This document shows positions 1 to 64,000 of a DNA stretch of 64,000 nt, one piece after another. The notes beneath the pieces are model-generated. The model was given only the letters and a program-made list of their open reading frames with translations. It did not search any database and was not told where the DNA came from. A program made the position numbers and the translations under genes. Numbering within the stretch: position 1 is the stretch's first letter; each line of letters opens with the position of its first letter. Origin of the DNA: a bacterium (GTDB lineage Bacteria; Sysuimicrobiota; Sysuimicrobiia; Sysuimicrobiales; Kaftiobacteriaceae); contig DASYRL010000067.1 of the NCBI GenBank assembly GCA_036004445.1, positions 1,499 through 65,498 of the forward strand. The letters run 5' to 3'.

Positions 1-224
1 TGCCCGTCGATGAATCCGGGCGCGACGTAGCGGCCGCGGAGGTCGTGGACCGCGACCGCCTGGTAGCTGCCCGAGGGTCCCGTTCCGGCGATACGCCCGT
101 CGGCGACCGCGACCTCGCCTTCGACGATGTCCTGGCTGAAGAGGTCGACGATCCTGACGTTGGTGAGGACGAGATCGGCCGGCTCGCGGCCGCGGGCGAC
201 GGCGATGAACCGCGAAAGCTCCAT
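1..224 (-). CDS. adenine deaminase-like amidohydrolase, N-terminal part (gene runs off the 5' edge)
   Basis: Minus-strand translation from CAT 222-224: MELSRFIAVARGREPADLVLTNVRIVDLFSQDIVEGEVAVADGRIAGTG...RYVAPGFIDG. This fits the adenine deaminase/amidohydrolase N-terminus. It is absent from the ORF track because it has no stop in the window. Confidence 0.55.
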   Translation of the reverse strand, partial: MELSRFIAVARGREPADLVLTNVRIVDLFSQDIVEGEVAVADGRIAGTGPSGSYQAVAVHDLRGRYVAPGFIDG

Positions 225-284
225 GGGCGAACGTTTTTACTCTTCGAGAGGGATTCCTCTGCGCCAACAAGAAAGGGCCGAACC

Positions 285-854
285 ATGGCTCACACTTTGC
301 CATTCAACGGACAAACACATTACGACTTGAAAATCGCGGGCACCGTACGGTCCCTGCCGCTGATTCAGGTAGCGCCCGATACCTGGATCGCGTACTACTA
401 CAGTCTGGGTGACACCGAGGTGATCGACCGCGCCGCAAAGCTCCTGGCGCCCCAGATGAACGACCCCGACATCCTGATCACCACGGAGATCAAGGGAATC
501 CCCCTCGTGCATGCGATCGCCACGAACCTGGGGCTCAAGCCCTACGTCGTGTGCCAGAAGCGGATCCGCCCGTTCATGCTCTCTCCGCTGGTCGTGCGGT
601 ACAAGCCCATCACTGCGAAGACGGAGCAGGAGCTCTACCTCGACGGTCGCGATGCGGTGAAAGTGAAAGGAAAGCGGGTCGCGCTGGTGGACGACGTCTT
701 CAGCACCGGCGAGACTGTCCGGGCAATGGAGGAACTCGTGCGCCAGGCCGGGGGCGAGATTGTCGCTAAGGCGGCGATCCTGCTGGAAGGCGAGGAGATT
801 TCCGGCATCAAGCACTTGGCCATTCTTCCGATCTTCAAATCCAACCACGCGTAG
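285..854 (+). CDS. type I phosphoribosyltransferase (purine PRT-like)
   Basis: ORF 45..854 trimmed to ATG 285 (MAHTLPF...). PRPP loop VALVDDVFSTGET. The upstream 80 codons are low-complexity and overlap the divergent gene. Confidence 0.8.
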   Translation: MAHTLPFNGQTHYDLKIAGTVRSLPLIQVAPDTWIAYYYSLGDTEVIDRAAKLLAPQMNDPDILITTEIKGIPLVHAIATNLGLKPYVVCQKRIRPFMLSPLVVRYKPITAKTEQELYLDGRDAVKVKGKRVALVDDVFSTGETVRAMEELVRQAGGEIVAKAAILLEGEEISGIKHLAILPIFKSNHA

Positions 855-865
855 GCTCGCGGACC

Positions 866-1759
866 ATGGAGGTCCTGCTGCCCCGTAGCCTTGACGAAGC
901 CCTGGAGATGAAAGCCGCGTCGCCGCAGGCCGTCCCGATTGCCGGCGGTACCGATCTGATGGTGGAGCTGAACTTCGACCGGCGGCGGCCCGATGGCCTC
1001 ATCGACGTCTCGAGGCTGCCCGAACTCCGCGAGTGGCGGCGCGAAGATGGTGGTTTCTTCCTGGGCGCCGGAGTAACGTACAGCCGCATCGTCACGGAGC
1101 TGCACCAGTTTGTCCCGCTCGTCCAGGCATCGCGCACCGTGGGATCTCCGCAGATCCGGAACGCGGGAACGGTCGGAGGCAATCTGGGCACCGCTTCCCC
1201 GGCGGGGGACGCGCTGCCCGTGCTTGCCGCCTATGACGCCCAGGTGCTGCTGGGTTCCGCCGGCAACCGGCATACGCTCCCCTGGCATGCCTTCATGACC
1301 GGGCCGAAGAAGACGGCGATCGGATCCGATGAGCTGATCCTCGGCGTGCGGTGGAGACCAGTCCGAGGCCCAGGATCGTTCTCGAAAATCGGAACGCGCA
1401 ACGCCATGGTCATCGCTCTCGCCAGCCTCTGTCTCGTGATGGACGAGGATGGGCGCACGGTGCGGGTAGCCCTGGGTTCCGTCGGGCCGACCATCTTGCG
1501 CGCGCCCGACGCGGAGGAGTTTGCCGCAGCGGCGATGACGCGGTCCGGCACCTGGGATGATCCACGGGCCGGTCTCCCGCTGCAGACGGCAGACGAGTTC
1601 GGCGAGCGCGTGGCCGCCGCGTCCCGGCCGATCGATGATGTTCGGGGCAGCGCCGCCTACCGGCGCCACGCCTGCCGCGTGCTCGCGACCCGGGCGCTGG
1701 CGTGGGCGCTTGACGACCGAACGGCGCAATCGGGCAAGCGCGCAAGCGAGGAAGCTTAG
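866..1759 (+). CDS. xanthine dehydrogenase/CO dehydrogenase family FAD-binding (medium) subunit
   Basis: 297 aa. AGGTDLMVELNF motif and C-terminal RGSAAYRRH, typical of the molybdopterin dehydrogenase FAD-binding subunit. Confidence 0.85.
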   Translation: MEVLLPRSLDEALEMKAASPQAVPIAGGTDLMVELNFDRRRPDGLIDVSRLPELREWRREDGGFFLGAGVTYSRIVTELHQFVPLVQASRTVGSPQIRNAGTVGGNLGTASPAGDALPVLAAYDAQVLLGSAGNRHTLPWHAFMTGPKKTAIGSDELILGVRWRPVRGPGSFSKIGTRNAMVIALASLCLVMDEDGRTVRVALGSVGPTILRAPDAEEFAAAAMTRSGTWDDPRAGLPLQTADEFGERVAAASRPIDDVRGSAAYRRHACRVLATRALAWALDDRTAQSGKRASEEA

Positions 1760-2253
1760 TGCGAGTACGCGTGCGGGTCAACGGGGAATGGCGTGAGGCG
1801 GAGGTGTGGCCCGGGGCCAGTCTACTGTACCTGCTGCGAGAGCCGCTGGGTTTGGTGGGATCGAAGAACGCCTGCGAGCAGGGAGAGTGCGGCTCCTGCT
1901 CCGTGTGGCTGGACGGACGGCTGGTCTGCGCGTGCCTCGTCCTCGCCGCGCAGGCACACGGCCGGGAGGTGCAGACAGTGGAATCGCTGGCCGGACCCGA
2001 CGGGCTGCACCCGGTGCAAGAAGCGTTCCTCGAGGCCGGGGCGGTGCAGTGCGGCTTTTGCACGCCTGGGCTGATCGTCGCGGTCGCGGACCTGCTGCGC
2101 CGCCATCCCCGGCCCGCCGACCCGCAAATCCGCGAGGCCCTGTCCGGCAATCTCTGCCGCTGCACCGGATATGAGAAGATTCTCGACGCCGTGCATCTGG
2201 CGGCGGCCAAAATGACGGGAACACGGGAACATGGGAGCACGGGAACATGGTAA
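1759..2253 (+). CDS. (2Fe-2S)-binding small subunit of xanthine dehydrogenase family
   Basis: 164 aa. CEQGECGSCSV, CGFCTPG and CRCTGY cluster motifs. The GTG start overlaps the upstream stop (TAGTG). Confidence 0.9.
   Translation: MRVRVRVNGEWREAEVWPGASLLYLLREPLGLVGSKNACEQGECGSCSVWLDGRLVCACLVLAAQAHGREVQTVESLAGPDGLHPVQEAFLEAGAVQCGFCTPGLIVAVADLLRRHPRPADPQIREALSGNLCRCTGYEKILDAVHLAAAKMTGTREHGSTGTW
2215..2250 (+). repeat. tandem octamer ACGGGAAC x4.5 spanning a gene junction
   Basis: ACGGGAAC ACGGGAAC ATGGGAGC ACGGGAAC ATGG. It encodes the C-terminal tail TGTREHGSTGTW of the FeS subunit and contains the ATG (2247) of the next gene. Confidence 0.85.
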
Positions 2254-3644
2254 GGCGCAGGATCGTCATCGATTCCTGTGATGTCCTCGTGACCATGGAC
2301 GATGCGGGGACCGAGATCGCCGGCGGCTCGCTCCTTGTCGAAGACGGTGTCATTGCATGGGTCGGCCATGGCAGCGTTCCGAACGCGGAAGGCGCCGAGG
2401 TCGTCAATGGGCGCGGCACGGTGGCGACCCCGGGATTGATCAACAGTCATCACCATCTCTACCAATCGATGACGCGCGTGTACGCCCAGGAACAGGGGTT
2501 GTTCGGCTGGCTGCGACGGCTCTACCCGGTGTGGACCGGTCTGGACTTGGATTGGATGCGCGCCGCCGCCGGAGTGGGGTTGGCCGAACTGGCGCTGTCC
2601 GGCTGCTCGACAACGACCGATCATCACTACATCTTCCCCAGCGGCATGACCGGAATTCTTGAGGCAGAGGTCGACGTCGCCCGGGCGATCGGTCTACGGT
2701 TTCATCCGTGCCGCGGCTCGATGGATCTCGGGGCATCGTCCGGCGGCCTGCCTCCGGACGAGATCGTCGAAGACCTCGACGCGATTCTTTCCCACACCGA
2801 GGCGGCCGTGCACCGGCTCCACGATCCCGGTCCGGGATCGATGCTGCGAGTGGCCGTCGCACCCTGTTCACCGTTTTCGGCCACGCCCCGGCTCATGCGT
2901 GAATCGGCGACCCTGGCGCGGCGGCTCGGCGTGCGACTGCACACGCACATCGCCGAAACCGCGGACGAGGCGCAGTACTGCGTTCAGACGTTCGGCCGCC
3001 GACCGCTGGAACTGCTCGAGGATCTGGAATGGCTGGGGTCCGACGTCTGGCTGGCCCACTGCGTCCACCTCAACGACGACGACGTGCGCCGCATCGCACA
3101 GACAGGTACCGCGGTGGCCTGGTGCCCCTCGTCGAACCTGCGCCTGGGATCGGGCATCGCGCCGGCCCGGGCGCTGTTGGACGCGGGCGCGGCAGTCGGG
3201 CTGGCGGTCGACGGATCCGCGTCCAACGATACCGGGCACATGCTGGCGGAAGTGCGGCAGGCGATGCTGGCTGTCCGCGCGCAGGGCCCGGACGGCATAA
3301 CGGCGCGCGGCGCGCTGAGAGTTGCCACGCGGGGCAGCGCGCGCTGCCTGGGGTGGGATGACATCGGCGCTCTCGAGGTTGGGAAACGCGGCGACGTCGC
3401 GCTCTTCCGTGTTGATGGGCTGGCCTTCGCCGGGGCAGACGCCGACCCGGTCGCTGCGCTCATCTTCTGCACTCCCCAGCGCGTACACGATCTCTTCGTC
3501 GAAGGACGCGCAGTCGTGCGAGAGGGCCGACTGGTCAACGTCGACGAGCAGGCCCTCGCCGCCGACGGCCACCGCGTCGGCCGCCGCATTGCCAGGTTTG
3601 GCGAGTCACGAGTCACGAGTCACGAGTTACGAGGATCGGCATGA
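2247..3644 (+). CDS. amidohydrolase, guanine/8-oxoguanine deaminase-like
   Basis: 465 aa. PGLINSHHHLYQS metal-binding start, HTHIAET and AVDGSASND blocks, typical of the COG0402 deaminase group. Confidence 0.8.
   Translation: MVRRRIVIDSCDVLVTMDDAGTEIAGGSLLVEDGVIAWVGHGSVPNAEGAEVVNGRGTVATPGLINSHHHLYQSMTRVYAQEQGLFGWLRRLYPVWTGLDLDWMRAAAGVGLAELALSGCSTTTDHHYIFPSGMTGILEAEVDVARAIGLRFHPCRGSMDLGASSGGLPPDEIVEDLDAILSHTEAAVHRLHDPGPGSMLRVAVAPCSPFSATPRLMRESATLARRLGVRLHTHIAETADEAQYCVQTFGRRPLELLEDLEWLGSDVWLAHCVHLNDDDVRRIAQTGTAVAWCPSSNLRLGSGIAPARALLDAGAAVGLAVDGSASNDTGHMLAEVRQAMLAVRAQGPDGITARGALRVATRGSARCLGWDDIGALEVGKRGDVALFRVDGLAFAGADADPVAALIFCTPQRVHDLFVEGRAVVREGRLVNVDEQALAADGHRVGRRIARFGESRVTSHELRGSA
3603..3634 (+). 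repeat. tandem heptamer GAGTCAC x4.5 at gene 3' end
   Basis: GAGTCAC GAGTCAC GAGTCAC GAGTTAC GAGG. It encodes ESRVTSHELRGS. The terminal GAGG lies 6 nt before ATG 3641 of the next gene. Confidence 0.85.
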
Positions 3645-6052
3645 GCGTCAAGGTCATCGAACGGGTCAGGGGCGTCATCGGCGAAAGCGCGCGGCGAGCC
3701 GATGGCGCGCCAAAGGTGAAAGGACAGTTTCTCTACGGAAGCGACCTGTGGGCGGATAACATGCTGTGGGGCTACACGCTGCGTAGTCCTCACCCCCACG
3801 CGCGCATCCGGTCGATCGACGTCTCCAAAGCGGTGGCCAGCCCGGGCGTGCACGCTGTGCTGCTGGCCCCCGACGTCCCGGGCAAGAAGACGTACGGACT
3901 CGATTTCGCCGACCAGCCGGTGCTGGCGGGAGAGCGCGTACGCTACCAGGGAGAGCCCGTCGTGATCCTCGCCGCGGTGGACCTGGAAACCGCCAAGCGG
4001 GCGGCGCAGACCATTGTGGTGGACTACGAAGTGCTGCCGGCGGTGACGGACATGGAACAAGCGCTGCGGCCGGATGCCCCTCAAGTCCACGACTACGGAA
4101 ATATCCTCCGTCACGTCCACATCGTGCACGGCGATCCAGAGACCCCCGCAGAGGTGTGGGTCGAGGGCTACTACGAGACAGGGATGCAGGATCAGGCCAT
4201 GCTCGGACCGGAGTCGGGCATGGCCATCCCCGCGGACGACGGCGGCGTGGATCTCCACGTTGCCACACAATGGCTGCACGTCGACCGCCAGCAGATCGCG
4301 CCGTGCCTGAACCTGCCGACTGAGAAAGTCCGCCTGCACCTCGCCGGAGTCGGCGGCGCGTTTGGGGCGCGGGAAGACGTCAGCATGCACGTGCATGCCT
4401 GCATGCTGGCGCTGCGCACCGGCCGTCCCGTCAAGATGTCGTACAGCCGTGAAGAGTCCTTCTTCGGGCATGTCCACCGGCATCCATTTCGGATCTGGAT
4501 CCGCACGGGTGCGGCCCCGGACGGCCGGTTGATCACCGCCGCCGTCCGCATCCTCGCCGACGGCGGCGCATACGCGTCGTCATCCACCGCGGTGATCGGC
4601 AACGCGTGCACGTTCGCTGCCGGCCCGTACGAGGTGCCCAACGCGCTGATCGACGGCACGATGATGTACACCAACAACCCACCCTGCGGGGCGATGCGCG
4701 GGTTTGGAGCGGTGCAGGTGTGTTTCGCTTACGAGGCGCAAATGGACAAGCTCGCGCGCGCGCTGGAACTCGATCCTGTGGCGATCCGCCTGCGTAACGC
4801 CCTGGCGACCGGGTCGGTGCTGCCGACGGGCCAGGTGATCCGCGGCAGTGCGCCGGTGCGCGAGGTCATCGAGCGTTGTGCCGCAATCCCGATGCCCGCC
4901 GCGCAGTCTGGTCCGCGCGACGTCCTCTCCCTGCCCGGCGGCGCCAACAACGTGAGCCGCGGCGAGCACCTCAAGCGCGGCGTGGGATTCGCGGTCGGCT
5001 ACAAGAACATTGCCTACAGTGAGGGATTCGACGATACCTCCGAGGTCCGAGTCAAGCTGTTCCTCGGGGCGAAGGGGCCGGTGGCCGAGGTCCACTGCGC
5101 GGCCGCGGAGGTCGGGCAGGGGGTTCATACGATCCTCGCGCAGATAGCCCGGACGGAACTCGGCGCGGTTGACGTCGTCCTCCATCCGACCGACACGGCG
5201 GTGGGATCGGCGGGTTCCACGTCGGCATCGCGGCAGACGGTGATGTCCGGCGGAGCCGTCCAGCTGGCCTGCCGGGCGGTCCGCGATGAACTGTTCCGGC
5301 GCGCCGCGGAAGATTGGAAGCGCGGATCGTTCGGCCCGATGCCGTCGGGCGAGTTCGCGCTCGACGCCGGCGGCATCATCTCCATCGGCGATCGGCCGGT
5401 CGGGCGGATCGAGGATTTTCTCGCGACACCTATCGAACAGACCCGCACGTTCCACCACCGGCGCACGACTCCAATGGATGCCCGCGGCCAGGGGGATCCC
5501 CACGTTATGTTTGCCTTCGCGGCGCAGCGCGCGGTGGTCGAGGTCGATGCCGATCTCGGACTCGTCCGCGTCGTGCAGATCGCCGCCGCCCAGGATGTCG
5601 GCAAGGCGCTCAACCCGCAGAGCGTTCTCGGCCAGATCGAGGGCGGGACGGCCCAGGGCCTCGGGCTGGCGTTGATGGAGGAAATCCAGCTTGCAGACGG
5701 CAAGGTCCGGAATCCGAACTTCACCGACTATCTGATTCCGACGATCCTCGACATGCCGACGGTGGAGTCGGAGCTGGTCGAGGAACCGGAGCCCGGGGTC
5801 CCGTTCGGGGCGAAAGGCGTCGGCGAGCCTTCGACCATCGTGTCGACGGCAGCCATCGTGGCCGCGCTGCGCGATGCGACCGGCCGGGAACTCAACCGCG
5901 TGCCGGTCAGGCCCGACGATCTGATCGGGCTGAGCCCACCTGTGACGTCCAGCGGACCGCCGCCCGTACCCGACGTGCCGTCACCTACGCCGATCCCGGC
6001 GCTGCACGGGCTGGCCGCCGGCCAGGAAGAGTTGATCGGACCCGCCGAGTGA
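3641..6052 (+). CDS. xanthine dehydrogenase family molybdopterin-binding large subunit
   Basis: 803 aa. Aldehyde oxidase/xanthine dehydrogenase a/b hammerhead and Moco-binding blocks (GGAFGARED, PPCGAMRGFG, GVGEPS). ATGA overlap with the upstream gene. Confidence 0.9.
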   Translation: MSVKVIERVRGVIGESARRADGAPKVKGQFLYGSDLWADNMLWGYTLRSPHPHARIRSIDVSKAVASPGVHAVLLAPDVPGKKTYGLDFADQPVLAGERVRYQGEPVVILAAVDLETAKRAAQTIVVDYEVLPAVTDMEQALRPDAPQVHDYGNILRHVHIVHGDPETPAEVWVEGYYETGMQDQAMLGPESGMAIPADDGGVDLHVATQWLHVDRQQIAPCLNLPTEKVRLHLAGVGGAFGAREDVSMHVHACMLALRTGRPVKMSYSREESFFGHVHRHPFRIWIRTGAAPDGRLITAAVRILADGGAYASSSTAVIGNACTFAAGPYEVPNALIDGTMMYTNNPPCGAMRGFGAVQVCFAYEAQMDKLARALELDPVAIRLRNALATGSVLPTGQVIRGSAPVREVIERCAAIPMPAAQSGPRDVLSLPGGANNVSRGEHLKRGVGFAVGYKNIAYSEGFDDTSEVRVKLFLGAKGPVAEVHCAAAEVGQGVHTILAQIARTELGAVDVVLHPTDTAVGSAGSTSASRQTVMSGGAVQLACRAVRDELFRRAAEDWKRGSFGPMPSGEFALDAGGIISIGDRPVGRIEDFLATPIEQTRTFHHRRTTPMDARGQGDPHVMFAFAAQRAVVEVDADLGLVRVVQIAAAQDVGKALNPQSVLGQIEGGTAQGLGLALMEEIQLADGKVRNPNFTDYLIPTILDMPTVESELVEEPEPGVPFGAKGVGEPSTIVSTAAIVAALRDATGRELNRVPVRPDDLIGLSPPVTSSGPPPVPDVPSPTPIPALHGLAAGQEELIGPAE

Positions 6053-6279
6053 CCTGTTACTACTGCGATCAGTGGGGGCAGCTCAAGCCGTTCATCAGCT
6101 TCCACCGGCCGCTGCGCGACTACGTGGCCGCCGCCAAACGATCCGGCCTGGAACTGGGCGACCTCGAACAACCGGAAGTGCCGGAAGAGGGGCGCCGCGA
6201 ACTCCCTGCGTCCTATCTGCGGTCGGCCCAGCGGGTGCCCTTTTCGTATGTGTTCAAGTTCGTCGCGGCGCAGGGATGA
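6053..6279 (+). pseudogene. 3' remnant of a class I SAM-dependent methyltransferase
   Basis: Frame of ORF 5314..6279 reads ...WGQLKPFISFHRPLRDYVAAAKRSGLELGDLEQPEVP...FSYVFKFVAAQG*, a typical MTase C-terminus. There is no N-terminal domain or start. Its stop overlaps the GH15 start (ATGA). Confidence 0.45.
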
Positions 6280-8105
6280 CATCACCGTATCCGCCGATTG
6301 CCGACTACGCGATGATCGGCGACTGCCACGGAGCGGCGCTGGTCAGCCGCGATGGATCCGTAGACTGGTGCTGTTTCCACCGGTTCGATGCCCGCCCCGC
6401 CTTCATGCGCCTGCTCGACTGGTCACGCGGCGGGTACTTCCGTGTAGCGCCTCAAGCGCCGTACACCGTCACGCGGCGGTACTGGCCCGGCACGATGGTG
6501 CTCGAAACCCGCTTCCGCGTCGACACGGGGAGCGTCGTCCTCGTGGACTGCTTCCCGATGCGCCCGGAATCGGACCCCGCGGTCGCCGAGGCGGTGCATC
6601 CTTTCCATCAACTCATCCGCTGGCTCCGGTGCGAGGCGGGAGAAGTGTCCCTACGGCTCGAGTTCTCGCCCCGGTTTGACTTCGGGCGCACGGTCCCGCG
6701 CCTCGAGACGCGCGGCGAAGGCCTCGCGGTCGTCTACGGCGGTGCGGATGCCCTGGTCCTGGAGAGCGAGCTTCCGCTGACACAGACGGACATGGCCGAC
6801 TGCACGGGCGAGACGGTCTTGCGGGACGGCGACGAAGCGTTCCTCGCGGTGACCTACGCCCGCCCCCACGAGCTGCGGGCCGTGTGCATGCAGGCGTCCG
6901 AACTCCGCGGGCGGGTCAATGATACGCGCCGCTTCTGGACCGAATGGACGGCCGGCTGCACCTATGAAGGGCCGTTTCGCGACCAGGTGCTGCGCAGCGC
7001 CATCGTGCTGAAAGCGCTCTCGAATGCCCCGACCGGCGCCATCGTCGCGGCGCCCACGACCTCGCTCCCAGAGCAGATCGGGGGCAGCCGGAACTGGGAT
7101 TATCGGTTCGCGTGGCTGCGGGACGCGGCAATGGACCTCTACGCCCTCTACCAGGTGGGCCGCGCCTCGGAAGCCGCAGCCTTCATGGCATGGCTGCGGC
7201 GGACGACCGCAGGACGCGTGGAGGACCTGCAGATCGTCTACGGCGTCGGCGGCGAACGCCTGTTGCCGGAGATCGAACTGACGGGAATGGAGGGCTATCG
7301 GGGCTCTCGGCCTGTGCGGATCGGCAATCGGGCGGCCGAACAGTTCCAACTCGATGTCTATGGGTTCCTGCTGGACACCGCATGGCTGCACCACAAACAC
7401 GGGGGGACGATCGATCCGATCTTCTGGGAGTTCCTCAGCGCCGGAATCGACGCCGTTGCCGCACGGTGGACGCTGCCTGACTCCGGCATCTGGGAAGTTC
7501 GCGGCGAGCCCCAGCACTTTACGTCCTCCAAACTCCTGGCCTGGGTTGCGGTCGACCGGGCGATCCGGCTTGCGCGGGCCCGCGGGTACCGCGGCGATCT
7601 CAACGCCTGGGTGGCGCTGCGGCGGCAGATCCGCCGGCGGATCGAGGCCGAGGGGATCGACCCGGCGACCGGGGCCTTCGTGCGGGCATTCGGTTCGCCC
7701 CAGGTCGACGCGTCGCTGCTCCTCATCCCGCTGGTCAGGTTTCTGCCTCCCGACGACCCGCGCGTGCGGAATACACTGCGCCGCGTCGAAGCGGACCTGA
7801 CGCATGACGGGTTGGTCTACCGCTATCGCACCGACGACGGCTTACCTGGCGATGAAGGCGCTTTCCTCATCTGCAGTTTCTGGCTGGTGGACAACCTGGC
7901 CCTGACCGGAGACATCGGCCGCGCCCAGGACGAACTGACGCGCCTGCTGGGGTACGGGAACGACCTCGGTCTCTTTGCGGAGCAAATCGATCCGCGGACC
8001 GGTGAATCGTTGGGGAACTTTCCTCAGGCATTCAGCCACGTCGGTCTGATCGGGGCGGTCAGGAATCTGCAGCGGGCCCAGGAGTTGAAGGCGCGGCGCG
8101 CTTAA
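6276..8105 (+). CDS. glycoside hydrolase family 15 (glucoamylase/trehalase-like)
   Basis: ORF 6072..8105 trimmed to ATG 6276 (MTSPYPPIADYAMIGDCHGAALVSRDGSVDWCC...). N-terminal GH15 signature and a C-terminal (a/a)6 region with FPQAFSHVGLI. Confidence 0.85.
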   Translation: MTSPYPPIADYAMIGDCHGAALVSRDGSVDWCCFHRFDARPAFMRLLDWSRGGYFRVAPQAPYTVTRRYWPGTMVLETRFRVDTGSVVLVDCFPMRPESDPAVAEAVHPFHQLIRWLRCEAGEVSLRLEFSPRFDFGRTVPRLETRGEGLAVVYGGADALVLESELPLTQTDMADCTGETVLRDGDEAFLAVTYARPHELRAVCMQASELRGRVNDTRRFWTEWTAGCTYEGPFRDQVLRSAIVLKALSNAPTGAIVAAPTTSLPEQIGGSRNWDYRFAWLRDAAMDLYALYQVGRASEAAAFMAWLRRTTAGRVEDLQIVYGVGGERLLPEIELTGMEGYRGSRPVRIGNRAAEQFQLDVYGFLLDTAWLHHKHGGTIDPIFWEFLSAGIDAVAARWTLPDSGIWEVRGEPQHFTSSKLLAWVAVDRAIRLARARGYRGDLNAWVALRRQIRRRIEAEGIDPATGAFVRAFGSPQVDASLLLIPLVRFLPPDDPRVRNTLRRVEADLTHDGLVYRYRTDDGLPGDEGAFLICSFWLVDNLALTGDIGRAQDELTRLLGYGNDLGLFAEQIDPRTGESLGNFPQAFSHVGLIGAVRNLQRAQELKARRA

Positions 8106-8131
8106 GGTCATCCGGCAGGGTAGCATAGTAG

Positions 8132-8866
8132 GTGAGGATCATGGGTGCGGTCAGCAGGTCGGACAAGATCTGGTACCTCCGGCGCCACGACTTCCTGGCC
8201 GGACTCAAGGAAGCCGAGCTGCAGGAGCTCGCCGAGCGGACCCAGATGCGGGAATTCCAGCGCGGCAAGGTCATTCTCCATCCCGACTCACGCCAGGAAC
8301 TCGTATACCTGATCAAGGAAGGCCGGGTGAAGATCTCGCGGTACTCACCGGATGGGCGCGAGCAGATTCTCACGTTCCTCGCCGCGGGTGACCTGTTTGG
8401 AGAACTTGCCCTGATTCAGGAGCGTGAGGCGGTTCACATCGAGGCGTTCGAGGATACGCTCATCTGTACGATGCCACGCACGGATTTCGCGGCACTGCTG
8501 GAACGCCGGCCGGAGTTGATGCTGCACGTGATCAAGGCCATGGCAGAGCGACTGCGGCAGGCTGAGGAGGAAATCGCCGATCTCGTCTTCCGGGATGTGC
8601 CGGGGCGCATTGCGGCGCTGCTGCTCCGGCTGGGCGAGGAGTACGGCGAGCGCGATCCGGACGGCCAGCGCTTGACCCTGCGGCTGACCCATCAGGACAT
8701 TGCCAGCATGGTCGGCGCGACGCGCGAGACGGTAACGACTACGCTGAGCCGGTTCCGGGAATCCGCACTGATCGCCACCGATCAACGGTACATCATCATC
8801 CTGCAGCCGGAACGGCTCCGGGCGATCTCGGGGCGCCGGCATCTGAGTGGAGATTCCAACTCTTAG
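8132..8866 (+). CDS. Crp/Fnr family transcriptional regulator
   Basis: 244 aa. cNMP-binding domain (FGELALI) plus C-terminal HTH (HQDIASMVGATRETVTTTLSRF). Confidence 0.85.
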   Translation: MRIMGAVSRSDKIWYLRRHDFLAGLKEAELQELAERTQMREFQRGKVILHPDSRQELVYLIKEGRVKISRYSPDGREQILTFLAAGDLFGELALIQEREAVHIEAFEDTLICTMPRTDFAALLERRPELMLHVIKAMAERLRQAEEEIADLVFRDVPGRIAALLLRLGEEYGERDPDGQRLTLRLTHQDIASMVGATRETVTTTLSRFRESALIATDQRYIIILQPERLRAISGRRHLSGDSNS

Positions 8867-9560
8867 CGCAGACCAGATGCGCGAAGTCGACCGGTTGATG
8901 GTCGACGAATACGGCATCCAGCTGATCCAGATGATGGAGAATGCCGGGCGGCACCTCGCCGGATTGTCGCGTGCGCTCATCGGACCCCCGGCCGGGCAGC
9001 GGATTCTGGTGGCCTGCGGCAAAGGCAACAACGGAGGTGGTGGGCTGGCCGCCGCGCGCCACCTCGCCAACTGGGGCGCCGACGTCACAATCGGCATCGA
9101 GTCCGCCGATCGACTCGCTGACGTTCCCGCTGCACAGTGGAAGGCCCTGCGCGGGCTGCCGGTCCGGAAGGTGGAGGGTGACGCCGCGATTGCGGCGGTT
9201 GACCCCGGCGCGCACGCGCTCGCGATTGACGCGCTGATCGGCTACGGCCTGCGCGGCGAGCCCCGCGGCTGGATCGCGTCGATGATTGATCGCCTGAACG
9301 CGGTCCGCACGCTCGTCCTGGCGCTGGATGTCCCGTCGGGGTTAGATAGCACCACGGGCCGGGCCGCGGGCCGGACGATCCGCGCGGCGGCGACCATGAC
9401 GCTGGCGCTGCCGAAAGCGGGGCTCTTTGCTCCGGAAGCGAAGCCATTCGTAGGAAAGCTGTTTCTTGCCGATCTTGGAGTTCCGCCTGTGTTGTACGAA
9501 CGCATCGGACTCCGCGTCGGCGCGCTCTTCAGCGATGCGGAATTGATCCCGTTGGGGTGA
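8847..9560 (+). CDS. nnrE: NAD(P)H-hydrate epimerase (YjeF N-terminal domain only)
   Basis: 237 aa. LSADQMREVDR...MENAG and GKGNNGGGG motifs. No fused dehydratase domain. Confidence 0.8.
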   Translation: MEIPTLSADQMREVDRLMVDEYGIQLIQMMENAGRHLAGLSRALIGPPAGQRILVACGKGNNGGGGLAAARHLANWGADVTIGIESADRLADVPAAQWKALRGLPVRKVEGDAAIAAVDPGAHALAIDALIGYGLRGEPRGWIASMIDRLNAVRTLVLALDVPSGLDSTTGRAAGRTIRAAATMTLALPKAGLFAPEAKPFVGKLFLADLGVPPVLYERIGLRVGALFSDAELIPLG

Positions 9561-9566
9561 GCCGCA

Positions 9567-10464
<898 letters not shown>

Positions 10465-10475
<11 letters not shown>

Positions 10476-11223
10476 CGTCCGGGTGTTTCCCGAGCTCGAC
10501 GCGCTGAGCCGCGCTGTCGCCGAGACGTTCGTGTCGGAAGCCCTGCAGGCGATCAGGACCTCCGGGCGCTGCACAGTGGCACTGGCGGGGGGAAGCACTC
10601 CGCGGCGGCTGTACCGCTTTCTCGCGTTCGGGTACGCCGAACGGCTGCCCTGGCCGGCCGTGCAGTTATTCATGGGCGATGAGCGGTACGTCCCTCCCGG
10701 CGACACCCTGAGCAACTTTCGGATGGTACAGGAGACGTTGATCGACCACCTGCCGGTCCCGCCGGTGAATGTCCATCCGACGGATACGTCGTACGCGGAT
10801 CCCGCCCTCGCTGCCGAGGCCTATGAGCAGGTTCTGCGCGGGTACTTTTCGGGCGACTGGCCGCGTTTTGACGTCGTGTTCCTGGGCATGGGGACGGATG
10901 GGCACACCGCGTCGCTGTTTCCCGGAACGCCGGCGCTGCTCGAGACCACGCGCTGGGTCGTGGCCACCACATCGCCGCGGCAGCCCCCCGATCGCCTCAC
11001 GCTCACCCTGCCGGTATTCAACCACGCCCAACACGTCCACTTCCTGGTCGCCGGGCCGGCGAAGGCCGACGCGCTGCGCCAGGTGCTCATGACGCCCGAG
11101 ACCACGAGATGTACTGCCGCGCGCGTCAAGCCGATCGACGGCCACGTAACCTGGTGGGCGGACGAGGCCGCGGCCGCGGGAGTCGAGGAACTCGTTCAAG
11201 AGCGCGGAGCACAGGCGACCTAA
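10465..11223 (+). CDS. pgl: 6-phosphogluconolactonase
   Basis: 252 aa. GDERYVP and GMGTDGHTASLFPG motifs. Overlaps the gnd stop. Confidence 0.85.
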
Positions 11224-11237
11224 CAAGCCTGTGCTCC
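11206..11237. terminator. bidirectional hairpin between convergent pgl and oxidoreductase genes
   Basis: Perfect 11-bp inverted repeat GGAGCACAGGC (11206-11216) / GCCTGTGCTCC (11227-11237) with a 10-nt loop containing the pgl stop. Confidence 0.55.
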
Positions 11238-11244
11238 GCATCAA

Positions 11245-11358
11245 CTACGCGCTCTTCTTCTCAGCGTGGGCTTCCTTGTTGTGTTTGTCGAGTTCCTCCT
11301 TGGTCTTGAACTCCATGTTGCACTGAGGGCAACTCAGTGAGGTCGTCTTCGGTTCCAT
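11245..11358 (-). CDS. possible independently translated C2H2 zinc-finger mini-protein (37 aa), in frame with the oxidoreductase
   Basis: MEPKTTSLSCPQCNMEFKTKEELDKHNKEAHAEKKSA. Internal ATG 11358 is preceded by AAGGAGGTG with a 5-nt spacer. Confidence 0.4.
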   Translation of the reverse strand: MEPKTTSLSCPQCNMEFKTKEELDKHNKEAHAEKKSA

Positions 11359-12768
11359 GGCCCACCTCCTTTCTCCGATCTTCTCCGGTGCGATGTTCCG
11401 GAGGAGTGCGCGTGCCGTGCCCTCCACGCCCTCCTGCAGCGTCGGGAAGATGCCCACGGCTGTGGCTAGGTCGTCGATGGTCCCGCGACGGCGCATTACG
11501 ACGATGGCGTCGTAGATGAGATTGGCCGCATCCGGTCCCACGATGTGACAGCCTAGGATCCGCCGCGTGCGGCGCTCGGCGACGAACTTGATGACGCCTG
11601 CGGTTTCGCCAATCAGACGGGCCATTGAGACCTGGGAAAACTCCACCGTCCCGGTGACGACGTCGTGCCCGGCCTCGCGGGCCTCTGGCTCGGTCAGACC
11701 GACGCTGCCGACCTGCGGGTCGGTAAAGATCGCGTGCCCCAGCGGGGCCCGGTCGACGCGCCGACCCGCGCCCTGAAACGCGTTGCCAAAGGCGATCTTG
11801 CCTTCTTCCTGGCAGATGCGCGTGAACGGCTGTTTTCCGTTCACGTCGCCGATCGCCCAGATGCCCCGCGCAGTGGTCTCCAGGAAGTCATCCACGACGA
11901 CATAACCGGCCTCGTCGGTCCGGACGCCTGCCGCGGCCAGATTCAGCATCTCGGTATTCGGGATCCGGCCCGCAGCGGCCAGGAGGTGTGAGCCGGTGAC
12001 GGCCAGCTCCCGTCCCCCGGCGTCTGCCGCAACAGCCGAAACGTTGCCGTGACCGTGCCTTACGCTCACCAGGTCATGGCCGAGCCTGACCGTGATGCCT
12101 TCAGCGGCGAATGCCCCCGCGATGACCTCGCTGACCGCCGGGTCCTCGCGGGCCAGGAGGCGGTCTTTGCGGTGCAGGATCGTCACGTCCGCGCCGAACC
12201 GACGGAACGCCTGCGCCAGCTCGCATCCGACATATCCACCGCCCACGACGATGAGGTGTTCGGGAACCTCCTGCAGTTCCATGATGGTCTCATTGGTCAG
12301 GACCAACTGCGGATCCAGCCCAGGAAGATCGGGCATCCGCGGCCGCAGTCCGGTGGCGACGAAGATCGCCTCAGCGGTCAGCATCCGGTCGCCAATGGCG
12401 ACCGTTCGCGGGCCGGTAAAGCGCGCGCTGCCCTCGAACAGGATCAGCCCTTCGGCCTCGCGCGCGTGGCCGAAGGCCTCCTCACGATGGTCCTCCACCA
12501 GAGCGCGTTTCTCGCCGATGATGGCTTTGAGGTCGACCGACGTGTCCCAGGTCCGGACATGGTAGCGGGCCGCCGTCCGGCACAGATGCGCGATCCGTGC
12601 CCGGTGGATGAGGAACTTGCTGGGCACACAGCCGGTATTGATGCATGTACTGCCGTACGGGCGCTTGTAGATCAGGGCAACCCGTTTGCCCGCGTCCAGC
12701 GCCAGGCCCGCGACAACGGTCCCAGCCTCACCCGCACCGATGACGATAGCGTCGAAATTCGCGTCCAC
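11245..12768 (-). CDS. FAD-dependent pyridine nucleotide-disulfide oxidoreductase (dihydrolipoyl dehydrogenase/mercuric reductase-like) with in-frame C2H2 zinc-finger tail
   Basis: 507 aa. GAGEAG FAD motif, redox disulfide CINTGCVPSK, dimerisation domain. The last 37 aa form a C2H2 finger. Confidence 0.85.
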   Translation of the reverse strand: MDANFDAIVIGAGEAGTVVAGLALDAGKRVALIYKRPYGSTCINTGCVPSKFLIHRARIAHLCRTAARYHVRTWDTSVDLKAIIGEKRALVEDHREEAFGHAREAEGLILFEGSARFTGPRTVAIGDRMLTAEAIFVATGLRPRMPDLPGLDPQLVLTNETIMELQEVPEHLIVVGGGYVGCELAQAFRRFGADVTILHRKDRLLAREDPAVSEVIAGAFAAEGITVRLGHDLVSVRHGHGNVSAVAADAGGRELAVTGSHLLAAAGRIPNTEMLNLAAAGVRTDEAGYVVVDDFLETTARGIWAIGDVNGKQPFTRICQEEGKIAFGNAFQGAGRRVDRAPLGHAIFTDPQVGSVGLTEPEAREAGHDVVTGTVEFSQVSMARLIGETAGVIKFVAERRTRRILGCHIVGPDAANLIYDAIVVMRRRGTIDDLATAVGIFPTLQEGVEGTARALLRNIAPEKIGERRWAMEPKTTSLSCPQCNMEFKTKEELDKHNKEAHAEKKSA

Positions 12769-12884
12769 ACGACAGATTTACCCTCTGGCCGGCCGGCAAG
12801 TGTGAGCTGTCTTACATCGTCGCGCCACGCGGTCTCGTATTGTAACCTGGAAGCGACCACGGAAGCGGCCAAGGACATCTCTTC

Positions 12885-13565
12885 ATGCCACCCATCCTCG
12901 TGTTCGATGTGAATGAAACCTTGCTGGATCTGGCGGCTTTCGACGCGTCCTTCGATCAGTACTTCGGCGATGTCGCGGTGCGGCACGAATGGTTTGATCA
13001 GATGCTGCTCATTGCCTTTACCACCGCGATCACCGGGCCTTACGCCGACTTCGGGACGATCGGCAGAGCCGCCCTGGGAGTCGTGGAACGACGGTACCAT
13101 CGATCGCTTTCCGATGAGGAACGCTCGCAAATCCTGGGGACGATTCGTCGGCTTGCTCCCCACCCTGATGTGGAAGGGGGCCTCCGTCGGCTGCAGCAAG
13201 GTGGGCTGCGGATGGTGACCCTGACGAACTCGACGGCCCAGGTGGCCGAGGCGCAACTTGCCCACGCAGGCTTGAGCCACTACTTTGAGCGGGTCTTCTC
13301 AGCCGACTCAGTCCGCAGCCTCAAGCCCTCTTCCGTACCTTACCGGATGGTCGCCGAGAAGATGAGCGTGGACATCGGCTCGCTGCTCCTCGTCGCCGCG
13401 CATGCCTGGGATATCGTCGGGGCGATCAGCGCCGGATGCAGGGCGGCGTTCATCGAGCGGCCGGGGCGGTTTCTCGACGCGCTGACTCCAAGGCCCGACT
13501 ATGCTGCGGCGAACCTGGAACTGCTTGCGGATCAGATCCTGCGCCAGGAGCGGCTGGATAGGTAA
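12885..13565 (+). CDS. haloacid dehalogenase type II (HAD superfamily)
   Basis: 226 aa. Nucleophile motif VFDVNETLLDL and C-terminal AAHAWD block. Confidence 0.8.
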   Translation: MPPILVFDVNETLLDLAAFDASFDQYFGDVAVRHEWFDQMLLIAFTTAITGPYADFGTIGRAALGVVERRYHRSLSDEERSQILGTIRRLAPHPDVEGGLRRLQQGGLRMVTLTNSTAQVAEAQLAHAGLSHYFERVFSADSVRSLKPSSVPYRMVAEKMSVDIGSLLLVAAHAWDIVGAISAGCRAAFIERPGRFLDALTPRPDYAAANLELLADQILRQERLDR

Positions 13566-13586
13566 GTGCTCCGTGCCGCGCCGAGC

Positions 13587-15188
<1,602 letters not shown>

Positions 15189-15196
15189 CCCTCCCT

Positions 15197-15901
15197 TCAG
15201 CCGAAGGCCGCCCGGTACTCTCTCACCGCCTTGGGGCCGTTCCGCTCCAGCGCCGCATAGAAAGCCTCGCGGTCCTGGTGGCGGAAATCCATCCGCTCGA
15301 CGTGGAATGGCGCGAGACGCTCACCCCCTCGGCGCCGGTCCACGACATTGAGGAAGTACTCGACGGCGTTGACGATGCTGGCTGGATCCGTCCAGTCGGA
15401 TTTGTACACGGGCACACCGGAGGCGGCGAAGATCCAGCTCATATTTGGCATGGAGCCGTATGCGCGATGGCAGGCGCCGTCCAGCGCATCGACGAGAATC
15501 GGACGCGTGACGCCGAGCCGGTCGCGCAACGCGCGCGCGTGCCGCAGCTTCTGTGCCATCGAGGTGTGGTGGGGGTAGAATTCGCCCGGATGCGCTTCGT
15601 GCGTGTAGAGGAAGACCGAGCCAACGCCTTGAGGAGCGACCCGCTGCGCGATCCCGTTCATGGATGGCGCCGCCATCCCGCAGTAGGGTCAGGTGAAGCT
15701 CCCAAATTCGACGATCGTGTACGTGTGCTGCGCCCAGATGGCAGACAGGCGCGTCTCGGCGCCGTCTAGGCCCCAGAGCGGGAAATCGGGGGCGGGCTGC
15801 CCGAGCGGCGGGCTTGCGGAGAAATTCAACCAGGGGCCGAACTTCTCAGGAATGAATTCATCGTAGTTGTAGCGGACCAGCAGGGCCGAATCGTTCACCA
15901 C
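15197..15901 (-). CDS. iodothyronine deiodinase-like thioredoxin-fold protein, candidate selenoprotein (in-frame TGA at 15689-15691)
   Basis: ORFs 15689..15901 and 15197..15676 share a frame. Read-through gives APDFPLWG...VEFGSFT-U-PYCG...LYTHEAHPGEF...HRAYGSMPN, 234 aa. Confidence 0.75.
15662..15678 (-). promoter_or_regulatory. candidate bacterial SECIS hairpin
   Basis: RNA GGAUGGC-GGC-GCCAUCC (7 bp, GGC loop) starts 10 nt after the UGA. Confidence 0.55.
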
Positions 15902-15942
15902 AGCCCCTCGCTCCAGGGAAGGATCCGAGATCTCTGCCGCCG

Positions 15943-16098
15943 CTAGTGACTGCCTTCGTGCGCGTCCTTGAGGACGTCTTCCCGCGTAATGTCCCTGCCG
16001 TGCTCTTTCTTCATGTGCTCCTGGGCCTTGCGGACGAGCTCGTCATCCGAATCGGCATGAACCGTATGGCCCATGGCGCACGCCCAATGTCTGTGCAT
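15943..16098 (-). CDS. DUF1059-like small protein
   Basis: MHRHWACAMGHTVHADSDDELVRKAQEHMKKEHGRDITREDVLKDAHEGSH. Start chosen at ATG 16098, preceded by GGAGGTG with a 5-nt spacer. ORF track gives 15943..16170. Confidence 0.55.
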   Translation of the reverse strand: MHRHWACAMGHTVHADSDDELVRKAQEHMKKEHGRDITREDVLKDAHEGSH

Positions 16099-16657
16099 CT
16101 GACCACCTCCATCCGAGAATACGCGTACCATCGTATTGTTGCCGAGCTCGCCGGCCGGCGACTGTAACACGGCTTACACTTTTTGAACCTGGCCGCCGGC
16201 GGCTGAGGCCTTCACCAGGTAACGCGGCCCCACATCTCTATGACCGCCTTCGACGTTCGAGCTGCCCGGCGCTGCCCTTGCGATCAGCTTCTTCTGGCGG
16301 GCGTGGTCGGAGGCCTGCTCGCCACCATGTTCGCCGGGTACGTCTTCTTCCGAAGGTAAGCGCGCTGACAGCCGGCACGGCCCGTCGCGGGGACAATGGT
16401 GTCCGAATCACGGTGGAAGGAGGCGACGGCATGCCCGATCGCGTCCGACCAGGCATTCGCGCCGCGCGTGGGGCTGGTGCATGTGCCCAAGCTGGAGAAG
16501 GCTAGCGGGGATGATCCGGAGAGGCTGTCGTGCTGTGTGGAGTGACAGGAGTGAGAGGCGATACGCGTGCATAGTCGCTGCGATTGCTCTCCTCGGCATC
16601 CTGTCCCTCGCAGCGGCCGGGCACGGCGCGTGAGGACTGGCAACACCGTAAGACCGC

Positions 16658-17260
16658 CTAGCGCGATGGCGGAGGCGAGAACCGGATCAACTCCTCCGCG
16701 AACGTCTGCATCTGCTCAAAGGTCAGCAGGCCGGCGTGCTTGCGCAGAATCCGGCCGTCCGCGGTGATGAACACCGTGGTCGGCATGCCGAGGATCTGGT
16801 ATGTGTCGGTGATGTCCTCGTCGAACACCGTCCCCGCCGGATAGCGGATGCCCAGGGTCCGGAGCAGCGCCTGTCCCTCCTCGCGGGTGCCCAATCCCGT
16901 GTAGGGCCCGACGTCGATGCTGATCAGCACGAACCGATCTCCGGCCTGGTCGGCCAGCCGCTGCAGGTCAGGCATCTCGGCGCGGCACGGCGGGCACAGG
17001 CCGGCGAAGAAGTTGACGACGACGGGCTTTCCCCGCGCCCACACCTGAGAGAGTCGAACGACGTTTCCCCCGACGGCCTCGGCGCCCTGGTACATTCGAA
17101 TCTCGATGTCCGGCGCCCGGGGGAGGGGTTGTCCGGCCGGCGCAGAGGGGGGTGGCCCCTCCGTACGCGGAGGGCCGATGAGGCGGATGACCCCGACGGC
17201 GACGAGAAAGCTGCCGGCGAGGAGCAGCAGCCAGAGAATGAGGCGACGCTGTGCGGACAT
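16658..17260 (-). CDS. TlpA/ResA-family thiol:disulfide oxidoreductase, membrane-anchored
   Basis: 200 aa. N-terminal TM helix, then a redoxin fold with FFAGLCPPCRAEMP. Confidence 0.85.
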   Translation of the reverse strand: MSAQRRLILWLLLLAGSFLVAVGVIRLIGPPRTEGPPPSAPAGQPLPRAPDIEIRMYQGAEAVGGNVVRLSQVWARGKPVVVNFFAGLCPPCRAEMPDLQRLADQAGDRFVLISIDVGPYTGLGTREEGQALLRTLGIRYPAGTVFDEDITDTYQILGMPTTVFITADGRILRKHAGLLTFEQMQTFAEELIRFSPPPSR

Positions 17261-17332
17261 GGGAAATAATTCTCCGTCGAACAGAGTATCATCAATCGAG
17301 AGGACGGTTTCAGTAAGACAGGAGACAGATCG

Positions 17333-17566
17333 ATGGCCAAGTCCGTAGTGCTCTACTCACAGCCGGGCTGACTGTTCTGCGGTAAGGTGAAGGAGTTCCT
17401 TCACCAGAAGGGTGTTGCCTTCGAGGAGAAGGACATCAGCCGCGACGATCGGGCCCTGGATGAACTGCTCGAGAAAGGGTTTCAGGCCACGCCCGTGACC
17501 GTCATCGACGGCGACGCGGTGGTAGGATTCAACAAAGCCAAGCTCGAGGAGCTGCTGGGCCGGTAG
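17333..17566 (+). CDS. glutaredoxin/NrdH-like protein, candidate selenoprotein (in-frame TGA at 17369-17371)
   Basis: Not in the ORF track. MAKSVVLYSQPG-U-LFCGKVKEFLHQKGVAFEEKDISRDDRALDELLEKGFQATPVTVIDGDAVVGFNKAKLEELLGR. AGGAGA lies 7 nt before the ATG. Confidence 0.8.
17386..17405 (+). promoter_or_regulatory. candidate bacterial SECIS hairpin
   Basis: Perfect 8-bp stem GGUGAAGG / CCUUCACC with loop AGUU, starting 14 nt after the UGA. Confidence 0.7.
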
Positions 17567-17580
17567 GGAGGCCGAACGCC

Positions 17581-18000
17581 GTGGATCTGACCTGGGAGTC
17601 CGTGCAAGAGATCCTCGCCCAAACGAAGACGATCGCCGTGGTGGGACTGTCCGATAAGCCGGACCGCCCGAGCAACGAAGTCGCAGGATACATGCAGGCG
17701 CACGGGTACCGCATCATCCCCGTCAATCCAACCATCAAGGAAGCGTTCGGAGAGCAGGCGTATGCGAGCCTGCGCGATCTGCCCGAGAAGGTCGACGTGG
17801 TCCAGATCTTCCGGCGCGCCGAGGAAGTGCCCCCGATCGTGGACGACGCGATCGCGATCGGTGCCAAGGTCGTCTGGATGCAGCCGGGCGCGGAGAACGA
17901 GGACGCTGCCGCCAAGGCCGAGGCGGCAGGATTGAAGGCCGTCGTCGGGGCCTGCATGCGCGCAGTGCACCGCGCGCTGAGCGAGCGCCCCAAACACTAA
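17581..18000 (+). CDS. CoA-binding domain protein (YccU/YneT-like)
   Basis: 139 aa. IAVVGLSDKPDRPSNEVAGYMQAHGYRIIPVNP is typical of the CoA_binding_2 family. GTG start. Confidence 0.85.
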   Translation: MDLTWESVQEILAQTKTIAVVGLSDKPDRPSNEVAGYMQAHGYRIIPVNPTIKEAFGEQAYASLRDLPEKVDVVQIFRRAEEVPPIVDDAIAIGAKVVWMQPGAENEDAAAKAEAAGLKAVVGACMRAVHRALSERPKH

Positions 18001-18001
18001 C

Positions 18002-18030
18002 GGGAACAGGGAACTGGGAACGGGGAACGG
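18002..18030 (+). repeat. tandem heptamer GGGAACN x4
   Basis: GGGAACA GGGAACT GGGAACG GGGAACG G, immediately after the TAA stop of the CoA-binding gene. Confidence 0.85.
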
Positions 18031-18073
18031 TAAGACTCACCGCGCAGGAGCGTACCTCGCGGGCCTGGGGACG

Positions 18074-19132
18074 TTGGCAGCTGCAACCGGGCTCCTCGTA
18101 TCGCTGCGATCGTACCTCGGACTCGCCACCGTCGCGCTGATCTATCTCCTCGTGGTGTTCGTGAGCGCGCTGCTGTGGGGCCGCGGGCCCAGCCTAACGT
18201 CCGGCATCGCCGCGTTCGTCGCCCTCAACTACTTCTTCACCGTCCCCTTTCACACGTTCGTTGTCGCGTCGACGCAGGACGTCATCACTCTGCTGGTCTT
18301 TCTCTTCGTCGCGGAAATGACCAGCCGGCTGGTTGCGCAGCTGCGCCGCCGCGAAGCCGACGCGCGCCTGCGCCTCGTCCAGGCCGAACTCTTGCGGCAA
18401 AGGGAGGCCGAGGCCGAGGCGCTCCGCAAGACCGACGAGCTGAAATCTGAGCTCCTTGCCGCCGTGTCCCACGACCTGCGCACGCCGCTGTCCTCGATCC
18501 GCGTCGCCGCTACCGCGCTCGACCAGAACGGAGTGCACTGGGGTGACGAGACGCGGCACGAGATGTTGAGGATGATCGACACGGAAGCCGCCCGCCTGTC
18601 CCGGCTGGTCGGCAACCTGCTGGACTTGTCGCGGATCGAAGCGGGCGTGCTGCACCCCCAGAAAGAATGGCGGAGCCTCGATGAGGTGGTGGCGCGGGCC
18701 ATCGATGATCTCGGTGACCGCCTGCGTGAGCATCGCGTTACTGTGCAAATCCCGGAGTCGCTGCCCCTCGTGCCGCTGGACTTCACCCACATTGAAGACG
18801 TGTTCGTCAACCTGCTCGAAAACGCCGTGCGCCACGCCCCGCCTGGAACGGAGATCCGCATTTCCGCGCGCTCGAACGGTTCGGACATGATTGCGCAGGT
18901 CGAAAACGACGGACCGCCGGTCTCCATCGAAGCCGCAGGCGAGGTATTCAACCGATTCTATTCGGCGCGCAGTGCCTACCACGGGACGGGGCTCGGGCTG
19001 GCGATCTGCAAGGGGCTGGTCGAAGCCCACGGCGGCCGCATCTGGGTCGAGCGCCCCGGGGAACGCGGAGCCCGGTTTGCCCTTGCGCTTCCCCTGTCCG
19101 GCGCGTCGTCCGAATCAATCCGGCAGGCCTAG
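18074..19132 (+). CDS. DUF4118-domain sensor histidine kinase (KdpD C-terminal-like, lacks the KdpD/Usp sensor part)
   Basis: 352 aa. TM region ALNYFFTVPFHTF, HisKA box LLAAVSHDLRTPLSSI, HATPase_c G-boxes (GTGLGLAICKG). The start (TTG 18074) is uncertain. Confidence 0.85.
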   Translation: MAAATGLLVSLRSYLGLATVALIYLLVVFVSALLWGRGPSLTSGIAAFVALNYFFTVPFHTFVVASTQDVITLLVFLFVAEMTSRLVAQLRRREADARLRLVQAELLRQREAEAEALRKTDELKSELLAAVSHDLRTPLSSIRVAATALDQNGVHWGDETRHEMLRMIDTEAARLSRLVGNLLDLSRIEAGVLHPQKEWRSLDEVVARAIDDLGDRLREHRVTVQIPESLPLVPLDFTHIEDVFVNLLENAVRHAPPGTEIRISARSNGSDMIAQVENDGPPVSIEAAGEVFNRFYSARSAYHGTGLGLAICKGLVEAHGGRIWVERPGERGARFALALPLSGASSESIRQA

Positions 19133-19135
19133 TCG

Positions 19136-19818
19136 ATGACGGGCGCGAGGGTTCTTGTCGTCGACGACGAGCCGCAGATCTGCAGAGTCCTGCGGCGAGC
19201 GCTTGAGGCACACGGATACGACGTGCGGACGGTCGGGAGCGGGAGGACGCGCTGGCGACGCTGCGCTGGCATCCGGACATCGTCCTGCTGGACCTGATGC
19301 TCCCCGACGTCGACGGCCTCGACGTGTCCCGGCGCATCCGCGCATTGTCGCCGGTCCCGATCCTCGTACTGTCGGCGCGGGGCGAGGAGCCGATGAAGGT
19401 CCGCGCGCTGGACGAAGGTGTCGATGACTACATCACCAAGCCCTTCGGCACCGACGAGTTGCTGGCCCGGATCCGCGTCGCCCTGCGCCACGCGGCCGGG
19501 GAGCCGGCCGAGCCGGTCGTCGTGGTCGGTGCCCTGCGGGTGGACCTGGACCGGCGAATCGTCACGCTCGGCGGCAAGGACGTGCATCTCACGCCTTCAG
19601 AGTACGAAGTCTTGAGGTATCTTGCCCAACGCGCGGGAAAGGTCATCACCCACCGCACGCTGCTGCAGCACGTCTGGGGCCCGGAGCACGTCACCGACAC
19701 ACAATACCTGCACGTCCTGGTGAGCCAGCTGAGACGCAAAATCGAGCCTCACCCCGCGAGGCCACAATATATCCTGACCGAACCGGGAGTGGGCTACCGG
19801 TTTCGCGCGCCGTCCTGA
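19136..19818 (+). pseudogene. OmpR/KdpE-like response regulator with an apparent 1-nt frameshift near 19241-19246
   Basis: ATG 19136 gives MTGARVLVVDDEPQICRVLRRALEAHGYDVRTVGSG, then goes out of frame. ORF 19297..19818 continues with LLDLMLPDVDG...winged helix. Restoring one G in AGCGGGAGG rejoins the frames. Confidence 0.75.
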
Positions 19819-19821
19819 CTT

Positions 19822-21141
19822 CTAGCCGATGTAGACCCGTTCCTCGAGATACCGGAAGTACACGGGCCGCGGCCGCCCTACTAACGCGAACCCCACGGCG
19901 AGCAACCCCAACCGGCCTGCCAGCATCGTCAGGGAAAGCAAGATCTTTCCGGTGGTGCTGAGTTCGGGCGTGATCCCCATCGACAGGCCCACGGTGCCCA
20001 GCGCTGACACCACCTCGAACAGGATCTTCAGAAAGTCGGCGTGTTCCGTCGAGGTCATGATCAGCGTGACCACGGTGATCCATGCGGTTGCGACCATGCC
20101 GATGGCCAGGGCGCGATAGACGGTATCCTGCGGCAGGCGGCGTTTGAACGCTATCGGATCCTGGCCGCCCTTGAGAAGCGCCAGGGCCGCGGCCAGCACG
20201 ACGCCCAGCGTGGTCGTCTTGATCCCGCCACCGGTCCCTCCCGGACCCGTTCCCACGAACATCAGCACAACGATCGCAAAGAGGCTTGTTGCCGTCATCG
20301 CGCCGATGTCGACCGAATTGAACCCGGTCGTCGTCGAGGCCGAGAACGCCTGGAAGCTCGCCGTCAGGATGCGCTGCGACCAGGTAACCCCCGGCAGGTG
20401 GCGTTCTGCGATCAGGACGAGGACCGTTCCACCGAGCAGCAACACCCCGGACACCAGCAAGGTGAGCCGCGTGTGGACGGACAGGCGGGGGTGCCTGACG
20501 CCGGCGAGCGCCTGATACGAGAATTGCAGCAGATCCCGCAGCACGAAGAATCCAATGCCGCCGGCGACCGTCACGATCGCCACCACGATGTTGGCGGTGA
20601 GGCTGTCTCGATATCGGACGAAACTGTCGGCGAACAGGCTAAATCCCGCCGTACAGAAAGCCGAGACCGCGTGGAAGAATCCCAAGGCCAGGGCTTTGGT
20701 CACCGGAAAGTCCCGCGCGTAGACCAGGCTCAGGCCGATGGTGCCGATGCCTTCGAAGAGCAGCGTGAACAGGAAGACGGTTTTGAGGAACCCCTTCAGC
20801 TCGCCGTAGCGCGCGCCAGCGAGCGATTCCTCGATCGTCAGGCCCGCTCCCGGCGACACCCGTGAGCCCACGACGAAGGCGATTCCAGCGACAAACGCCA
20901 TGTACCCGAGCCCGCCGATCTGGAACAGCGCGAGGATGACCCACTGCCCGAACGTGGAGTAGTAGCTGCCGGTATCGACGACGATGAGCCCGGTGGTCGT
21001 TACCGCCGAGGTCGCGGTGAAGACGGCGTCCACGAACGGCTGCCGGACCCCCTCCGCCGAGGCGATCCGCAGCGTGAGCAGATACGCTCCGAACAGCGTG
21101 AGGACCGTGAACCCCAGCAGCAGCGACTGGGCGGGCGTCAT
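19822..21141 (-). CDS. TrkH/KtrB family potassium transporter
   Basis: Four selectivity-filter-like motifs (TTGLIV, CTAGFS, TTGFNS, TVGLSMG). Start moved to ATG 21141 (MTPAQSLLLGF) because the 46-codon extension to 21279 has visibly low third-position G+C. Confidence 0.8.
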   Translation of the reverse strand: MTPAQSLLLGFTVLTLFGAYLLTLRIASAEGVRQPFVDAVFTATSAVTTTGLIVVDTGSYYSTFGQWVILALFQIGGLGYMAFVAGIAFVVGSRVSPGAGLTIEESLAGARYGELKGFLKTVFLFTLLFEGIGTIGLSLVYARDFPVTKALALGFFHAVSAFCTAGFSLFADSFVRYRDSLTANIVVAIVTVAGGIGFFVLRDLLQFSYQALAGVRHPRLSVHTRLTLLVSGVLLLGGTVLVLIAERHLPGVTWSQRILTASFQAFSASTTTGFNSVDIGAMTATSLFAIVVLMFVGTGPGGTGGGIKTTTLGVVLAAALALLKGGQDPIAFKRRLPQDTVYRALAIGMVATAWITVVTLIMTSTEHADFLKILFEVVSALGTVGLSMGITPELSTTGKILLSLTMLAGRLGLLAVGFALVGRPRPVYFRYLEERVYIG

Positions 21142-21280
21142 ACGGCGTGTCAGTGTCCGCAGCGTTATCGGTCGCCGGGGTACCGCCGGTGGGCGCAGGC
21201 TACTGACGGTTTCTTGATGGGAGCGTCGAGGTTGCATCGTGGACCGGATGGCCGAAAAACACCATAGCAAGAAGGCCATT

Positions 21281-21302
21281 AGGAAATCCTTAAGGATTTC
21301 CT
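21281..21302. promoter_or_regulatory. perfect 22-bp AT-rich palindrome in the trkH/kimA divergent region (candidate operator)
   Basis: AGGAAATCCTT|AAGGATTTCCT, a perfect inverted repeat. It stands out in a GC-rich context. Confidence 0.4.
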
Positions 21303-21328
21303 AAGTCCGGTGTTGCTACCGTCAGCAG

Positions 21329-23440
21329 TTGGGTCAGATGATGTCAGATCGCTTGCTGCAGGCACTCCTGCTCGCCGTGGGGCTGCTGGTCGTGGCCGCC
21401 ATCCAGCGCTGGACTGCCGTCGGCACCGGCGCGGGCGTCGCCATCCTGCTCCTGGTGATCGCTCTCATCCTGCGCGCGATCCTGAGGACCACAGCGGCGT
21501 ATGAGGCGGCGCCGGCCCGGTGGCATCCTCGCCGCTTCTCGCTCCGTCGGCTGCTGCTGGGCTCGCCGCTGCCGACGTATGAGATGCCCCAGCAGACCGT
21601 GGGCAAGTTCGTGGGGCTCGCGGTCTTCGCATCCGACGTCCTCTCGTCGGTCGCCTATTCCACCGAGGAGATCCTGATTGTCCTCGCGGTGGCGGGCACG
21701 GCGTTCTTCGGTCTGTCCATTCCCATCTCGATCGCCATCTCGCTGCTGCTTCTGGTCCTCACGATTTCGTACCGGCAGACGATCTTCGCCTATCCGGGCG
21801 GAGGCGGAGCCTACATCGTGGCGCGGGATAACCTCGGAGAAGGACCTGCGCAGACCGCCGGAGCGGCGTTGCTCACCGACTACATCCTGACGGTCTCGGT
21901 GAGCATCGCATCCGGCGTCGCGCAAATCGCGTCGGCGTTCCCGGTGCTCATCCCCTGGCGGGTGGAGCTCGCGGTTGCGGCCATCCTGTTCATGATGGTG
22001 ATCAACCTCAGGGGGGTCCGGGAATCCGGGACCATCTTTGCCATTCCAACCTACTTCTTCGTCGTGATGATGTTGGTCATGCTCGTGACCGGCTTTTATC
22101 AGCTCCTCACCGGACAGCTGGGTCAGGTCACCGGCGTCGCGCTTGAAACCACCGCCTTCCAGCCGCTGACCGTGTTCCTGGTCCTCCGCGCGTTCAGCAG
22201 CGGGGCGGTCGCCGTCACCGGCACAGAAGCGGTGAGCAACGGGATCACGGCATTCCGCGAGCCGAAGAGCAAGAACGCCGCGGCCACGATGGCCTGGATG
22301 AGCGTGCTCATCGGCACCATGTTCGTGGGAACAACGGTGCTCGCTAACCGCGCCCACGCGGTGCCGGTGGAGCAGGAAACGATCATTTCCGAGCTCGCTC
22401 GGACCATCTATGGGACCGGCTACCTGCACGTCATCACTCTGGTTGCGACGACGATCATCCTTGTCCTCGCTGCGAACACGGCGTTCGCGGATTTCCCGCG
22501 GCTGGCCGCGCTCCATGCGGGGGACGGCTTCCTACCGCGCCAGCTCACCTACCGGGGCAGCCGGCTCGTGTTCTCCTGGGGTATCGTGGGCCTGGCGATC
22601 ATCGCGTCGCTGCTGGTCGTCCTGTTCCAGGCCAACGTCTCCCGCCTTATCCCGCTGTACGCGATCGGCGTCTTCCTCTCGTTTACGATGTCGCAGACCG
22701 GGATGGTCCTGCGCTGGCGAAAGGTCGGCCGCCTCGCCCCGGGCGAGGAGATCCAGACCAAAGGGTCGATTCTCCGCTTCGATCCCCGTTGGCGGTTCAA
22801 GCAGGCGCTCAACGCCTTCGGCGCGGTGCTGACCTCGGCGGTCATCGTGGTCCTCGCGGTCACCAAGTTCGCGCAGGGGGCCTGGATCATCATCATCCTG
22901 ATCCCGACGCTGGTCGGGATTTTCTTCCGCATCCACCGGCACTATCAGGACGTGCGCCGGCGGCTGAGCGTCAGCGGAGTCGCGGAGCCTCCGCCGACCG
23001 TACCCGTCATCAACCTCGTGCTCATTTCAGACGTCCATGCCGCGGCGCTGCGGCAGGTCCAATTCGTCCGGTCGCTGGGATTCCGCTGGACGGCGGTGCA
23101 CGTTGCCATCGACGAGGAGAAGGCGGCGGAGGTCAAGCACAAGTGGGACCGGTTTTTCCCGGACGACGAACTGGTCATCCTGGCGTCCCCGCTGCGGGAT
23201 CTCGTGGGGCCAATCCGGACGTACGTCGAGCGGCTGCGACTGACCCATCCCCGGGCGTTCATTCACGTCATTGTGGCCCAGATCCTCATGGACAACATGG
23301 TCGAGCAGGTCTTGCATCAGAACACCACGGTGATCTTCAAGCTGGCCCTGCAGGAGATCCCGATGGTCGCCGTCACGGACGTTGCATTTCCCCTCTATCC
23401 CGAGCCTCCGCAAGGCGTCGTCGACGTCGAGCACCTTTAG
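21329..23440 (+). CDS. kimA: KimA-type K+/H+ symporter (APC superfamily) with N-terminal extension
   Basis: 703 aa. VFASDVLSSVAYSTEEIL, YPGGGGAYIVARDNLG, LRAFSSGAVAVTGTEAVSNG, and a C-terminal cytosolic domain (ILASPLRDLVGP) as in B. subtilis KimA. Confidence 0.8.
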   Translation: MGQMMSDRLLQALLLAVGLLVVAAIQRWTAVGTGAGVAILLLVIALILRAILRTTAAYEAAPARWHPRRFSLRRLLLGSPLPTYEMPQQTVGKFVGLAVFASDVLSSVAYSTEEILIVLAVAGTAFFGLSIPISIAISLLLLVLTISYRQTIFAYPGGGGAYIVARDNLGEGPAQTAGAALLTDYILTVSVSIASGVAQIASAFPVLIPWRVELAVAAILFMMVINLRGVRESGTIFAIPTYFFVVMMLVMLVTGFYQLLTGQLGQVTGVALETTAFQPLTVFLVLRAFSSGAVAVTGTEAVSNGITAFREPKSKNAAATMAWMSVLIGTMFVGTTVLANRAHAVPVEQETIISELARTIYGTGYLHVITLVATTIILVLAANTAFADFPRLAALHAGDGFLPRQLTYRGSRLVFSWGIVGLAIIASLLVVLFQANVSRLIPLYAIGVFLSFTMSQTGMVLRWRKVGRLAPGEEIQTKGSILRFDPRWRFKQALNAFGAVLTSAVIVVLAVTKFAQGAWIIIILIPTLVGIFFRIHRHYQDVRRRLSVSGVAEPPPTVPVINLVLISDVHAAALRQVQFVRSLGFRWTAVHVAIDEEKAAEVKHKWDRFFPDDELVILASPLRDLVGPIRTYVERLRLTHPRAFIHVIVAQILMDNMVEQVLHQNTTVIFKLALQEIPMVAVTDVAFPLYPEPPQGVVDVEHL

Positions 23441-23479
23441 GTATTTCTAAGGCGTCCGTCTTGTGCCAGACTGGACCCC

Positions 23480-25537
23480 GTGGCACTGAATGTCGTGAAG
23501 CGTGCGCTGATCGGGCCGCCGCTGCCGACGGCCCGGCTGGCGCACGAACGTCTCAACAAGATCCAAGGCCTCGCCGTCTTCTCCTCGGACAACCTGTCGT
23601 CGTCGGCGTACGCTACCGAGGAGATCCTGCTGGCCCTGACGGTCGCCGGGTCGGCGGCGCTGACGCTGGCCTGGCCGATCGCGCTGGCGATCGCGGCGGT
23701 CTTCGCGATCGTCGGGTTCTCCTACTATCAGACGATCCATGCTTATCCGTCGGGGGGCGGCGCCTACATCGTCGCCCGCAGCAACCTCGGCATCTGGCCG
23801 GGGCTCATCGCGGCGGCGGCGCTGCTCATTGACTACATCCTCACGGTTTCCGTCAGCATTGCCGCGGGGGTGGCCGCGATTACCTCCGCTGCGCCGGAGC
23901 TGTTCCCGCACCGCATCACGATCGCGCTGGCCGCCGTCGCCCTGATCGCGCTGATCAACCTGCGGGGAGTGCGCGAGTCGGGGACGATCTTCAGCGTTCC
24001 GACCTACTTCTTTGTCGTGATGATGTTCGTCATGCTCGGCCTGGGGCTGCTTCGGAGCTGGGGGAGCCCGGCGGTAGCTCCGCAGGCGGCCGCCGACGCA
24101 GGGGCGGCGTTGCAGCCGCTGACGTTGTTGCTGCTGCTGCGGGCATTTGCGTCGGGGTCGGCGGCGATGACGGGCGTCGAGGCGATCAGCAACGGCGTGC
24201 AGGCGTTCCGCCCGCCGGAGTCTCGCAACGCCGGGGTGACGCTGATCTGGATGGTGGCCCTCCTCAGCGCGATGTTTCTCGGCATCACCTACCTGGCGCG
24301 CCATTACGGGTTGGTCCCGGTCGAACATGAGACCATCGTGTCGCAGCTGGCGCGGCAGGTATTCGGGTCAGGCAGCCCCGCGTACTACATGATGCAGGCC
24401 GGGACTGCGATGATCCTGATCCTGGCCGCGAACACCAGTTTCGCCGACTTCCCGCGTCTGTCGTCGATCCTCGCCCGCGACCGCTTCCTCCCCCACCAGT
24501 TGATGAACCTGGGGGATCGCCTAGTGTTCGCCAACGGGATCCTCGTGCTGGGCCTGCTGTCGGGGCTGCTGCTGTACGTGTTTTCGGCGAGCACCCACGC
24601 GCTGATCCCGCTCTACGCGGTGGGGGTCTTCCTGTCGTTTACGCTGTCCCAAAGCGGCATGGTCAAGAAGTGGTGGACGGAGCGGGGCAGAGGCTGGCAG
24701 CGCAGCATCGTGTTCAACGCGGTCGGCGCCGTCACGACCGCGTTGATCCTCGTCGTGGTGACGGTCGCGAAGTTCTCCCACGGCGCCTGGATCATCATGC
24801 TGCTGGTTCCGAGCTTCGTGTGGTTCATGCGGAGCATCTACCTGTACTACGAGAACGTCCGCACCCAGCTCTCTCTCGCCGGGGCGAGGACCACCCAGGC
24901 GCACCTGCAGCACAAAGTGGTCATCCCCGTCGGGGGCATTCACAAAGGCGTCCTGCCGGCGCTGCGCTATGCGAAGTCCATCAGTGATGACGTCACCGCG
25001 GTGATGATCGACATCAATGGCGCCGAGACCGCCGACGTGGTCGCGAAGTGGTCCCAGTGGAGCCTCGGTGTGCCGCTCACGGTCCTGTCATCCCCGTACC
25101 GGTCCGTGATCAGGCCGTTCCTGCAGTACCTGGACGAGCTGGAATGGGACGTGGGGTTCGACCAGCAGCTCACGGTGATCCTCCCTGAGTTCGTGCCGGC
25201 GCGCTTGTGGAATTTCCTCCTGCACAACCAGACCTCGTTTCTGTTGAAGGCGGCCCTGTTCTTCCGGCGCCGGCCGGGCACGCTCGTGACGGTCGTCACC
25301 GACGTACCCTACTATCTGCAGGAGCCCTCCGTCGACGGCCGCGAGCCGGGAACGGTCCCGCGCTTCAGTCGCAGGATGGTCGCCGTGCTGGCGGCGTGCG
25401 TGACCATGATTCTGCTCTTTGCTCTATCGGTCATCGTGCCGTGGCCGGCGCTGTTGCAGGGAGTCTTCGGGTCCGCCGCTCTTCTCTCGTTGGTGGTGCT
25501 TGCGGCCCTGGCGTTTGTCCGCTCAGTCTACCGGTAG
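23480..25537 (+). CDS. kimA: KimA-type K+/H+ symporter, paralog 2
   Basis: 685 aa. RALIGPPLPT...VFSSDNLSSSAYATEEIL, YPSGGGAYIVARSNLG, IPLYAVGVFLSFTLSQSGMVKKWW, LSSPYRSVIRPF. Collinear with KimA as recalled from memory. Confidence 0.85.
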   Translation: MALNVVKRALIGPPLPTARLAHERLNKIQGLAVFSSDNLSSSAYATEEILLALTVAGSAALTLAWPIALAIAAVFAIVGFSYYQTIHAYPSGGGAYIVARSNLGIWPGLIAAAALLIDYILTVSVSIAAGVAAITSAAPELFPHRITIALAAVALIALINLRGVRESGTIFSVPTYFFVVMMFVMLGLGLLRSWGSPAVAPQAAADAGAALQPLTLLLLLRAFASGSAAMTGVEAISNGVQAFRPPESRNAGVTLIWMVALLSAMFLGITYLARHYGLVPVEHETIVSQLARQVFGSGSPAYYMMQAGTAMILILAANTSFADFPRLSSILARDRFLPHQLMNLGDRLVFANGILVLGLLSGLLLYVFSASTHALIPLYAVGVFLSFTLSQSGMVKKWWTERGRGWQRSIVFNAVGAVTTALILVVVTVAKFSHGAWIIMLLVPSFVWFMRSIYLYYENVRTQLSLAGARTTQAHLQHKVVIPVGGIHKGVLPALRYAKSISDDVTAVMIDINGAETADVVAKWSQWSLGVPLTVLSSPYRSVIRPFLQYLDELEWDVGFDQQLTVILPEFVPARLWNFLLHNQTSFLLKAALFFRRRPGTLVTVVTDVPYYLQEPSVDGREPGTVPRFSRRMVAVLAACVTMILLFALSVIVPWPALLQGVFGSAALLSLVVLAALAFVRSVYR

Positions 25538-25546
25538 CAGGATGTT

Positions 25547-26491
25547 ATGCTGGATGGGATGGCCGCCCCACGCCAACCCGCCGTATCACCCGCGACCGCG
25601 GGCGAGTTCGATCTACTGCAGGAGATGGCCCGCACGATTGTCCAGGCGGCCGACCTGCTCGCCGAGACGCTGAACGGCAAGACGCCCGTCGCGCGCGCAT
25701 GGCCGGAGATCCGCGACCTCGAGCACAAGGGCGACGCTATCGCCCGCGACCTGTTCGAGCTGCTGCTGACGCCGCGCACCACCCAACCCGACGTTGACTC
25801 GCTGCGGGCGCTGACCGGCTACCTCGACGACGTCCTCGACGGCATCGAAGCCGCGGCCGCCCGGCTGGCCATCTACCGGATCCGCCGGGCCATCGCGCCG
25901 GCGAAGGCCATGGGCCAGGTGGTGCGGGACTCCGCCCGCGAGCTGGCCGCCGCGCTCGACAGCCTCCGCCAGATGCGGGACGTATTTCCCCACACGCGGA
26001 CGCTGCACCGGCTGGAGAATCGCGGGGATGATCTCCTGCGCGAGGCGATCGAGCGGTTGTTCGCCGGACGGGCGTCGCCGAAGGATCTGCTGAAGTGGAA
26101 GGACGTTTTCGAGCTGCTGGAGAGTGCGACCGACCGCTGCGAGGACATCGCCAACGTCCTGGAGACCATCGTCGTGGCGGCGGGCGTGGAAGACCGTCTC
26201 GTCGCCGGCCGTCTGGTGATGGACGTCGGCCGCCACGAAGTGGTGGTCGACGGAACCCCCATTCCGCTGTCGGCCAAGGAGTACGCGCTGCTCCACCTCC
26301 TGCTCCGGCACCAGGGAAAAGTGGTCAGGCGAGAGCGGCTGCTTGCCGACGTTTGGGGTGAGGATTACTTCGGTGATTCACGAACGCTGGATACGCACCT
26401 GGGCTGGCTGCGCAAGAAAGTGGAACGCCGCGGTGGCGTCCGCATCGTGTCGGTGCGCGGCGTCGGATATCGTCTCGACCTCCTGCAATAG
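25547..26491 (+). CDS. PhoU-like DUF47 domain fused to OmpR/PhoB-type winged-helix DNA-binding domain
   Basis: 314 aa. N-terminal ~210 aa: IRDLEHKGDAIARDLF...LDDVLDGIE...LENRGDDLLREA...KDVFELLESATDRCEDIANV (DUF47/PhoU_div pattern). C-terminal ~95 aa: LSAKEYALLHLLLRHQGKVVRRERLLADVWG...RTLDTHLGWLRKK...VRGVGYRL. Confidence 0.8.
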   Translation: MLDGMAAPRQPAVSPATAGEFDLLQEMARTIVQAADLLAETLNGKTPVARAWPEIRDLEHKGDAIARDLFELLLTPRTTQPDVDSLRALTGYLDDVLDGIEAAAARLAIYRIRRAIAPAKAMGQVVRDSARELAAALDSLRQMRDVFPHTRTLHRLENRGDDLLREAIERLFAGRASPKDLLKWKDVFELLESATDRCEDIANVLETIVVAAGVEDRLVAGRLVMDVGRHEVVVDGTPIPLSAKEYALLHLLLRHQGKVVRRERLLADVWGEDYFGDSRTLDTHLGWLRKKVERRGGVRIVSVRGVGYRLDLLQ

Positions 26492-26501
26492 ACCCGGATT
26501 T

Positions 26502-26545
26502 CTTCACTCAACCTTGACGCACCCTTGGCGCGCACTTGAGGCACG
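26502..26545 (+). promoter_or_regulatory. four direct repeats phased at exactly 11 bp upstream of pstS (Pho-box-like)
   Basis: CTTCACTCAAC / CTTGACGCACC / CTTGGCGCGCA / CTTGAGGCACG, starting at 26502, 26513, 26524 and 26535. Confidence 0.5.
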
Positions 26546-26598
26546 TGCGCTACGCTCATTGTGGTGTAGAAAGAATGACGATACAGGGAGGACGCCGC

Positions 26599-27648
26599 AT
26601 GCCAAGGATGTTGACCGGACTGCTGCTTGCCGTCATGGTGCTGCTGGGAGGATGCCAGGCGCCCGTACCGGCACAGACCATCACGCTGAATGGAGCCGGG
26701 GCGACGTTCCCATTCCCCCTGTATTCGAAGTGGTCCCAGGTCTACGCAGCGGAGAAGGGTGTGCAGATCAACTACCAGTCGATTGGTTCCGGCGGCGGGA
26801 TCCGGCAGTTCATCGAAAAGACGGTGGACTTTGGAGCATCCGACGGCCCGATGACCGACGAGCAGATCCGCCAGGCGGGCGGCCGCGTCCTGCACGTGCC
26901 GATGGTGGCCGGCGCCGTCGTGCCCGTGTACAATATCCCGGGCGTCACGATCGGGCTGAACTTCACCCCCGACGTGCTGGCCGACATCTTCCTCGGCAAG
27001 ATCACCAAGTGGAACGATCGCCGGATCGTGCAGGCCAATCCCAAGGCGGCGCTGCCGTCCGCCGACATCGTCGTCGTTCACCGCTCCGACGGGTCGGGCA
27101 CGACCGCGATCTGGGTCAACTACCTCAGCAAGGTCAGCAAAGAGTGGAAGGAGAAGGTCGGCGAAGGTACGTCGGTGAACTGGCCGACGGGATTGGGCGG
27201 GCGCGGGAACGAGGGCGTCGCGGGATTGGTCCGGCAGACCCCCAACACACTGGGCTACGTCGAACTGGCCTACGCGCTGACCAACAAGATGACCTTTGGG
27301 AACGTGCGTAACAAGACAGGCCAGTTCGTCCGGCCGTCGCTGTCCAGCACTACCAAAGCAATGGAAGGAGCGCTTGCGTCGATCCCGGCGGACTATCGAG
27401 TGTTCTTCACCGACCCGGCCGGCCGCGACGCGTACCCGGTCGCCGGCTTCACGTGGATCCTCATCTACGGGGAGCAGGCGGATCCCGCGAAGGGAAAGGC
27501 GTTGGTGGACTTCCTGTGGTGGGCGGTGCATGACGGACAGAGGTACGCCCCGACCTTGCTCTACGCCCCTTTGCCAAAGAGTCTAGCGGCCCGCATCGAA
27601 AGTACCCTAAAGACGGTCACCGCACGGGGGCAGCCCATCCTGCGGTAG
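26599..27648 (+). CDS. pstS: phosphate ABC transporter substrate-binding lipoprotein PstS
   Basis: ORF 26536..27648 trimmed to ATG 26599 (GGGAGGA 6 nt upstream). Lipobox LLGGC, GAGATFP and SGGG motifs. Confidence 0.9.
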   Translation: MPRMLTGLLLAVMVLLGGCQAPVPAQTITLNGAGATFPFPLYSKWSQVYAAEKGVQINYQSIGSGGGIRQFIEKTVDFGASDGPMTDEQIRQAGGRVLHVPMVAGAVVPVYNIPGVTIGLNFTPDVLADIFLGKITKWNDRRIVQANPKAALPSADIVVVHRSDGSGTTAIWVNYLSKVSKEWKEKVGEGTSVNWPTGLGGRGNEGVAGLVRQTPNTLGYVELAYALTNKMTFGNVRNKTGQFVRPSLSSTTKAMEGALASIPADYRVFFTDPAGRDAYPVAGFTWILIYGEQADPAKGKALVDFLWWAVHDGQRYAPTLLYAPLPKSLAARIESTLKTVTARGQPILR

Positions 27649-27656
27649 AGGGCATC

Positions 27657-28610
27657 GTGGCGGTCAACTCAGCAGCGCCCCGGTCGCCGGTCCGCGCAAC
27701 AGGCGATCGGGTATTCCAATACGTGTTGGCGGCGACGGCCGTCGCCATCCCGCTGATCATGGGCGCGATGCTGATCGCGCTGATCGATGCCGGCATGCCC
27801 GCGATCCGGCGGTTCGGGCTCGCGTTCTTTGCCACCTCGACGTGGGATCCCGTGGCCGGTGAATTCGGCGTCCTGCCGTTCGTCTACGGCACCCTGGTGT
27901 CGTCGGCGGTCGCCCTGTTGCTTGCCGTCCCGCTGGGGTTGGGTGTGGCCATCTTCCTCTCGGAGCTGGCGCCGGGGTGGGTGCGCACGCCCGTCCGGTT
28001 CCTTGTCGAGCTGCTCGCCGCAATTCCCAGCGTGGTCTACGGCCTGTGGGGGATCTTTGTCCTCGTCCCGTGGGTGCGCGCCACACTCACGCCGCTGCTG
28101 AAATCGACGCTGGGATTTCTCCCGCTGTTCACCGGACCGCCGCTGGGCATCGGCATGCTCACCGCCGGATTGGTCCTCGCGATCATGGTCGTGCCCTTCA
28201 TCGTCGCGCTGAGTACCGAGGTCATGCGCACCGTGCCGCGCTCGCAGCGGGAGGCCGCGCTGGCCCTGGGGGCCACGGGGTGGGAAACCACCCGGACGGC
28301 CGTCATCCCCTACGCGCGCTCGGGGATCGCGGGGGCGATCTTCCTGGCGCTGGCCCGTGCGCTGGGCGAGACGATGGCCGTGACGATGGTGATCGGGAAC
28401 GTGCCACAGATCAAGGCGTCGCTGCTCGCTCCCGCTTATACCGTGTCGGCCGTCATCGCCAACGAGTTTGCCGAGGCGACGAGCGACCTCTACGTTGCCG
28501 CGCTCGTCTACGCCGGACTCGTCCTGTTCCTGGTGACCCTGACCGTCAACATCCTTGCGCGGGTGCTCGTGCGGCGCGTCGCCCGCGGCCCGGCCCTGAT
28601 CCGAGAGTGA
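27657..28610 (+). CDS. pstC: phosphate ABC transporter permease PstC
   Basis: 317 aa. Multi-TM with the EAALALGATGWET EAA loop. Confidence 0.9.
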   Translation: MAVNSAAPRSPVRATGDRVFQYVLAATAVAIPLIMGAMLIALIDAGMPAIRRFGLAFFATSTWDPVAGEFGVLPFVYGTLVSSAVALLLAVPLGLGVAIFLSELAPGWVRTPVRFLVELLAAIPSVVYGLWGIFVLVPWVRATLTPLLKSTLGFLPLFTGPPLGIGMLTAGLVLAIMVVPFIVALSTEVMRTVPRSQREAALALGATGWETTRTAVIPYARSGIAGAIFLALARALGETMAVTMVIGNVPQIKASLLAPAYTVSAVIANEFAEATSDLYVAALVYAGLVLFLVTLTVNILARVLVRRVARGPALIRE

Positions 28611-29493
28611 TGGCGATTCTGGATCGAAGCCCGAAGCCCGATGCCCGAGGCCCGTCGGTCTCGAATGGTCGGCGCCGCGTCACCAACTCGGCGATGGCGG
28701 CCGTGACGTTCCTGTGCACGCTCGCCGTGCTGACCCCGTTGTTCCTCATCTTGGGATTTCTGCTGCGCACCGGGGTGGGCGCGCTCAACCTGGACTTCTT
28801 CACGCATCTGCCCGGCGCAGCCGGCGAGCCGGGGGGTGGGATGGCGAACGCGATCGCGGGAACGATCATGCTGCTCGGCCTCGCGGGGCTGGTGGGAATC
28901 CCGCTGGGCGTGCTGGGTGGCGTGTTCCTGGCCGAGTATCCCGGCAGCCGCCTCGGAGATGTGGCCCGCTTGACCGCCGACGTGCTGAACGGGATGCCGA
29001 GCATCGTGATGGGGTTGTTTGCCTACGTCCTGATCGTGCTGCCGCTGCGCCACTTCAGCGCGCTGGCCGGGGGCGTAGCGCTTGGCGTGATGTTGATCCC
29101 GACCGTGGTCCGCACGACGGAAGAGATCGTGCGGCTGGTGCCGCAGAGCATCCGCGAAGCCTCGCTCGCGCTGGGCATCCCGGTGTGGAAGACCACGCTG
29201 CGGGTGGTGGTGCCGACGGCCTCGGCCGGCATCGTCACCGGCATCATGGTCGGCCTGGCGCGTATTGCCGGGGAAACCGCGCCGCTGCTATTCACGGCAT
29301 TTGGGAACCGCTTCTGGAACTGGAACGTGTTGAAGCCGGTCGCGGCGCTGCCGCTGCAGATCTTCGCGTATGCGATCTCGCCGTTTGACGACTGGCACCG
29401 CCAGGCCTGGGCCGGAGCGCTCGTGCTGGTGGGACTGGTGCTGGTGGTCAACGTCGCCGCGCGGTTTGCCGCGGGACGCCAGGTGAAGCTGCG

Positions 29494-29497
<4 letters not shown>
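28610..29497 (+). CDS. pstA: phosphate ABC transporter permease PstA
   Basis: ORF 27977..29497 trimmed to ATG 28610 (TGATG overlap with pstC). [16 protein letters not shown] loop. Confidence 0.9.
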
Positions 29498-30351
<854 letters not shown>

Positions 30352-30356
30352 AGATC

Positions 30357-30385
30357 GGGAACAGGGAACGGGGAACGGGGAACGG
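30357..30385 (+). repeat. tandem heptamer GGGAACN x4 filling the pstB-phoU spacer
   Basis: GGGAACA GGGAACG GGGAACG GGGAACG G, followed directly by ATG 30386. Confidence 0.85.
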
Positions 30386-31060
30386 ATGAGCCACAGCACA
30401 ATGCATCCCAGGGAGTCGTTCGAGCAGGCGCTGCGCGGCCTGGAAGACGATATCGTCCGGATGGGCACCATGGCCGGGGCGCTCATCCACCGGGCCATTG
30501 AGGCCCTGCAGGCGCGTGATGCGGGAGAAGCCGACGCCGTGATCGCCGATGACACCCGCGTCGACGCGCTCCATCTGGAAATCGAGCAGCGGGTCATCGC
30601 TCTGCTGGCGACCCAGCAACCGATGGCTCGCGACCTCCGCGAGCTGACCAGCACCATGGCGATCTCGATCGACCTGGAACGGATGGCCGACCATGCCGAG
30701 GGGATCGGCAAGGCGATCAAGCGGCTGATCAAGGAGCCCCCGCTGAAACCGGTGGTAGACATTCCCCGTATCGAACAGATCGTGCAGGGGATGCTCCAAG
30801 ACGCCCTCGACGCCTTCGTGCGCCGCGACGTGGCGCTCGCCGAGTCGCTCGCGGCGAAGGACGACATGGTCGATGACCTCCGATCGCAGGTGTTTCGGGA
30901 ACTCCTCGCCGACATGGTCAAGGATCCGCAGACCACCAGCCGGGCGTTGGAATTGATCCTCGTCGCCCAGCACCTCGAGCGGGCCGCCGACCACATCACC
31001 AACGTCGCCGAGCGGGTGATCTACCTCGTGACCGGAGAGATGCGCGAGCTCAACGTCTAG
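30386..31060 (+). CDS. phoU: phosphate signaling complex protein PhoU
   Basis: 224 aa. Two PhoU repeats, each with an (E/D)xxxD-type motif (DLERMADHA, HLERAADHI). Confidence 0.9.
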   Translation: MSHSTMHPRESFEQALRGLEDDIVRMGTMAGALIHRAIEALQARDAGEADAVIADDTRVDALHLEIEQRVIALLATQQPMARDLRELTSTMAISIDLERMADHAEGIGKAIKRLIKEPPLKPVVDIPRIEQIVQGMLQDALDAFVRRDVALAESLAAKDDMVDDLRSQVFRELLADMVKDPQTTSRALELILVAQHLERAADHITNVAERVIYLVTGEMRELNV

Positions 31061-31449
31061 TCCGGGAGCCGTCGCACGAGATCGGCGACACGGATCCGCA
31101 GATCGTCCCGGATCCCGCGGACAAACTTCAGATCCCGCCCGACGGGATCCGGCAGCGGCCAGTGCTCGTTGGGGACGCCCGGGACGACCGGGCAGGCCTC
31201 CTCGGCGCACAACCCGATGACCAGCGCCACCTCGGGGGTCAGCGCCTCGTCGAGCGATTTTGGATACTGCCCCTGCAGGTCAAAGCGCAATTCCCGCATG
31301 ACCTCATAGGTCTGCGGCATGATCTGAGTTGCCGGCGCCGTCCCCGCGGAACCTGCGCGCCACCCGGGCGGAGCCAGCGCATTGAAGAAGGCCTCCGCCA
31401 TCTGGGAGCGCATGCTGTTCCCGCGTCAGACGAATAAGACGCGTTGCAT
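31057..31449 (-). CDS. arsC: thioredoxin-coupled arsenate reductase (LMW-PTP fold), candidate selenoprotein (in-frame TGA at 31426-31428)
   Basis: ORF 31057..31413 extends upstream in frame: MQRVLFV-U-RGNSMRSQMAEAFF... The P-loop CX5R has U at the nucleophile position. The ArsC Cys82/Cys89 equivalents (GLCAEEACP) are present. GAGGAGG lies 5 nt before ATG 31449. Confidence 0.7.
31404..31422 (-). promoter_or_regulatory. weak candidate SECIS hairpin
   Basis: RNA GGGAACAGCAUGCGCUCCC: a GGGA/UCCC base with imperfect inner pairs, starting 3 nt after the UGA. Much less convincing than the other three. Confidence 0.25.
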
Positions 31450-31462
31450 AGCCGCCTCCTCG

Positions 31463-31530
31463 GTACCAGGTACTTTCCCCGGGGAATCAAGTACCTGGTA
31501 CGTATTTGGCCGACAACTCGTACCTGGTAC
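31463..31530. repeat. three copies of the near-palindromic 11-mer GTACC(A/T)GGTAC spaced 28-29 bp
   Basis: GTACCAGGTAC 31463-31473, GTACCTGGTAC 31491-31501, GTACCTGGTAC 31520-31530. A CCCCGGGG palindrome lies between copies 1 and 2. Confidence 0.8.
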
Positions 31531-31536
31531 CAGTTC

Positions 31537-32787
31537 CTACTGTGTTCCGCCGCGAGAGCGCTGGTAGGCCAACAGCAGAGGCCCGAGCACCAGCGCCAGG
31601 ACATACCCGTAGGGGACGAGTCCGGCGATCAGCCCGATGAGGAGGGCAACGCGCAGCTGGTACCGTGGCTCCTCCAGCCGGCCGACCAGGGACATCAGCC
31701 CTAGCGCTTCAAAGAGCAGGAGCACCCCGAGCATCGGCAATGGAAAGACGTGGATGATCCGGTCGAACCCGCCGCTGAAGAACGCCCCCAGGAACAGGTA
31801 CAGCAGGCCGTAGATGACGACCGATCCGCCCGTGCGGGCGCCGAAGGTGTAGTGACCGACGAACCCACCCGAGCCGTGACAGGTAGGGATTCCCCCAAAC
31901 CATGGATTCACCAGGTTCATCAGCGCGTACGTCCCGCCGATCTTCCGCAGCCCTGGCGCGCGATCCGGAAAGAAATCCCGTGCAACCTGTTGCGTGGCGA
32001 GGATCGAGTTCCCCAACGACAAGGGAATCTGCGGCAGCGCCAGGATCACGAGGCCGCTGAGGACGTCGGCGGTGACCGGGATGCGAAACGCCGGCAGTCG
32101 GAAGCCGATGCTCGCGGCCACCCCGGCGGTGTCGAGGGTAAACGCAAAGGCGTACGCCACGCCCAGCGCAATCACGAACAGGGCGGCAGGGAAGCGACGG
32201 TTGCCCAGCAGCAGGATGACGATCAGGAACGCCGCCGCCGCCAGCACGTAGCCCGGAAGTCCTTCCGCGGGGACGTACTCGCGAAGCGCCAGCGAGGCCA
32301 GCTGCAGGCCAAGGCCGAACTGGATGCCGCGGATGACGGTCGTCGGGATCACGCGTGCCAGCCACGCCAACAATCCAGTGACGGTGAGGACCAGCATCAG
32401 GATGCCGACTGCCAGTCCACCACCAAACAGCACGCCTGCGGCGAGTTTCTGGCTGATCACGATCGCAGCCATGGCCTTGAGGGGTTGAACGGGCATCGGC
32501 ATTCGGTACATCAGGCCCGTACCAACCTGCATCAGGCCGAACATGATCAACACGCTCGCGCTGTCCAGACCGGCGGCCAGGATCAGGCCAACGATCAGCG
32601 GAAGATCGGTCCCGATGTCGCCGAACGCACCGGCCAGTTCATTGCGGTCGAACCGAATGGGCGGGCGATCGGCGGTATGAGATGACGCCGAGTGGCCGGT
32701 ATCGCGGTCACGCACGCTGAGCCTAGTTCGGTCAAGGCCGTGCTCCTCCTCGTCGGCTCCGCACCCCCGCCTGACGCCAATCCGCAC
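31537..32787 (-). CDS. MOT1/SulP-related putative sulfate/molybdate transporter
   Basis: 416 aa. ELAGAFGDIGTDLPLIVGL and PMPVQPLKAMAA motifs of the MFS_MOT1-type family. Multi-TM. The start is uncertain. Confidence 0.65.
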   Translation of the reverse strand: MRIGVRRGCGADEEEHGLDRTRLSVRDRDTGHSASSHTADRPPIRFDRNELAGAFGDIGTDLPLIVGLILAAGLDSASVLIMFGLMQVGTGLMYRMPMPVQPLKAMAAIVISQKLAAGVLFGGGLAVGILMLVLTVTGLLAWLARVIPTTVIRGIQFGLGLQLASLALREYVPAEGLPGYVLAAAAFLIVILLLGNRRFPAALFVIALGVAYAFAFTLDTAGVAASIGFRLPAFRIPVTADVLSGLVILALPQIPLSLGNSILATQQVARDFFPDRAPGLRKIGGTYALMNLVNPWFGGIPTCHGSGGFVGHYTFGARTGGSVVIYGLLYLFLGAFFSGGFDRIIHVFPLPMLGVLLLFEALGLMSLVGRLEEPRYQLRVALLIGLIAGLVPYGYVLALVLGPLLLAYQRSRGGTQ

Positions 32788-32974
32788 GGGCAGGACCTAC
32801 GAATTGACTGGCGAAGGCACCCGAAACCATTCCGAAACCATTCGGCACTCACGAGAGGAGAACAGCGATGCGTCTTCTCGTGCTGGGACTGCTGATCGCG
32901 CTGGTCGGACTGCAGGTCCTCCCCGCGGGGCGAGCCACCCCCTGTGACGGTCGTCTGTCTCGGCGTCAAGCAAG

Positions 32975-33310
32975 ATGACTGAATCGGCGTACGGAGCCAC
33001 CCTCCGGGGCATGAGTTTGGCGATTGCCTTGGTCGCTCTGCTGACGGTTCCCGCCCTGGCCTCTCACACCGTCAGAACCACCATCGAAATCCAAATGGGC
33101 GAGGTCTTCGATCTGCTGCGCGGTGCGGGTGAATTGGTGGACGTCTCGGCGAGTCCGCCGGGCATCCTGGAGATCCTTCCGGGAGGAAAGATCAAGGTGG
33201 AGGCCGAGTGCACGCGCCCCGGCAAGACGGTCGTCACGCTCAGATACGGTGAAGGCGGCGCGGTCCACACCGCGATCATTGCCGTGACCTGTGTGCAGCC
33301 GGAGCGATAG
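32975..33310 (+). CDS. small secreted hypothetical protein
   Basis: 111 aa. Signal-peptide-like MSLAIALVALLTVPALA from internal ATG 33011. Preceded by a 36-codon signal-peptide-like ORF (32868..32978) with ATGA overlap. No family recognised. Confidence 0.4.
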   Translation: MTESAYGATLRGMSLAIALVALLTVPALASHTVRTTIEIQMGEVFDLLRGAGELVDVSASPPGILEILPGGKIKVEAECTRPGKTVVTLRYGEGGAVHTAIIAVTCVQPER

Positions 33311-33350
33311 TTTCCCCTACGTGTTAGGATAGAAGCGACAACTACAGACG

Positions 33351-33487
33351 ACCTTCGGGGCAGGGTGCGCCCGTTCGACGTAGCTCAGGGCAATTCCCGA
33401 CCGGCGGTACAGCCCGCTACCCGCCGATTGCGGCGGTGGATCCGGTGTGATTCCGGGGCCGACGGTATAGTCCGGATGGGAGAAGGT
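33351..33487 (+). promoter_or_regulatory. FMN riboswitch (RFN element) aptamer
   Basis: P1 ACCTTC (33351-56) / GAAGGT (33482-87). Conserved CTTCGGGGCAGGGTG, ATTCCCGACCGGCGGTA, AGCCCG, GGTGGAT, GCCGACGGTATAGTCCGGATGGGAGAAGG blocks. Upstream of ribU. Confidence 0.85.
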
Positions 33488-33497
33488 CAAACTTCAC

Positions 33498-33527
33498 GGG
33501 ACTAGGGGACCCGGGACTAGGGGACCC
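33498..33527 (+). repeat. tandem 15-mer GGGACTAGGGGACCC x2 inside the riboswitch expression platform
   Basis: Two perfect copies, at 33498-33512 and 33513-33527. Confidence 0.85.
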
Positions 33528-33581
33528 GAGACCGGATGCGTGTTTCTGCCCCGAAGTCGACTTACGAGGTGAGGGGCAGAA

Positions 33582-34130
33582 ATGAGACGGCTCACGCAGG
33601 TTGCACTGCTTGGCGCGGTCGCCTTTGCGTTCATGTACTTCGAATTTCCACTGCCGGGGTTTCCGCCGTACCTGAAGTACGACCCGAGTGAAGTTCCCGC
33701 CCTGATCGCGGCGTTTGCCCTTGGCCCCGCATACGGAGTAGCGGTGGAAGCCATCAAGGCCGTGCTGATCGGCGTGTTCCGCTCGGCCCCCTTGGGCGGG
33801 CCATTTGGGATCTTCATGAATTTTCTCGCCGGCGTCACCCTTGCCGGCGTGGCCGGAGCGTACTATCTGTTCGAGCGCACGAAAGCCGGCGCGATCAAAT
33901 CCCTGATCATCGGCGTGCTGGCGATGTCCGGCGTCATGATCGTCGCCAACATCGCATTGACGCCGGTCTTCTTTGGCATACCGCGCCCGCAGGTCATCGC
34001 CCTGGTCCTCCCGGCACTCCTGCCGTTTAATCTGCTCAAGGGCGCCATCAGTTCTGTGGCGACCTTCTTCGTCTACAAGCGGGTGCGGGCGTATCTCTAC
34101 GAGCGTATTACGGATAGAGCCGCGTGGTGA
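33582..34130 (+). CDS. ribU: ECF transporter S component, riboflavin transporter RibU-like
   Basis: 182 aa. FEFPLPGFPPYLKYDPSEVPALIAAFALGP motif. Directly downstream of the FMN riboswitch. Confidence 0.8.
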   Translation: MRRLTQVALLGAVAFAFMYFEFPLPGFPPYLKYDPSEVPALIAAFALGPAYGVAVEAIKAVLIGVFRSAPLGGPFGIFMNFLAGVTLAGVAGAYYLFERTKAGAIKSLIIGVLAMSGVMIVANIALTPVFFGIPRPQVIALVLPALLPFNLLKGAISSVATFFVYKRVRAYLYERITDRAAW

Positions 34131-35707
34131 AGGGTACACTCTTCACCGCTGACCGGATCTATACGCTGGACCCCAGCCCATCGGTTGTCGAGGCGCTGGC
34201 CGTCTTAGGCGGCAGCGTCGTGGCCAGAGGGCGCGCTACAGATCTCAGCAACGAGTTTTCCGGCTTTGACCGGGTCGATTTCGGCGCCCGCACGATCCTC
34301 CCGGGATTCGTCGACAGCCATATCCATCTCGCATCGCTAGGTATCGCGCTGCGCCGCGTCGAGCTGCGTGAGGCCGCATCGTTGGCCGACGCCGTCGCGC
34401 GGGTCGCCGTGGCGGCGGGCCGGACCCGGCGGGAGGACTGGATTCTCGGCCGCGGGTGGGACAAGAACCTCTGGCCGGAGGGCCGGTTCCCCACGAAGTT
34501 CGATCTCGACGCGGCCGTTGCCGACGCCCCCGTCGCGCTGACCAGCAAAGACGGCCATCTGCTCTGGGTCAATTCCGCCGCGCTGGCGCTCGCCGGCGTT
34601 GATGCGCAGACCGCCGACCCTCCGGGCGGCGTTATCGACCGCAGCGCTTCGGGGGAGCCCAGCGGTCTGCTGAAAGAAGAAGCGCGAGACCTGATCACCC
34701 GGGTCATTCCGCCCTCCGGTCCGCTGGACGTCGAAGACGGCATCCGCAACGCTGTCGCGTTGCTCCACTCCTACGGCATCGTCGGCGTGCACGACTTCGA
34801 AGGACCTGAAGTGTTTGCCGCGTTTCAGCGCCTGGCCGCCCGCGGGGAGCTGCGGCTGCGGGTCTGGAATGCGATTCCCGAATCCGGCCTGCCCGCCGCG
34901 ATCGAGTCCGGTCTGCGGTCCGGGTTCGGGAACGACTGGCTTCGCGTCGGGCCGGTCAAGATCTTCTCCGACGGCACGCTGGGGTCGCAGACCGCCAACA
35001 TGCTTGCGCCGTTCGAAGGGCAGCCGCAGAACCAGGGAGTCGCCATCCGCTCGCGGGACGAATTGGTCGAGCTGGTCGGGCGCGCGGTGGCCGGCGGGTT
35101 CTGGTGCGCGATCCACGCGATCGGCGACCGCGCCAACCGATGGGTGCTCGACGCCTACGAACAGCACGCCGCGTCGTCGGCGCAGCTGGGCGCCCGCCAT
35201 CGCATCGAGCACGTGCAGGTCCTGGATCCTACCGACCTGACGCGTCTGGCGCGGCTGGGGGTGATCGCGTCGATGCAGCCGATCCACGCGACCGCCGATC
35301 GCGACGTCGCCGACCGCTACTGGGGCGCGCGCAGCCGCTACGCCTACGCGTGGCGGACGCTGCTGGACGCGGGCACCCATCTGGTCTTCGGCTCAGACGC
35401 GCCGGTGGAGACCGCGAACGTGATCGAAGGACTATACGCGGCGTCTGCCCGGCGGCGCCCCGGGCAGACGGACGCCTGGTATCCGGAGGAGGCCCTCACC
35501 GCTGCCGACGCGGTGCGCGCGTACACGACCGGCGCCGCCTACGCGTCGGGCGCGGAGCATCGGGGCGGGACGCTGGCGGTCGGAAAATGGGCGGACTTCG
35601 TCGTGCTCGATCGGGATCCACTGACGGTTCCGGCGGACGAACTGCTGCAGACCCGTGTGGCGACGACCGTCATCGGCGGCGAGTCCGTCTATGACGCTGG
35701 GGTATAA
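34124..35707 (+). CDS. amidohydrolase family protein (Amidohydro_3, YtcJ-like)
   Basis: 527 aa. PGFVDSHIHL, HAIGDRAN, IEHVQ, GSDAPVE metal-ligand blocks. Confidence 0.85.
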   Translation: MVKGTLFTADRIYTLDPSPSVVEALAVLGGSVVARGRATDLSNEFSGFDRVDFGARTILPGFVDSHIHLASLGIALRRVELREAASLADAVARVAVAAGRTRREDWILGRGWDKNLWPEGRFPTKFDLDAAVADAPVALTSKDGHLLWVNSAALALAGVDAQTADPPGGVIDRSASGEPSGLLKEEARDLITRVIPPSGPLDVEDGIRNAVALLHSYGIVGVHDFEGPEVFAAFQRLAARGELRLRVWNAIPESGLPAAIESGLRSGFGNDWLRVGPVKIFSDGTLGSQTANMLAPFEGQPQNQGVAIRSRDELVELVGRAVAGGFWCAIHAIGDRANRWVLDAYEQHAASSAQLGARHRIEHVQVLDPTDLTRLARLGVIASMQPIHATADRDVADRYWGARSRYAYAWRTLLDAGTHLVFGSDAPVETANVIEGLYAASARRRPGQTDAWYPEEALTAADAVRAYTTGAAYASGAEHRGGTLAVGKWADFVVLDRDPLTVPADELLQTRVATTVIGGESVYDAGV

Positions 35708-35748
35708 TGAACGTTGGTATCCCCCACACGCGTGAAGGAGGCGAGAAG

Positions 35749-36363
35749 ATGGCATACCCGAAGTACGAGGCCAAGAAGTTTCCCGCGTTCGACATGGAGC
35801 TGGCTGGAATTTCCAAGAAGACGATGGAGGAGCACTACAAGCTCTACCAGGGCTACGTCAACAAAGCCAACGAGATCCACGAGAAGCTCGGCATGGTGGA
35901 TCGGGATCCCGCCAAGGCCAATCCGACCTACTCGGATATCCGCGAACTGAAAGTTGAGCTCACGCGCGCCGTGGGCGGCGTGAAGAACCACGAGTTGTAC
36001 TTCACCTTGATCGGCGGCAAAGGGGGCGCGCCCTCGGGCAAACTGGCCGACCTGATCGTCCGCGATTTCGGCTCGGTCGAGGACTGGCAGAAAGACCTCA
36101 AGGCCACCGGGATCGCCGCGCGGGGCTGGGCCTGGACCGCGTACGACTGGGACACCGAGCGGCTGTTCAACTACATCGGTGATGAGCAGAACACCTTCCC
36201 GATCTGGGGTGCGTCACTGCTCGTCGCGTTGGACTGCTTCGAGCACGCGTATTGGGCCGACTTCTACACCGGCAAGGCTGCGTATATCGACACCTTCTTC
36301 AAGCTGCTTGATTGGAAGTACGTGGAGAAATTCGCGGAGTCCATCGGTATGTTCCGTTCCTAA
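35749..36363 (+). CDS. Fe/Mn superoxide dismutase family protein
   Basis: ORF 35707..36363 trimmed to ATG 35749 (GAAGGAGG upstream). EEHYKLYQGYV and LDCFEHAYWADF align with the SOD metal-ligand regions. Confidence 0.75.
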   Translation: MAYPKYEAKKFPAFDMELAGISKKTMEEHYKLYQGYVNKANEIHEKLGMVDRDPAKANPTYSDIRELKVELTRAVGGVKNHELYFTLIGGKGGAPSGKLADLIVRDFGSVEDWQKDLKATGIAARGWAWTAYDWDTERLFNYIGDEQNTFPIWGASLLVALDCFEHAYWADFYTGKAAYIDTFFKLLDWKYVEKFAESIGMFRS

Positions 36364-36398
36364 ACCAGTAACGGATCCGACTCGTCCTACAGGCGGGC

Positions 36399-37001
36399 AT
36401 GGACGCAGAAGACCGGGCATTAGTCGAGGCATTCAAAGGCGGCGAAGAGAGCGCCTTCACGGCCCTCGTGATCAAATATCGCGAGGCGGTGTACCGCATT
36501 GCCCGCCGCATGCTGCGCAGCCACGAGGATGCGTCGGACGTGACACAGGAAGTCTTCATCCGTGTGCACCGGTCGCTGGCCCGATTCGAAGCGCGTTCCA
36601 GCCTGAAGACGTGGCTGTACCGGATCACGATGAACCTGTCCCTCGACCGCTCCGCCCGCGGGTCGCGGTTCGTCCTGTCGGGGCTCCGTGAGCTGGAATG
36701 GGAGCCGTCATCGGAGCAAGATCCGGGCGCGACGGCGGTCGACAAGGAATTGGGCCGCGTCATCCGCTCCGCTGTGGATGACCTTCCTCCCCGGCAACGG
36801 GCGATGATGCAGCTGCGGCTGTACCAGGATCTGCCCTACGCCGAGATTGCGCGGATCATGGGATGCGCGGAAGGCACCGTCAAGGCGACGATGTTTGCGG
36901 GGATGGCGAAGCTGCGGAAGGCGCTGACGCCTTACGTGCGCGAGACCGCGGAAACGCGGAAACACGGAAACGCGGAAACGCGGCGATCCAACCTGCCATG
37001 A
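36399..37001 (+). CDS. ECF (RpoE-like) sigma-70 family factor
   Basis: 200 aa. Region 2 (DVTQEVFIRVHRSL, WLYRITMN) and region 4 (YAEIARIMGCAEGTVKATM). The tail ETAETRKHGNAETRRSNLP is encoded by a tandem repeat. Confidence 0.85.
   Translation: MDAEDRALVEAFKGGEESAFTALVIKYREAVYRIARRMLRSHEDASDVTQEVFIRVHRSLARFEARSSLKTWLYRITMNLSLDRSARGSRFVLSGLRELEWEPSSEQDPGATAVDKELGRVIRSAVDDLPPRQRAMMQLRLYQDLPYAEIARIMGCAEGTVKATMFAGMAKLRKALTPYVRETAETRKHGNAETRRSNLP
36948..36983 (+). repeat. tandem octamer GCGGAAAC x4.5 at the sigma factor 3' end
   Basis: GCGGAAAC GCGGAAAC ACGGAAAC GCGGAAAC GCGG. Ends 14 nt before the anti-sigma ATG 36998. Confidence 0.85.
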
Positions 37002-37498
37002 ACTGCATGGATGCGCGGGAATTGATGCTCGACGCGATGACGACGCAGGCGCCGCCGGACGTGCGGCGCGTGCTGCTCGCCCATCTCGACGACTGTGCAG
37101 ACTGCCGGACCGAGGCCGCGCAGTTCGAGCACGTGGTCGGGCTGCTGCGCGCGCTGCCGGATCCGGGGCCGCCTCCCGGGTACTGGGTTGAGTTCATGAC
37201 GACCCTCGAGCGGCGGATCGGCGAGGATGGGTCGGTCTGGGGCCGGGTGGTCCAGTGGCTGCGAATGCCGCGCATGTCTTGGACCGCCGCCGTGGCCACG
37301 GCCGTGATCGCCGTCGTCATCGCCCTGACGTTTACGGTGCTGTCACCTCAGAACGCGGCGGCGCCCACGCCCATCACGGGCCTCGTGACCGAATCGGTGC
37401 GGCAGGCCGCGCCGGGTGTGCAGGCGACGCTGACGTTGTGGAATAGCGGATTGACCGGGGTCGAAGTCCCCTACGACTTCAGGCCGGGAGGCAGGTAG
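36998..37498 (+). CDS. anti-sigma factor (zf-HC2 type), single TM
   Basis: ORF 36863..37498 trimmed to ATG 36998 (ATGA overlap). LAHLDDCADCRTEA zinc motif and TM WTAAVATAVIAVVIALTF. Confidence 0.7.
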   Translation: MNCMDARELMLDAMTTQAPPDVRRVLLAHLDDCADCRTEAAQFEHVVGLLRALPDPGPPPGYWVEFMTTLERRIGEDGSVWGRVVQWLRMPRMSWTAAVATAVIAVVIALTFTVLSPQNAAAPTPITGLVTESVRQAAPGVQATLTLWNSGLTGVEVPYDFRPGGR

Positions 37499-37536
37499 GC
37501 TTGCCGTGCACCCGAGCGACGCGAGTGGTGGACGGC

Positions 37537-38028
37537 ATGCCGTGGCGCCGGCCACTGCTCGCGTTGGTGGCCGCCGTCCTCGTCCTGGCAATCCCGGCCG
37601 CCGGCCAGGCTCCTTACCGCGATCCCCGCGCGGAGCGGATCATCGAAGCCCTGATGATCTGGCGGCTGGTAGATGAAGTCAACCTCACCGAATTCCAGAT
37701 CGGACGGATCTTCCCGCGGCTGAAGGCCCTCAAGGAAATCCGCTTCGAAATCGCACGCCGGCGCGCCCAGATCCGGAACGAGTTGAACGCGCTGCTGGTC
37801 CAGCAGCCGCGCAACGACGACTTGATCCGCGCCAAGATCGACGAGCTCGACCAGTTCCGCCGCGAGATCGAACTGCGCCGGCAGCGGATCATCCAGGAGA
37901 TCAACAACGTGCTGACGATCAGCCAGCGCGCGAAGTTTGCCCTGATCCAGGAAACGTTCGAAGCGGAGACGCTGCGGCTGCTGGAAGAAGTGCGCCGGTT
38001 GGTGGAGGAGCAGCAGAGGAGGCAGTGA
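37537..38028 (+). CDS. periplasmic Spy/CpxP-like (LTxxQ) protein
   Basis: Signal peptide MPWRRPLLALVAAVLVLAIPAAG. LTEFQ and LTISQ motifs. Helical, charged C-terminus. Confidence 0.65.
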   Translation: MPWRRPLLALVAAVLVLAIPAAGQAPYRDPRAERIIEALMIWRLVDEVNLTEFQIGRIFPRLKALKEIRFEIARRRAQIRNELNALLVQQPRNDDLIRAKIDELDQFRREIELRRQRIIQEINNVLTISQRAKFALIQETFEAETLRLLEEVRRLVEEQQRRQ

Positions 38029-38031
38029 TTT

Positions 38032-38087
38032 GTGACTCGTGACTGGTGACTGGCCAGAACCGAGTCGAGTCACGAGTCACGAGTCAC
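38032..38087. terminator. long hairpin built from inverted GAGTCAC heptamer repeats between convergent genes
   Basis: GTGACTC GTGACTG GTGACTG (38032-52), loop, then GAGTC GAGTCAC GAGTCAC GAGTCAC (38062-87). The arms are largely complementary. Confidence 0.6.
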
Positions 38088-38264
38088 CCGGTCCTCTCGA
38101 ACGAAGTAGTCTGCCTTCCTATAGGTTCCTCGCTCGCCGCAGTGGGGGCACGTATGGTAGTTCGCTGCCAGCGTCCCCTTCTCGAAACTCCGCCGGTCCA
38201 ATCGGAGCGGAGTCTCAAACTCTCGTGCGCATGCTTTGCACGCAACCGTAAGACGCAGTTTCAT
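38070..38264 (-). CDS. small zinc-ribbon protein (hypothetical)
   Basis: 64 aa. CKAC...CPHC pairs. The C-terminal VTRDS is encoded by the heptamer repeat. Confidence 0.45.
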   Translation of the reverse strand: MKLRLTVACKACAREFETPLRLDRRSFEKGTLAANYHTCPHCGERGTYRKADYFVREDRVTRDS

Positions 38265-38283
38265 GGGTTATAGTAATCGTAGC

Positions 38284-38970
38284 ATGGCGTTTTTGAACCC
38301 GCAGGACGCCGAGTTCATCCGCAGGCGGTTCGCCTCCGAGCTGAAAGGCGACGTTACGCTGGAGTTTTTCGCTCCGAGCGCAGGGGGCCTCGTGCTGCCC
38401 GGACAGGACGGGGAGACGGCGGAGTACACGCGCAGGATCCTTGAAGAAGTGGCCGGCCTCTCCGACCGGGTCCGCCTCACCGTACACAGCGTCGTGACGG
38501 AGCCGGAGGTCGTCCGGCGGTTTGGGATCGAGCGCACGCCGGCCATCGCGTTTGTCGGTGCGGAAGATTATGGAATCCGATACTACGGGATTCCCGGCGG
38601 GTACGAGTTCGCCACCCTGCTGGAACTGATCATTGCCGTCTCGGTGGGCCGGGCCGACATCGCCGAGTCCTCAAAGGACGCGCTTGCCCGGCTGAAGGAG
38701 AGCGCGCACATTCAAGTCTTCGTCACGCCGACCTGACCGCACTGTCCGCGCCCGGCCAGGCTGGCCGGCCTGCTGGCCATCGAGAGCGCGAAGGTCAGCG
38801 CGGACATCGTCGAGGCCAGCGAGTTCCCCGAGCTCGCGGAGCGATACGCCGTCTATGCGGTTCCGAAGATTGTCATCAACGACGACACCGAGTTCGTCGG
38901 CGCCCAGCCGGAAGCCCACTTCGTCGCCTACGTGGCCAACGCGGCCGGTGTCGAAGAACCGGCCGGATAG
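38284..38970 (+). CDS. glutaredoxin-like/protein disulfide oxidoreductase (PDO, two Trx-fold units), candidate selenoprotein (in-frame TGA at 38734-38736)
   Basis: ORF 38236..38736 continues in frame: ...HIQVFVTPT-U-PHCPRPARLAGLLAIESAKVSADIVEASEFPELAERYAVYAVPKIVINDDTEFVGAQPE...*. TAG at 38968-38970. Start at ATG 38284 is tentative. Confidence 0.75.
38752..38768 (+). promoter_or_regulatory. candidate bacterial SECIS hairpin
   Basis: CCGGCC-AGGCU-GGCCGG (6 bp, loop with GG), starting 15 nt after the UGA. Confidence 0.55.
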
Positions 38971-38981
38971 CCCGCCCCCGC

Positions 38982-39863
38982 ATGCGCATTGAGTTCCACC
39001 ACCTCTCCTGCACCTACCCGGGTGACATCGCGGGAGTCATCGACGTCAGCGTGGAGATCGAAGGCCGCATCATCGGGGTCCTCGGTCACAATGGATCGGG
39101 TAAGACCACGCTGATCCGGATCCTCGCCGGCGCGATGCCGGCGTCGGCGGGCGAAGTGCTGGTCGATGGCCGGCCTCCGGTCACCGTCCCTCTGCCGTTC
39201 GCCCGCACCGGCGGGCCGCGTCTCTCATTTTTCCCCCAGGAGCTGCCGAACTTCCCGCTCGCGCAGACGCCGCGACAGACGCTGGAGCACTCGCTGCTGC
39301 TGGCCGGCGCTACCGACGAACCCGGCCGCGCGCAGATGGCGGCCGGCCTGCTCGACCTGGTGGGGCTCCTGCCGGTCGCGGATCGAGCGGTTGGCACGTT
39401 TTCCGGCGGGATGAAGCAGAAGGTCCGCATCGCGCAGTCGCTGGTGCACAATCCGTCCGCGCTCGTCCTCGACGAGCCGACCACCGGCCTCGATGTCAAA
39501 GAACGGCTGGTCGTCCTGCGGCTGCTGCACCGGTTGAGTCCCAGGATTCCCGTCGTCTTCTCCACCCACGACTGCCTCGATGCGGCCGCGGTCTGTGACA
39601 CCGTGCTCATCCTGTCGCGGGGCCGGGCCGTGGCGAGCGGCTCGCCGGAGGCCCTGACGGCGCAGGTGGCAGGCCAGGTGTGGGAATGGTGGGTGAGGGA
39701 TGTCGACGCCGTGCAGGAAGACGGGGCATTTGTGACGAGACTGCACAAGTATGCGGCAGGGGTGCGCGTGCGGGCTGTAGCCGCCGTCCCGCCGGCCGGC
39801 GCGGTCGAGGCGATCCCCACGCTGGAAGATGCCTACGCGGTGCTGACGCAGAATCCGCCGTAG
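38982..39863 (+). CDS. ABC transporter ATP-binding protein (no adjacent permease)
   Basis: 293 aa. Walker A GHNGSGKTT, signature FSGGMKQK, Walker B LVLDEPTTGLD. Confidence 0.85.
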   Translation: MRIEFHHLSCTYPGDIAGVIDVSVEIEGRIIGVLGHNGSGKTTLIRILAGAMPASAGEVLVDGRPPVTVPLPFARTGGPRLSFFPQELPNFPLAQTPRQTLEHSLLLAGATDEPGRAQMAAGLLDLVGLLPVADRAVGTFSGGMKQKVRIAQSLVHNPSALVLDEPTTGLDVKERLVVLRLLHRLSPRIPVVFSTHDCLDAAAVCDTVLILSRGRAVASGSPEALTAQVAGQVWEWWVRDVDAVQEDGAFVTRLHKYAAGVRVRAVAAVPPAGAVEAIPTLEDAYAVLTQNPP

Positions 39864-39889
39864 TAGCGCCGACGACACCGGAGGACCGG

Positions 39890-41239
39890 ATGGAAGACAT
39901 CTACGGCTACATCGACGCGCACCGCGACCAGTTCATCGAACGCCTGCAGTGGCTCTGCCGCCAGCCCAGCATCGCCGCCCAGAACGTCGGCATCCAGGAA
40001 ACTGCGGGTATGGTGGCCCGGCTGATGGAGGACGTGGGCGTCCGGCCCGAGCTCTACGCGACGGACGGCGCGCCCGTCGTGTACGGTCGGTCGGGGGCCG
40101 GCGGGAAGACGCTGCTGATCTACAACCACTATGACGTCCAGCCCCCGGAGCCGCTGGAGCTGTGGGACTCGCCGCCGTTTGCGGCGGACGTCCGGGACGG
40201 CAAACTCTTCGCCCGCGGATCCGCGGACAACAAGGGCAATCTCGTCGCCCGGATGTGCGCGATCGACGCCTGGCTGCAGACCCGGGGAGGGCTGCCGCTG
40301 GAGGTGCGCTTCGTCGTCGAGGGGGAGGAAGAAGTATCGTCGGCCCACCTGCACCAGTTCGTGCGCGACCACCGTGAGCTGATCCAGGCCGACGGGTGTC
40401 TGTGGGAGGCGGGCGGCAAGGACATCCAGGAAACACCCGGTCTCTACATGGGCGCCAAGGGGATCCTCTACGTCGAGCTCGAAGCCGCCGGCGCCAACCG
40501 CGATCTCCACAGCAGTCTGGCCACCACCGTCCCCAACCCGGCCTGGCGGCTGGTGTGGGCGCTCGCGACGTTCAAGGATCGCCACGAGAACGTCCTGATC
40601 GACGGATTCTACGACGACGTAGTGGAGCCGACGCCGGAAGAGATGGAGTACCTGCGGCGGATCGCGGCGCGGCGCGATGAGGACGTACGCCGGCGCGACC
40701 TTGGTATCGACCAGTTCTTACTGGGCCTGTCAGGCGTGCAGCTGGTCAAGCGCAACCTCTACCAGCCGACCTGCACGATCTGCGGGATCGTATCCGGCTA
40801 CACTGGGCCGGGGTCGAAGACGGTGCTGCCGAGCCGCGCGACCGCGAAGATCGACTTCCGGCTCGTGCCCAATCAGCGGCCGACGGACATCCTGCACAAG
40901 GTGAAGGCGCACCTCGCCCAACGTGGATTCGCCGACGTCACCGTGACACTGCTGGGTGCGGAGCATCCGGCTCGGACGCCGGTGGAGTCGGAGCTCTCCA
41001 AAGTGGTGCAGCAGACGACCAAGGAAATCTACGGGCGGGACCCGATCGTTTCGCCGCTGATGGCCGCGACCGGCCCGATGTACGAGCTGACCGCGCAGTT
41101 CGGGATCCCCACGGTGGGAACGGGGTGCTCCTACGCGCACAGCAACGGGCACGCGCCCAACGAGAACATCCGGCTGGACGATTTCTTCCAGCACATCAAG
41201 CACGTCGCGCTGATCTTGGAGCGGTTTGCCTCGGCTTGA
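39890..41239 (+). CDS. M20 family metallopeptidase/dipeptidase
   Basis: ORF 39680..41239 trimmed to ATG 39890 (MEDIYGYIDAHRDQFIERL). YNHYDVQP, RGSADNKG and VEGEEE motifs. Confidence 0.85.
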   Translation: MEDIYGYIDAHRDQFIERLQWLCRQPSIAAQNVGIQETAGMVARLMEDVGVRPELYATDGAPVVYGRSGAGGKTLLIYNHYDVQPPEPLELWDSPPFAADVRDGKLFARGSADNKGNLVARMCAIDAWLQTRGGLPLEVRFVVEGEEEVSSAHLHQFVRDHRELIQADGCLWEAGGKDIQETPGLYMGAKGILYVELEAAGANRDLHSSLATTVPNPAWRLVWALATFKDRHENVLIDGFYDDVVEPTPEEMEYLRRIAARRDEDVRRRDLGIDQFLLGLSGVQLVKRNLYQPTCTICGIVSGYTGPGSKTVLPSRATAKIDFRLVPNQRPTDILHKVKAHLAQRGFADVTVTLLGAEHPARTPVESELSKVVQQTTKEIYGRDPIVSPLMAATGPMYELTAQFGIPTVGTGCSYAHSNGHAPNENIRLDDFFQHIKHVALILERFASA

Positions 41240-41278
41240 CCGGCCGTGATGGGGTCGGTATTGTAATCTATGCCGACT

Positions 41279-41365
41279 GCGGAAGTGGCGGAACTGGCAG
41301 ACGCGCAGGCCTCAGAAGCCTGTGGGGGAAACCTCGTGGGGGTTCAAATCCCTCCTTCCGCACCA
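41279..41365 (+). tRNA. tRNA-Leu (anticodon CAG), type II with long variable arm, CCA encoded
   Basis: Acceptor GCGGAAG/CTTCCGC. Anticodon stem CAGGC/GCCTG with loop CTCAGAA. T-loop GGTTCAAATCC. 3' ACCA. Confidence 0.9.
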
Positions 41366-41374
41366 AGAAGAACA

Positions 41375-41407
41375 GGGGACAGTCCCCTCCAGCCGAGGAC
41401 TGTCCCC
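41375..41407. terminator. intrinsic terminator hairpin after tRNA-Leu (also faces the convergent DUF1264 gene)
   Basis: 11-bp stem GGGGACAGTCC / GGACTGTCCCC, 11-nt loop, followed by ATTCTTTC. Confidence 0.7.
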
Positions 41408-41414
41408 ATTCTTT

Positions 41415-41903
41415 CTACTTGATGACGGTAACGCTGGGCTGCCCGGTCGGGAGCGACTGCCTGCCCGGATCCCACAGCAGGTAGATCTTCCCGTAGGTCT
41501 CTTCCAGACTCTTCGCTACTTTGGCCGCCTCCTCAGGTGACAGGTCCGGCAGCGTGGCGCCGATCTTTGGGATCTCCGTCTTGTGGTAGTGCCAGAGCGC
41601 GCGCTCGGAAGCACGGAACGTCTTCCACGTCGCGGCGGTTACGACGAGCTCGACGCCGACGAGCCGAGCGTTGGACGAGTCGCTATCGTACAGCTGGCAC
41701 TCCGCCACGAAGCCCGGAATCCCGGTCTTACACCAGTGATGCGCGATCATCCCCGGCTTCCCGGGGAAGTGGAGCCTCCCGTCAATGTGGAGAGTGTAGC
41801 CATCGCTGGGCTTCATCCCCGCGGCCGGGCTGGTCTGGGGAACCAGCAGCGCCACACTGATGACCGCTGCCAGGACTACTGGAATGAGCAGGGTACGCCT
41901 CAT
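41415..41903 (-). CDS. DUF1264 domain-containing secreted protein
   Basis: 162 aa. Signal peptide. MIAHHWCK and ALWHYHKTE blocks resemble the DUF1264/OBAP family. Confidence 0.6.
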   Translation of the reverse strand: MRRTLLIPVVLAAVISVALLVPQTSPAAGMKPSDGYTLHIDGRLHFPGKPGMIAHHWCKTGIPGFVAECQLYDSDSSNARLVGVELVVTAATWKTFRASERALWHYHKTEIPKIGATLPDLSPEEAAKVAKSLEETYGKIYLLWDPGRQSLPTGQPSVTVIK

Positions 41904-41998
41904 TTCGTCCTCCTCTTGATAACCTCACCGAGTATTTGGGCGGGACGCCCCGTCCACCGCACATCTGACCACTTAGCGGGGAGGCGATGCTATGACGG

Positions 41999-44380
41999 TT
42001 GACACAATCCGGGGGTATTCTTTTTCACACGGTGTCTTACACTGAAGGCGGTGCGCACGCCGTGAACGTCCGCGAGACACTCGACGCCCTGAAGCGCCGC
42101 CCGGGCTATGCCGGCCAGCTGGTCCACGAGCGCTTCATCCCGCCGCGGAAAGCGCGCTACGCCGAGTTGCGCCACCCGCTGCCGGCGGCTTTGCAGCAAG
42201 CCCTGGCCACGCAGGGGATCAACAGGCTGTACAGCCACCAGGCCGCGGCCATCGATCGCGTCCGTAGCCGGGAGCACGTCGTGGTCGTCACCGCGACCGC
42301 GAGCGGCAAGACCCTGTGCTACAATTTGCCGGTTCTGGAATCGCTGCTGACCGATCCCGGATCCCGAGCGCTGTACCTCTTTCCTACGAAAGCCCTCGCG
42401 CAGGACCAGGCCGGGGCGCTCGGCGAGTTCGGTCTTCCGGACCTGATCTGTGGGACCTACGACGGCGATACGCCGCAGCCTCAGCGCCGCCGCCTGCGCC
42501 GGGAGGCCCACGTGGTACTCACCAATCCGGACATGCTGCACGTGGGGATCCTCCCGCAGCACCATCGGTGGACGGAGTTCTTCGAGCGGCTGAAGTACGT
42601 CGTCATCGATGACGTGCACGTGTACCGCGGTGTCTTCGGGAGCAACGTGGCCAACATCATCAGACGCCTGCGGCGGATCTGCCGGCTCTACGGGGCTGAT
42701 CCCGTGTTCATCTGCACGTCCGCGACGATCGCCAATCCGCAGGAGTTCGCCGGTGCGCTGATCGGTCTGCCCGTCAGCGTCGTCGCCGATGACGGCTCGC
42801 CCAGCGGCCCGCGCTGGGTGACCCTGTGGAACCCGCCGCTGATCGACCTGGCGCGGGCGCGCCGGCGGAGCGCCTATTCCGAAGCGTCGGCCGTGTTCAC
42901 CGCGTTCATCCGGCGGGGTGTCCGGACGATCACGTTCACACAGGCGCGCAAGATCACCGAGCTCGTGTACCGGTACGCGCGGGCCGCCCTGGAGCACGAT
43001 GCGCCGGACCTTGCCGGCCGGATCAGTCCGTACCGCGCGGGCTACCTTCCCGAAGAGCGCCGCGCGATCGAACGGCGGCTGTTCGACGGCGACCTGTTGG
43101 GGGTCATCTCGACGAGCGCGCTGGAACTGGGCATCGACGTCGGCGAGCTGGACGCCGCCATCCTCGTGGGCTATCCGGGCAGCATCGCCAGCACCTGGCA
43201 GCGCGCCGGCCGGGCCGGCCGCCGCACGGATGAGGCGCTGGTGATGCTGATCGCGCTGGAAGATGCGCTCGATCAGTACCTGATGCGCAGACCCGACTAC
43301 CTCTTCGCCCGGCCGGTGGAGCACGCCGTCATCGATCCGGAGAATCCCTACATTCTCGCCGGGCATCTGCGCTGCGCCGCGGCGGAAGCGCCGCTGGCTG
43401 AGGAAGATCGGCAGATTTTCGGCGATCATACCGTCGAGATCGCGCAGCTGTTGACCGAGCATGGAGAGCTCACGCCGCGGCTGCAGAGATGGTACTGGGC
43501 GAAGGAGTCGTATCCGGCCGGTGACGTCGAGGTCCGGTCCGTCGGAGGAACCGCGTTCCGCATCGTCGATATCACCCGGAATCGTCTGATCGGTACGGTG
43601 GACGGCGCGCGCGCCTGCGAGCAGGTCCATCCTGGCGCCGTCTATCTCCACCAGGGGGAGGCATATCTGGTGCGCGACTTCGATGTCGCCCACCGCACGG
43701 CCGGCGTGGTCCCCTCGGACGGCGACTACTATACGCAGGCCCGCTCGACGACCGAGTTGGACATCCTGGCCGTGACGAAGCAGCGCGCGTGGGGACCAAC
43801 CACGGCGTACTTCGGGGAGGTTGAAGTCAGCACCCAGGTCATCTCGTTCGCGCGGAAGCGCCTGTTCAGCGAAGAGGTCCTCGGCGAGGAGCCCCTCGAT
43901 CTCCCCGAGGAGCGGCTGCAGACCGCGGCCGTGTGGTTTTCGATTCCCGCTCAATTAGAAGCGGAGGTCCGCCGGCAGGGCCTCGACCTCGCCGGCGGGA
44001 TTCACGCCGTCGAGCACGCCGCGATCGGTCTGCTTCCGCTCTTTGCGATGTGCGACCGGTGGGATCTCGGCGGCGTGTCATACCCGCGCTATCCCGAACT
44101 CGGCGGGCCGGCCATCTTCATCTACGAGGGGCATCCCGGCGGCGTCGGCATTACCGAGAAGGGCTACGCTCTACTGGACGATCTGATGCAGGCGACCCTC
44201 GATACGATCGAGGCGTGCCCGTGCGAAGCGGGCTGCCCGTCGTGCATCCAATCGCCGAAGTGCGGCAATCTGAACGAGCCGCTCGACAGAGCCGCGGCGG
44301 TCGTTCTGCTGAAAGGACTCCTGCATGCGGCGCCTCATCGCCGTCATCGGGGAAAGCGCGTTCTCCGATCCCGCCAGTGA
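41999..44380 (+). CDS. DEAD/DEAH-box helicase with C-terminal DUF1998 Zn-binding domain (YprA/MrfA-like)
   Basis: 793 aa. TATASGKT, DDVH, SATI, TSALELGIDVG, QRAGRAGR. C-terminal CPCEAGCPSCIQSPKCGN. The true start may be GTG 42062. Confidence 0.85.
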   Translation: MTQSGGILFHTVSYTEGGAHAVNVRETLDALKRRPGYAGQLVHERFIPPRKARYAELRHPLPAALQQALATQGINRLYSHQAAAIDRVRSREHVVVVTATASGKTLCYNLPVLESLLTDPGSRALYLFPTKALAQDQAGALGEFGLPDLICGTYDGDTPQPQRRRLRREAHVVLTNPDMLHVGILPQHHRWTEFFERLKYVVIDDVHVYRGVFGSNVANIIRRLRRICRLYGADPVFICTSATIANPQEFAGALIGLPVSVVADDGSPSGPRWVTLWNPPLIDLARARRRSAYSEASAVFTAFIRRGVRTITFTQARKITELVYRYARAALEHDAPDLAGRISPYRAGYLPEERRAIERRLFDGDLLGVISTSALELGIDVGELDAAILVGYPGSIASTWQRAGRAGRRTDEALVMLIALEDALDQYLMRRPDYLFARPVEHAVIDPENPYILAGHLRCAAAEAPLAEEDRQIFGDHTVEIAQLLTEHGELTPRLQRWYWAKESYPAGDVEVRSVGGTAFRIVDITRNRLIGTVDGARACEQVHPGAVYLHQGEAYLVRDFDVAHRTAGVVPSDGDYYTQARSTTELDILAVTKQRAWGPTTAYFGEVEVSTQVISFARKRLFSEEVLGEEPLDLPEERLQTAAVWFSIPAQLEAEVRRQGLDLAGGIHAVEHAAIGLLPLFAMCDRWDLGGVSYPRYPELGGPAIFIYEGHPGGVGITEKGYALLDDLMQATLDTIEACPCEAGCPSCIQSPKCGNLNEPLDRAAAVVLLKGLLHAAPHRRHRGKRVLRSRQ

Positions 44381-44798
44381 GCCGCGGGCCGAGGAGATCG
44401 GCCGGCTCATCGGCGCCGCCGGTGACGTGCTGATCTGCGGCGGTCTGTCCGGGGTCATGGAAGCCGCCTGCCGGGGGGCGAAGTCGGCCGGCGGGATGAC
44501 TGTCGGCATCCTCCCCGGCGCCGACCGCGCTGACGCGAACCGCTTCGTGGACGTCGCGATCGCCACCGGTTTGGGGGAGATGCGCAACGTCATCATCGTG
44601 ATGAACGCCGATGGTGTGGTCGCCATCGGGGGCGGATACGGCACGCTGTCGGAGATCGGCCATGCCCTACGGGCCGGCAAGCCGGTGGTGGGGCTGGGGA
44701 CCTGGGAGGCTGTTCGCGGCGGCACGCCGGCGGCGACGCTCACGGCGGATTCTTCCCAGGACGCGTGGGCGAAGCTGATCCAGGCGATGGCGAAGTGA
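44325..44798 (+). CDS. TIGR00725/LOG-like (SLOG) family protein
   Basis: 157 aa. IAVIGES...LICGGLSGVMEAACRGA...GGGYGTLSEIG pattern. Overlaps the helicase 3' end by 56 nt. Confidence 0.75.
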   Translation: MRRLIAVIGESAFSDPASEPRAEEIGRLIGAAGDVLICGGLSGVMEAACRGAKSAGGMTVGILPGADRADANRFVDVAIATGLGEMRNVIIVMNADGVVAIGGGYGTLSEIGHALRAGKPVVGLGTWEAVRGGTPAATLTADSSQDAWAKLIQAMAK

Positions 44799-44819
44799 GG
44801 CCGCGGATGCGGCCAACCG

Positions 44820-44848
44820 CATTCCCTCTCCCGGTGGGAGAGGGAATG
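44820..44848. repeat. REP-like perfect hairpin
   Basis: CATTCCCTCTCCC-GGT-GGGAGAGGGAATG (13-bp stem, 3-nt loop) between the SLOG-like gene and rsmI. No T-tract. Confidence 0.6.
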
Positions 44849-44863
44849 GGTGAGGGACACGTG

Positions 44864-45724
44864 ATGGCCGGGACGCTGTATGTCGTTGCCACGCCCATCG
44901 GCAATCTGGAAGATGTCACCCTGCGGGCGCTGCGCGTGCTCAACGAGGTGGACGTGATCGCCTGCGAGGACACCCGGCACACACGGGTGCTGCTGTCGCG
45001 CCACGGCATTGCGACGCCGCTGGTGAGCTATCACGAGCACAACGAGGCCGCGCGGGCGGCCGAACTGGTGTCGCGGCTCGAACGCGGGGAGAGCGTCGCT
45101 CTCGTTTCCGACGCCGGGATGCCTCTGGTGTCCGATCCCGGCTATCCGCTGATCACGCTGGCAGTTGCCCGGTCGATCCCCATCGTCGCGATCCCCGGGC
45201 CGAGCGTCGTGACCGCCGCCCTCGCCGTGTCGGGCCTGCCTGCCGAGCGGTTCCTCTTTGCCGGCTTCCTGCCGCGTAAGCCCGCCGAGCGCCGCCGCGC
45301 TATCGAGACGCTGGCCGGCATCCCCTACACGCTGGTGTTCTTTGAAGCTCCGCACCGCATCGCCGCCACCCTGGCCGATCTGCAGGCGGCGCTCGGGCGC
45401 CGCCGCGTTGCCATCGTGCGCGAACTGACCAAGCGGTTCGAGGAAGTCGTGCGGGGAGACATCGGCGAGGTTGTCGAACACTTCGGGACGCGGCAACCGC
45501 GAGGCGAGTTCACGGTTGTCGTGGAAGGCGCCGCTCCCGGTGCCGGCGGCCGGGAAGCCTCCGACGCGGTGCTGCGGGAGCACCTCGACACGCTGCTCGG
45601 AAGCGGCGTCGCGCCCAGCGCGGCGGCGAGGATCGTTGCCGGCGCCCATCGAGTGCCGCGGCGGACGGCGTACCGGATGGCACTGGAACTACGGGAACAG
45701 GGAACCGGGAACAGGGAACGGTAG
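44864..45724 (+). CDS. rsmI: 16S rRNA (cytidine1402-2'-O)-methyltransferase
   Basis: ORF 44765..45724 trimmed to ATG 44864 (MAGTLYVVATPIGNLEDVTLRALRVL...IACEDTRHT). The tail ELREQGTGNRER is encoded by a repeat. Confidence 0.9.
   Translation: MAGTLYVVATPIGNLEDVTLRALRVLNEVDVIACEDTRHTRVLLSRHGIATPLVSYHEHNEAARAAELVSRLERGESVALVSDAGMPLVSDPGYPLITLAVARSIPIVAIPGPSVVTAALAVSGLPAERFLFAGFLPRKPAERRRAIETLAGIPYTLVFFEAPHRIAATLADLQAALGRRRVAIVRELTKRFEEVVRGDIGEVVEHFGTRQPRGEFTVVVEGAAPGAGGREASDAVLREHLDTLLGSGVAPSAAARIVAGAHRVPRRTAYRMALELREQGTGNRER
45693..45721 (+). repeat. tandem heptamer GGGAACN x4 at the rsmI 3' end
   Basis: GGGAACA GGGAACC GGGAACA GGGAACG G, then TAG. Confidence 0.85.
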
Positions 45725-45740
45725 GAATCTACACACACTC

Positions 45741-46901
45741 ATGGATCTCGGCGACTGGCTCCCTCACGACTATGCCCGCGTCCACCAGGCGGCGAGCGAA
45801 TCGGAAGCGATGTTCGTCCAGCGGATTCTGGAAGAGGCCGGCATTCCGGCCATCCTCCGCAGCCGCCAGGTGCCGGGGTACGGAGAGATCATCCGCGGCG
45901 CGTTCGGGTACTGGGGCGACGTCCTCGTGGCCGTGGATGACCGGGAGCGCGCCGAGCAGCACGTTGCGACTTACCTGCGAGTCATGAAGGGAGCATCCGC
46001 CGTGGCGCACTTCAGCGGCATCATTCCTCCACTGGTCACGCTGTTCGATGAGGACGGTGGCATCGACACCGAGGCCAATGAGCGGCACATCGACTTCGTC
46101 ATCGACGGCGGCGCGCACGGCGTCTTTGCGATGGGCAGCAACGGAGAGGCCATGCACCTGACCACCGAGGAGCGGCGGAGCTTCGTTGAACTCGTCGTGC
46201 AGCGGGCGAACAGCCGTGTCCCGGTTCTCGTCGGCTGCGCCAGCACGTCCACGGACGAGGCGGTGGGCTACGCCCGGCACGCCCAGGACGCCGGCGCCGA
46301 CGGCGTCGTGGTGATTCCACCGTACTATTGGGCGCCGAACGACGCTGCGATCGAGACCCACATCGGCGCCGTCGCGCGGGCGGTCGATCTGCCGGTGATC
46401 ATCTACAACTTCCCGGCCGTCGTGGGCCGGAACATCCCCACCGCCCTCGTCGCGAAGCTGGCGGCCGCGTATGCAAATGTGCTGGGGATCAAAGAGACCA
46501 TCGACAGCATCAGCCACATCCAGGACGTCATCGAACGGGTCAAGCCCGTCAAACCGGAGTTCAGCGTGCTCTGCGGCAATGAGTTTCACCTGCTGAATAC
46601 GCTGCTCTCCGGCGGCGACGGAGCCATTCCCGCCATCGCCAACTTCGCCCCGCAGCTTCCCGTCGAGGTCTACGAGCGGTTCCGGCAGGGCCGGCTCGAA
46701 GAGGCGGCGGCGTCGATGCGCCGGCGTCTCGGCCTCGCGGAGCTCTATCAGCTCGACGCACCGTTTTTCGTGGTGGTGAAGGAGGCCATGGTCATGCTGG
46801 GCCTTCTCCCCCTTGCGATCGTGCGCCGTCCGGCCGGACCGCTGACCGACGCGAACCGCGCGCGCCTGCGGCAGATGCTCACGTCCGCCGGCCTCCTCTA
46901 A
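45741..46901 (+). CDS. DUF2007-like N-terminal domain fused to dihydrodipicolinate synthase family (DapA-like) lyase
   Basis: ORF 45471..46901 trimmed to ATG 45741. Residues 1-80 (ASESEAMFVQRILEEAGIPAILRS...VLVAVDDRERAEQ) look like DUF2007. The rest is DHDPS-like (GSNGEAMHLTTEER, YNFP, LGIKET). Confidence 0.7.
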   Translation: MDLGDWLPHDYARVHQAASESEAMFVQRILEEAGIPAILRSRQVPGYGEIIRGAFGYWGDVLVAVDDRERAEQHVATYLRVMKGASAVAHFSGIIPPLVTLFDEDGGIDTEANERHIDFVIDGGAHGVFAMGSNGEAMHLTTEERRSFVELVVQRANSRVPVLVGCASTSTDEAVGYARHAQDAGADGVVVIPPYYWAPNDAAIETHIGAVARAVDLPVIIYNFPAVVGRNIPTALVAKLAAAYANVLGIKETIDSISHIQDVIERVKPVKPEFSVLCGNEFHLLNTLLSGGDGAIPAIANFAPQLPVEVYERFRQGRLEEAAASMRRRLGLAELYQLDAPFFVVVKEAMVMLGLLPLAIVRRPAGPLTDANRARLRQMLTSAGLL

Positions 46902-46905
46902 GGTA

Positions 46906-48096
46906 GTGAAGCAGCCCTGGCTGACACGAGGCGTTCTTGCCATTGGCCTTGCCAGCCTGTTCAGCGACCTCGGCCATGAAGCGGCGACGGCGATCTTGCC
47001 GCTGTTCCTCGTCTCCATCGGGGGGTCGCCGTTCGCGCTCGGTCTCATCGAGGGCATCGCCGAGTCGGCCAAGAGCATCGCAAAGCTCGCCGGCGGGTAC
47101 GTCGGCGGCCGGGTCGAGCGTCGCAAGTATCTCGCATCGAGCGGTTACGTGGTCACCGCGTTGGGGATCGGCTCCTTTGCGCTGGCCACGGGATGGCTGC
47201 AGGTGCTGGCCGGCAGAACCGTCGCGTGGATCGGCCGGGGGTTTCGGGAGCCCATCCGCGACGGCCTGCTCGCCGACCAGACACGGCCGGCGCAGTACGG
47301 CACCGCGTTCGGGTTCGAGCGCGCGATGGACACCGCCGGCGCCATCCTGGGGCCGCTTGCCGCGCTGGGGCTGCTGGCGCTCGCCACCCCGCTGCGAACG
47401 ATCCTGGCGCTGACGATCGTCCCCGGGACCGCCGCAGGGTTGTTCATCCTCCTCGTTCGCGAAAAACGCACCGGCCGCCGCCTGACATCGTTTTGGACGC
47501 AGGCCGTCGCGCTGCCGAGAGAGTTCCGCCGGTTCTTGGTCGTCGTCGGGATCTTCGGTCTGGGAGACTTCTCGCGGACACTGCTGATCCTCTGGGCGCT
47601 GGGGCTGGGCGTGCAAATCTCTGGCAGCGGTCAGATGACCTTGCCCATCGCCTTATACGTGGGCTACAACGTGGTCGGTTCGGTGAGCGCGTACGTCGCC
47701 GGCACCTGGAGCGATCGGATCGGTCGCCGGCGGATTCTCATCGGCGGCTACGCGGTCGCGGCGGTGGTCAGTGGGCTCATGGCTCTCGACGTCCGTCCGT
47801 TCCTCATTCTCGCGGCGGTCTTCGTTGGGTCAGGGATCTACATCGGCGTCGAGGAGGCGATCGAGAAGGCGGTCGCGGCGGATCTCCTGCCTGCCGATGG
47901 GCGGACGTTCGGCTTCGGGGTGCTCGCGACCGTCAACGGTGTAGGCGATTTTGTTGCGAGTGCCCTCGTGGGATTACTCTGGCAAACTGCGGGAGCACCG
48001 GTGGCGTTCGGGTCAGCCGCGGCGATTTCGTTGATCGGAACAGTTGCGCTTGCCCGGCTGAAGTTTCGTGCGCGCGATGGTACCGCATCGGCCTGA
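46906..48096 (+). CDS. MFS transporter
   Basis: 396 aa. About 12 predicted TM segments and a GRRRILIGG-type loop. GTG start. Confidence 0.8.
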   Translation: MKQPWLTRGVLAIGLASLFSDLGHEAATAILPLFLVSIGGSPFALGLIEGIAESAKSIAKLAGGYVGGRVERRKYLASSGYVVTALGIGSFALATGWLQVLAGRTVAWIGRGFREPIRDGLLADQTRPAQYGTAFGFERAMDTAGAILGPLAALGLLALATPLRTILALTIVPGTAAGLFILLVREKRTGRRLTSFWTQAVALPREFRRFLVVVGIFGLGDFSRTLLILWALGLGVQISGSGQMTLPIALYVGYNVVGSVSAYVAGTWSDRIGRRRILIGGYAVAAVVSGLMALDVRPFLILAAVFVGSGIYIGVEEAIEKAVAADLLPADGRTFGFGVLATVNGVGDFVASALVGLLWQTAGAPVAFGSAAAISLIGTVALARLKFRARDGTASA

Positions 48097-48237
48097 TCTG
48101 TCGCCGGCCGGCCCGCGTGCACGCAGGCCTCCTGGCCCGGTGCCTGGCACCGCTTGACAGCAGACCCGCTATCATGACAGCACACGGCGGAGCCCGTCAC
48201 TATGACTCATCTGGGTCAATTGTGCTACAATGGGCGC

Positions 48238-48488
48238 CAAGCGATGAGGGAGCGGGAGTATCCGCCGGAGTGGTCTGCGAGCGAGCCGGGGAGAGTGGGA
48301 GCCCGGCAGACAGACGGCGGCGAACATGGCTCTTGAGCCGCGTCCTGAACATGTCCGGAGGTAGGGGCGCCGGAGGGCCCACGTTACCGGGCCGCGTGAG
48401 GCGCGGGTAGCCGCGCAAAACCGGGTGGTACCGCGAGAGCGACCTCTCGCCCCAAGGGGGCGGGGGGCCGTTGCGTTTTGTGGGGGTG
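48238..48488 (+). promoter_or_regulatory. T-box leader, Met (AUG) specifier, upstream of metG
   Basis: T-box sequence AAAACCGGGTGGTACCGCG (48417-35). GGAGAGTGGGAGCCC distal Stem I region. GAACATGG specifier candidate (AUG 48326-28). Downstream CGCCCC-AAG-GGGGCG hairpin next to the start region. Possible -10 TACAAT at 48226-31. Confidence 0.75.
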
Positions 48489-50426
48489 ATGGGCGTGGCC
48501 GGCAAGACGTACTACATCACGACGCCGATCTACTACGTGAACGACGTGCCGCACATCGGGCACGCCTATACGACGATTGCCGCCGACGTGGCCGCGCGGT
48601 TCAAGCGGCTCGCGGGGTATGACGTCTTCTTCCTGACGGGGACCGACGAGCACGGCATCAACATCGAGCGGGCGGCGCGCGAGCACGGGATCAGCCCGCA
48701 GGAGTGGACGGACCGGATCGCCGGAGAGTTCCGGAACCTCTGGCAGGCCCTCAACATCTCGAACGACGACTTCATCCGCACGACCGAGCCGCGCCACGAG
48801 CGCGTCGCGGCCGCGATCTTCCGGAAACTGTTCGATCAGGGCGACATCTACCTCGGCACGTACGAGGGATGGTACTGTACGTCGTGCGAGTCATTCTATC
48901 TGGAATCGGAACTGGGTCCCGAGCAGACCTGCCCCGTGCACACGGGAAAGAAGGTCGAGTGGACGGCAGAGGAATCGTACCTGTTCCGCCTGTCCAAGTA
49001 TCAGGATTGGCTGCTGCAGTACATCGCCGCCCATCCGTCGTGCATCGAGCCGGAGACGCGGCGCAACGAGGTCCTGTCGTTCGTCCGGTCCGGACTGAAG
49101 GACCTGTCGGTCAGCCGCTCGACGTTTTCGTGGGGCGTTCCCGTTCCCTTCGATCCGCGTCACGTGATCTACGTGTGGATCGACGCGCTGACTAATTACA
49201 TCTCCGTGCTCGGGTACCCCGACGGTCCCGCGTTTCGGACGTTCTGGCCGGCCGACGTCCACCTGGTCGGCCAGGAAATCGTACGGTTTCACGCGGTCTA
49301 CTGGCCGATCATGCTGCATGCGGCCGGCATCCCGGTTCCGAAGCAGACGTTTGCCCACGGCTGGCTGACGTTCGGGGGCCAGCGGTTCAGCAAGACGCTG
49401 GGGATCGTGATCGATCCGGCGGCCCTCAGCCGCGAGGTGGCCACGGAATCGGGGGCCGATCTTGGCGTGGCGGTCGATGCGCTGCGGTACTTCCTCCTGC
49501 GGGAGATCCCGTTCGGAGCGTCGGGGGATTTCAACAAGCCGGCGCTGGTGCACCGCTTCAACGCGGACCTCGCCAACGACTACGGGAACCTGCTCAACCG
49601 CACCCTGCCCCAGGTGCAGCGCCATTTCGACGGCCTGGTGCCGGCTCCGGGTCCGGCCCGCGGCGGAGACGCCGTGCTCCAGCAGACCGCGCACGACGTG
49701 GCGCGCTCGCTCGAGCCGCTCATCGACCGGCTCGACTTCAGCCGGGCGCTGACTGAAATCTGGCGCCTGCTGGGCGTCGCCAACAAGTACCTCGATGAGG
49801 AGGCCCCGTGGACGGCGGTGAAGACCGACCGCGAGCGCGCCGGCACGGTGCTCTACAATACGCTGGAGGCGGTGCGGATCGCGACGATCCTGCTGTCCCC
49901 CTGGTTGCCAACGGCCACAGCCAAGGTCTGGGAGCAGCTGGGCATCACGATTCCGCTAGGTGATCAGCGGCTGACCGACGCGCAGGCATGGGCCGGACTG
50001 GTGCCCGGTACGGTCGTCCGGCCGGGCGTACCGGTCTTTCCCCGAATCGAACGAATCCGTGTCCGCTCAGGCGAGAAATCCACGACGGAGGGATCATCCG
50101 TGGCTGAGGCCATCAGTATCGACGCGTTCAGAAAGCTGGACATCAGAGTCGGCGAAGTGCTCGAGGCCACGCGGGTTCCCGGGACGGATAAACTCATCGA
50201 AGTCAAAGTCGACGTCGGCGAAGTGCGCACGATCATTACCGGGTTGATCCCTCACTACCAGCCCGAGGATCTCGTGGGAAGACGGATCATCGTCCTCACC
50301 AACCTCGAGCCCCGGCGAGTCCGAGGGGTGGATTCAAACGGCATGCTGCTGGCGGCGGAGTGGGGCGGAGAGATCGGCCTGCTGACCGTCGACAAAGACG
50401 CCCCCCGCGGGGCCAAGATAACCTAA
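48489..50426 (+). CDS. metG: methionine--tRNA ligase with C-terminal tRNA-binding (Trbp111-like) domain
   Basis: PIYYVNDVPHIGH (HIGH), KFSKTLG (KMSKS-like). The C-terminal LDIRVGEVLEATRVPGTDKLIEVKVDVG is an OB-fold. Confidence 0.9.
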   Translation: MGVAGKTYYITTPIYYVNDVPHIGHAYTTIAADVAARFKRLAGYDVFFLTGTDEHGINIERAAREHGISPQEWTDRIAGEFRNLWQALNISNDDFIRTTEPRHERVAAAIFRKLFDQGDIYLGTYEGWYCTSCESFYLESELGPEQTCPVHTGKKVEWTAEESYLFRLSKYQDWLLQYIAAHPSCIEPETRRNEVLSFVRSGLKDLSVSRSTFSWGVPVPFDPRHVIYVWIDALTNYISVLGYPDGPAFRTFWPADVHLVGQEIVRFHAVYWPIMLHAAGIPVPKQTFAHGWLTFGGQRFSKTLGIVIDPAALSREVATESGADLGVAVDALRYFLLREIPFGASGDFNKPALVHRFNADLANDYGNLLNRTLPQVQRHFDGLVPAPGPARGGDAVLQQTAHDVARSLEPLIDRLDFSRALTEIWRLLGVANKYLDEEAPWTAVKTDRERAGTVLYNTLEAVRIATILLSPWLPTATAKVWEQLGITIPLGDQRLTDAQAWAGLVPGTVVRPGVPVFPRIERIRVRSGEKSTTEGSSVAEAISIDAFRKLDIRVGEVLEATRVPGTDKLIEVKVDVGEVRTIITGLIPHYQPEDLVGRRIIVLTNLEPRRVRGVDSNGMLLAAEWGGEIGLLTVDKDAPRGAKIT

Positions 50427-50434
50427 GTCGGCGC

Positions 50435-50459
50435 GCGTTCCCCGTTTCCGCGTTTCCGG
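50435..50459 (-). repeat. tandem octamer (minus-sense CGGAAACG CGGAAACG GGGAACGC) between convergent genes
   Basis: The plus strand reads GCGTTCCC CGTTTCCG CGTTTCCG G. Confidence 0.8.
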
Positions 50460-50465
50460 ATATTG

Positions 50466-51422
50466 TTACCCGAGACGGCGGGCGAGGACGACTTCTTCCG
50501 CTCGCCGCTCGTACCCCTGAGAATCGGACAGCCCGGCGTCCAGATGCCAGCGGGCGGTCGCCTCCAGCCACTCGCGCAGCGGCGTCGATCGGAACCCGAG
50601 ATCGCGCTGGATGGCCGTAATGTCCGGTACGAACCGGTGCGCGAACTGTGGATGATACCAGGGCGCTTCCTTCTTCAGCGTGCGCGCCGGTACGGCGACG
50701 ACGGGATCCTTCTGGCCGAGGATCTCGGACAGCATCCTGACGTAGTCGTCCAGGCTCACGATCTCCTCCATCGCGACGTTGTACGACTTCCCATGCGCGT
50801 CCGGGTTGCCGGCCGCCAGCAGCATCGCCCGAGCGACGTCATCGCTGAACGCCTGGCGCCACAGCGCCGCGGGGTCCCGCTGAGGGACCAGCACGGGTTG
50901 TCCGTCGGCGACGCGCTGAATCCAGAACCAGCCGCGGGCCGAACCGTCGTCGGGACCCTGGACCACCGGCGGACGAATGATTGTCCATGGAAACGGGGCC
51001 CCGTGCACCGTCTGCTCGCAGGCGCGCTTGCCTTCCGCATACTCCATGTCTCCACGCAGGGTGAGGTCGGCTTCGTCTTCGGCCAACGGGCGGAAGCGCT
51101 CGCGCCGTTTGAAGTCGTAGACCGAGCCGGTGCTGGTCAAGACGTAGTGCCCGATGCGGTCGCGGAACGCGTCGATCGCGGCCGCGACGTCTTCGGGCTG
51201 GAACGCCACGTTGTCGATGACGGCATCGAAGGTGAGTGGCCGGAGCGTCTGCACAAACGTCCGGTGGTCGGTGCGATCTCCGCGCAGGCGCGCGACGCGG
51301 TCCCAGAACGGCGGCCGCCGGCGGCCCCGCGTGAAGACCGTCACGACGTCGCCGCGCTCAACGAGGCGTTCGACGAGGCGCTTCCCGAAGAACGATGTTC
51401 CGCCGATTACCAGAATGCGCAT
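50466..51422 (-). CDS. NAD-dependent epimerase/dehydratase family (SDR) protein
   Basis: 318 aa. MRILVIGGTSFFGKRLV Rossmann motif. Confidence 0.8.
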   Translation of the reverse strand: MRILVIGGTSFFGKRLVERLVERGDVVTVFTRGRRRPPFWDRVARLRGDRTDHRTFVQTLRPLTFDAVIDNVAFQPEDVAAAIDAFRDRIGHYVLTSTGSVYDFKRRERFRPLAEDEADLTLRGDMEYAEGKRACEQTVHGAPFPWTIIRPPVVQGPDDGSARGWFWIQRVADGQPVLVPQRDPAALWRQAFSDDVARAMLLAAGNPDAHGKSYNVAMEEIVSLDDYVRMLSEILGQKDPVVAVPARTLKKEAPWYHPQFAHRFVPDITAIQRDLGFRSTPLREWLEATARWHLDAGLSDSQGYERRAEEVVLARRLG

Positions 51423-51434
51423 CGTAGCGTCGAG

Positions 51435-51462
51435 TTCCCCAGTCCCGGGTCCCGGAGTCCCG
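51435..51462 (-). repeat. tandem GGGAC(T/C)-type repeat in a divergent intergenic region
   Basis: Minus sense reads GGGACTCC GGGACCC GGGACTGG GGAAC. It lies between the epimerase start and the tatD start. Confidence 0.75.
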
Positions 51463-51487
51463 TGTGCTAGACTTGTTTTCCGTGCAG

Positions 51488-52252
51488 ATGATCGATTCCC
51501 ACGTGCATCTCGATGACTCCGCGTTCGATGGTGACCGCGACGCCGTGATGCAGCGGGCGCGCGACGCCGGCGTCATCGCGATGGTCACCGCCGGCACGGA
51601 CCTCGCCAGCAGCCGGGCCGCCGTTGCCTTAGCGGACCGGTATCCCGGCGTCTTTGCCGCCGTGGCGGTCCATCCTCACGAGGCCGACGCGGTCGATGAG
51701 GACGTCCTGAGCCAGCTGCGCGCGCTGGCCGCCGAGCCCCACGTCGTGGCGATCGGAGAGACCGGACTGGATTTCGCCCGGCCGGATCCCTCGCGCGACG
51801 CACAGGAGGAGGTCTTCCGGCGGCACGTTCGCCTCAGCGCCGAGAGCGGGCTGCCACTGATCATCCACTGCCGCGATGCCTTCCCGGCCGCGTTGGCTAT
51901 ACTACAGGAGTGGACTGTTCCCGGAGTGGTGATGCACGCGTTTTCCGGCACCGCTGACATCGCGCAGCGCTGCGTCGATCGGGGCTATTTCATCTCCCTG
52001 GCCGGTCCGGTCACGTTTCGCAACGCGCGCGGTCCGGTCGACGTTGCCAGGATCGTCCCACTGACCGCGCTGCTGGTGGAAACCGACGCGCCCGTTCTGG
52101 CCCCGGTGCCGTTCCGCGGCCGCCGCAACGAGCCGGCGTATCTCCGATACACCGTGCGCCGTCTCGCCGAAGTCAAAGAGATACCGGACGACGAGCTGGC
52201 GGCCGCCACGGCCGACAACGCGCGCCGTGCGTTCCGGATCGGTGTGAGCTAG
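51488..52252 (+). CDS. tatD: TatD family metal-dependent hydrolase
   Basis: MIDSHVHLDD..., GETGLDF, HCRDA, ETDAP motifs. Start at ATG 51488 inside ORF 51464..52252. Confidence 0.85.
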   Translation: MIDSHVHLDDSAFDGDRDAVMQRARDAGVIAMVTAGTDLASSRAAVALADRYPGVFAAVAVHPHEADAVDEDVLSQLRALAAEPHVVAIGETGLDFARPDPSRDAQEEVFRRHVRLSAESGLPLIIHCRDAFPAALAILQEWTVPGVVMHAFSGTADIAQRCVDRGYFISLAGPVTFRNARGPVDVARIVPLTALLVETDAPVLAPVPFRGRRNEPAYLRYTVRRLAEVKEIPDDELAAATADNARRAFRIGVS

Positions 52253-53317
52253 ATGAAACGACTGCTGATTGCCACATTCCTGGTCCTGCTCGTCGCCGGC
52301 CCCGCCGCGCCGGTGCACGCCCAGCAGCAGAACTCCACCGCCGAAGAGATTCGCATCGGCCAGGAGGCGGCGCGCCAGCTTGAAGCGCAGTTCAAGGTCC
52401 TCACCGATGAGGCCACGGTTACCCGGTTGAGCCGGGTGGGCCGGGCCGTCGCGGCCGCCGCCGACCGCGACCTGCCGTACACGTTCAAAGCCGTTGAGAT
52501 CAAGGAACCCAACGCCGTCTCGTTGCCGGGCGGATTCGTGTACGTGACGAAGGGGATGCTGTCATTCGTTCGCTCCGACCACGAGCTCGCCGCGGTGCTG
52601 GCCCACGAGGTCGCCCACGCCGCACACGGCCATCAGATCGAGATGATGCGCCGCGCGACGAGGATCAACCTATGGACGTTCATCCTCATCCTGCTCACGC
52701 GCGACCCCAACATAGCGGTCGGCGCGCAGGCGATCGGGGAAGGGGTGCTCAGCGGCTATACGCGCGACCTCGAGCGCGACGCCGATCTGACGTCCATCGA
52801 GTACCTGGTGAAGACCACCTACACGCCGGTCGCCACCCTCACTCTGATGGAGCGGCTGCTGTGGGAGGAACGCCTCCGGCCGGAGGTCGATCTGGGTGCG
52901 TTTCGCGACCACCCCAAGACCAGAGAGCGGGTGGAGTACATCACGGCCGACCTGCGGCGGCGGGGGATTCCTCTCATCCGGCGGCCGGCCGCGAACTACC
53001 TCCGCATCGCGCTGCGGACGGCGACCGAGAACAATAAGCCCATCGGCGAGCTGCTGGTCAACGAAACGGTCGTGCTCCGGCTGCCCGACATCGACCGCTT
53101 GAGCACGATCGCTTCGCGCATGGACAAGTTCTTCAACACCGACCCCCTGGCGTTTGACGTGGCGGTGGCGCAGGCCGAAGGTGGGTGGGGGGTGTTTGGG
53201 CGCGCCCAGCTCCTGGTCGCCTTCGCCCCGGCGGAACAATCCGCCGCCATTGATCTGGCGGCCCGCCTGCGGTGGTTGATCGACCAGGACATCCGCAGCC
53301 GCAAGTTCACCGGCTAG
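52253..53317 (+). CDS. M48 family metalloprotease, secreted
   Basis: 354 aa. Signal peptide and HEVAHAAHGH (HExxH). Confidence 0.8.
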   Translation: MKRLLIATFLVLLVAGPAAPVHAQQQNSTAEEIRIGQEAARQLEAQFKVLTDEATVTRLSRVGRAVAAAADRDLPYTFKAVEIKEPNAVSLPGGFVYVTKGMLSFVRSDHELAAVLAHEVAHAAHGHQIEMMRRATRINLWTFILILLTRDPNIAVGAQAIGEGVLSGYTRDLERDADLTSIEYLVKTTYTPVATLTLMERLLWEERLRPEVDLGAFRDHPKTRERVEYITADLRRRGIPLIRRPAANYLRIALRTATENNKPIGELLVNETVVLRLPDIDRLSTIASRMDKFFNTDPLAFDVAVAQAEGGWGVFGRAQLLVAFAPAEQSAAIDLAARLRWLIDQDIRSRKFTG

Positions 53318-54076
53318 ATGCATTTGCACGTCGCCTTCGTGCCTCCGCTGGTCCAGGACTCCCCCCAGGTGTGCATCGTTGTCGATGTTATCCGCGCCAG
53401 CACGACGCTCGTCACGCTGCTCGACCGGGGCGCCGGGAAGGTCCTCATCGCCGGAGACGTCGCCTCCGCCCGGCAGTACGCGGCGCGCCATCCCGGTCTC
53501 GTGCTGGCCGGAGAGGAACTGGGCCTGGCGCCGCGCGGGTTTCAATACGGGAACTCACCGGTCGAGCTGTCACGCGCGGACGTAAGTGGGCGGACCGTGG
53601 TCTTCGTCACGACTAACGGTACGGCGGCGATCCACGCTGTGGACACCCGCGGCCCGGTGCTGGTCGGCGCCCTCCGCAACGCCGCGGCCGTCAGCCGGGA
53701 AGCGGCCCGCCTCGCCCGCGGCATCAACGCCGGGGTGACCATCGTCTGCGCCGGACGCGAAGGGGCGTTTGGCATTGACGACGCCTACACCGCGGGCTGC
53801 CTGATCGACCTGCTGCTGATGGAGGTCAGGCCAACGAGTCACGAGTCACGAGGCACGAGTCACGATGGACCTGAGCTGACCGATGCGGCACTGGCGGCGC
53901 TGCGGCTGTTCAGGTCCGATCCGGACACCACGGCGGTCTTCCGGATGTCGGCGGCGGGCCGGAACGTGATTGGACTGGGACTGGGCGACGACGTCACCTT
54001 CTGCGCAGAACGCGATCGGAGCACGGCGGTCCCCATGCTTGGCCGGGAGCTTCACACTCTCCCGCCCGAGCTCTAA
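53318..54076 (+). CDS. comB: 2-phosphosulfolactate phosphatase (ComB) family protein
   Basis: 252 aa. VVDVIRASTT and TTNGT motifs. Contains a repeat-encoded insert PTSHESRGTSHDG. Confidence 0.75.
   Translation: MHLHVAFVPPLVQDSPQVCIVVDVIRASTTLVTLLDRGAGKVLIAGDVASARQYAARHPGLVLAGEELGLAPRGFQYGNSPVELSRADVSGRTVVFVTTNGTAAIHAVDTRGPVLVGALRNAAAVSREAARLARGINAGVTIVCAGREGAFGIDDAYTAGCLIDLLLMEVRPTSHESRGTSHDGPELTDAALAALRLFRSDPDTTAVFRMSAAGRNVIGLGLGDDVTFCAERDRSTAVPMLGRELHTLPPEL
53836..53870 (+). repeat. tandem heptamer GAGTCAC x5 inside the comB-like coding sequence
   Basis: GAGTCAC GAGTCAC GAGGCAC GAGTCAC GATGGAC. Confidence 0.85.
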
Positions 54077-54155
54077 TCCCCCGCTTCCGGCAATGCGGGC
54101 ATGAAGGTATGATAGTTTCCTGACCTCGTTGGCGAGGAGCACAAGAATCCCTGAC

Positions 54156-55460
54156 ATGCGATCGAATAGGTGGATCGTCATCCTAGTCATTGCGGCAGTG
54201 CTGGCCGTGGGCGCGTTCGCCCTGCTGCGGCGCGGGCAGTCGGCGCAGGCCCCGGCACCGCCGCCGCAAGCTGCCGCCGCGCCGGCCCCGGCGGTCGAAG
54301 TCGCCGTGGTGCAGCGGGGCACCATCGAGCGGACGCTGGAGGTGACGGGGACGATTGTCTCCGCGCTGGAAGCCGAGGTGACCAGCAAGATTCCCGGTAA
54401 GGTCGCTGCCGTCCGCGTCAGCGAGGGGGCGCGCGTTGCCCGCGGGCGGGCCCTCGTCCAGCTGGACACCGCCGAGCTCTCCGCGCAGGTCGCGCAGGCG
54501 GAGCAGGGCGTCCACCAGGCCCAGGCCGCGTATGCCGTGGCGGCCGCGCGCCTCGCAGCCGTGCAGGCCGGACCGCGATCGCAGGAGCGGGCGCAGGCCA
54601 CCAACGCCGTCGCCCAGGCCGAAGCCAACCTGCGGAACGCGGAAAGCAACGTCGTGCGCATGCAGCAGCTGTATGAATCCGGTGCGGTCAGCCGCCAGCA
54701 ATTGGAGGCGGCCGTACTCCAGCGCGACGTGGCGCGATCTCAGCTGGACAGCGCCCGAGCGCAGGCCAGTCTCGTGAACGCCGGAGCGAGACCCGAGGAG
54801 ATTCAGATCGCGCGCGCTCAAGTGGCCCAGGCAGCCGCGGGCGTGTCCGCCGCCCGGGCACAGCTGACCCTGGCCCGGGTACAGCACGCCAACGCCACGG
54901 TGCGGGCGCCTTTTGGCGGCCGGGTCGCGCAGGTCCACGTGGCTGTCGGGGAGTTCGTCGGTCCCGGGCTGTCGGTGGTCACGCTGTACGACGACCGGCA
55001 GCTCGCGCTCGACGCGAAGATCGGGGAGCGCGATGTGGCGCAGGTGCGTTCCGGTGACGCGGTCGCCGTCCGCGCCGCCGTCGCTTCCGGCGTGGTGATG
55101 CACGGCGCGGTGCAGCGCGTGCAGTCGACCGCCGAGGCCGCCAGCCGGACCGCGCTCGTGCGCATCCGCTTGAGCAACCCGCCGGCGTCGCTGCTGCCGG
55201 GAACGTCGGCCCAGGCGACCCTGGTGCTGGAGCGGCGCGCGGGGGTCTTGTTGGTTCCCACGGTCGCGGTCCACCAGGACGGGACGGCGACCGTCTTCGT
55301 GGTCACTGACGGCGTGGCCCGCGCCAGGGCCGTCACCCTCGGTCTGCGCCAGGGCGATGTGATCGAAGTCCGCAGCGGACTGGCCGCCGGAGATCAGGTC
55401 ATCGTGCTCGGTCCGGAAACCATCACCGACGGCATGCGCGTGACCGTTACGGGACGCTGA
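54156..55460 (+). CDS. efflux RND transporter periplasmic adaptor (MFP/HlyD family)
   Basis: N-terminal TM, long Ala/Gln-rich coiled coil, beta-barrel C-terminus. Start is ATG 54156 or TTG 54129. Confidence 0.8.
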   Translation: MRSNRWIVILVIAAVLAVGAFALLRRGQSAQAPAPPPQAAAAPAPAVEVAVVQRGTIERTLEVTGTIVSALEAEVTSKIPGKVAAVRVSEGARVARGRALVQLDTAELSAQVAQAEQGVHQAQAAYAVAAARLAAVQAGPRSQERAQATNAVAQAEANLRNAESNVVRMQQLYESGAVSRQQLEAAVLQRDVARSQLDSARAQASLVNAGARPEEIQIARAQVAQAAAGVSAARAQLTLARVQHANATVRAPFGGRVAQVHVAVGEFVGPGLSVVTLYDDRQLALDAKIGERDVAQVRSGDAVAVRAAVASGVVMHGAVQRVQSTAEAASRTALVRIRLSNPPASLLPGTSAQATLVLERRAGVLLVPTVAVHQDGTATVFVVTDGVARARAVTLGLRQGDVIEVRSGLAAGDQVIVLGPETITDGMRVTVTGR

Positions 55461-58400
55461 TGTCGCTCTCCGACCTCTCGATCCGCCGGCCGGTGCTCGT
55501 CTTGATGGTCATCGGCGCCCTCATGGTGCTCGGGATCATTTCCTACACCCGGCTGCCCGTCGAGCTGTTCCCCAACGTGCAGTTCCCGTTCGTGACGGTC
55601 CTGACGAGCTATCCCGGAGCCGGGCCCGAAGAGGTCGCGACCCTGATCACGCGTCCCATCGAAGAGCAGGTCAGCTCGCTCACCAACGTGCGGCGGGTCT
55701 CGTCTTCGTCGGCGGAGGGGCTGTCGATCGTCGGCATCGAGTTCAACCTGGGGACGGACATCGCCGTCGCGACCGCGGACGTCCGCCAGCGGGTCGATCT
55801 CGTCAAGGGCACGTTTCCGCGCGATGCGCACGACCCCACCGTGCAGAAGTTCGACTTCAGCACGCAGCCGGTCATGCTGCTGGGCGTCGGCGGGCCGCTG
55901 AGCGGGTTCGAGCTGCGGAAGCTGGCCGACGACGTCATCAAGCCCGTCCTGGAGCGCGTGGACGGTGTCGCCGCGGTGAACGTGTCCGGCGGCCGCCAGC
56001 GGGAGATCCGGGTCGAAGTCGAACAGGATCGCCTGCGCGCGTTCGGCCTCTCGGTGCTCCAGGTGGAGGACGCGCTGCGCCGTGAGAACCTGAACATTCC
56101 CGGCGGGACGCTGCGCCAGGGTCAGCAGGAGATGCTGGTGCGGGTCGTCGGCCAGTTCCGCACCCCGGATCAGATCGCCGACGTCCGCGTCATGCGGTTC
56201 GGGGCGCCGCCGGTCCGGTTGGGCGACGTCGCGACCATCCGCGATACGCTGAAGGAGCCCGATCGGCTGACGCGGCTGAACGGGCAGGAGAGCGTCGGGC
56301 TGGCCATCCAAAAGCAGGCGGACGCCAACACCGTGGCCGTCGCCGACGGGGTGCGCGCGGCCGTCGCGCAGCTGCAGCCCGCGCTGCCTCCGGGCGTGCG
56401 CACGCAGATCGCCCAGGACACCTCGCTGTTCATCAAGGATTCCGTCGCCGACGTGCAGAGCAACCTGATCCTGGGCTCGATCCTGGCCACGGTGGTCGTC
56501 TTCCTGTTCCTGCACAACGTCCGCAGCACCGGCATCATCGCGCTGGCGCTGCCGATCTCGATCATCGCCACGTACATCCCGATGTACTTCTTTGGGTTCT
56601 CGCTGAACATCCTCACGCTGCTGGCGCTGGCGATCGCGATCGGACTGATGACCGACAACGCCATCGTCGTCAACGAGAACATCACCCGCCATCTGGCGAT
56701 CGAAGCCACCCCGGCGGAGGCCGCGCGCAAGGGCGCGAAGGAGATCGAGCTGGCGGTCATGGCCAGCAACCTCGCCAACGTGGCGGTCTTTCTGCCCATC
56801 GCGTTCATGGGCGGACTGGTCGGACAATTCTTCCGCCAGTTCGGGCTGACGGTGGCGTTCGCCAACCTCCTTAGCATCGTGGTCGGGTTCACCATTACGC
56901 CGATGCTCGCGGCGCGGTGGCTGCGGCGCCCGAACCCCGCCACGCGGGGCCGGCTGGACCGGGTGTTCGCGGGCTGGGACCGCTTCTACGAGCGGCTCGG
57001 CGCGGCGTACCGCCGGGGGCTGGGTTGGGCCTTGTTCCACCGCGGCGTCGTCATGCTCATCGCGTTCCTCCTCTTTCTCGGCAGTATTGGCCTCGTCGCC
57101 TCCCCGCTGATCGGCAAGGAGTTCATGCCGGCCGGAGACCTCGGCCAGTTTCAGGTCGACCTGTCGATGCCGGCGGGCAGTTCGCTGGCGCAGACCAACC
57201 GCGTGACGGCGATGGTCGAACGGATGCTCACCGATACCCCGGAGGTGGATTCGTTCTTTACGCTGGTCGGCGGCGCAGAGACCGGATTCGGCTTCGCCGA
57301 AAGCGGCACCCAGCGGTCGCAGATCTTCGTCAACCTCGTCGATCGCGACAAGCGGACGAAATCCGTCGACGCCGTCATGGCCGGACTGCGCGAGCGCGCC
57401 GTCACGGTGCCCGCCGCCACCGTGAAGTTCGGCGCGCAGGGCGTAACGAGCGGCACCGCCCCGATCCAGATCCAGCTCACCGGTCCGGACATCGCCGTGC
57501 TCGAACGGCTGGCCGCGCAGATCCAGGGGATCGTGGCGGCCACCCCGGGAACGACCAACGTCGACACCACGCTGCGGACGGGCAAGACCGAGATCCAGGT
57601 CCTGCTCGACCGTGCGCGATTGGCCGAGTTCGGTCTCACCACCGCGGACGTGGGCGCGCAACTGCGCACCGACATCGCTGGCTCGCCGGTCACGCGCTAC
57701 CGCGTCGGCGGCACGGAGTACGACATTACGCTGCAGGCCCGCACGGCCGACCGGGATACACTCCGCAAGCTGGGCGATCTGCACGTCGGCAGCGCCGGGG
57801 GCACGGCCATCCGGCTGAGCGACGTGGCCACGCTGCAGATGCGGCGCGGCCCGGTGACGATCGACCGGCTGAACCGCCAGCGCCTGGTTACGGTCATCTC
57901 CGGCCTCACGGATCGCCCGCTGGGCTCGGTGGTCGCCGACGTCCAGGTGAAGCTGAAGAACGTCGCCGTGCCCGCCGGCTACACGCTGACGTTCGGGGGC
58001 GAGACGGAGTTCCAGCAGGACGCGTTCTCCGACATGTTCTTCGCGCTCGCCCTGGGCACGCTGCTGGTCTACATGACGATTGCCGCGCAGTTCGAGTCGG
58101 TGCTCAGCCCACTGGCGATTATGTTCAGCGTGCCGCTGGCGTCGGTCGGCGTGTTCGTCATGCTGTTGCTCACGCGCACGACCGTGAACATCATGTCCCT
58201 GCTGGGGATCGTGATGCTGGCCGGCATCGTCGTCAACAACGCCATCCTGCTGATCGAATTCACCCAGCAGCTGCGCGGTCAGGGGCTACCCCGGCGCGAG
58301 GCCCTGCTGCGGGCCGGTCAGACGCGGCTGCGGCCGATCCTGATGACGGCGCTGGTGTCGATCATGGGCGGGCTGCCCGTCGCGCTGGGGATCGGGACCA

Positions 58401-58645
58401 GCGGCGCGGAGTGGCGGCGGTCACTGGGCATCGCCGTGCTGGGTGGCCTGACGACGTCGACCTTTCTGACGCTGTTTGTGATCCCGGTGGTCTATACGCT
58501 GCTGGAGGATCTGGTGGGCCGCTTCCGGCGGCGGCGCGTCCCCGAGCCGCAGGTTCCCGAAACCCCGGAAGCGCCGGTCTCGGTTCCGCAACCGCAGCCC
58601 GTGACCGGCGGGTCAAACGGGGAAGAGCCAGAGGGCAGTTTCTAG
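55460..58645 (+). CDS. RND efflux pump, AcrB/AcrD/AcrF family
   Basis: 1061 aa. 12-TM RND architecture with MSLSDLSIRRPVLVLM N-terminus and two large periplasmic loops. Confidence 0.9.
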   Translation: MSLSDLSIRRPVLVLMVIGALMVLGIISYTRLPVELFPNVQFPFVTVLTSYPGAGPEEVATLITRPIEEQVSSLTNVRRVSSSSAEGLSIVGIEFNLGTDIAVATADVRQRVDLVKGTFPRDAHDPTVQKFDFSTQPVMLLGVGGPLSGFELRKLADDVIKPVLERVDGVAAVNVSGGRQREIRVEVEQDRLRAFGLSVLQVEDALRRENLNIPGGTLRQGQQEMLVRVVGQFRTPDQIADVRVMRFGAPPVRLGDVATIRDTLKEPDRLTRLNGQESVGLAIQKQADANTVAVADGVRAAVAQLQPALPPGVRTQIAQDTSLFIKDSVADVQSNLILGSILATVVVFLFLHNVRSTGIIALALPISIIATYIPMYFFGFSLNILTLLALAIAIGLMTDNAIVVNENITRHLAIEATPAEAARKGAKEIELAVMASNLANVAVFLPIAFMGGLVGQFFRQFGLTVAFANLLSIVVGFTITPMLAARWLRRPNPATRGRLDRVFAGWDRFYERLGAAYRRGLGWALFHRGVVMLIAFLLFLGSIGLVASPLIGKEFMPAGDLGQFQVDLSMPAGSSLAQTNRVTAMVERMLTDTPEVDSFFTLVGGAETGFGFAESGTQRSQIFVNLVDRDKRTKSVDAVMAGLRERAVTVPAATVKFGAQGVTSGTAPIQIQLTGPDIAVLERLAAQIQGIVAATPGTTNVDTTLRTGKTEIQVLLDRARLAEFGLTTADVGAQLRTDIAGSPVTRYRVGGTEYDITLQARTADRDTLRKLGDLHVGSAGGTAIRLSDVATLQMRRGPVTIDRLNRQRLVTVISGLTDRPLGSVVADVQVKLKNVAVPAGYTLTFGGETEFQQDAFSDMFFALALGTLLVYMTIAAQFESVLSPLAIMFSVPLASVGVFVMLLLTRTTVNIMSLLGIVMLAGIVVNNAILLIEFTQQLRGQGLPRREALLRAGQTRLRPILMTALVSIMGGLPVALGIGTSGAEWRRSLGIAVLGGLTTSTFLTLFVIPVVYTLLEDLVGRFRRRRVPEPQVPETPEAPVSVPQPQPVTGGSNGEEPEGSF

Positions 58646-58659
58646 CTTCTTCCGATCGG

Positions 58660-59745
58660 TCATTTCCCCCGCCACGCCAGCCAGAACGCGAGCCCGGCGG
58701 CCGCGCCGCCGAGGTGGGCGAGCGCGGAGATCGTTCCGGTTCCTGCGACCTGCTGCCACGCGCCCGCCAGCTGCAGTAGGACCCAGAGGAACCCAAACGC
58801 GTACGCGCGCAGGCGGATCCAGCGGAACAGGAAGAGGGGGCGCAGCATGATGCCCAGCCGCGCCTGCGGGAACCGCAGCACGTAGAAGGCGATGATCCCG
58901 GAGATGCCCCCGCTGGCCCCGATTACCGGTACCGCCGACCGCGGATCCAGCGCGACGTGCGCCAGGCCGCCAGTGACCACAGCGGCGAGCAGCAGAAGGA
59001 GGTAGCGGGTTGTTCCGAGGTATTCCTCGACGTTATCCCCGAACAAGATCAGGAAGTAGAGATTGCCGGCCAGATGCAGGACGCCGCCATGGATGAAGAA
59101 CGAGGTCAGCAGCGTGACGCCTCCCTCACGCCACAGCTCGGCGGGAATCAGCCCAAACGCCGCAACCGCCCGTGGCAGGTCGGTCAACGCGGCCACACCG
59201 GCGGCGATGAGTAGAGCGGAGACGATCCAGGTCGCCCACGGGGTGACGCGCACCGCTTGATCTCCGTACTCCACCGGCATCCCCAACAGTCCGGGGACGT
59301 ACTTCCACCATTCCTCGGGTTCAGCGGCGCCCCACTGTTCTTCGGCCTCCTCGCGAAGCGCGCGGACTCGTTCCAGCGCGAGAATCTCCCGAGCCTCCTG
59401 CGGCATCTCCGGCTCGGGCGCCGGTAGCGGGCGCGCCGGCAGCAGGTCATACTCTTTGGGATCGAACCACACGAGGTAGCATCTGCGGCAGACGTCCAGC
59501 GGCGGGCCGCCGTTCTGCCCCGGGACTTCTGCCATCGGCTTGGCGCAGACTGGGCAGGAACGCCCTACGTGCCCGGCGCGATCCCACGCCGTCAGCCACA
59601 TCCGGGTGAGTGGCCCGGCGACGATCATCTTGCGCAGGACGGCGACCCCCACGGCCCGACCGCCGCAAGTGGGACATACCCACACCAAGCCATGCGGGGT
59701 CGAAATGCGCGACAGTTCGGTTCGGTCGTTGGGGCAGGTAAACAA
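58660..59745 (-). CDS. rhomboid family intramembrane serine protease with N-terminal zinc-ribbon domains
   Basis: 361 aa. CPNDR...CPTCGG and CPVC...CRRC ribbons. Catalytic GASGGISG and HLGGAAAG. Confidence 0.8.
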   Translation of the reverse strand: MFTCPNDRTELSRISTPHGLVWVCPTCGGRAVGVAVLRKMIVAGPLTRMWLTAWDRAGHVGRSCPVCAKPMAEVPGQNGGPPLDVCRRCYLVWFDPKEYDLLPARPLPAPEPEMPQEAREILALERVRALREEAEEQWGAAEPEEWWKYVPGLLGMPVEYGDQAVRVTPWATWIVSALLIAAGVAALTDLPRAVAAFGLIPAELWREGGVTLLTSFFIHGGVLHLAGNLYFLILFGDNVEEYLGTTRYLLLLLAAVVTGGLAHVALDPRSAVPVIGASGGISGIIAFYVLRFPQARLGIMLRPLFLFRWIRLRAYAFGFLWVLLQLAGAWQQVAGTGTISALAHLGGAAAGLAFWLAWRGK

Positions 59746-59763
59746 TCAGTCGGAGCGAGCGGG

Positions 59764-60192
59764 CTAATCCATTTCGTGCTTGAGCGGGTGCTCGCTGAGC
59801 CGCTGGGCGACGACCTCGAGCAGTTTGACAGCCAGCTCCGGGTTCTCTTTCAGCAGCGCCCGAAAATCCCAGCGCACTAGTTGCAGGCAGCGGGTGCGTT
59901 CCTTGGCGGTGACGGTCGCGGTGCGTTCCCGTTCGACCAGCAGCGCCATCTCCCCGAAGAATTCCCCGGGTCCCATGTCGCGGATGGTGTGGCCGTTGTG
60001 CGCCACTTCCACGCGGCCTTCGGCGATCAGGAAGAACCCGACCCCCGGATCGCCCTGTTTGAGGATGACCGCGCCTTTTTCGTAGGTGCGTTCCTTCAGC
60101 GACTTGGCGATCGACTCCAGGTCCCGCTGAGACAAGTCCGCAAAGATGGGGACTTTCTGGAGCTCACTGACATAAGACGCAGGATCGGGCAT
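59764..60192 (-). CDS. cyclic nucleotide-binding domain protein (stand-alone)
   Basis: 142 aa. FGEMALL...RTATV cNMP-binding signature. No output domain. Confidence 0.8.
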   Translation of the reverse strand: MPDPASYVSELQKVPIFADLSQRDLESIAKSLKERTYEKGAVILKQGDPGVGFFLIAEGRVEVAHNGHTIRDMGPGEFFGEMALLVERERTATVTAKERTRCLQLVRWDFRALLKENPELAVKLLEVVAQRLSEHPLKHEMD

Positions 60193-60251
60193 CGCAGTCC
60201 TCCATAGCAGGGCAGCGTTGAATGGGGTGAGATTCGTCGGGGCGCTTTCGG

Positions 60252-61307
60252 CTACCTGCGGTTGGCTTGCCCTGAACCCGAGCGCAGCGAGTGGTTCGGG
60301 GCCGGGGTGAAGGCTGCGACGGGATCCGCCGCGCGGCCGGGGGCGCGACTGAGGATCTCCAGCCAGGCGCCCGTTGGGCCGGGTTCGGCCACGCGGACCC
60401 GGATCGCCGTGCGCATCCGGACGACCGGCAGCGCGGCATTGTGCACGGTGATCACCAGCTCACCGGACTCTCCCTGCGTCTCGGTCAGCGCACGGATCGC
60501 CGGCACGCGCGACAGGTCTCGCACCGCCCGGCCCCATTCATCATCCCGGATCAGTTCGGCGGTGGCGGTCTCCGCGGGCAGCCACACCTCCGGCCGGCCG
60601 GGCCGTCCGCCGATGGGGGCAAACAGGCCGGGTAGATAGAGCAGATTCGCGGTGGCGTCCGCCAGCTCCGCATCGTGGAGACCGGCGGGCGGCGTAACGA
60701 GGAGGGCCAGGCGGAACCGAGGCGGCGTCACGCCGGCGCGGCGGGCCAGTTCCATCAGGCCGGCGACGTCGGCGCTCGTGCCGGCGATCACCGACGGCCG
60801 CCGCGAGAGCGGGAACACGACCAGATCGGGTTTGTACCCGACCGTGCTGAGCGAGAGTGGGAACACGGACACGCCCTGCACGGATGTAGGCGCGTCGAAC
60901 GACCTCAACCGATCAGCCGACGACAGCAGATAGGGCAGCAGATTTCCGGCCACCGGCGCGCCCGGGGCGACCGCGAGCACGGTGTCTCCGGGTGTCACTC
61001 CCGCCGCGGCGATGGTCGTCCCGACAAGTGCTGCGCCGGTTTCGATGTCTGCGGGTCCGAGTGGAATCCAGATCGGATCGTCGCCCGGAATCGGGTACAG
61101 GACCCACACGGCGGGCGCACCGGTCAGCGACCGGCGCGCCTCGGTGTGCACGTGCCGTCGCCACTGCCAGACGCTCACCGGCGGCGCATCTTCAACTCCG
61201 GCAGGGACCCGGCCGCCCCAGACGTCCCGGTACAAGGCGGTGCGTGCCAGCGCCGGCAGGTCGAGTGCCCGCCCCGCACCTGAGGTCGGCGAATGGTGCG
61301 GGGTCAC
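60252..61307 (-). CDS. PaaK/F390-synthetase-like paralog lacking the AMP-binding P-loop
   Basis: ORF 60252..61676 trimmed to GTG 61307 (GTGA overlap with the upstream stop, AGGAGG 8 nt upstream). ALYRDVWGG... is collinear with the neighbor, but the TSGTTG position reads PIPGDDPIW. Confidence 0.6.
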   Translation of the reverse strand: MTPHHSPTSGAGRALDLPALARTALYRDVWGGRVPAGVEDAPPVSVWQWRRHVHTEARRSLTGAPAVWVLYPIPGDDPIWIPLGPADIETGAALVGTTIAAAGVTPGDTVLAVAPGAPVAGNLLPYLLSSADRLRSFDAPTSVQGVSVFPLSLSTVGYKPDLVVFPLSRRPSVIAGTSADVAGLMELARRAGVTPPRFRLALLVTPPAGLHDAELADATANLLYLPGLFAPIGGRPGRPEVWLPAETATAELIRDDEWGRAVRDLSRVPAIRALTETQGESGELVITVHNAALPVVRMRTAIRVRVAEPGPTGAWLEILSRAPGRAADPVAAFTPAPNHSLRSGSGQANRR

Positions 61308-62749
61308 TCCGGGGCCTCCTGTATGACGCGTTTGCGTTTTCCGCTCCAGGTCAGCACGTCGTGAATCTCCGGAACGATTTTGATATCGGGAGCGAGCACC
61401 AGGCCGTTGTCGACGCCGAGCTTGAGGGCCTCGATGGAATCGAGCGCGCGTCCGGCATCGGCGGCCAGCGACGGCCGCTCGATTCCCAGGGGGACGAGGT
61501 AGAGGATCGGTTGGGGTTTGTATCCTCGACGGACGATGCGCAGCTGCCAGGACCCAATGCCGGAGATCGCGCCCAACCGCTGATCGAGCTCCGCCGTCGA
61601 GAACCGGATCAACCCCAGGTTCACCAGGTCGTCGCGACGGCCTCGCACGCGGATGCGTGGATGCGTCCGGCCGCACGCGCAGCGGGCCGTATCCACCACC
61701 TCGATGACGTCGCCGGTCCGATACCGCACCAGCGGCAGCGCCCGCCCGAAGCTCGTGAACACGAACTCCCCCTGCATCCCCGCGGTCGCGTCGAACACGT
61801 GTCTCGCCGCCGGGACGTAGGCGGGGTCGTCATCTTCGCGCTCCAGCTCTGCCAGCGGGATGATTTCGGGGATGCACTTGTCGGCCCACAGATGCATGCC
61901 CGCCTGCTCCCGGCACTCCAGGTGGAAACAGGGATACTCGGTCATCGCGTAGAGTTCGAGCGCCTGCAGTCCCCACGTCTCGTGCAGGGCCTGCCGGTAC
62001 GGCGCCAGCGGTTCCCCGCCGAACAGACCCACTTCTGGTTTGAACAGGTGGCGGGGTTTGATGCGCATCAGTTTGGTCGCCAACACGGCGGCGAGCGTGG
62101 CCGCCGACGGCTGCCGCCGCCAGGCCAGCCGCGCCTGTGTCGGAGCTTCGTCGGCGATGCCTTCGGCGATGCGCAGCAGGATGCTGGGAAAGCCGACGAT
62201 GGCGGTGGGCGGACGCGTCCGCAGGAACCGCAGTGTGGCTTCGGCTTCGGTCGGTGACGCGATCAGGTACTCCACCGGCAGGCGGGCTGCGACGTGCGAG
62301 GCGAGCAGCGCGAACGCGCCGGCGTCGCTGACGAACGGGGCCGGGGTGGCGATGATCGTGCACCGGAAGACGCCTGGTCGTTGGACGAGGATGTAGTAGG
62401 CTCTGTGGACGATCTCTTCCACCAGCGCCAGTTCCGCCGGTCCGTACGGCGTCCACTTCGGCAGCCCGGTCGTCCCCGACGTCGCGAACCACGCACGGAC
62501 GTCCGGATCGCAGATCATCGCATCGGGATGCCGCCGCCAGGCCTCGCGGAGATCAGCACCGCGGACGTAGGGGAGCCGCTGCAGGTCCTCGTACTTCCGC
62601 ACGGCTGCCGGAGTGACGCCCGCGTCGGACCAGTGATCGCGGTACAGGGCGGAGCGCGCCGCGAAGGAGATCAACCCGTCGCCCAGATGCCGATCCTCGA
62701 GCGCGCGCAGGTCGCCGAGCGGAGCGGCTTCAATCGCAGGGTCGAGCAT
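61304..62749 (-). CDS. phenylacetate-CoA ligase (PaaK)/coenzyme F390 synthetase family adenylate-forming enzyme
   Basis: 481 aa. ALYRDHWSDAG, FATSGTTGLPKW P-loop, YAMTE, YRTGD motifs. Confidence 0.8.
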   Translation of the reverse strand: MLDPAIEAAPLGDLRALEDRHLGDGLISFAARSALYRDHWSDAGVTPAAVRKYEDLQRLPYVRGADLREAWRRHPDAMICDPDVRAWFATSGTTGLPKWTPYGPAELALVEEIVHRAYYILVQRPGVFRCTIIATPAPFVSDAGAFALLASHVAARLPVEYLIASPTEAEATLRFLRTRPPTAIVGFPSILLRIAEGIADEAPTQARLAWRRQPSAATLAAVLATKLMRIKPRHLFKPEVGLFGGEPLAPYRQALHETWGLQALELYAMTEYPCFHLECREQAGMHLWADKCIPEIIPLAELEREDDDPAYVPAARHVFDATAGMQGEFVFTSFGRALPLVRYRTGDVIEVVDTARCACGRTHPRIRVRGRRDDLVNLGLIRFSTAELDQRLGAISGIGSWQLRIVRRGYKPQPILYLVPLGIERPSLAADAGRALDSIEALKLGVDNGLVLAPDIKIVPEIHDVLTWSGKRKRVIQEAPE

Positions 62750-62852
62750 GGGCGGTTAGTTCCATCACGTCCACTCCCCTCCTGCGGTTGCAGAGAGGGA
62801 TCTCCGGCGCGGCCCGAATAACCGGGGTAACTACGAAGCGAGGGGAATTCGC

Positions 62853-64000
62853 GTGCGCACTCGGCTCCTCGACAGGATGGCATTGGTGACCGGTCTTCTC
62901 GTCACCCTCGCGCTGGCGACAGGGTCGGCGGTGGCGCTCCCGGCCGCGGTCAACCTGTCGAATACCGTTGATGATTCTTTGTTTGCGTCGCTGGGCGTGA
63001 ATGGCGAGACGTTGACGGTCATGTGGGTTGAAGGGAATGCTCCTGCCACCAACATTTTCATGGCCCGTTCCCTGAACTCCGGCGTAACCTGGAGCGTGCC
63101 GGTCAACCTGACCAACCAGCCCGGGCCGTCTGAGGAGTACGACTGGGGTTTCGCCGGCCGCTATTACTTTTTGGTGTGGGCGGGCCAGCCGGGAGGAAAC
63201 TGGGACGTCTTCTTCGAGCGATCCACCGACGGCGGCGTCACGTTCGTGGCGAAGAACCTGTCCGTGAACTCCGGAGATTCCCGCCGGCCGCGCGTCGCTC
63301 TCTCGGGCGGGAGCAACGTCTACGTCGTGTGGGAAGACAATACCGGTTCGGGGTACGGTGAGATCTTGTTCCGACGCTCCATGGATGCCGGCGCCACGTT
63401 CGGTCCGGTGGTCAACTTGTCGAATACCGGTGCCCCGTCCCAGGAACCGTCCATCATCGCGTTTGGGCCGCACGCGTATGTGCTGTGGACCGAGGGGGCC
63501 CCCGGGTTCCAGGATGTCTTTATCAGGCATTCCACCGACGGCGGGACCACCTTTGGAGCCGCTGTGAACGTTTCGGCAACCTCCATGGTTGGCTCATATC
63601 TCCCGGCCATGGCGATCGCCGGACCGACCGTTGCCGTGGTGTGGACCGAAGGCAATTACAGAATTGTACCCGAAATCATGTTCCGGGCGTCTGCCAATGG
63701 TGGCGCCACCTTCGGAGCAGCCACGAACGTGTCCAACACCGGAAACCCCGGAGGGAACCCGATTACGGGCATTCGCAAAATTGCGCGCGCGATGCTCTCT
63801 GGGACATTTGTGTTAGTACTCTGGCAGGACGCGCCGTACGCTGGCGGCTCCGAGGTCCTCTTCCGGCGTTCGACCGACGGGGGCGGCGCCTGGGAGACGG
63901 CCAAGAATCTATCTAGTACTGCTGCCTACGACAGCGAAGAGCCCTCATGGACGCTGGCCGGCACCCATCTGTCGGTCGTCTGGATAGATCCATACCCCGA
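62853..64000 (+). CDS. secreted BNR/Asp-box repeat (sialidase-like beta-propeller) protein, 3' partial
   Basis: Not in the ORF track (no stop in the window). VRTRLLDRMALVTGLLVTLALATGSAVA signal. Repeated SxDxGxTF/W boxes: RSTDGGVTF, RSMDAGATF, HSTDGGTTF, ASANGGATF, RSTDGGGAW. Start is GTG 62853 or ATG 62877. Confidence 0.75.
   Translation, partial: MRTRLLDRMALVTGLLVTLALATGSAVALPAAVNLSNTVDDSLFASLGVNGETLTVMWVEGNAPATNIFMARSLNSGVTWSVPVNLTNQPGPSEEYDWGFAGRYYFLVWAGQPGGNWDVFFERSTDGGVTFVAKNLSVNSGDSRRPRVALSGGSNVYVVWEDNTGSGYGEILFRRSMDAGATFGPVVNLSNTGAPSQEPSIIAFGPHAYVLWTEGAPGFQDVFIRHSTDGGTTFGAAVNVSATSMVGSYLPAMAIAGPTVAVVWTEGNYRIVPEIMFRASANGGATFGAATNVSNTGNPGGNPITGIRKIARAMLSGTFVLVLWQDAPYAGGSEVLFRRSTDGGGAWETAKNLSSTAAYDSEEPSWTLAGTHLSVVWIDPYP

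Follow-up and report, generated by a model that had tools for sequence, protein, structure and literature searches.

The window, i.e., the whole 64-kb stretch of DNA analysed here, carries on its minus strand two open reading frames of the same frame (15689..15901 and 15197..15676), which, as stated in the initial annotation and verified on the sequence, are separated only by a TGA (15689-15691) and the four sense codons CCC TAC TGC GGG. Reading through this TGA gives a product of 234 amino acids with the claimed blocks (...TIVEFGSFT-U-PYCGMAAPS...LYTHEAHPGEF...CHRAYGSMPN...), and the peptide spanning the putative selenocysteine (Sec) reads ...EFGSFT-U-PYCGMAAPSMNGIAQR. The start codon is GTG (15899-15901), the gene's own end is an ordinary TGA stop (15197-15199), and residues 2-234 were covered by tblastn across 80 related loci. 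The N-terminus (MVNDSALLVRYNYDEFIPEKF) contains no hydrophobic segment or membrane anchor, and neither a signal nor an anchor is present in those loci in which the upstream gene fixes the start. A promoter and terminator scan of positions 14900-17450 gave nothing usable. The family is common in Chloroflexota-type bacteria and is spread over many genera; carriers include Ardenticatenaceae FR_9 (JAOSJS01), CP070785.1, CP070790.1 and assemblies of Litorilinea aerophila. The features of the locus and its immediate surroundings are listed in Table 1.

Table 1. Features of the deiodinase-like gene and its neighbours, in positions of the window
Feature	Position	Strand	Evidence or counterpart
Predicted complete selenoprotein gene, 234 codons, deiodinase-like thioredoxin fold	15197..15901	-	Sequence; tblastn; full-length Cys homologues
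In-frame TGA, putatively read as Sec (U71), first residue of U-x-x-C	15689..15691	-	Conservation; Cys column; Dio3 alignment
Cys74 (TGC), presumed resolving Cys of U-x-x-C	15680..15682	-	Invariant, 81/81
Putative SECIS hairpin (5' arm 15672-15678, loop GGC 15669-15671, 3' arm 15662-15668)	15662..15678	-	Covariation
Y99-T-H-E102-A-H104-P-G-E block	15581..15607	-	Deiodinase Y197/E200/H202, loop-D edge
P110-H-H112-T-S block	15560..15574	-	Dio3 P217-Q-H219-R-S
C144-H-R-A-Y-G-S-M-P-N, most conserved block	15443..15472	-	Close-family alignment
DUF3179 protein, Cys form (FCPLC at 14424-14438), N-terminal membrane anchor, convergent neighbour	13983..15188	+	Pfam DUF3179, 6e-109
MerA-like FAD pyridine-nucleotide disulfide oxidoreductase	11245..12768	-	NCBIfam PRK06370, 417 bits; MerA, 402 bits

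The TGA column is conserved in all 80 related genome loci, at the codon level in 77/77 and in three more as an in-frame stop seen in translation only. The same locus was recovered in three independent metagenome assemblies with TGA in each, which rules out a sequencing error at this position. The initial annotation had proposed looking for Cys at this column, and such homologues do exist, both among the close ones (P0001 with TGT, P0009 and P0029 with TGC) and in 21 of 31 diverse full-length relatives; the latter were recovered even though the profile used for the exhaustive search comprised only the 159 positions after the TGA, most of the input rows being truncated. Sec is kept in nearly all close members. 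In one clade, the Sec column holds Leu or Phe, and this clade is still under purifying selection (dN/dS 0.14), which means that there, at least, the protein retains some function without residue 71.

Thousands of public records present this gene as two 'hypothetical proteins' (e.g., HBY92374.1/HBY92375.1 and MCZ7570281.1/MCZ7570280.1), and an ATG lies four codons past the TGA, as would be expected if the TGA were a genuine stop that separates two small proteins of 70 and 159 aa or marks a pseudogene or an assembly error. However, in 80/80 loci the two halves lie next to each other in one frame, and together they make up one thioredoxin (Trx) fold, as seen in the model of P0001, with the break falling inside the active-site motif. 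Moreover, full-length Cys homologues exist, the three assemblies agree, and the RNA hairpin downstream is selected only when the TGA is present, all of which renders a genuine stop extremely improbable. Two separate genes are effectively refuted by the Cys homologues, the TGA conservation and the one-fold model. The split records rather reflect routine annotation: a homologue search with the N-terminal 107 aa returned nearly exclusively fragments of 69-70 aa, showing mis-annotation.

A 7-bp hairpin with a GGC loop had been noted after the UGA, with a SECIS-like geometry. It is present as a 17-nt element (GGAUGGC-GGC-GCCAUCC), the spacer from the UGA is 10 nt (15679-15688) as claimed, and the likeness to SECIS elements is borne out by the bacterial SECIS geometry and by covariation. 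Across 78 sequences, pairing is found in 99.1% of the cells, compared with 28-60% in slid controls; compensatory changes occur at three of the seven stem pairs, and the four-fold sites inside the hairpin are frozen, being G in 78/78. The loop is G(G/U)C, i.e., GGC or GUC, with an invariant first G. Homologues with TTA, TTC and TGC have a degraded hairpin, and in the one with TGT it is weakened; the TGG homologue L084 keeps it intact. The folding energy of the 71-nt region was no better than that of its shuffles (z -0.69); single-sequence thermodynamics being unexceptional, the significance of the hairpin rests on the comparative data. At gathering thresholds, the Rfam search of the window returned nothing beyond an FMN riboswitch and a tRNA, with no model over the hairpin.

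As reportedly described by Liu et al. 1998 and Zhang & Gladyshev 2005, the fdhF-type SECIS of E. coli has a minimal upper stem-loop of 17 nt, which lies ~11 nt past the UGA and whose small apical loop contains G/U. The element found here is similar in its 17-nt stem-loop, 10-nt spacer, invariant first loop G and in-ORF position, whereas it has a triloop instead of a loop of 4-6 nt and lacks the bulged U, and its recognition by a SelB is predicted. During translation, the UGA at 15689-15691 would be read as Sec, with the compact in-ORF hairpin and its G-containing triloop 10 nt downstream presumably recruiting SelB together with Sec-tRNA(Sec). The decoding of this UGA as Sec is well supported, by evidence that is indirect but strong.

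Genes for selA, selB, selD and tRNA-Sec were found neither in the 64-kb window (ARAGORN and Rfam on the window; Pfam or NCBIfam on ~30 window ORFs) nor in 762 kb made up of the window and related loci (ARAGORN, and tblastn with an E. coli SelD sequence); with each genome represented by small pieces, this absence is expected and uninformative. On the other hand, the window contains two further U-x-x-C genes, a Grx-like one (17333-17566) and a PDO (38263-38967), both of which belong to recognised selenoprotein families, and one of the two passes the NCBIfam model PDO_seleno_TRX when read through (226.8 against a cutoff of 185). Judging from these two additional genes, Sec decoding is very probable in this organism. 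The use of Sec by Chloroflexi/Chloroflexota has been reported (PMC1794560, PMC13326102). Read-through by a non-Sec route, namely near-cognate insertion of Trp or Cys or a reassigned code, with the hairpin acting as a generic read-through stimulator, would be in line with the TGG and intact hairpin of L084 and with the Sec machinery not being found in the window and the 762 kb of loci. Nevertheless, such a route is very unlikely, as the UGA occupies the column of the catalytic Cys/Sec in the family, the distance, size and loop G of the hairpin fit the bacterial SECIS pattern, and the two other U-x-x-C genes fall in recognised selenoprotein families. In addition, TGA serves as an ordinary stop for 9 of the 25 annotated window genes, the end of this gene included, which argues against read-through by such a route and rules out code reassignment.

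The active-site context FGSxT(U/C)P and the downstream blocks had been assigned to the deiodinase family, which is upheld by the alignment with mouse Dio3 and by the relatives, 29 of 31 of which match Pfam T4_deiodinase (PF00837) at E <= 1e-3 (best 4e-18). Mouse Dio3 is the best sequence match among solved structures, with U71 opposite Sec170 and both the EAHP and the AYG block in register. EFGSFT-U-P is invariant in the close family and aligns with FGSCT-U170-P of Dio3, and the YTHEAHPGE block aligns with YIEEAHPSD. Roles in the deiodinase proton relay have been described for Dio3 S167, T169, Y197, E200, H202 and H219 (PMC11592359). The corresponding S68, T70, Y99, E102 and H104 are each found in 81/81 members of the close family. 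The equivalent of Dio3 H219 is H112 in the window protein, with the pattern PxH[RT]S across the 31 diverse relatives; within the close family, the His of this block is mostly shifted to H111 (at 111 in 75/81 and at 112 in 16/81). C144 and H145 are present in 81/81 and R146 in 80/81 of the close family, and in the wider relatives C144 is mostly V/I and H145 is kept in 29/31. As far as the alignments indicate, C144 is specific to the subfamily of the window protein, and the H..YG part is common with deiodinases.

The window protein itself (U replaced by C) remains below the T4_deiodinase gathering threshold (23.0 vs 27 bits), and the close Cys homologue P0029 is above it (31.6 bits). Given this homologue and the 29/31 relatives, the subfamily is a divergent branch of the group recognised by PF00837. 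Above-threshold Pfam matches of the window protein are Redoxin (PF08534, 33.1 vs 26.6 bits) and AhpC-TSA (PF00578, 30.2 vs 26 bits), and its sole NCBIfam match is NF038285 (deiodinase_rel, 'deiodinase family protein'), at 48.4 bits against a cutoff of 250 and over positions 174-324 of 347 of the profile; no NCBIfam model captures the gene. In the AF2 model of P0001 (pLDDT 79), a natural Cys homologue, the active-site motif lies at the start of helix 71-90. In the fold search, Dio3 and Dio2 were among the top matches, but Dio3 was tied with Prx-like and ResA-like structures, and ResA/TlpA structures matched at TM(target) 0.80-0.83. The segment equivalent to loop-D (EAHP to PxH) is present, nine residues shorter than in Dio3 and with pLDDT <50 at residues 104-111. 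U71-P-Y-C74 occupies the position of the CxxC redox pair of the Trx fold, and the Prx motif PxxxTxxC(U) is absent from V64-E-F-G-S68-F-T-U71, which has Ser rather than Thr at -3 and Val rather than Pro at -7.

These domain scores, with Redoxin and AhpC-TSA above threshold and T4_deiodinase below, together with the classical CxxC position of U-x-x-C, the equally good match of ResA/TlpA and Prx-like structures, and the TlpA-like, Grx-like and FAD disulfide reductase genes among the neighbours, could also be explained by an ordinary Redoxin/AhpC-TSA/TlpA-type thiol-disulfide oxidoreductase or peroxidase with Sec, whose deiodinase likeness would derive from Trx-fold ancestry only. This is a possible but less probable explanation, since the Prx Pro and Thr are missing at their canonical positions, the window protein has no signal peptide or membrane anchor in contrast to TlpA/ResA, Dio3 is the top sequence-profile match among solved structures, and the EAHP and AYG blocks are common to Dio but not to the Prx-like 2YWI. 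The region 15197-15901 of the minus strand very likely represents one functional gene, with its UGA read as Sec, whose product is a cytoplasmic selenoprotein from the deiodinase-like branch that bacteria have within the thioredoxin/peroxiredoxin fold.

Compared with the animal Dio1-3 (structures 4TR3 and 9H48), which are homodimeric membrane enzymes, this deiodinase-like protein has Sec at the same structural position in FGSxTUP, a Trx/Prx-like fold, and the same Ser/Thr/Tyr/Glu/His/His network and AYG block. However, it has no N-terminal transmembrane anchor, it carries a Cys at +3 (U-x-x-C) where Dio has UPPF with the distal resolving Cys239, its loop-D equivalent is shorter, no counterpart of Arg275 appears in the alignment, and the identity is ~19-20%. 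Thyroid hormones are not expected as its substrates. The enzyme could also be a true reductive dehalogenase that resembles the animal deiodinases and acts on a halogenated phenolic compound: Sec71 would remove the halogen, the ring carbon would receive its proton from the conserved relay, and Cys74 would take the part of the distal resolving Cys. This reading narrows the explanation preferred here and does not contradict it. The conservation of the deiodinase-specific relay (S68, T70, Y99, E102, H104 and PxH[RT]S) instead of the Prx signature PxxxTxxC, the PF00837 matches of the relatives and the retention of Sec by nearly all close members speak for such an enzyme. Even so, it is unlikely, in that the alignment shows no conserved residue opposite Dio3 Arg275 or Cys239, the stretch corresponding to loop-D is shorter and modelled with low confidence, and the genomic context is one of stress and redox genes, not aromatic catabolism, with a haloacid dehalogenase as neighbour in only 3/80 loci.

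Bacterial 'deiodinase-like protein' selenoproteins (PF00837, UxxC) were first reported from the Sargasso Sea metagenome by Zhang, Fomenko & Gladyshev 2005 (PMC1088965), and a 'deiodinase-like' UxxC family is listed in the catalogues of 2022 and 2026 (PMC9312934, PMC13188914), where MFL2763324.1 and MBO99264.1 serve as representatives. The protein found here is a new member of this catalogued but uncharacterised kind of selenoprotein, known since 2005, and it probably belongs to the very family catalogued. They share the bacterial origin, the Trx fold, a single Sec in U-x-x-C, a SECIS right after the UGA, Cys homologues and a presumed redox function. On the other hand, the window protein represents a divergent subfamily below the PF00837 threshold, which has the invariant C144-H-R, an N-terminal RYNYD..W extension and a helical C-terminal tail of ~60 aa, and whose members come mainly from Chloroflexota, rather than from marine plankton. 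The 2026 catalogue also contains a 'Redoxin family protein' (PF08534, UxxC) and a 'Prx-like thiol:disulfide oxidoreductase' (PF00578, UxxC) (PMC13188914), with HEU0032618.1 as a catalogue entry. Their domains are precisely the two found above threshold in the window protein, with the same U-x-x-C and the same fold; nevertheless, they are generic Trx-fold domains without the deiodinase-type EAHP, PxHxS and H..YG blocks. The initial annotation called the cellular role of deiodinase-like proteins in bacteria not established, which is consistent with the literature (PMC1088965, PMC13188914).

The commonest neighbour of the gene family is DUF3179, which occurs within ~5 kb in 26/80 loci. Sec-containing (U-x-x-C) DUF3179 paralogues were found in nine loci, in seven of which they end 5-90 nt upstream of the deiodinase-like gene on the same strand. 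The structure and fold search with DUF3179 gave no match at E <= 1e-3 and a weak similarity to Rieske-type beta-sandwiches (E >= 0.015), and no third conserved partner, such as a CcdA/DsbD-type shuttle, was found around the pair of DUF3179(Sec) and the deiodinase-like gene. An arrangement of ECF sigma factor, anti-sigma factor (HxxxCxxC) and deiodinase-like gene is present in 7-8 loci, FAD disulfide reductases are encoded nearby in 7-8 loci, and other CxxC/UxxC proteins among the neighbours are TlpA-like and Grx-like. In the window, the MerA-like oxidoreductase is a candidate partner for regenerating the reductant. The DUF3179 pairing and the ECF sigma/anti-sigma operons are new details on the family.

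Regarding the chemistry, Sec71 would sit at the N-terminus of the first Trx-fold helix, the position of the deiodinase Sec and of the catalytic Cys of Prx and Trx, where it could, as a selenolate, attack a substrate of oxidising or electrophilic nature. The intermediate would subsequently be resolved by Cys74 into an intramolecular selenenylsulfide, which may be re-reduced by the thioredoxin system or by an FAD disulfide-reductase system, and the conserved deiodinase-type network (S68, T70, Y99, E102, H104 and H111/112) could donate a proton to the leaving group. A role in thiol, oxidant or electrophile stress is tentatively suggested, because the genomic context consists of operons with ECF sigma and HxxxCxxC anti-sigma factors, FAD disulfide reductases and CxxC/UxxC proteins.

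At a bolder and rather doubtful level, the deiodinase-like selenoprotein and DUF3179 may constitute a new two-component, Se-dependent system of Chloroflexota, in which an exported or lipoprotein DUF3179 and a cytoplasmic enzyme with the full relay would perform cofactor-free reductive dehalogenation or another reduction of electrophiles or metalloids, with an ECF sigma/anti-sigma pair that senses redox state as the regulator. Should this hold, it would be the first function for both bacterial deiodinase-like proteins and DUF3179. In any case, the DUF3179 and ECF sigma/anti-sigma pairings provide testable leads for two uncharacterised families. A model that combines this subfamily with its highly regular SECIS would correct the annotation across Chloroflexota MAGs, and the compact, covarying 17-nt SECIS offers an unusually clean natural case for SelB recognition outside Proteobacteria and Firmicutes. 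The finding extends a known category and does not overturn the current understanding. It indicates that the catalytic apparatus of the animal thyroid-hormone deiodinases is kept in bacteria without thyroid hormones, which offers a good handle on the ancestral deiodinase chemistry.

The minus-strand ORFs 15689..15901 and 15197..15676 lie in one frame, separated only by a TGA (15689-15691) and four sense codons, as the initial annotation had read them, and read-through gives a 234-aa product with the motif EFGSFT-U-PYCG. The TGA is real; the window's own locus was found in three independent JGI metagenome assemblies with TGA in each, and a sequencing error as its source is thereby excluded. Of 1,540 proteins recovered in a homologue search, most by far measure 154-159 aa, the length expected from a gene caller that restarts after the TGA; with the N-terminal part as query, the hits included hundreds of 69-70 aa fragments, each ending at the TGA. 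GenBank and JGI annotation systematically splits the selenoprotein gene into 'hypothetical proteins' of 69-70 aa and 154-159 aa, and such pairs adjoin in public records (e.g., MCZ7570281.1/MCZ7570280.1 and HBY92374.1/HBY92375.1). A scan with one genome per species yielded 202 relatives, and all of the best 80, fetched as loci, carry a stop at the Sec column: TGA at the codon level in 77, and an in-frame stop by translation alone in the other three. TGA terminates nine of the 25 well-annotated window genes, the target gene among them, and functions as an ordinary stop, so the genetic code is standard. The small DUF1059 gene upstream may be co-transcribed with the selenoprotein gene; it was not found beside the target gene in any of the 80 other loci.

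After a 10-nt spacer, the sequence GGAUGGC-GGC-GCCAUCC (15662-15678) forms the 7-bp stem with a GGC loop that had been noted earlier as SECIS-like. The geometry stood up, and the folding energy did not add to it (z -0.69 in a 71-nt context, unremarkable by itself); no Rfam family covered the hairpin in the window scan. In a codon-anchored alignment of 78 sequences, the four-fold degenerate sites are frozen within the hairpin, with G in 78/78 at columns 30 and 33, whereas those just outside vary freely. When the 7-bp helix was imposed on the alignment, 99.1% of cells paired, versus 28-60% with the 3' arm slid. Double (compensatory) changes occur at three of the seven pairs (11 cells), and the observed values were reached by only 0-1 of 500 shuffles. 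These changes, such as Met..Ser to Leu..Ala (A-U to C-G) and Gly..Ser(TCC) to Ala..Ser(TCG) (G-C to C-G), needed coordinated amino-acid replacements. The hairpin is a selected RNA element. Its geometry, a stem-loop of 17 nt set 10 nt from the UGA with an invariant G opening the loop, matches the bacterial SECIS pattern; the E. coli fdhF SECIS has 17 nt at 11 nt.

The element also follows the identity of the Sec codon. Where this is TTA, TTC or TGC, the otherwise invariant GCG GCG has drifted (to GCC GCC in the TTA and TTC homologues) and the hairpin is lost, and in a TGT homologue it is weakened. The sole TGG (Trp) variant, at 666-1385 of locus L084, retains an intact hairpin. It is probably a very recent mutation, the alternative being an error of assembly or reading in that one contig. 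Cys occupies the Sec column in the close full-length homologues P0001, P0009 and P0029, and in 21 of 31 diverse full-length representatives from an exhaustive profile search (1,050 representatives at 50% clustering, 481 with E <= 1e-10). Leu or Phe was found there in one clade (TTA in L081 1320-2042; TTC in L082/L083 6001-6735), on contigs of 54% GC and with a degraded SECIS. This clade retains C74, C144 and the relay residues and is under purifying selection (dN/dS 0.14), so the protein keeps some function even where position 71 has no redox residue.

No sel genes or tRNA-Sec were found in the 64-kb window or in the 762 kb of window and related loci, a small sample. The indirect evidence for Sec decoding by the organism is strong. 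Two more redox genes in the window are interrupted by TGA with U at the CxxC position. Reading through the Grx-like gene extends its TIGR02196 match to profile positions 2-73 (52 to 73.5 bits); its TGA was found in three independent assemblies, and an 8-bp hairpin with an AGUU loop (17386-17405) starts 14 nt after the UGA. The protein disulfide oxidoreductase, when read through, passes the NCBIfam equivalog cutoff of TIGR02187 PDO_seleno_TRX (226.8 vs 185); the fold downstream of its TGA is not distinctive (z -0.3). Selenoproteins have been documented in Chloroflexi (PMC1794560) and Chloroflexota (PMC13326102).

Features of the window and of related genome loci (L-numbers)
Feature	Position	Strand	Description
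Grx-like gene, TGA-interrupted	17333-17566; TGA 17369-17371	+	MAKSVVLYSQPG-U-LFCGK..., TIGR02196 (GlrX_YruB)
Protein disulfide oxidoreductase, two-domain, TGA-interrupted	38263-38967; TGA 38734-38736	+	VFVTPT-U-PHCP
DUF3179 protein, Cys form	13983-15188	+	Convergent neighbour of target; FCPLC at 14424-14438
DUF3179, TGA-containing	L005 4349, L019 4341, L040 1243, L051 4265, L067 4292, L070 2193, L071 4281, L076 3293, L035 8825 (rc)
ECF sigma (Sigma70_r2/r4_2) and HxxxCxxC	L006, L023, L024, L038, L057, L063, L069, L012		Upstream of target
MerA-like FAD pyridine-nucleotide disulfide oxidoreductase	11245-12768	-	Below equivalog cutoffs for MerA and PRK06370
DUF1059 protein, small	15943-16170	-	Pfam 2.9e-6; 41 nt upstream of selenoprotein gene, same strand
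FMN riboswitch	33347-33491	+	Rfam RF00050, 99 bits; upstream of ORF 33582-34130

In Pfam, the sequence with Cys in place of U scores above threshold for Redoxin (33 bits) and AhpC-TSA (30 bits) and falls short of the 27 bits required for T4_deiodinase (23 bits). NCBIfam has no model that captures the family; the only match is NF038285 "deiodinase family protein" (48 bits vs a cutoff of 250). The deiodinase likeness first proposed was borne out when the family profile was run against all PDB sequences, where mouse Dio3 (4TR3) ranked first (E 5e-5), with the Sec column on Sec170, YTHEAHPGE on YIEEAHPSD and AYG on AYG. The natural Cys homologue P0001, modelled with AlphaFold (pLDDT 79), is predicted to adopt a Trx/Prx-like fold extended C-terminally by helices; in Foldseek, Dio3 came third and Dio2 eleventh, with no statistical separation from the uncharacterised Prx-like proteins 3U5R and 2YWI or from ResA/TlpA. 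Residue-level evidence decides for the deiodinase-like placement. Among the proton-relay residues of Dio3 (S167, T169, Y197, E200, H202 and H219; PMC11592359), the first five correspond to S68, T70, Y99, E102 and H104, invariant in 81/81 sequences, the remaining position falling in the PxH[RT]S block, and PF00837 matches 29 of the 31 diverse relatives (best 4e-18). We therefore assign the protein to the bacterial deiodinase-like family, as a divergent subfamily. Unlike animal deiodinases, it lacks a membrane anchor, has Cys at +3 (U-x-x-C) and a shorter loop-D, and carries an invariant C144-H-R specific to its subfamily.

Most of the 80 loci are Chloroflexota MAGs (Anaerolineae, Ardenticatenaceae, Caldilineaceae and Chloroflexia), with a few bins labelled otherwise, and their variable neighbourhoods share three recurrent associations: DUF3179, ECF sigma/anti-sigma and MerA-like reductases. 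DUF3179, a catalogued selenoprotein family of no known function, lies within ~5 kb of the deiodinase-like gene in 26 of the 80 loci. The window copy has an N-terminal transmembrane helix, and its AF2 model (pLDDT 77) gave no significant fold match in the PDB, with only weak Rieske-type beta-sandwich similarity (E >= 0.015). Nine loci carry a nearby paralogue with TGA in VTW-U-P[I/L]C, each with a conserved hairpin (CCGGUC, 8-nt loop, GACCGG) 13 nt after the UGA. In seven of the nine it precedes the target on the same strand, its end 5-90 nt away, the exceptions being L076 (gap 1,064 nt) and L035 (opposite strand). This arrangement looks like a two-selenoprotein pair, one for which the searchable literature gave no description. 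A membrane anchor or lipoprotein signal is present in DUF3179 and absent from the deiodinase-like protein.

In 7-8 loci, a same-strand pair immediately precedes the target across gaps of 14-40 nt: an ECF sigma factor, then a small HxxxCxxC anti-sigma-like protein without a Pfam match; in L012 the HxxxCxxC gene ends 101 nt before the deiodinase-like gene. MerA-like FAD disulfide reductases are found near the target in 7-8 loci, and L038 has a MerA with an HMA domain 142 nt downstream. The MerA-like protein of the window has an unusual C-terminal tail (...SCPQCNMEFKTKEELDKHNKEAH), which resembles a small zinc-finger or metal-binding motif.

From this gene context and the anchor-less protein, we infer a cytoplasmic Sec/Cys redox enzyme of the oxidant/electrophile stress response. 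Sec71 would attack the substrate, Cys74 would form the selenenylsulfide, a thioredoxin or FAD-reductase system would regenerate the enzyme, and the deiodinase-type relay would protonate the leaving group; peroxides, disulfides and halogenated aromatics are all candidate substrate classes.

A bacterial "deiodinase-like protein, PF00837, UxxC" was already described in 2005 (PMC1088965), and the deiodinase-like UxxC family is present in the 2022 and 2026 selenoprotein catalogues, as are generic "Redoxin" and "Prx-like" UxxC families. The window protein is best rated as a divergent, Chloroflexota-dominated subfamily of this known deiodinase-like kind, putatively identical with the catalogue family. 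To the known family are added its systematic mis-annotation, a clean covarying SECIS, the conserved deiodinase relay, and the associations with DUF3179 and ECF sigma factors.

What the first reader, a model, noticed from the sequence alone, without database searches (positions are those of the whole stretch)
15197..38970. Four UGA-recoded thiol-chemistry genes within 24 kb point to a Sec-rich redox proteome that ORF callers miss
In each of the four genes the TGA falls exactly on the N-terminal or nucleophilic Cys of a known motif.
- Deiodinase-like, 15689-91: T-U-PYC.
- Glutaredoxin-like, 17369-71: G-U-LFC.
- ArsC, 31426-28: V-U-RGNSMRS.
- PDO-like, 38734-36: T-U-PHC.

In each case the resolving Cys is kept, coding-like sequence continues in frame, and a hairpin follows within about 3-15 nt. 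Two of the genes flank a TlpA-type CPPC redoxin and a CoA-binding protein. In the supplied track all four appear split, truncated or missing.
Basis: partly seen in the sequence, partly recalled or inferred. Interest (0 to 1): 0.75.

Follow-up and report, generated by a model that had tools for sequence, protein, structure and literature searches.

The report
Four selenocysteine genes, one uncatalogued family
Four redox genes in this window carry a conserved in-frame UGA at the catalytic cysteine position and are almost certainly selenoproteins that gene callers cut in two; three belong to known selenoprotein families, and the fourth, an arsenate-reductase-like enzyme of the low-molecular-weight phosphatase fold, is in no selenoprotein catalogue I could search.

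Summary
All four in-frame TGAs sit where stated. A codon-model scan of the window's 23 TGA-terminated genes finds only these four with coding sequence continuing in frame.

Comparative evidence shows the codons are translated:
- **g1 (deiodinase/redoxin-like):** TGA at the same codon in 80 of 80 species genomes examined.
- **g3 (LMW-phosphatase/ArsC-like):** TGA in 32 distinct orthologue sequences, and TGC (Cys) in two distant relatives.
- **g4 (PDO):** TGA in all six distinct orthologue sequences. Close database homologues are exactly 150 aa, that is, cut at the TGA.
- **g2 (glutaredoxin):** TGA in the one orthologue whose DNA I could read, with CxxC in full-length relatives.

In solved structures U aligns with the catalytic Cys, and with the Sec position of deiodinase 3.

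g1, g2 and g4 each have a hairpin that meets the published bacterial SECIS consensus, and g1's shows clear covariation. g3 has no canonical SECIS. It has two conserved, covarying helices instead.

g1, g2 and g4 belong to known selenoprotein families. The LMW-phosphatase-type g3 is absent from a 2026 catalogue of 119 families and has no NCBIfam selenoprotein model, so it is a candidate new family.

Sec machinery (selA, selB, selD, tRNA-Sec) is not in the window and could not be searched for in the genome.

The parts
15197..15901 (-). g1: deiodinase/redoxin-like selenoprotein gene, 234 codons, UxxC motif (T-U-PYC). The Sec codon TGA is at 15689-15691.
   Evidence: Translation. Pfam Redoxin, AhpC-TSA and sub-threshold T4_deiodinase. 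TGA conserved in 80/80 genome loci. U aligns with the Sec position of mouse Dio3, 4TR3.
15662..15678 (-). g1 SECIS hairpin GGAUGGC-GGC-GCCAUCC: 7 bp, GGC loop, 17 nt between the UGA and the loop.
   Evidence: 99.3% of cells paired over 78 sequences, and three pairs with compensatory changes. Synonymous-site entropy falls to 0-0.7 bits here against about 1.7 elsewhere. Hairpin energy is -10.2 kcal/mol.
17333..17569 (+). g2: glutaredoxin/NrdH-like selenoprotein gene, 78 codons, G-U-LFC. TGA at 17369-17371.
   Evidence: Translation. Pfam Glutaredoxin 55 bits. Orthologue L024 also has TGA. Full-length relatives have CxxC. U aligns with the first Cys of CPHC in 7C10.
17386..17405 (+). g2 SECIS hairpin GGUGAAGG-AGUU-CCUUCACC: 8 bp, 22 nt from the UGA to the loop.
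   Evidence: Energy z-scores are -3.0 against dinucleotide shuffles and -2.4 to -3.2 against synonymous-codon shuffles. DNA identity to L024 is 44/45 for UGA+45 nt, against 73-78% in the rest of the gene. Hairpin energy is -12.2 kcal/mol.
31057..31449 (-). g3: LMW-phosphatase-fold, pI258-type ArsC-like selenoprotein gene, 130 codons. P-loop U-R-G-N-S-M-R-S, with TGA at 31426-31428. Partner cysteines C81 and C86.
   Evidence: Translation. Pfam LMWPc 69 bits. TGA in 32 distinct orthologue sequences, each with an ATG/GTG (GTA in L121) seven codons upstream. U, C81 and C86 align with Cys10, Cys82 and Cys89 of S. aureus ArsC.
31335..31413 (-). g3 conserved RNA structure after the UGA. Helix H1 pairs 31408-31413 with 31355-31360. 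Hairpin H2 spans 31335-31352 with a CGGGNA loop. A variable inner hairpin lies at about 31368-31398.
   Evidence: 96.9% of cells paired over 32 sequences. Pair 78-93 shows five pair types, and pair 18-72 is compensated. Synonymous sites are frozen on both arms. Pairing is lost in the two Cys-form relatives. It does not meet the 16-37 nt spacing rule. In the window's own clade H2 has one U-C mismatch.
38284..38970 (+). g4: protein disulfide oxidoreductase (two thioredoxin folds, homologue of the AhpF N-terminal domain) selenoprotein gene, 228 codons, T-U-PHC. TGA at 38734-38736.
   Evidence: Translation. NCBIfam TIGR02187 PDO_seleno_TRX 226.8 bits, above the cut-off of 185. Six distinct orthologue sequences have TGA plus 77-85 further codons. 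Close database homologues are exactly 150 aa. U aligns with the first Cys of the C-terminal CPYC of Pyrococcus PDO.
38752..38768 (+). g4 SECIS hairpin CCGGCCA-GGC-UGGCCGG: 7 bp, GGC loop, 22 nt from the UGA to the loop.
   Evidence: The outermost pair C-G becomes G-C in three orthologues, coupled to P-to-A and G-to-A amino-acid changes. Hairpin energy is -11.9 kcal/mol.
13983..15188 (+). DUF3179 gene (Cys form, CPLC motif, N-terminal membrane anchor), convergent with g1. Likely functional partner.
   Evidence: Pfam DUF3179 364 bits. A DUF3179 gene lies within about 10 kb of the g1 orthologue, often immediately adjacent, in more than 20 genome loci.
16658..17260 (-). TlpA/ResA-type membrane-anchored thiol:disulfide oxidoreductase (CPPC), between g1 and g2.
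   Evidence: Pfam Redoxin and AhpC-TSA. Synteny kept in L024.
31537..32715 (-). MOT1-family (molybdate/sulfate-type) transporter directly upstream of g3 on the same strand.
   Evidence: Pfam MFS_MOT1. Adjacent to g3 orthologues in L094, L097, L106 and L114.

Best explanation
The four genes are genuine bacterial selenoprotein genes. In each, UGA is recoded to selenocysteine by SelB and Sec-tRNA(Sec), directed by an RNA structure inside the coding sequence just downstream. Sec replaces the attacking Cys of a thiol-redox active site.

- **g1:** a UxxC redoxin related to deiodinases and peroxiredoxins.
- **g2:** a UxxC glutaredoxin/NrdH-type disulfide reductase.
- **g4:** a UxxC protein disulfide oxidoreductase.
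- **g3:** a thioredoxin-coupled, pI258-type arsenate-reductase-like enzyme. Sec would take the place of Cys10, attack the oxyanion and be resolved through a Se-S bond by C81. C81 would then form a disulfide with C86 for reduction by thioredoxin.

For g1, g2 and g4 the signal is a canonical 7-8 bp hairpin with a G-containing 3-4 nt loop, 17-22 nt after the UGA.

For g3 I propose a composite signal. Helix H1 starts 12 nt after the UGA and loops out 47 nt that encode the constrained P-loop and first helix. This brings hairpin H2, with its G-rich loop, next to the UGA.

What is shown: TGA conservation, Cys/Sec alignment, RNA covariation and the fold assignments. What is inferred: Sec rather than another residue, the SelB dependence, the g3 chemistry and the H1/H2 model.
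For: **TGA conservation**
- g1: 80/80 species genomes, mostly Chloroflexota, some labelled Armatimonadota, with 'VEFGSFT*PYCG' conserved on both sides.
- g3: 32 distinct orthologue sequences with 'M-x-R/T-V-L-F-V-*-x-G/H-N-x-A-R-S'. The seven upstream codons vary synonymously.
- g4: six distinct orthologue sequences.
- g2: L024.

**Truncated database homologues**
- g1: most homologues are 154-159 aa.
- g3: 113-122 aa, starting after the TGA.
- g4: exactly 150 aa.

**Cys forms at the same position**. U aligns to the catalytic Cys or Sec in solved structures.

**RNA evidence**
- g1 helix: 99.3% paired, three compensated pairs, frozen synonymous sites.
- g3 helices: 96.9% paired, with five pair types at one pair, and pairing lost in the Cys forms.
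- g4: a compensatory change.
- g2: 44/45 nt identity after the UGA against about 75% elsewhere.
- The g1, g2 and g4 hairpins meet all four criteria of the published bSECIS model (PMC13188914, section 5).

**No code reassignment.** TGA terminates 23 of the 62 genes in my map of the window.

**Family precedent** for g1, g2 and g4.
Against: - No tRNA-Sec, selA, selB or selD in the window or in 1.47 Mb of related loci. The rest of the genome could not be searched.
- There is no proteomic or 75Se evidence.
- Folding energy is not significant for g1, g3 or g4 in this G+C-rich DNA.
- g3 lacks a canonical SECIS. A fixed-register inner hairpin is only 66% paired. H2 lies 79 nt from the UGA and has a mismatch in the window's own clade.
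- g2 rests on a single orthologue DNA sequence.
- g4 covariation rests on one pair among six sequences.
Confidence: 0.9

Rival explanations
1. The TGAs are real stops: pseudogenes, nonsense mutations or assembly errors. Only the fragments, or nothing, are made.
For: Public annotations call the fragments as separate or truncated genes. One g1 homologue has TGG and another TTC at the position, so the codon can mutate.
Against: The same TGA occurs in 80/80 g1 genomes, 32 distinct g3 orthologue sequences and six g4 sequences from independent assemblies. Protein-level conservation and synonymous variation are seen on both sides. Each fragment would lack half an active site or a core beta-strand: g3 without beta1 and the P-loop Cys, g4 without its active thioredoxin fold.
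Confidence: 0.02
2. UGA is reassigned genome-wide (to Trp or Gly, as in some bacterial lineages), so these are ordinary sense codons.
For: Some pipelines report full-length homologues with W at the position.
Against: TGA ends 23 of the 62 genes in my map of the window, with non-coding sequence after it. In-frame TGA occurs only at positions aligned with a catalytic Cys, never elsewhere in these or neighbouring genes. The one W case I checked is a true TGG.
Confidence: 0.01
3. The UGAs are recoded, but to cysteine or another residue (near-cognate read-through, or a Cys-charged tRNA-Sec-like tRNA) rather than to selenocysteine.
For: Sec machinery was not observed. g3 has no canonical SECIS. Unusual tRNA-Sec-like species are known from metagenomes (PMC5389517, listed; not read).
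Against: g1, g2 and g4 have canonical bSECIS hairpins with the conserved loop G. Three of the families are established selenoprotein families. Keeping a costly UGA plus an RNA structure merely to insert Cys, when TGC is one mutation away, has no obvious selective reason.
Confidence: 0.05

Closest known systems
Bacterial deiodinase-like / redoxin-family UxxC selenoproteins (Sargasso Sea 2005, PMC1088965; catalogue entries 'Deiodinase-like protein PF00837' and 'Redoxin family protein PF08534' in PMC13188914)
   Same: g1 has a thioredoxin-fold UxxC motif. Its U aligns with the Sec of mammalian deiodinase 3. A SECIS lies directly downstream. Both Cys and Sec forms exist.
   Different: The Pfam T4_deiodinase score (23.0) is below the gathering score (27), and NCBIfam NF038285 is far below its cut-off. 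The clade is a large, mostly Chloroflexota group (206 species genomes), and its members often lie next to a DUF3179 gene.
Selenoprotein glutaredoxin (PF00462, UxxC; listed as experimentally verified in PMC13188914 Table 1)
   Same: g2 is a small Grx/NrdH-type protein with U at the first position of CxxC, and it has a canonical SECIS.
   Different: It is below the cut-offs of the specific NCBIfam Grx subfamilies (YruB 73.5 against 88.6). The motif is U-L-F-C, not CPYC.
[quoted passage not shown] 12)
   Same: g4 scores 226.8 bits against a cut-off of 185. It has two thioredoxin folds and UxxC in the C-terminal unit.
   Different: Nothing of substance. The N-terminal unit has no CxxC, as in AhpF-type members.
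Thioredoxin-coupled arsenate reductase ArsC of S. aureus pI258 / B. subtilis (LMW-PTPase fold; PDB 1LJL, 1JL3)
   Same: g3 has the same fold, and a P-loop X-X-G-N-S-X-R-S with the nucleophile at the same position. The two relay cysteines align with Cys82 and Cys89, and an Asp-Pro motif is present. It sits among oxyanion transport genes (pst-phoU, MOT1, mod).
   Different: The nucleophile is Sec rather than Cys. The relay cysteines are spaced C-x4-C, not C-x6-C. The second P-loop Cys (Cys15) is Met or Ala. The TIGR02691 score is 71 bits against a cut-off of 174. Activity is untested.
Known ArsC selenoproteins (pfam03960/COG1393/TIGR00014, UxxS; cd03032/NF041106, UxxC)
   Same: Both are arsenate-reductase-named enzymes with Sec at the nucleophile.
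   Different: These belong to the unrelated ArsC/Spx thioredoxin-like fold. g3 is of the LMW-phosphatase fold (PF01451), which appears in none of the catalogues read.

Membership tests
Bacterial selenoprotein gene (general) | In-frame UGA at a position occupied by Cys in homologues, with conserved coding sequence on both sides | tested here: met
   All four genes.
Bacterial selenoprotein gene (general) | bSECIS consensus: 3-9 nt apical loop with G in its first two positions, 4-16 bp stem, 16-37 nt from the UGA to the loop, MFE <= -7.5 kcal/mol (PMC13188914, section 5) | tested here: met
   g1: loop GGC, 7 bp, 17 nt, -10.2 kcal/mol. g2: loop AGUU, 8 bp, 22 nt, -12.2. g4: loop GGC, 7 bp, 22 nt, -11.9. 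Covariation was found for g1 and g4.
Bacterial selenoprotein gene (general), applied to g3 | The same bSECIS consensus | tested here: not met
   No hairpin in the 16-37 nt range meets the rules. The conserved H2 hairpin has a suitable loop (CGGGNA) and stem (6 bp) but lies 79 nt from the UGA. H1 and H2 covary. BSepDB reports 87.4% of its selenoprotein entries as having canonical SECIS elements, so about 13% do not.
Bacterial selenoprotein gene (general) | tRNA-Sec, SelA, SelB and SelD encoded in the genome | not testable with these tools
   None in the window or the fetched loci.
Bacterial selenoprotein gene (general) | Selenium in the protein | not testable with these tools
   Needs 75Se labelling or mass spectrometry.
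Iodothyronine deiodinase family (PF00837) | Pfam score at or above the gathering threshold | tested here: not met
   23.0 bits against 27. Redoxin and AhpC-TSA pass. The closest solved structures are Dio3 and Dio2, with U on the Sec position.
Glutaredoxin (PF00462) | Pfam score above threshold, and CxxC at the N-terminus of helix 1 | tested here: met
   55.4 bits against 22.9. U-L-F-C aligns with C-P-H-C of 7C10.
TIGR02187 protein disulfide oxidoreductase (PDO_seleno_TRX) | NCBIfam equivalog score above the cut-off, and the C-terminal CxxC | tested here: met
   226.8 bits against 185. T-U-PHC aligns with T-C-PYC of 1J08 and 1A8L.
LMW phosphatase superfamily (PF01451) | Pfam score above threshold, and a C-X5-R-(S/T) P-loop after beta1 | tested here: met
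   69.3 bits against 23.2. U-RGNSM-R-S follows 'RVLFV'.
Thioredoxin-coupled ArsC, pI258 type (TIGR02691) | Equivalog score above the cut-off | tested here: not met
   71.3 bits against 174.3. g3 is therefore filed as ArsC-like, not as an equivalog.
Thioredoxin-coupled ArsC, pI258 type | Three-cysteine relay (Cys10, Cys82, Cys89) | tested here: met
   U8, C81 and C86 align with Cys10, Cys82 and Cys89 of 1LJL and 2CD7, with a 2-residue shorter spacer.
Thioredoxin-coupled ArsC, pI258 type | Arsenate reductase activity dependent on Trx, TrxR and NADPH | not testable with these tools
   Biochemical assay needed. The oxyanion-transport gene context is only suggestive.

The most novel reading that the evidence does not exclude
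g3 defines a selenoprotein family that has not been catalogued. It would be the first with Sec as the P-loop nucleophile of the LMW-phosphatase/pI258-ArsC fold. It occurs in uncultured soil and groundwater lineages (the few NCBI records with organism names read Armatimonadota bacterium or bacterium). Recoding would be directed by a non-canonical, bipartite signal: a clamp helix (H1) loops out 47 nt of constrained coding sequence and brings a distal G-loop hairpin (H2) next to the UGA. That architecture would also explain why SECIS-model-based searches have missed the family.
Probability: 0.4. Interest if true: 0.6.

Novelty: new member of a known kind. Interest (0 to 1): 0.5.

Why it matters
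- **Annotation.** Thousands of public records of these four families are truncated or split at the Sec codon. Examples are NCBI 'arsenate reductase ArsC' entries that start at MRSQ, and JGI 'AhpF' fragments of 150 aa. The active-site residue is missing from the databases, and redox capacity in Chloroflexota-like and Armatimonadota-labelled lineages is underestimated.
- **g3.** It would add a non-thioredoxin fold, and a phosphatase-type C-X5-R active site, to the set of enzymes that use Sec. It would also give a natural Sec/Cys pair for asking what selenium buys in arsenate reduction or phosphoryl transfer.
- **The g3 RNA structure.** It is a concrete, testable candidate for one of the 'distinct classes of bSECIS' that current models do not describe.

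Tried and rejected
- GC3-only screening for read-through junctions gave 74 candidates and was too noisy, so I replaced it with a codon log-odds model.
- Single-sequence folding energies, against dinucleotide and synonymous-codon shuffles, do not discriminate in this G+C-rich DNA except for g2.
- RNAalifold on g3 gave only a weak consensus. A fixed-register 10-bp inner hairpin for g3 is only 66% paired and no better than slid controls, so I dropped it as the conserved element. A hairpin is present there in most members, but in shifting registers.
- Rfam has no match to any of the four downstream regions, even at E <= 5.
- An exact-sequence look-up of the window's CoA-binding protein found nothing.
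- tRNA-Sec searches in the window and in all 142 loci fetched by that point were negative. A 95-nt 'tRNA-Gly(acc)' from ARAGORN in L116 has no Rfam support and is a false positive.
- Literature searches for an LMW-phosphatase or COG0394 selenoprotein found nothing. Two searches failed on term syntax.

Full report
**1. The observation**

- g1, minus strand 15197-15901...VEFGSFT-TGA-PYCGMAAPS..., with the TGA at 15689-15691.
- g2, plus strand 17333-17569: MAKSVVLYSQPG-TGA-LFCGKVKEF..., TGA at 17369-17371.
- g3, minus strand 31057-31449: MQRVLFV-TGA-RGNSMRSQMAEA..., TGA at 31426-31428.
- g4, plus strand 38284-38970...HIQVFVTPT-TGA-PHCPRPARL..., TGA at 38734-38736.

The window is 64-69% G+C throughout. 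I built a codon log-odds model from its long genes and mapped about 62 genes. For the 23 TGA-terminated genes, and for every gene with an upstream in-frame TGA, I scored the sequence beyond the TGA. Only these four junctions have coding-like sequence on both sides. The one other case is an ordinary pair of adjacent same-frame genes. TGA is therefore a normal stop in this genome, and the four cases are exceptional.

Pfam assigns the following:
- g1: Redoxin and AhpC-TSA, with T4_deiodinase just under threshold.
- g2: Glutaredoxin.
- g3: LMWPc.
- g4: Thioredoxin_3.

**2. Are the TGAs translated?**

*g1.* A protein search found 1,540 homologues. Most are 154-159 aa, which means they start just after the TGA. 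A few full-length ones have Cys at the position.

A scan of one genome per species found relatives in 206 genomes. In all of the best 80 the codon is TGA, inside an invariant 'VEFGSFT*PYCG'. These genomes are mostly Anaerolineae, Ardenticatenaceae, Caldilineaceae and other Chloroflexota, with some labelled Armatimonadota.

*g3.* About 300 homologues were found, and nearly all are N-terminally truncated: they begin MRSQ..., MAEG... or at pseudo-starts inside the P-loop. One full-length protein has 'MKRVLFVCVGNSARSQ'.

Of the 40 loci returned by the metagenome scan, every close relative whose N-terminus lies on the contig has 'M-x-R/T-V-L-F-V-TGA-x-G/H-N-x-A-R-S'. An ATG/GTG start (GTA in L121) lies exactly seven codons upstream. 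Counting the syntenic loci and the window itself, that makes 32 distinct sequences. Two relatives at about 40% identity have TGC. The seven upstream codons vary synonymously, as translated codons do.

*g4.* Homologues above 60% identity are, with few exceptions, exactly 150 aa, the length of the N-terminal fragment. Those at 45-51% identity are full length. Six distinct orthologue DNA sequences all have TGA followed by 77-85 in-frame codons.

*g2.* The only orthologue whose DNA I could read (L024, 84% identical) has the same TGA. A representative-library search shows three kinds of relative: fragments that begin 'MFC...', relatives with W at the position, and full-length relatives with CxxC there.

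*Solved structures.* U aligns with the catalytic residue in every case:
- g3: Cys10 of S. aureus pI258 ArsC. C81 and C86 fall on Cys82 and Cys89.
- g1: the Sec position of mouse deiodinase 3.
- g4: the first Cys of the C-terminal CPYC of Pyrococcus PDO.
- g2: the first Cys of CPHC in a clostridial-type glutaredoxin.

**3. RNA signals**

The published bacterial SECIS consensus requires four things: a 3-9 nt loop with G among its first two bases, a 4-16 bp stem, 16-37 nt between the UGA and the loop, and an MFE of -7.5 kcal/mol or lower (PMC13188914). Three of the four genes meet it.

| Gene | Hairpin | UGA to loop | Energy |
|---|---|---|---|
| g1 | GGAUGGC-GGC-GCCAUCC | 17 nt | -10.2 kcal/mol |
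| g2 | GGUGAAGG-AGUU-CCUUCACC | 22 nt | -12.2 kcal/mol |
| g4 | CCGGCCA-GGC-UGGCCGG | 22 nt | -11.9 kcal/mol |

Folding energy alone is uninformative here, apart from g2. The comparative data are what count.
- g1: over 78 sequences the helix is 99.3% paired, with three compensated pairs. No slid control comes close. Synonymous-site entropy falls to 0-0.7 bits in exactly these codons, against about 1.7 elsewhere.
- g4: the outer pair switches from C-G to G-C, together with two coordinated amino-acid changes.
- g2: DNA identity to L024 is 44/45 in the 45 nt from the UGA, against 73-78% in the rest of the gene.

g3 is different. No canonical hairpin lies in range. An unbiased scan for conserved helices found two:
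- H1 pairs cols 16-21 with cols 69-74.
- H2 is a hairpin of cols 77-82 with cols 89-94, with a CGGGNA loop.

Together they are 96.9% paired over 32 sequences. One pair shows five pair types, and another is compensated by a synonymous change. The codons involved are frozen at synonymous sites. Both helices are lost in the two Cys-form relatives.

My inference is that H1 loops out the 47 nt encoding the P-loop and helix 1, and so places H2 next to the UGA. One weakness is that H2 carries a U-C mismatch in the window's own clade.

**4. Context**

- g1 is convergent with a DUF3179 gene (CPLC motif, membrane-anchored). A DUF3179 gene lies close to the g1 orthologue, often immediately adjacent, in more than 20 genomes. 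DUF3179 is itself a listed selenoprotein family.
- A TlpA-type CPPC oxidoreductase lies between g1 and g2. A CoA-binding protein and a two-component system follow g2.
- g3 overlaps the end of phoU, at the tail of a pstSCAB-phoU operon. It is preceded on its own strand by a MOT1-family transporter. In relatives the neighbour is instead ModE, ModA and ModB. This is an oxyanion setting that fits an arsenate-related role.
- g4 follows a Fe/Mn superoxide dismutase, an ECF sigma factor with its anti-sigma factor, and a Metal_resist-like protein. This arrangement is conserved in L127-L142.
- No Sec machinery gene or tRNA-Sec is in the window or in any fetched locus.

The organism is an uncultured lineage. 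Its closest public MAGs are labelled 'Armatimonadota bacterium' or simply 'bacterium'.

**5. Comparison with what is known**

Selenoprotein forms of all three of the following are established:
- glutaredoxin;
- the TIGR02187 'AhpF N-terminal domain homologue'/PDO family;
- deiodinase-like and redoxin-family UxxC proteins.

Selenoprotein-rich bacteria are also known, including Chloroflexota with 46-49 selenoprotein genes. That gene callers miss such genes is a recognised problem.

The known ArsC selenoproteins belong to the ArsC/Spx fold (pfam03960, COG1393, TIGR00014, cd03032, NF041106). The LMW-phosphatase fold (PF01451) appears nowhere in the 2026 catalogue of 119 families and subfamilies. 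It is also absent from the BSepDB paper's text, from the GOS and 2022 lists, and from the NCBIfam selenoprotein models. NCBI records of g3 orthologues are named 'arsenate reductase ArsC' but are truncated.

g3 is therefore a candidate uncatalogued selenoprotein family. Its non-canonical RNA signal would explain why it has been overlooked. I could not query BSepDB or NCBI directly, so prior annotation cannot be excluded.

**6. Verdict**

As a whole this is a new set of members of a known kind. The LMW-phosphatase-type selenoprotein and its unusual downstream RNA structure are the parts worth following up.

- Confidence that all four are genuine selenoprotein genes: about 0.9.
- Confidence that g3 is both unreported and uses the H1/H2 element: about 0.4.

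Noticed in passing
window 13983-15188 (+), and loci L011, L025, L026, L028, L031, L058, L075, L081 among others: A DUF3179 gene (CPLC motif, N-terminal membrane anchor) lies close to the g1 orthologue, often immediately adjacent, in more than 20 genomes. This suggests a conserved functional pair. DUF3179 is itself listed as a selenoprotein family (UxxC/T).
   Followed up: partly
L001 8258-8818 (Ardenticatenaceae GCA_027493995.1): Another split gene lies 946 nt upstream of the g1 orthologue, with a DUF547 gene between them. It is a Prx-like/AhpC-TSA_2 protein with an in-frame TGA in 'RHLG*LPC', called as separate 43-aa and 142-aa products.
   Followed up: partly
window 33347-33491 (+) and 48235-48457 (+): An FMN riboswitch (99 bits) lies ahead of an ECF-transporter S component (33582-34130). 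A T-box-like leader (65 bits, below the gathering score of 93) lies ahead of the methionyl-tRNA synthetase gene (48480-50426) and accounts for the 383-nt gap there.
   Followed up: no
L145 666-1385 and L143 3001-3735: Two full-length g1 homologues have lost the Sec codon. One has TGG (Trp) but still carries the SECIS-like hairpin. The other has TTC (Phe) in 'TFPNC'. They are either recent mutations or redox-inactive paralogues.
   Followed up: partly
window 26608-32715; L087, L094, L097, L099, L106, L109, L114, L117, L127, L129: g3 orthologues keep the same neighbourhood. pstSCAB-phoU is on one side. A MOT1-family transporter or a ModE/ModA/ModB molybdate system is on the other.
   Followed up: partly
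window 35707-38283; L127-L142: A conserved cluster lies upstream of g4: Fe/Mn superoxide dismutase, ECF sigma factor, a putative zf-HC2 anti-sigma factor, and a Metal_resist/LTXXQ-like protein. The window also has a 64-aa ORF with two CxxC pairs, resembling a zinc ribbon, on the opposite strand (38070-38264).
   Followed up: no
window 11245-12768 (-): A 507-aa pyridine nucleotide-disulfide oxidoreductase with a dimerisation domain (glutathione/mercuric/thioredoxin-reductase-like) lies 2.4 kb from g1. It could be the reductant source for the cluster.
   Followed up: no
L116 6168-6262: ARAGORN reports a 95-nt 'tRNA-Gly(acc)', a length typical of tRNA-Sec. Rfam finds nothing there even at E <= 1, so I treat it as a false positive.
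   Followed up: yes

Follow-up and report, generated by a model that had tools for sequence, protein, structure and literature searches.

A predicted glutaredoxin-family selenoprotein encoded across an in-frame UGA in a Sysuimicrobiota genome

We analyzed a 64,000-nucleotide stretch of DNA (hereafter, the window) from a GC-rich MAG of the phylum Sysuimicrobiota (CSP1-3). Positions 17333-17566 are best read as one gene for a 77-residue protein of the glutaredoxin family, in which the UGA at codon 13 is predicted to be read as selenocysteine (Sec13) by means of a hairpin that follows it. We put the probability of this reading, including the predicted incorporation of selenium, at about 0.94. The finding matters for database curation, because this gene and dozens of its orthologs are deposited as stumps of 59 or 64 residues that lack the active site. 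A dedicated model for the clade would mend many of these records.

The coding sequence, its product and the hairpin

The features of the locus and of the remainder of the window are collected in Table 1. The first-pass annotation of this DNA had placed the start at ATG 17333, with AGGAGA 7 nt upstream and a TGA as codon 13, and direct reading and translation agree with it in each respect. It had also claimed that the gene was missing from the list of open reading frames. Indeed, the plain ORF list holds at this locus just a 59-residue stump (17387-17566) that starts at GTG 17387. Motifs of the GGAGG type also precede codon 1 in orthologs. The codons right after the TGA are CTG TTC TGC, giving Leu-Phe-Cys16, and the protein ends in ...LLGR directly before the TAG.

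Table 1. Features of the Sec-glutaredoxin locus, of the rest of the window and of related loci. Positions refer to the window unless a contig or locus is named.
Feature	Position	Strand	Details
Shine-Dalgarno AGGAGA	17320-17325	+	7 nt 5' of ATG 17333-35; direct reading
Sec-glutaredoxin-like coding sequence	17333-17566	+	77 codons, MAKSVVLYSQPG-U-LFCGKVKEFL...; translated with TGA as U
UGA codon 13, predicted Sec13	17369-17371	+	Putative attacking residue of the U-L-F-C16 redox motif; ortholog alignment
TGC, Cys16	17378-17380	+	Putative resolving cysteine; near-invariant alignment column; matches cGrx1 C16 (PMC7642778, PMC4479559)
Predicted bacterial SECIS hairpin	17386-17405	+	8-bp stem GGUGAAGG/CCUUCACC, apical loop AGUU; folding and ortholog comparison
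First stem arm	17386-17393	+	GGTGAAGG
Loop	17394-17397	+	AGTT
Second stem arm	17398-17405	+	CCTTCACC
Stop TAG of the Sec-glutaredoxin gene	17564-17566	+	Direct reading
Stand-alone CoA-binding protein (PF13380, CoA_binding_2)	17581-18000	+	Pfam 145 bits; start GTG 17581
Membrane-anchored TlpA/ResA-like thiol:disulfide oxidoreductase (CPPC)	16658-17260	-	Redoxin/AhpC-TSA and ResA/TlpA matches, all under family cut-offs
Deiodinase-like/redoxin gene	15197-15901	-	'EFGSFT-U-PYC', codon 71; TGA splits two ORFs; stem-loop after TGA
DUF3179 protein	13983-15188	+	364 bits; CPLC, the Cys form
ORF, 121 residues	13587-13952	-	C-terminal third of thioredoxin reductase only; 68 bits, positions 234-300 of TIGR01292
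Class-I pyridine-nucleotide disulfide oxidoreductase	11245-12768	-	507 residues, redox site 'TCINTGC'
ArsC-like (LMW-PTP-type) gene	31057-31449	-	'V-U-RGNSMRS', codon 8; downstream stem
FMN riboswitch	33347-33491	+	99.4 bits, Rfam scan
PDO/AhpF-N-like gene	38284-38970	+	'TPT-U-PHC', codon 151; downstream stem
tRNA-Leu(CAG)	41279-41365	+	
selD	C135:13690-14613	+	One in-frame TGA, 'VACAG-U-ASKL'
Metal cluster, L085	1284-4094		
Metal cluster, L079	866-3225		
Metal cluster, L087	1315-3225		
Metal cluster, L072	422-2146		

With the TGA read as a residue, the product matches the Pfam Glutaredoxin family (PF00462) over residues 5-62, scoring 55.4 bits where the cut-off is 22.9 (E 7e-15). The closest solved structure by sequence is PDB 7c10, one of the entries (7c10/7c12/7c13) for cGrx1 of Clostridium (Alkaliphilus) oremlandii OhILAs, on which residues 1-76 align to residues 1-76 without a gap (50% identity, E 1.4e-17). 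From 33 sequences AlphaFold produced a model (pLDDT 95.2) that has a thioredoxin fold with the order beta1-alpha1-beta2-alpha2-beta3-beta4-alpha3. The top Foldseek match of this model is again 7c10 ('Dithiol cGrx1', TM 0.95, rmsd 0.7 A), followed by B. cereus BC3987 and then by NrdH-redoxins. In the ortholog alignment (A2) column 13 is invariably U or C, and the Cys16 column is nearly invariant. The glutaredoxin-fold layout that had been recognized from the letters alone is thus confirmed by the PF00462 match and by the fold match to cGrx1.

A profile search of the product against NCBIfam found no model that it matches at the model's own cut-off. The best was the YruB family (TIGR02196; 73.5 bits, cut-off 88.55); the scores were 62.8 bits (cut-off 85.75) for NrdH-redoxin (TIGR02194), 53.2 (cut-off 66) for the UXX-star selenoprotein models and 39.9 (cut-off 90) for the classical, GSH-dependent Grx3 (TIGR02181). 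As every score lies under its cut-off, strict membership of any of these four families was rejected. The earlier label 'glutaredoxin/NrdH-like' therefore holds for its first half; the second half is a mere resemblance, given the score below the NrdH cut-off and the lack of ribonucleotide reductase genes (nrdI/E/F) near the gene, none of which was found in the window. The gene is a further Sec-glutaredoxin (UxxC, PF00462), a kind that is already known, and does not strictly qualify as an NrdH.

The hairpin, too, had been described beforehand as an 8-bp stem with an AGUU loop 14 nt past the UGA, and both direct reading and folding reproduce it. It starts exactly 14 nt past the TGA, and its G-U-containing apical loop lies 22 nt past the UGA. 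Bacterial SECIS elements are characterized by a stem-loop shortly past the UGA whose small apical loop contains a G (PMC1088965), and the hairpin at 17386-17405 has this form. It codes for K18-V-K-E-F-L-H-Q25, in helix alpha1. A 60-nt stretch at this site has a local MFE of -23.5 kcal/mol (z = -2.57), and one of 200 shuffles was equally stable.

Orthologs, selenocysteine machinery and alternative readings

We searched 60 related genomes and the genome itself in six frames, and the gene was found in 33 of the 61. Of the best 30 loci, 29 carry a single in-frame TGA, always at the same codon, and the remaining one (L040) has TGT there. A scan of one genome per species gave 46 loci, with TGA in all of them down to ~52% identity; farther homologs from Firmicutes and Actinobacteria have Cys at the Sec position. 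In addition to the 29 loci from the relatives, 36 loci with the TGA belong to named MAGs of Sysuimicrobiota, Chloroflexota, Rokubacteria, Acidobacteriota, Nitrospirae and a deltaproteobacterium. The titles in the scan include Candidatus Fervidifonticultor and Calidihabitans (phylum Candidatus Sysuimicrobiota), 'Armatimonadota' MAGs, Ardenticatenales and Caldilineae, as well as Rokuibacteriota, Acidiferrales/Terriglobia, Nitrospirae and a deltaproteobacterium. The TGA stands at the identical alignment position in all 54 distinct Sec-form orthologs, and Sec13 aligns to U13 of C. oremlandii Grx1. To judge from this comparison, the recurrence of TGA together with the hairpin in 54 distinct orthologs is far beyond chance.

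The first-pass annotation had taken Sec to replace the first Cys of a CxxC motif, and had named homologs with Cys, Sec machinery and a conserved hairpin as the points on which its reading would stand or fall. All three turned out in its favor. The full-length Cys homologs P0005-P0008 read 'QPGCLFCGKV', with Cys exactly at U13; the TGT of L040 aligns at U13 as well, so that the TGA column is matched by Cys in each of these sequences. Every TGA-bearing ortholog retains the hairpin; in the Cys forms it has decayed. The same genome also holds the complete set of Sec genes, and selA, selB, selC and selD all exceed curated cut-offs. The tRNA-SeC (anticodon UCA, 74.6 bits against 47) lies on contig C129, adjoined by both selB (340.7 bits) and selA (559.5 bits), and selD (391.9 bits) lies on contig C135. 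Because selD carries an in-frame TGA itself, the selenophosphate synthetase would also be a selenoprotein in this genome.

More long ORFs of the genome end in TGA than in any other stop (1488 out of 2639, 56%), which indicates local recoding with the genetic code unchanged. On the same count we rejected a global reassignment of UGA to Trp or Gly. In the 61 genomes of the order, the present one included, selA exceeds its cut-off in 49, so the use of Sec appears to be pervasive in the order (Sysuimicrobiota/CSP1-3). It is present in 28 of the 32 genomes that have the TGA form of the glutaredoxin gene; the four TGA-form relatives in which SelA was not found (G008, G015, G026 and G037) are all incomplete MAGs. 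Neither Sysuimicrobiota nor CSP1-3 is named in a 2026 review of the prokaryotic selenoproteome (PMC13188914).

The 64-kb window contains at least four Sec genes. Besides the Sec-glutaredoxin, Table 1 lists a deiodinase-like gene, which sits 1.4 kb upstream of it, an ArsC-like gene and a PDO/AhpF-N-like gene. The other Sec genes of the genome likewise have stem-loops at a comparable distance past the TGA. The DUF3179 protein encoded in the window has the Cys form of a family that is known to include selenoproteins with UxxC/T (PMC9312934).

The hairpin was followed through the Sec-form orthologs at the level of single pairs. Codons 17-26 exist in 37 sequence variants, each of which has the hairpin at the same place, with GAGUU (the last stem base and the loop) invariant; the stem variants include changes from U-A to U-G and C-G, from A-U to G-C, and one bulged form. 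In Chloroflexota, Acidobacteriota and Nitrospirae, Ser stands in place of His24, and the stem is formed anew with its register shifted by one base, as GUGAAAGA-GUU-UCUUUCAC. Applied to the codon alignment, the named structure is paired in 82.6% of the cells, compared with 41-64% for slid controls; the percentage paired and the covariation score both beat all 500 shuffles, and the latter also beats all slid controls, although the sequences are related, so that the significance against shuffles is overstated and these figures are indicative only. Three stem pairs, a modest number, are changed on both sides (11 of 500 shuffles reach three). Pairing is underestimated by the codon alignment, because the stem is shifted by one base in the distant phyla. 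The stem has -13.7 kcal/mol here, and -7.5, -6.9 and -4.2 kcal/mol in three Cys forms. One of these Cys forms, P0005 (locus L102, 1242-1490), has nearly the same peptide, GKVREFLHQ, in different codons and keeps a weakened hairpin remnant (-6.9 kcal/mol); by its sequence it looks like a recent Sec-to-Cys conversion.

One alternative is that the hairpin is no SECIS. It would then arise as a by-product of conservation of the peptide KVKEFL(H/S)Q, or represent some general mRNA element, and any read-through would come about by another route. The peptide is conserved, with its VKEFL part present also in Cys forms and in cGrx1, and several stem pairs are invariant within the phylum. Moreover, scanning the entire window against Rfam at gathering thresholds returned only an FMN riboswitch and a tRNA, and no SECIS family; bacterial SECIS elements are too short and too diverse for those models. 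The codons, however, are frozen in a way that the peptide does not require. Glu21 is GAG in 54 of 54 Sec forms, whereas ~30% of the codons at the five other Glu positions are GAA, and Leu23 is CTT in 49 of 54, a codon that is rare at the other Leu positions of the gene. In Cys forms whose peptide is identical or similar, the codons differ and the stem is gone. The rebuilding of the stem after the His24 to Ser change, the compensatory C-G and G-C pairs and the stem-loops of the genome's other Sec genes also speak against a by-product, which we consider very improbable. The hairpin thus appears, from these comparisons, to be selected as RNA.

The two remaining alternatives concern the TGA itself. 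If TGA 17369 were a true stop, the real product would be the 59-residue ORF from GTG 17387 that is publicly annotated, and gene callers do yield exactly that stump (P0002-P0004 and dozens of entries of 59 or 64 residues). Such truncations make up most of the remaining matches in the protein collection, some under the name 'glutaredoxin family protein'. Yet the stump lacks strand beta1 and the entire U/CxxC site, and full-length Cys homologs exist. The records of 64 residues begin at a Leu or Met codon directly past the TGA, which marks them as an artefact of truncation. Direct reading finds no Shine-Dalgarno motif ahead of the internal GTG 17387, whereas AGGAGA precedes ATG 17333. The 12 codons before the TGA are under selection at the protein level across phyla: in the 54 Sec forms Q10 and G12 are conserved in 100% and P11 in 98%, and the third positions of these codons vary freely, with up to four codons per site, from which it follows that the upstream part is translated. 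A true stop is therefore extremely improbable. The TGA might also be a nonsense change from TGC or TGT in a Cys-type glutaredoxin, that is, a pseudogene or an assembly error; it is one base away from either codon, and MAGs do contain errors. But the same TGA occurs in 54 distinct sequences from independent assemblies of several phyla, and it is accompanied by a dedicated hairpin and by Sec machinery in the genome. A pseudogene or error is effectively refuted, its probability being close to nil.

Genomic neighborhood and proposed mechanism

The gene lies between a divergent gene for a TlpA-like redoxin and a gene for a CoA-binding protein (PDB relatives 2duw, PH1109 and TT1466). This layout had been reported correctly by the first-pass annotation; its spacer of 15 nt to the CoA-binding gene had to be corrected to 14 nt (GTG 17581). 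In most Sysuimicrobiota orthologs the CoA-binding gene follows on the same strand after 12-51 nt, and in the Cys form P0008 the stop and start of the two genes overlap. The contig of P0008 also has genes for 6PGD and 6-phosphogluconolactonase, as at 9567-11223 of the window. No terminator-like site was found on the plus strand between the Sec-glutaredoxin and CoA-binding genes. Because of the 14-nt spacing, the lack of such a site and the conserved adjacency, the two genes likely form one operon, in which co-transcription would be the most likely mode of expression. A scan of 16500-19200 for sigma-70-like promoters, which is not informative for this phylum, found none. The pairing with the CoA-binding gene is not present outside Sysuimicrobiota. 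The TlpA-like gene is separated from the Sec-glutaredoxin gene by a 72-nt spacer, and the divergent arrangement recurs in about a dozen related loci. A histidine kinase is also among the neighbors.

Many of the other Sec-form loci lie close to genes for metal handling. By a hand tally, 18 of the 37 named Sec-form loci have a P1B heavy-metal ATPase, MerR/CsoR, MerT, MerP/HMA or zf_CopZ within 3 kb; in Acidobacteriota, for example, the order MerR-MerT-MerP-zfCopZ-SecGrx-CDF occurs. By tblastn, metal-cluster genes were found in 23 of 67 loci, some of them from Sysuimicrobiota (for instance L057, with the order Grx-CoAbind-MerR-HMA-P1B ATPase), and none were found in the present window. Since genomes have few such genes, we infer that the association is probably far above chance. 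Loci with these clusters come from Acidobacteriota, Chloroflexota and Nitrospirae. L085 and L087 have the order MerR-MerT-MerP(HMA)-zf_CopZ/BFD-SecGrx-CDF, and L079 has CsoR-MerT-MerP(HMA)-zf_CopZ-SecGrx. L072 has CsoR and a MerT-HMA fusion, and L067, L071 and L082 have a P1B ATPase with or without CsoR and DUF302. As an isolated case, the acidobacterial L079 also has a class II RNR gene, which lies ~550 nt downstream of the Sec-glutaredoxin gene.

The anatomy of the locus and the comparison with relatives suggest the following mechanism. SelB carrying Sec-tRNA(Sec) would bind the hairpin as the ribosome meets the UGA, and selenocysteine would go in as residue 13. By homology to cGrx1, Sec13, at the N-terminus of helix alpha1, would attack a substrate disulfide, sulfenic acid or selenenylsulfide. 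Cys16 would then resolve the mixed Se-S bond, as expected from the U13/C16 pair of cGrx1, to leave an internal selenenylsulfide. Homology to cGrx1 and general thioredoxin-fold chemistry point to a flavoprotein disulfide reductase or a low-molecular-weight thiol for its re-reduction. As candidate substrates we name the genome's MsrA, which is of the Cys type, and metal-handling proteins rich in cysteine.

Redoxins of the NrdH/YruB type are served by thioredoxin reductase. No canonical thioredoxin reductase above the cut-off was found in the 86%-complete MAG, where the best match has 175 bits against 343. The window encodes a pyridine-nucleotide disulfide oxidoreductase, with an unusual C-terminal tail that resembles a C2H2 zinc finger ('SCPQCNMEFKTKEELDKHNKEAH'), and this enzyme is a possible reductase for the local redoxins. 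The 121-residue ORF that matches part of thioredoxin reductase is likely a remnant, because the DUF3179 gene on the opposite strand occupies the rest of its space.

The proximity of Cu/Hg genes and the putative operon with a CoA-binding gene offer testable leads on the physiological role. We entertain, as a tentative and on balance unlikely idea, that the clade with the signature QPG-U-x-FCGKVKEFL is a dedicated selenol partner of Cu/Hg handling and/or of a CoA-based thiol system, rather than a general disulfide reductase. If so, the selenol could serve to keep metal-binding cysteines reduced, to pass on or remove Hg(II)/Cu(I), or to reduce mixed disulfides of CoA and protein.

Comparison with known systems

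The Grx1 of C. oremlandii was reportedly studied by Kim et al. (2011, Mol Microbiol 79:1194). The present protein resembles it in length class, in the gapless identity of 50% over 76 residues, in having Sec13 and Cys16 under the same numbering, in the beta-alpha-beta-alpha-beta-beta-alpha fold of the predicted model and in the VKEFL that follows the active site. It differs in the active site, which is U-L-F-C here and U-P-H-C in cGrx1, in its host (cGrx1 belongs to an anaerobic Firmicute) and in its gene neighbors, here a CoA-binding protein and TlpA. We also considered a tandem Sec pairing of Grx1 with MsrA as in C. oremlandii, and rejected it because the MsrA of this genome is of the Cys type, with no in-frame stop. 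To our knowledge, reduction of MsrA in one Clostridium is the only role known for a Sec-Grx. The cGrx1 itself is naturally a selenoprotein, with the pair U13/C16, and the forms that were crystallized are U13C and U13C/C16S (PMC7642778, PMC4479559).

With the NrdH-redoxins and the YruB family (PDB 1h75, 4fiw and 4hs1; B. cereus BC3987, 3zij) the protein shares a size of ~75-80 residues and a thioredoxin-like fold (TM 0.85-0.9). In contrast to them it scores below both curated cut-offs, has no nrdI/E/F neighborhood in the window and contains Sec. The active site of NrdH is typically CVQC, compared with ULFC here. The UXX-star proteins (NF041212, NF041114, NF041211 and NF047338) also have a glutaredoxin-like fold and show weak profile similarity to the present protein (~53 bits), but their Sec is third from the C-terminus (U-x-x-stop), whereas it is residue 13 of 77 here.

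Sec-glutaredoxins of PF00462 with UxxC have been catalogued since the selenoproteome of the Sargasso Sea in 2005 (PMC1088965), and they are entered as experimentally verified in reviews of 2022 (PMC9312934) and 2026 (PMC13188914). The protein described here agrees with them in Pfam family, in UxxC, in Sec in place of the first Cys and in a SECIS-like element within the coding region whose small apical loop contains a G. The novelty is accordingly modest, and lies in the lineage, the breadth of the QPG-U-x-FCGKVKEFL clade, the systematic truncation in databases and the leads from genomic context (the CoA-binding partner and the metal clusters). With its TGA form in at least five phyla, the clade extends a validated type of selenoprotein, that of cGrx1, from anaerobic Firmicutes to Sysuimicrobiota/CSP1-3, Chloroflexota, Acidobacteriota and Nitrospirota.
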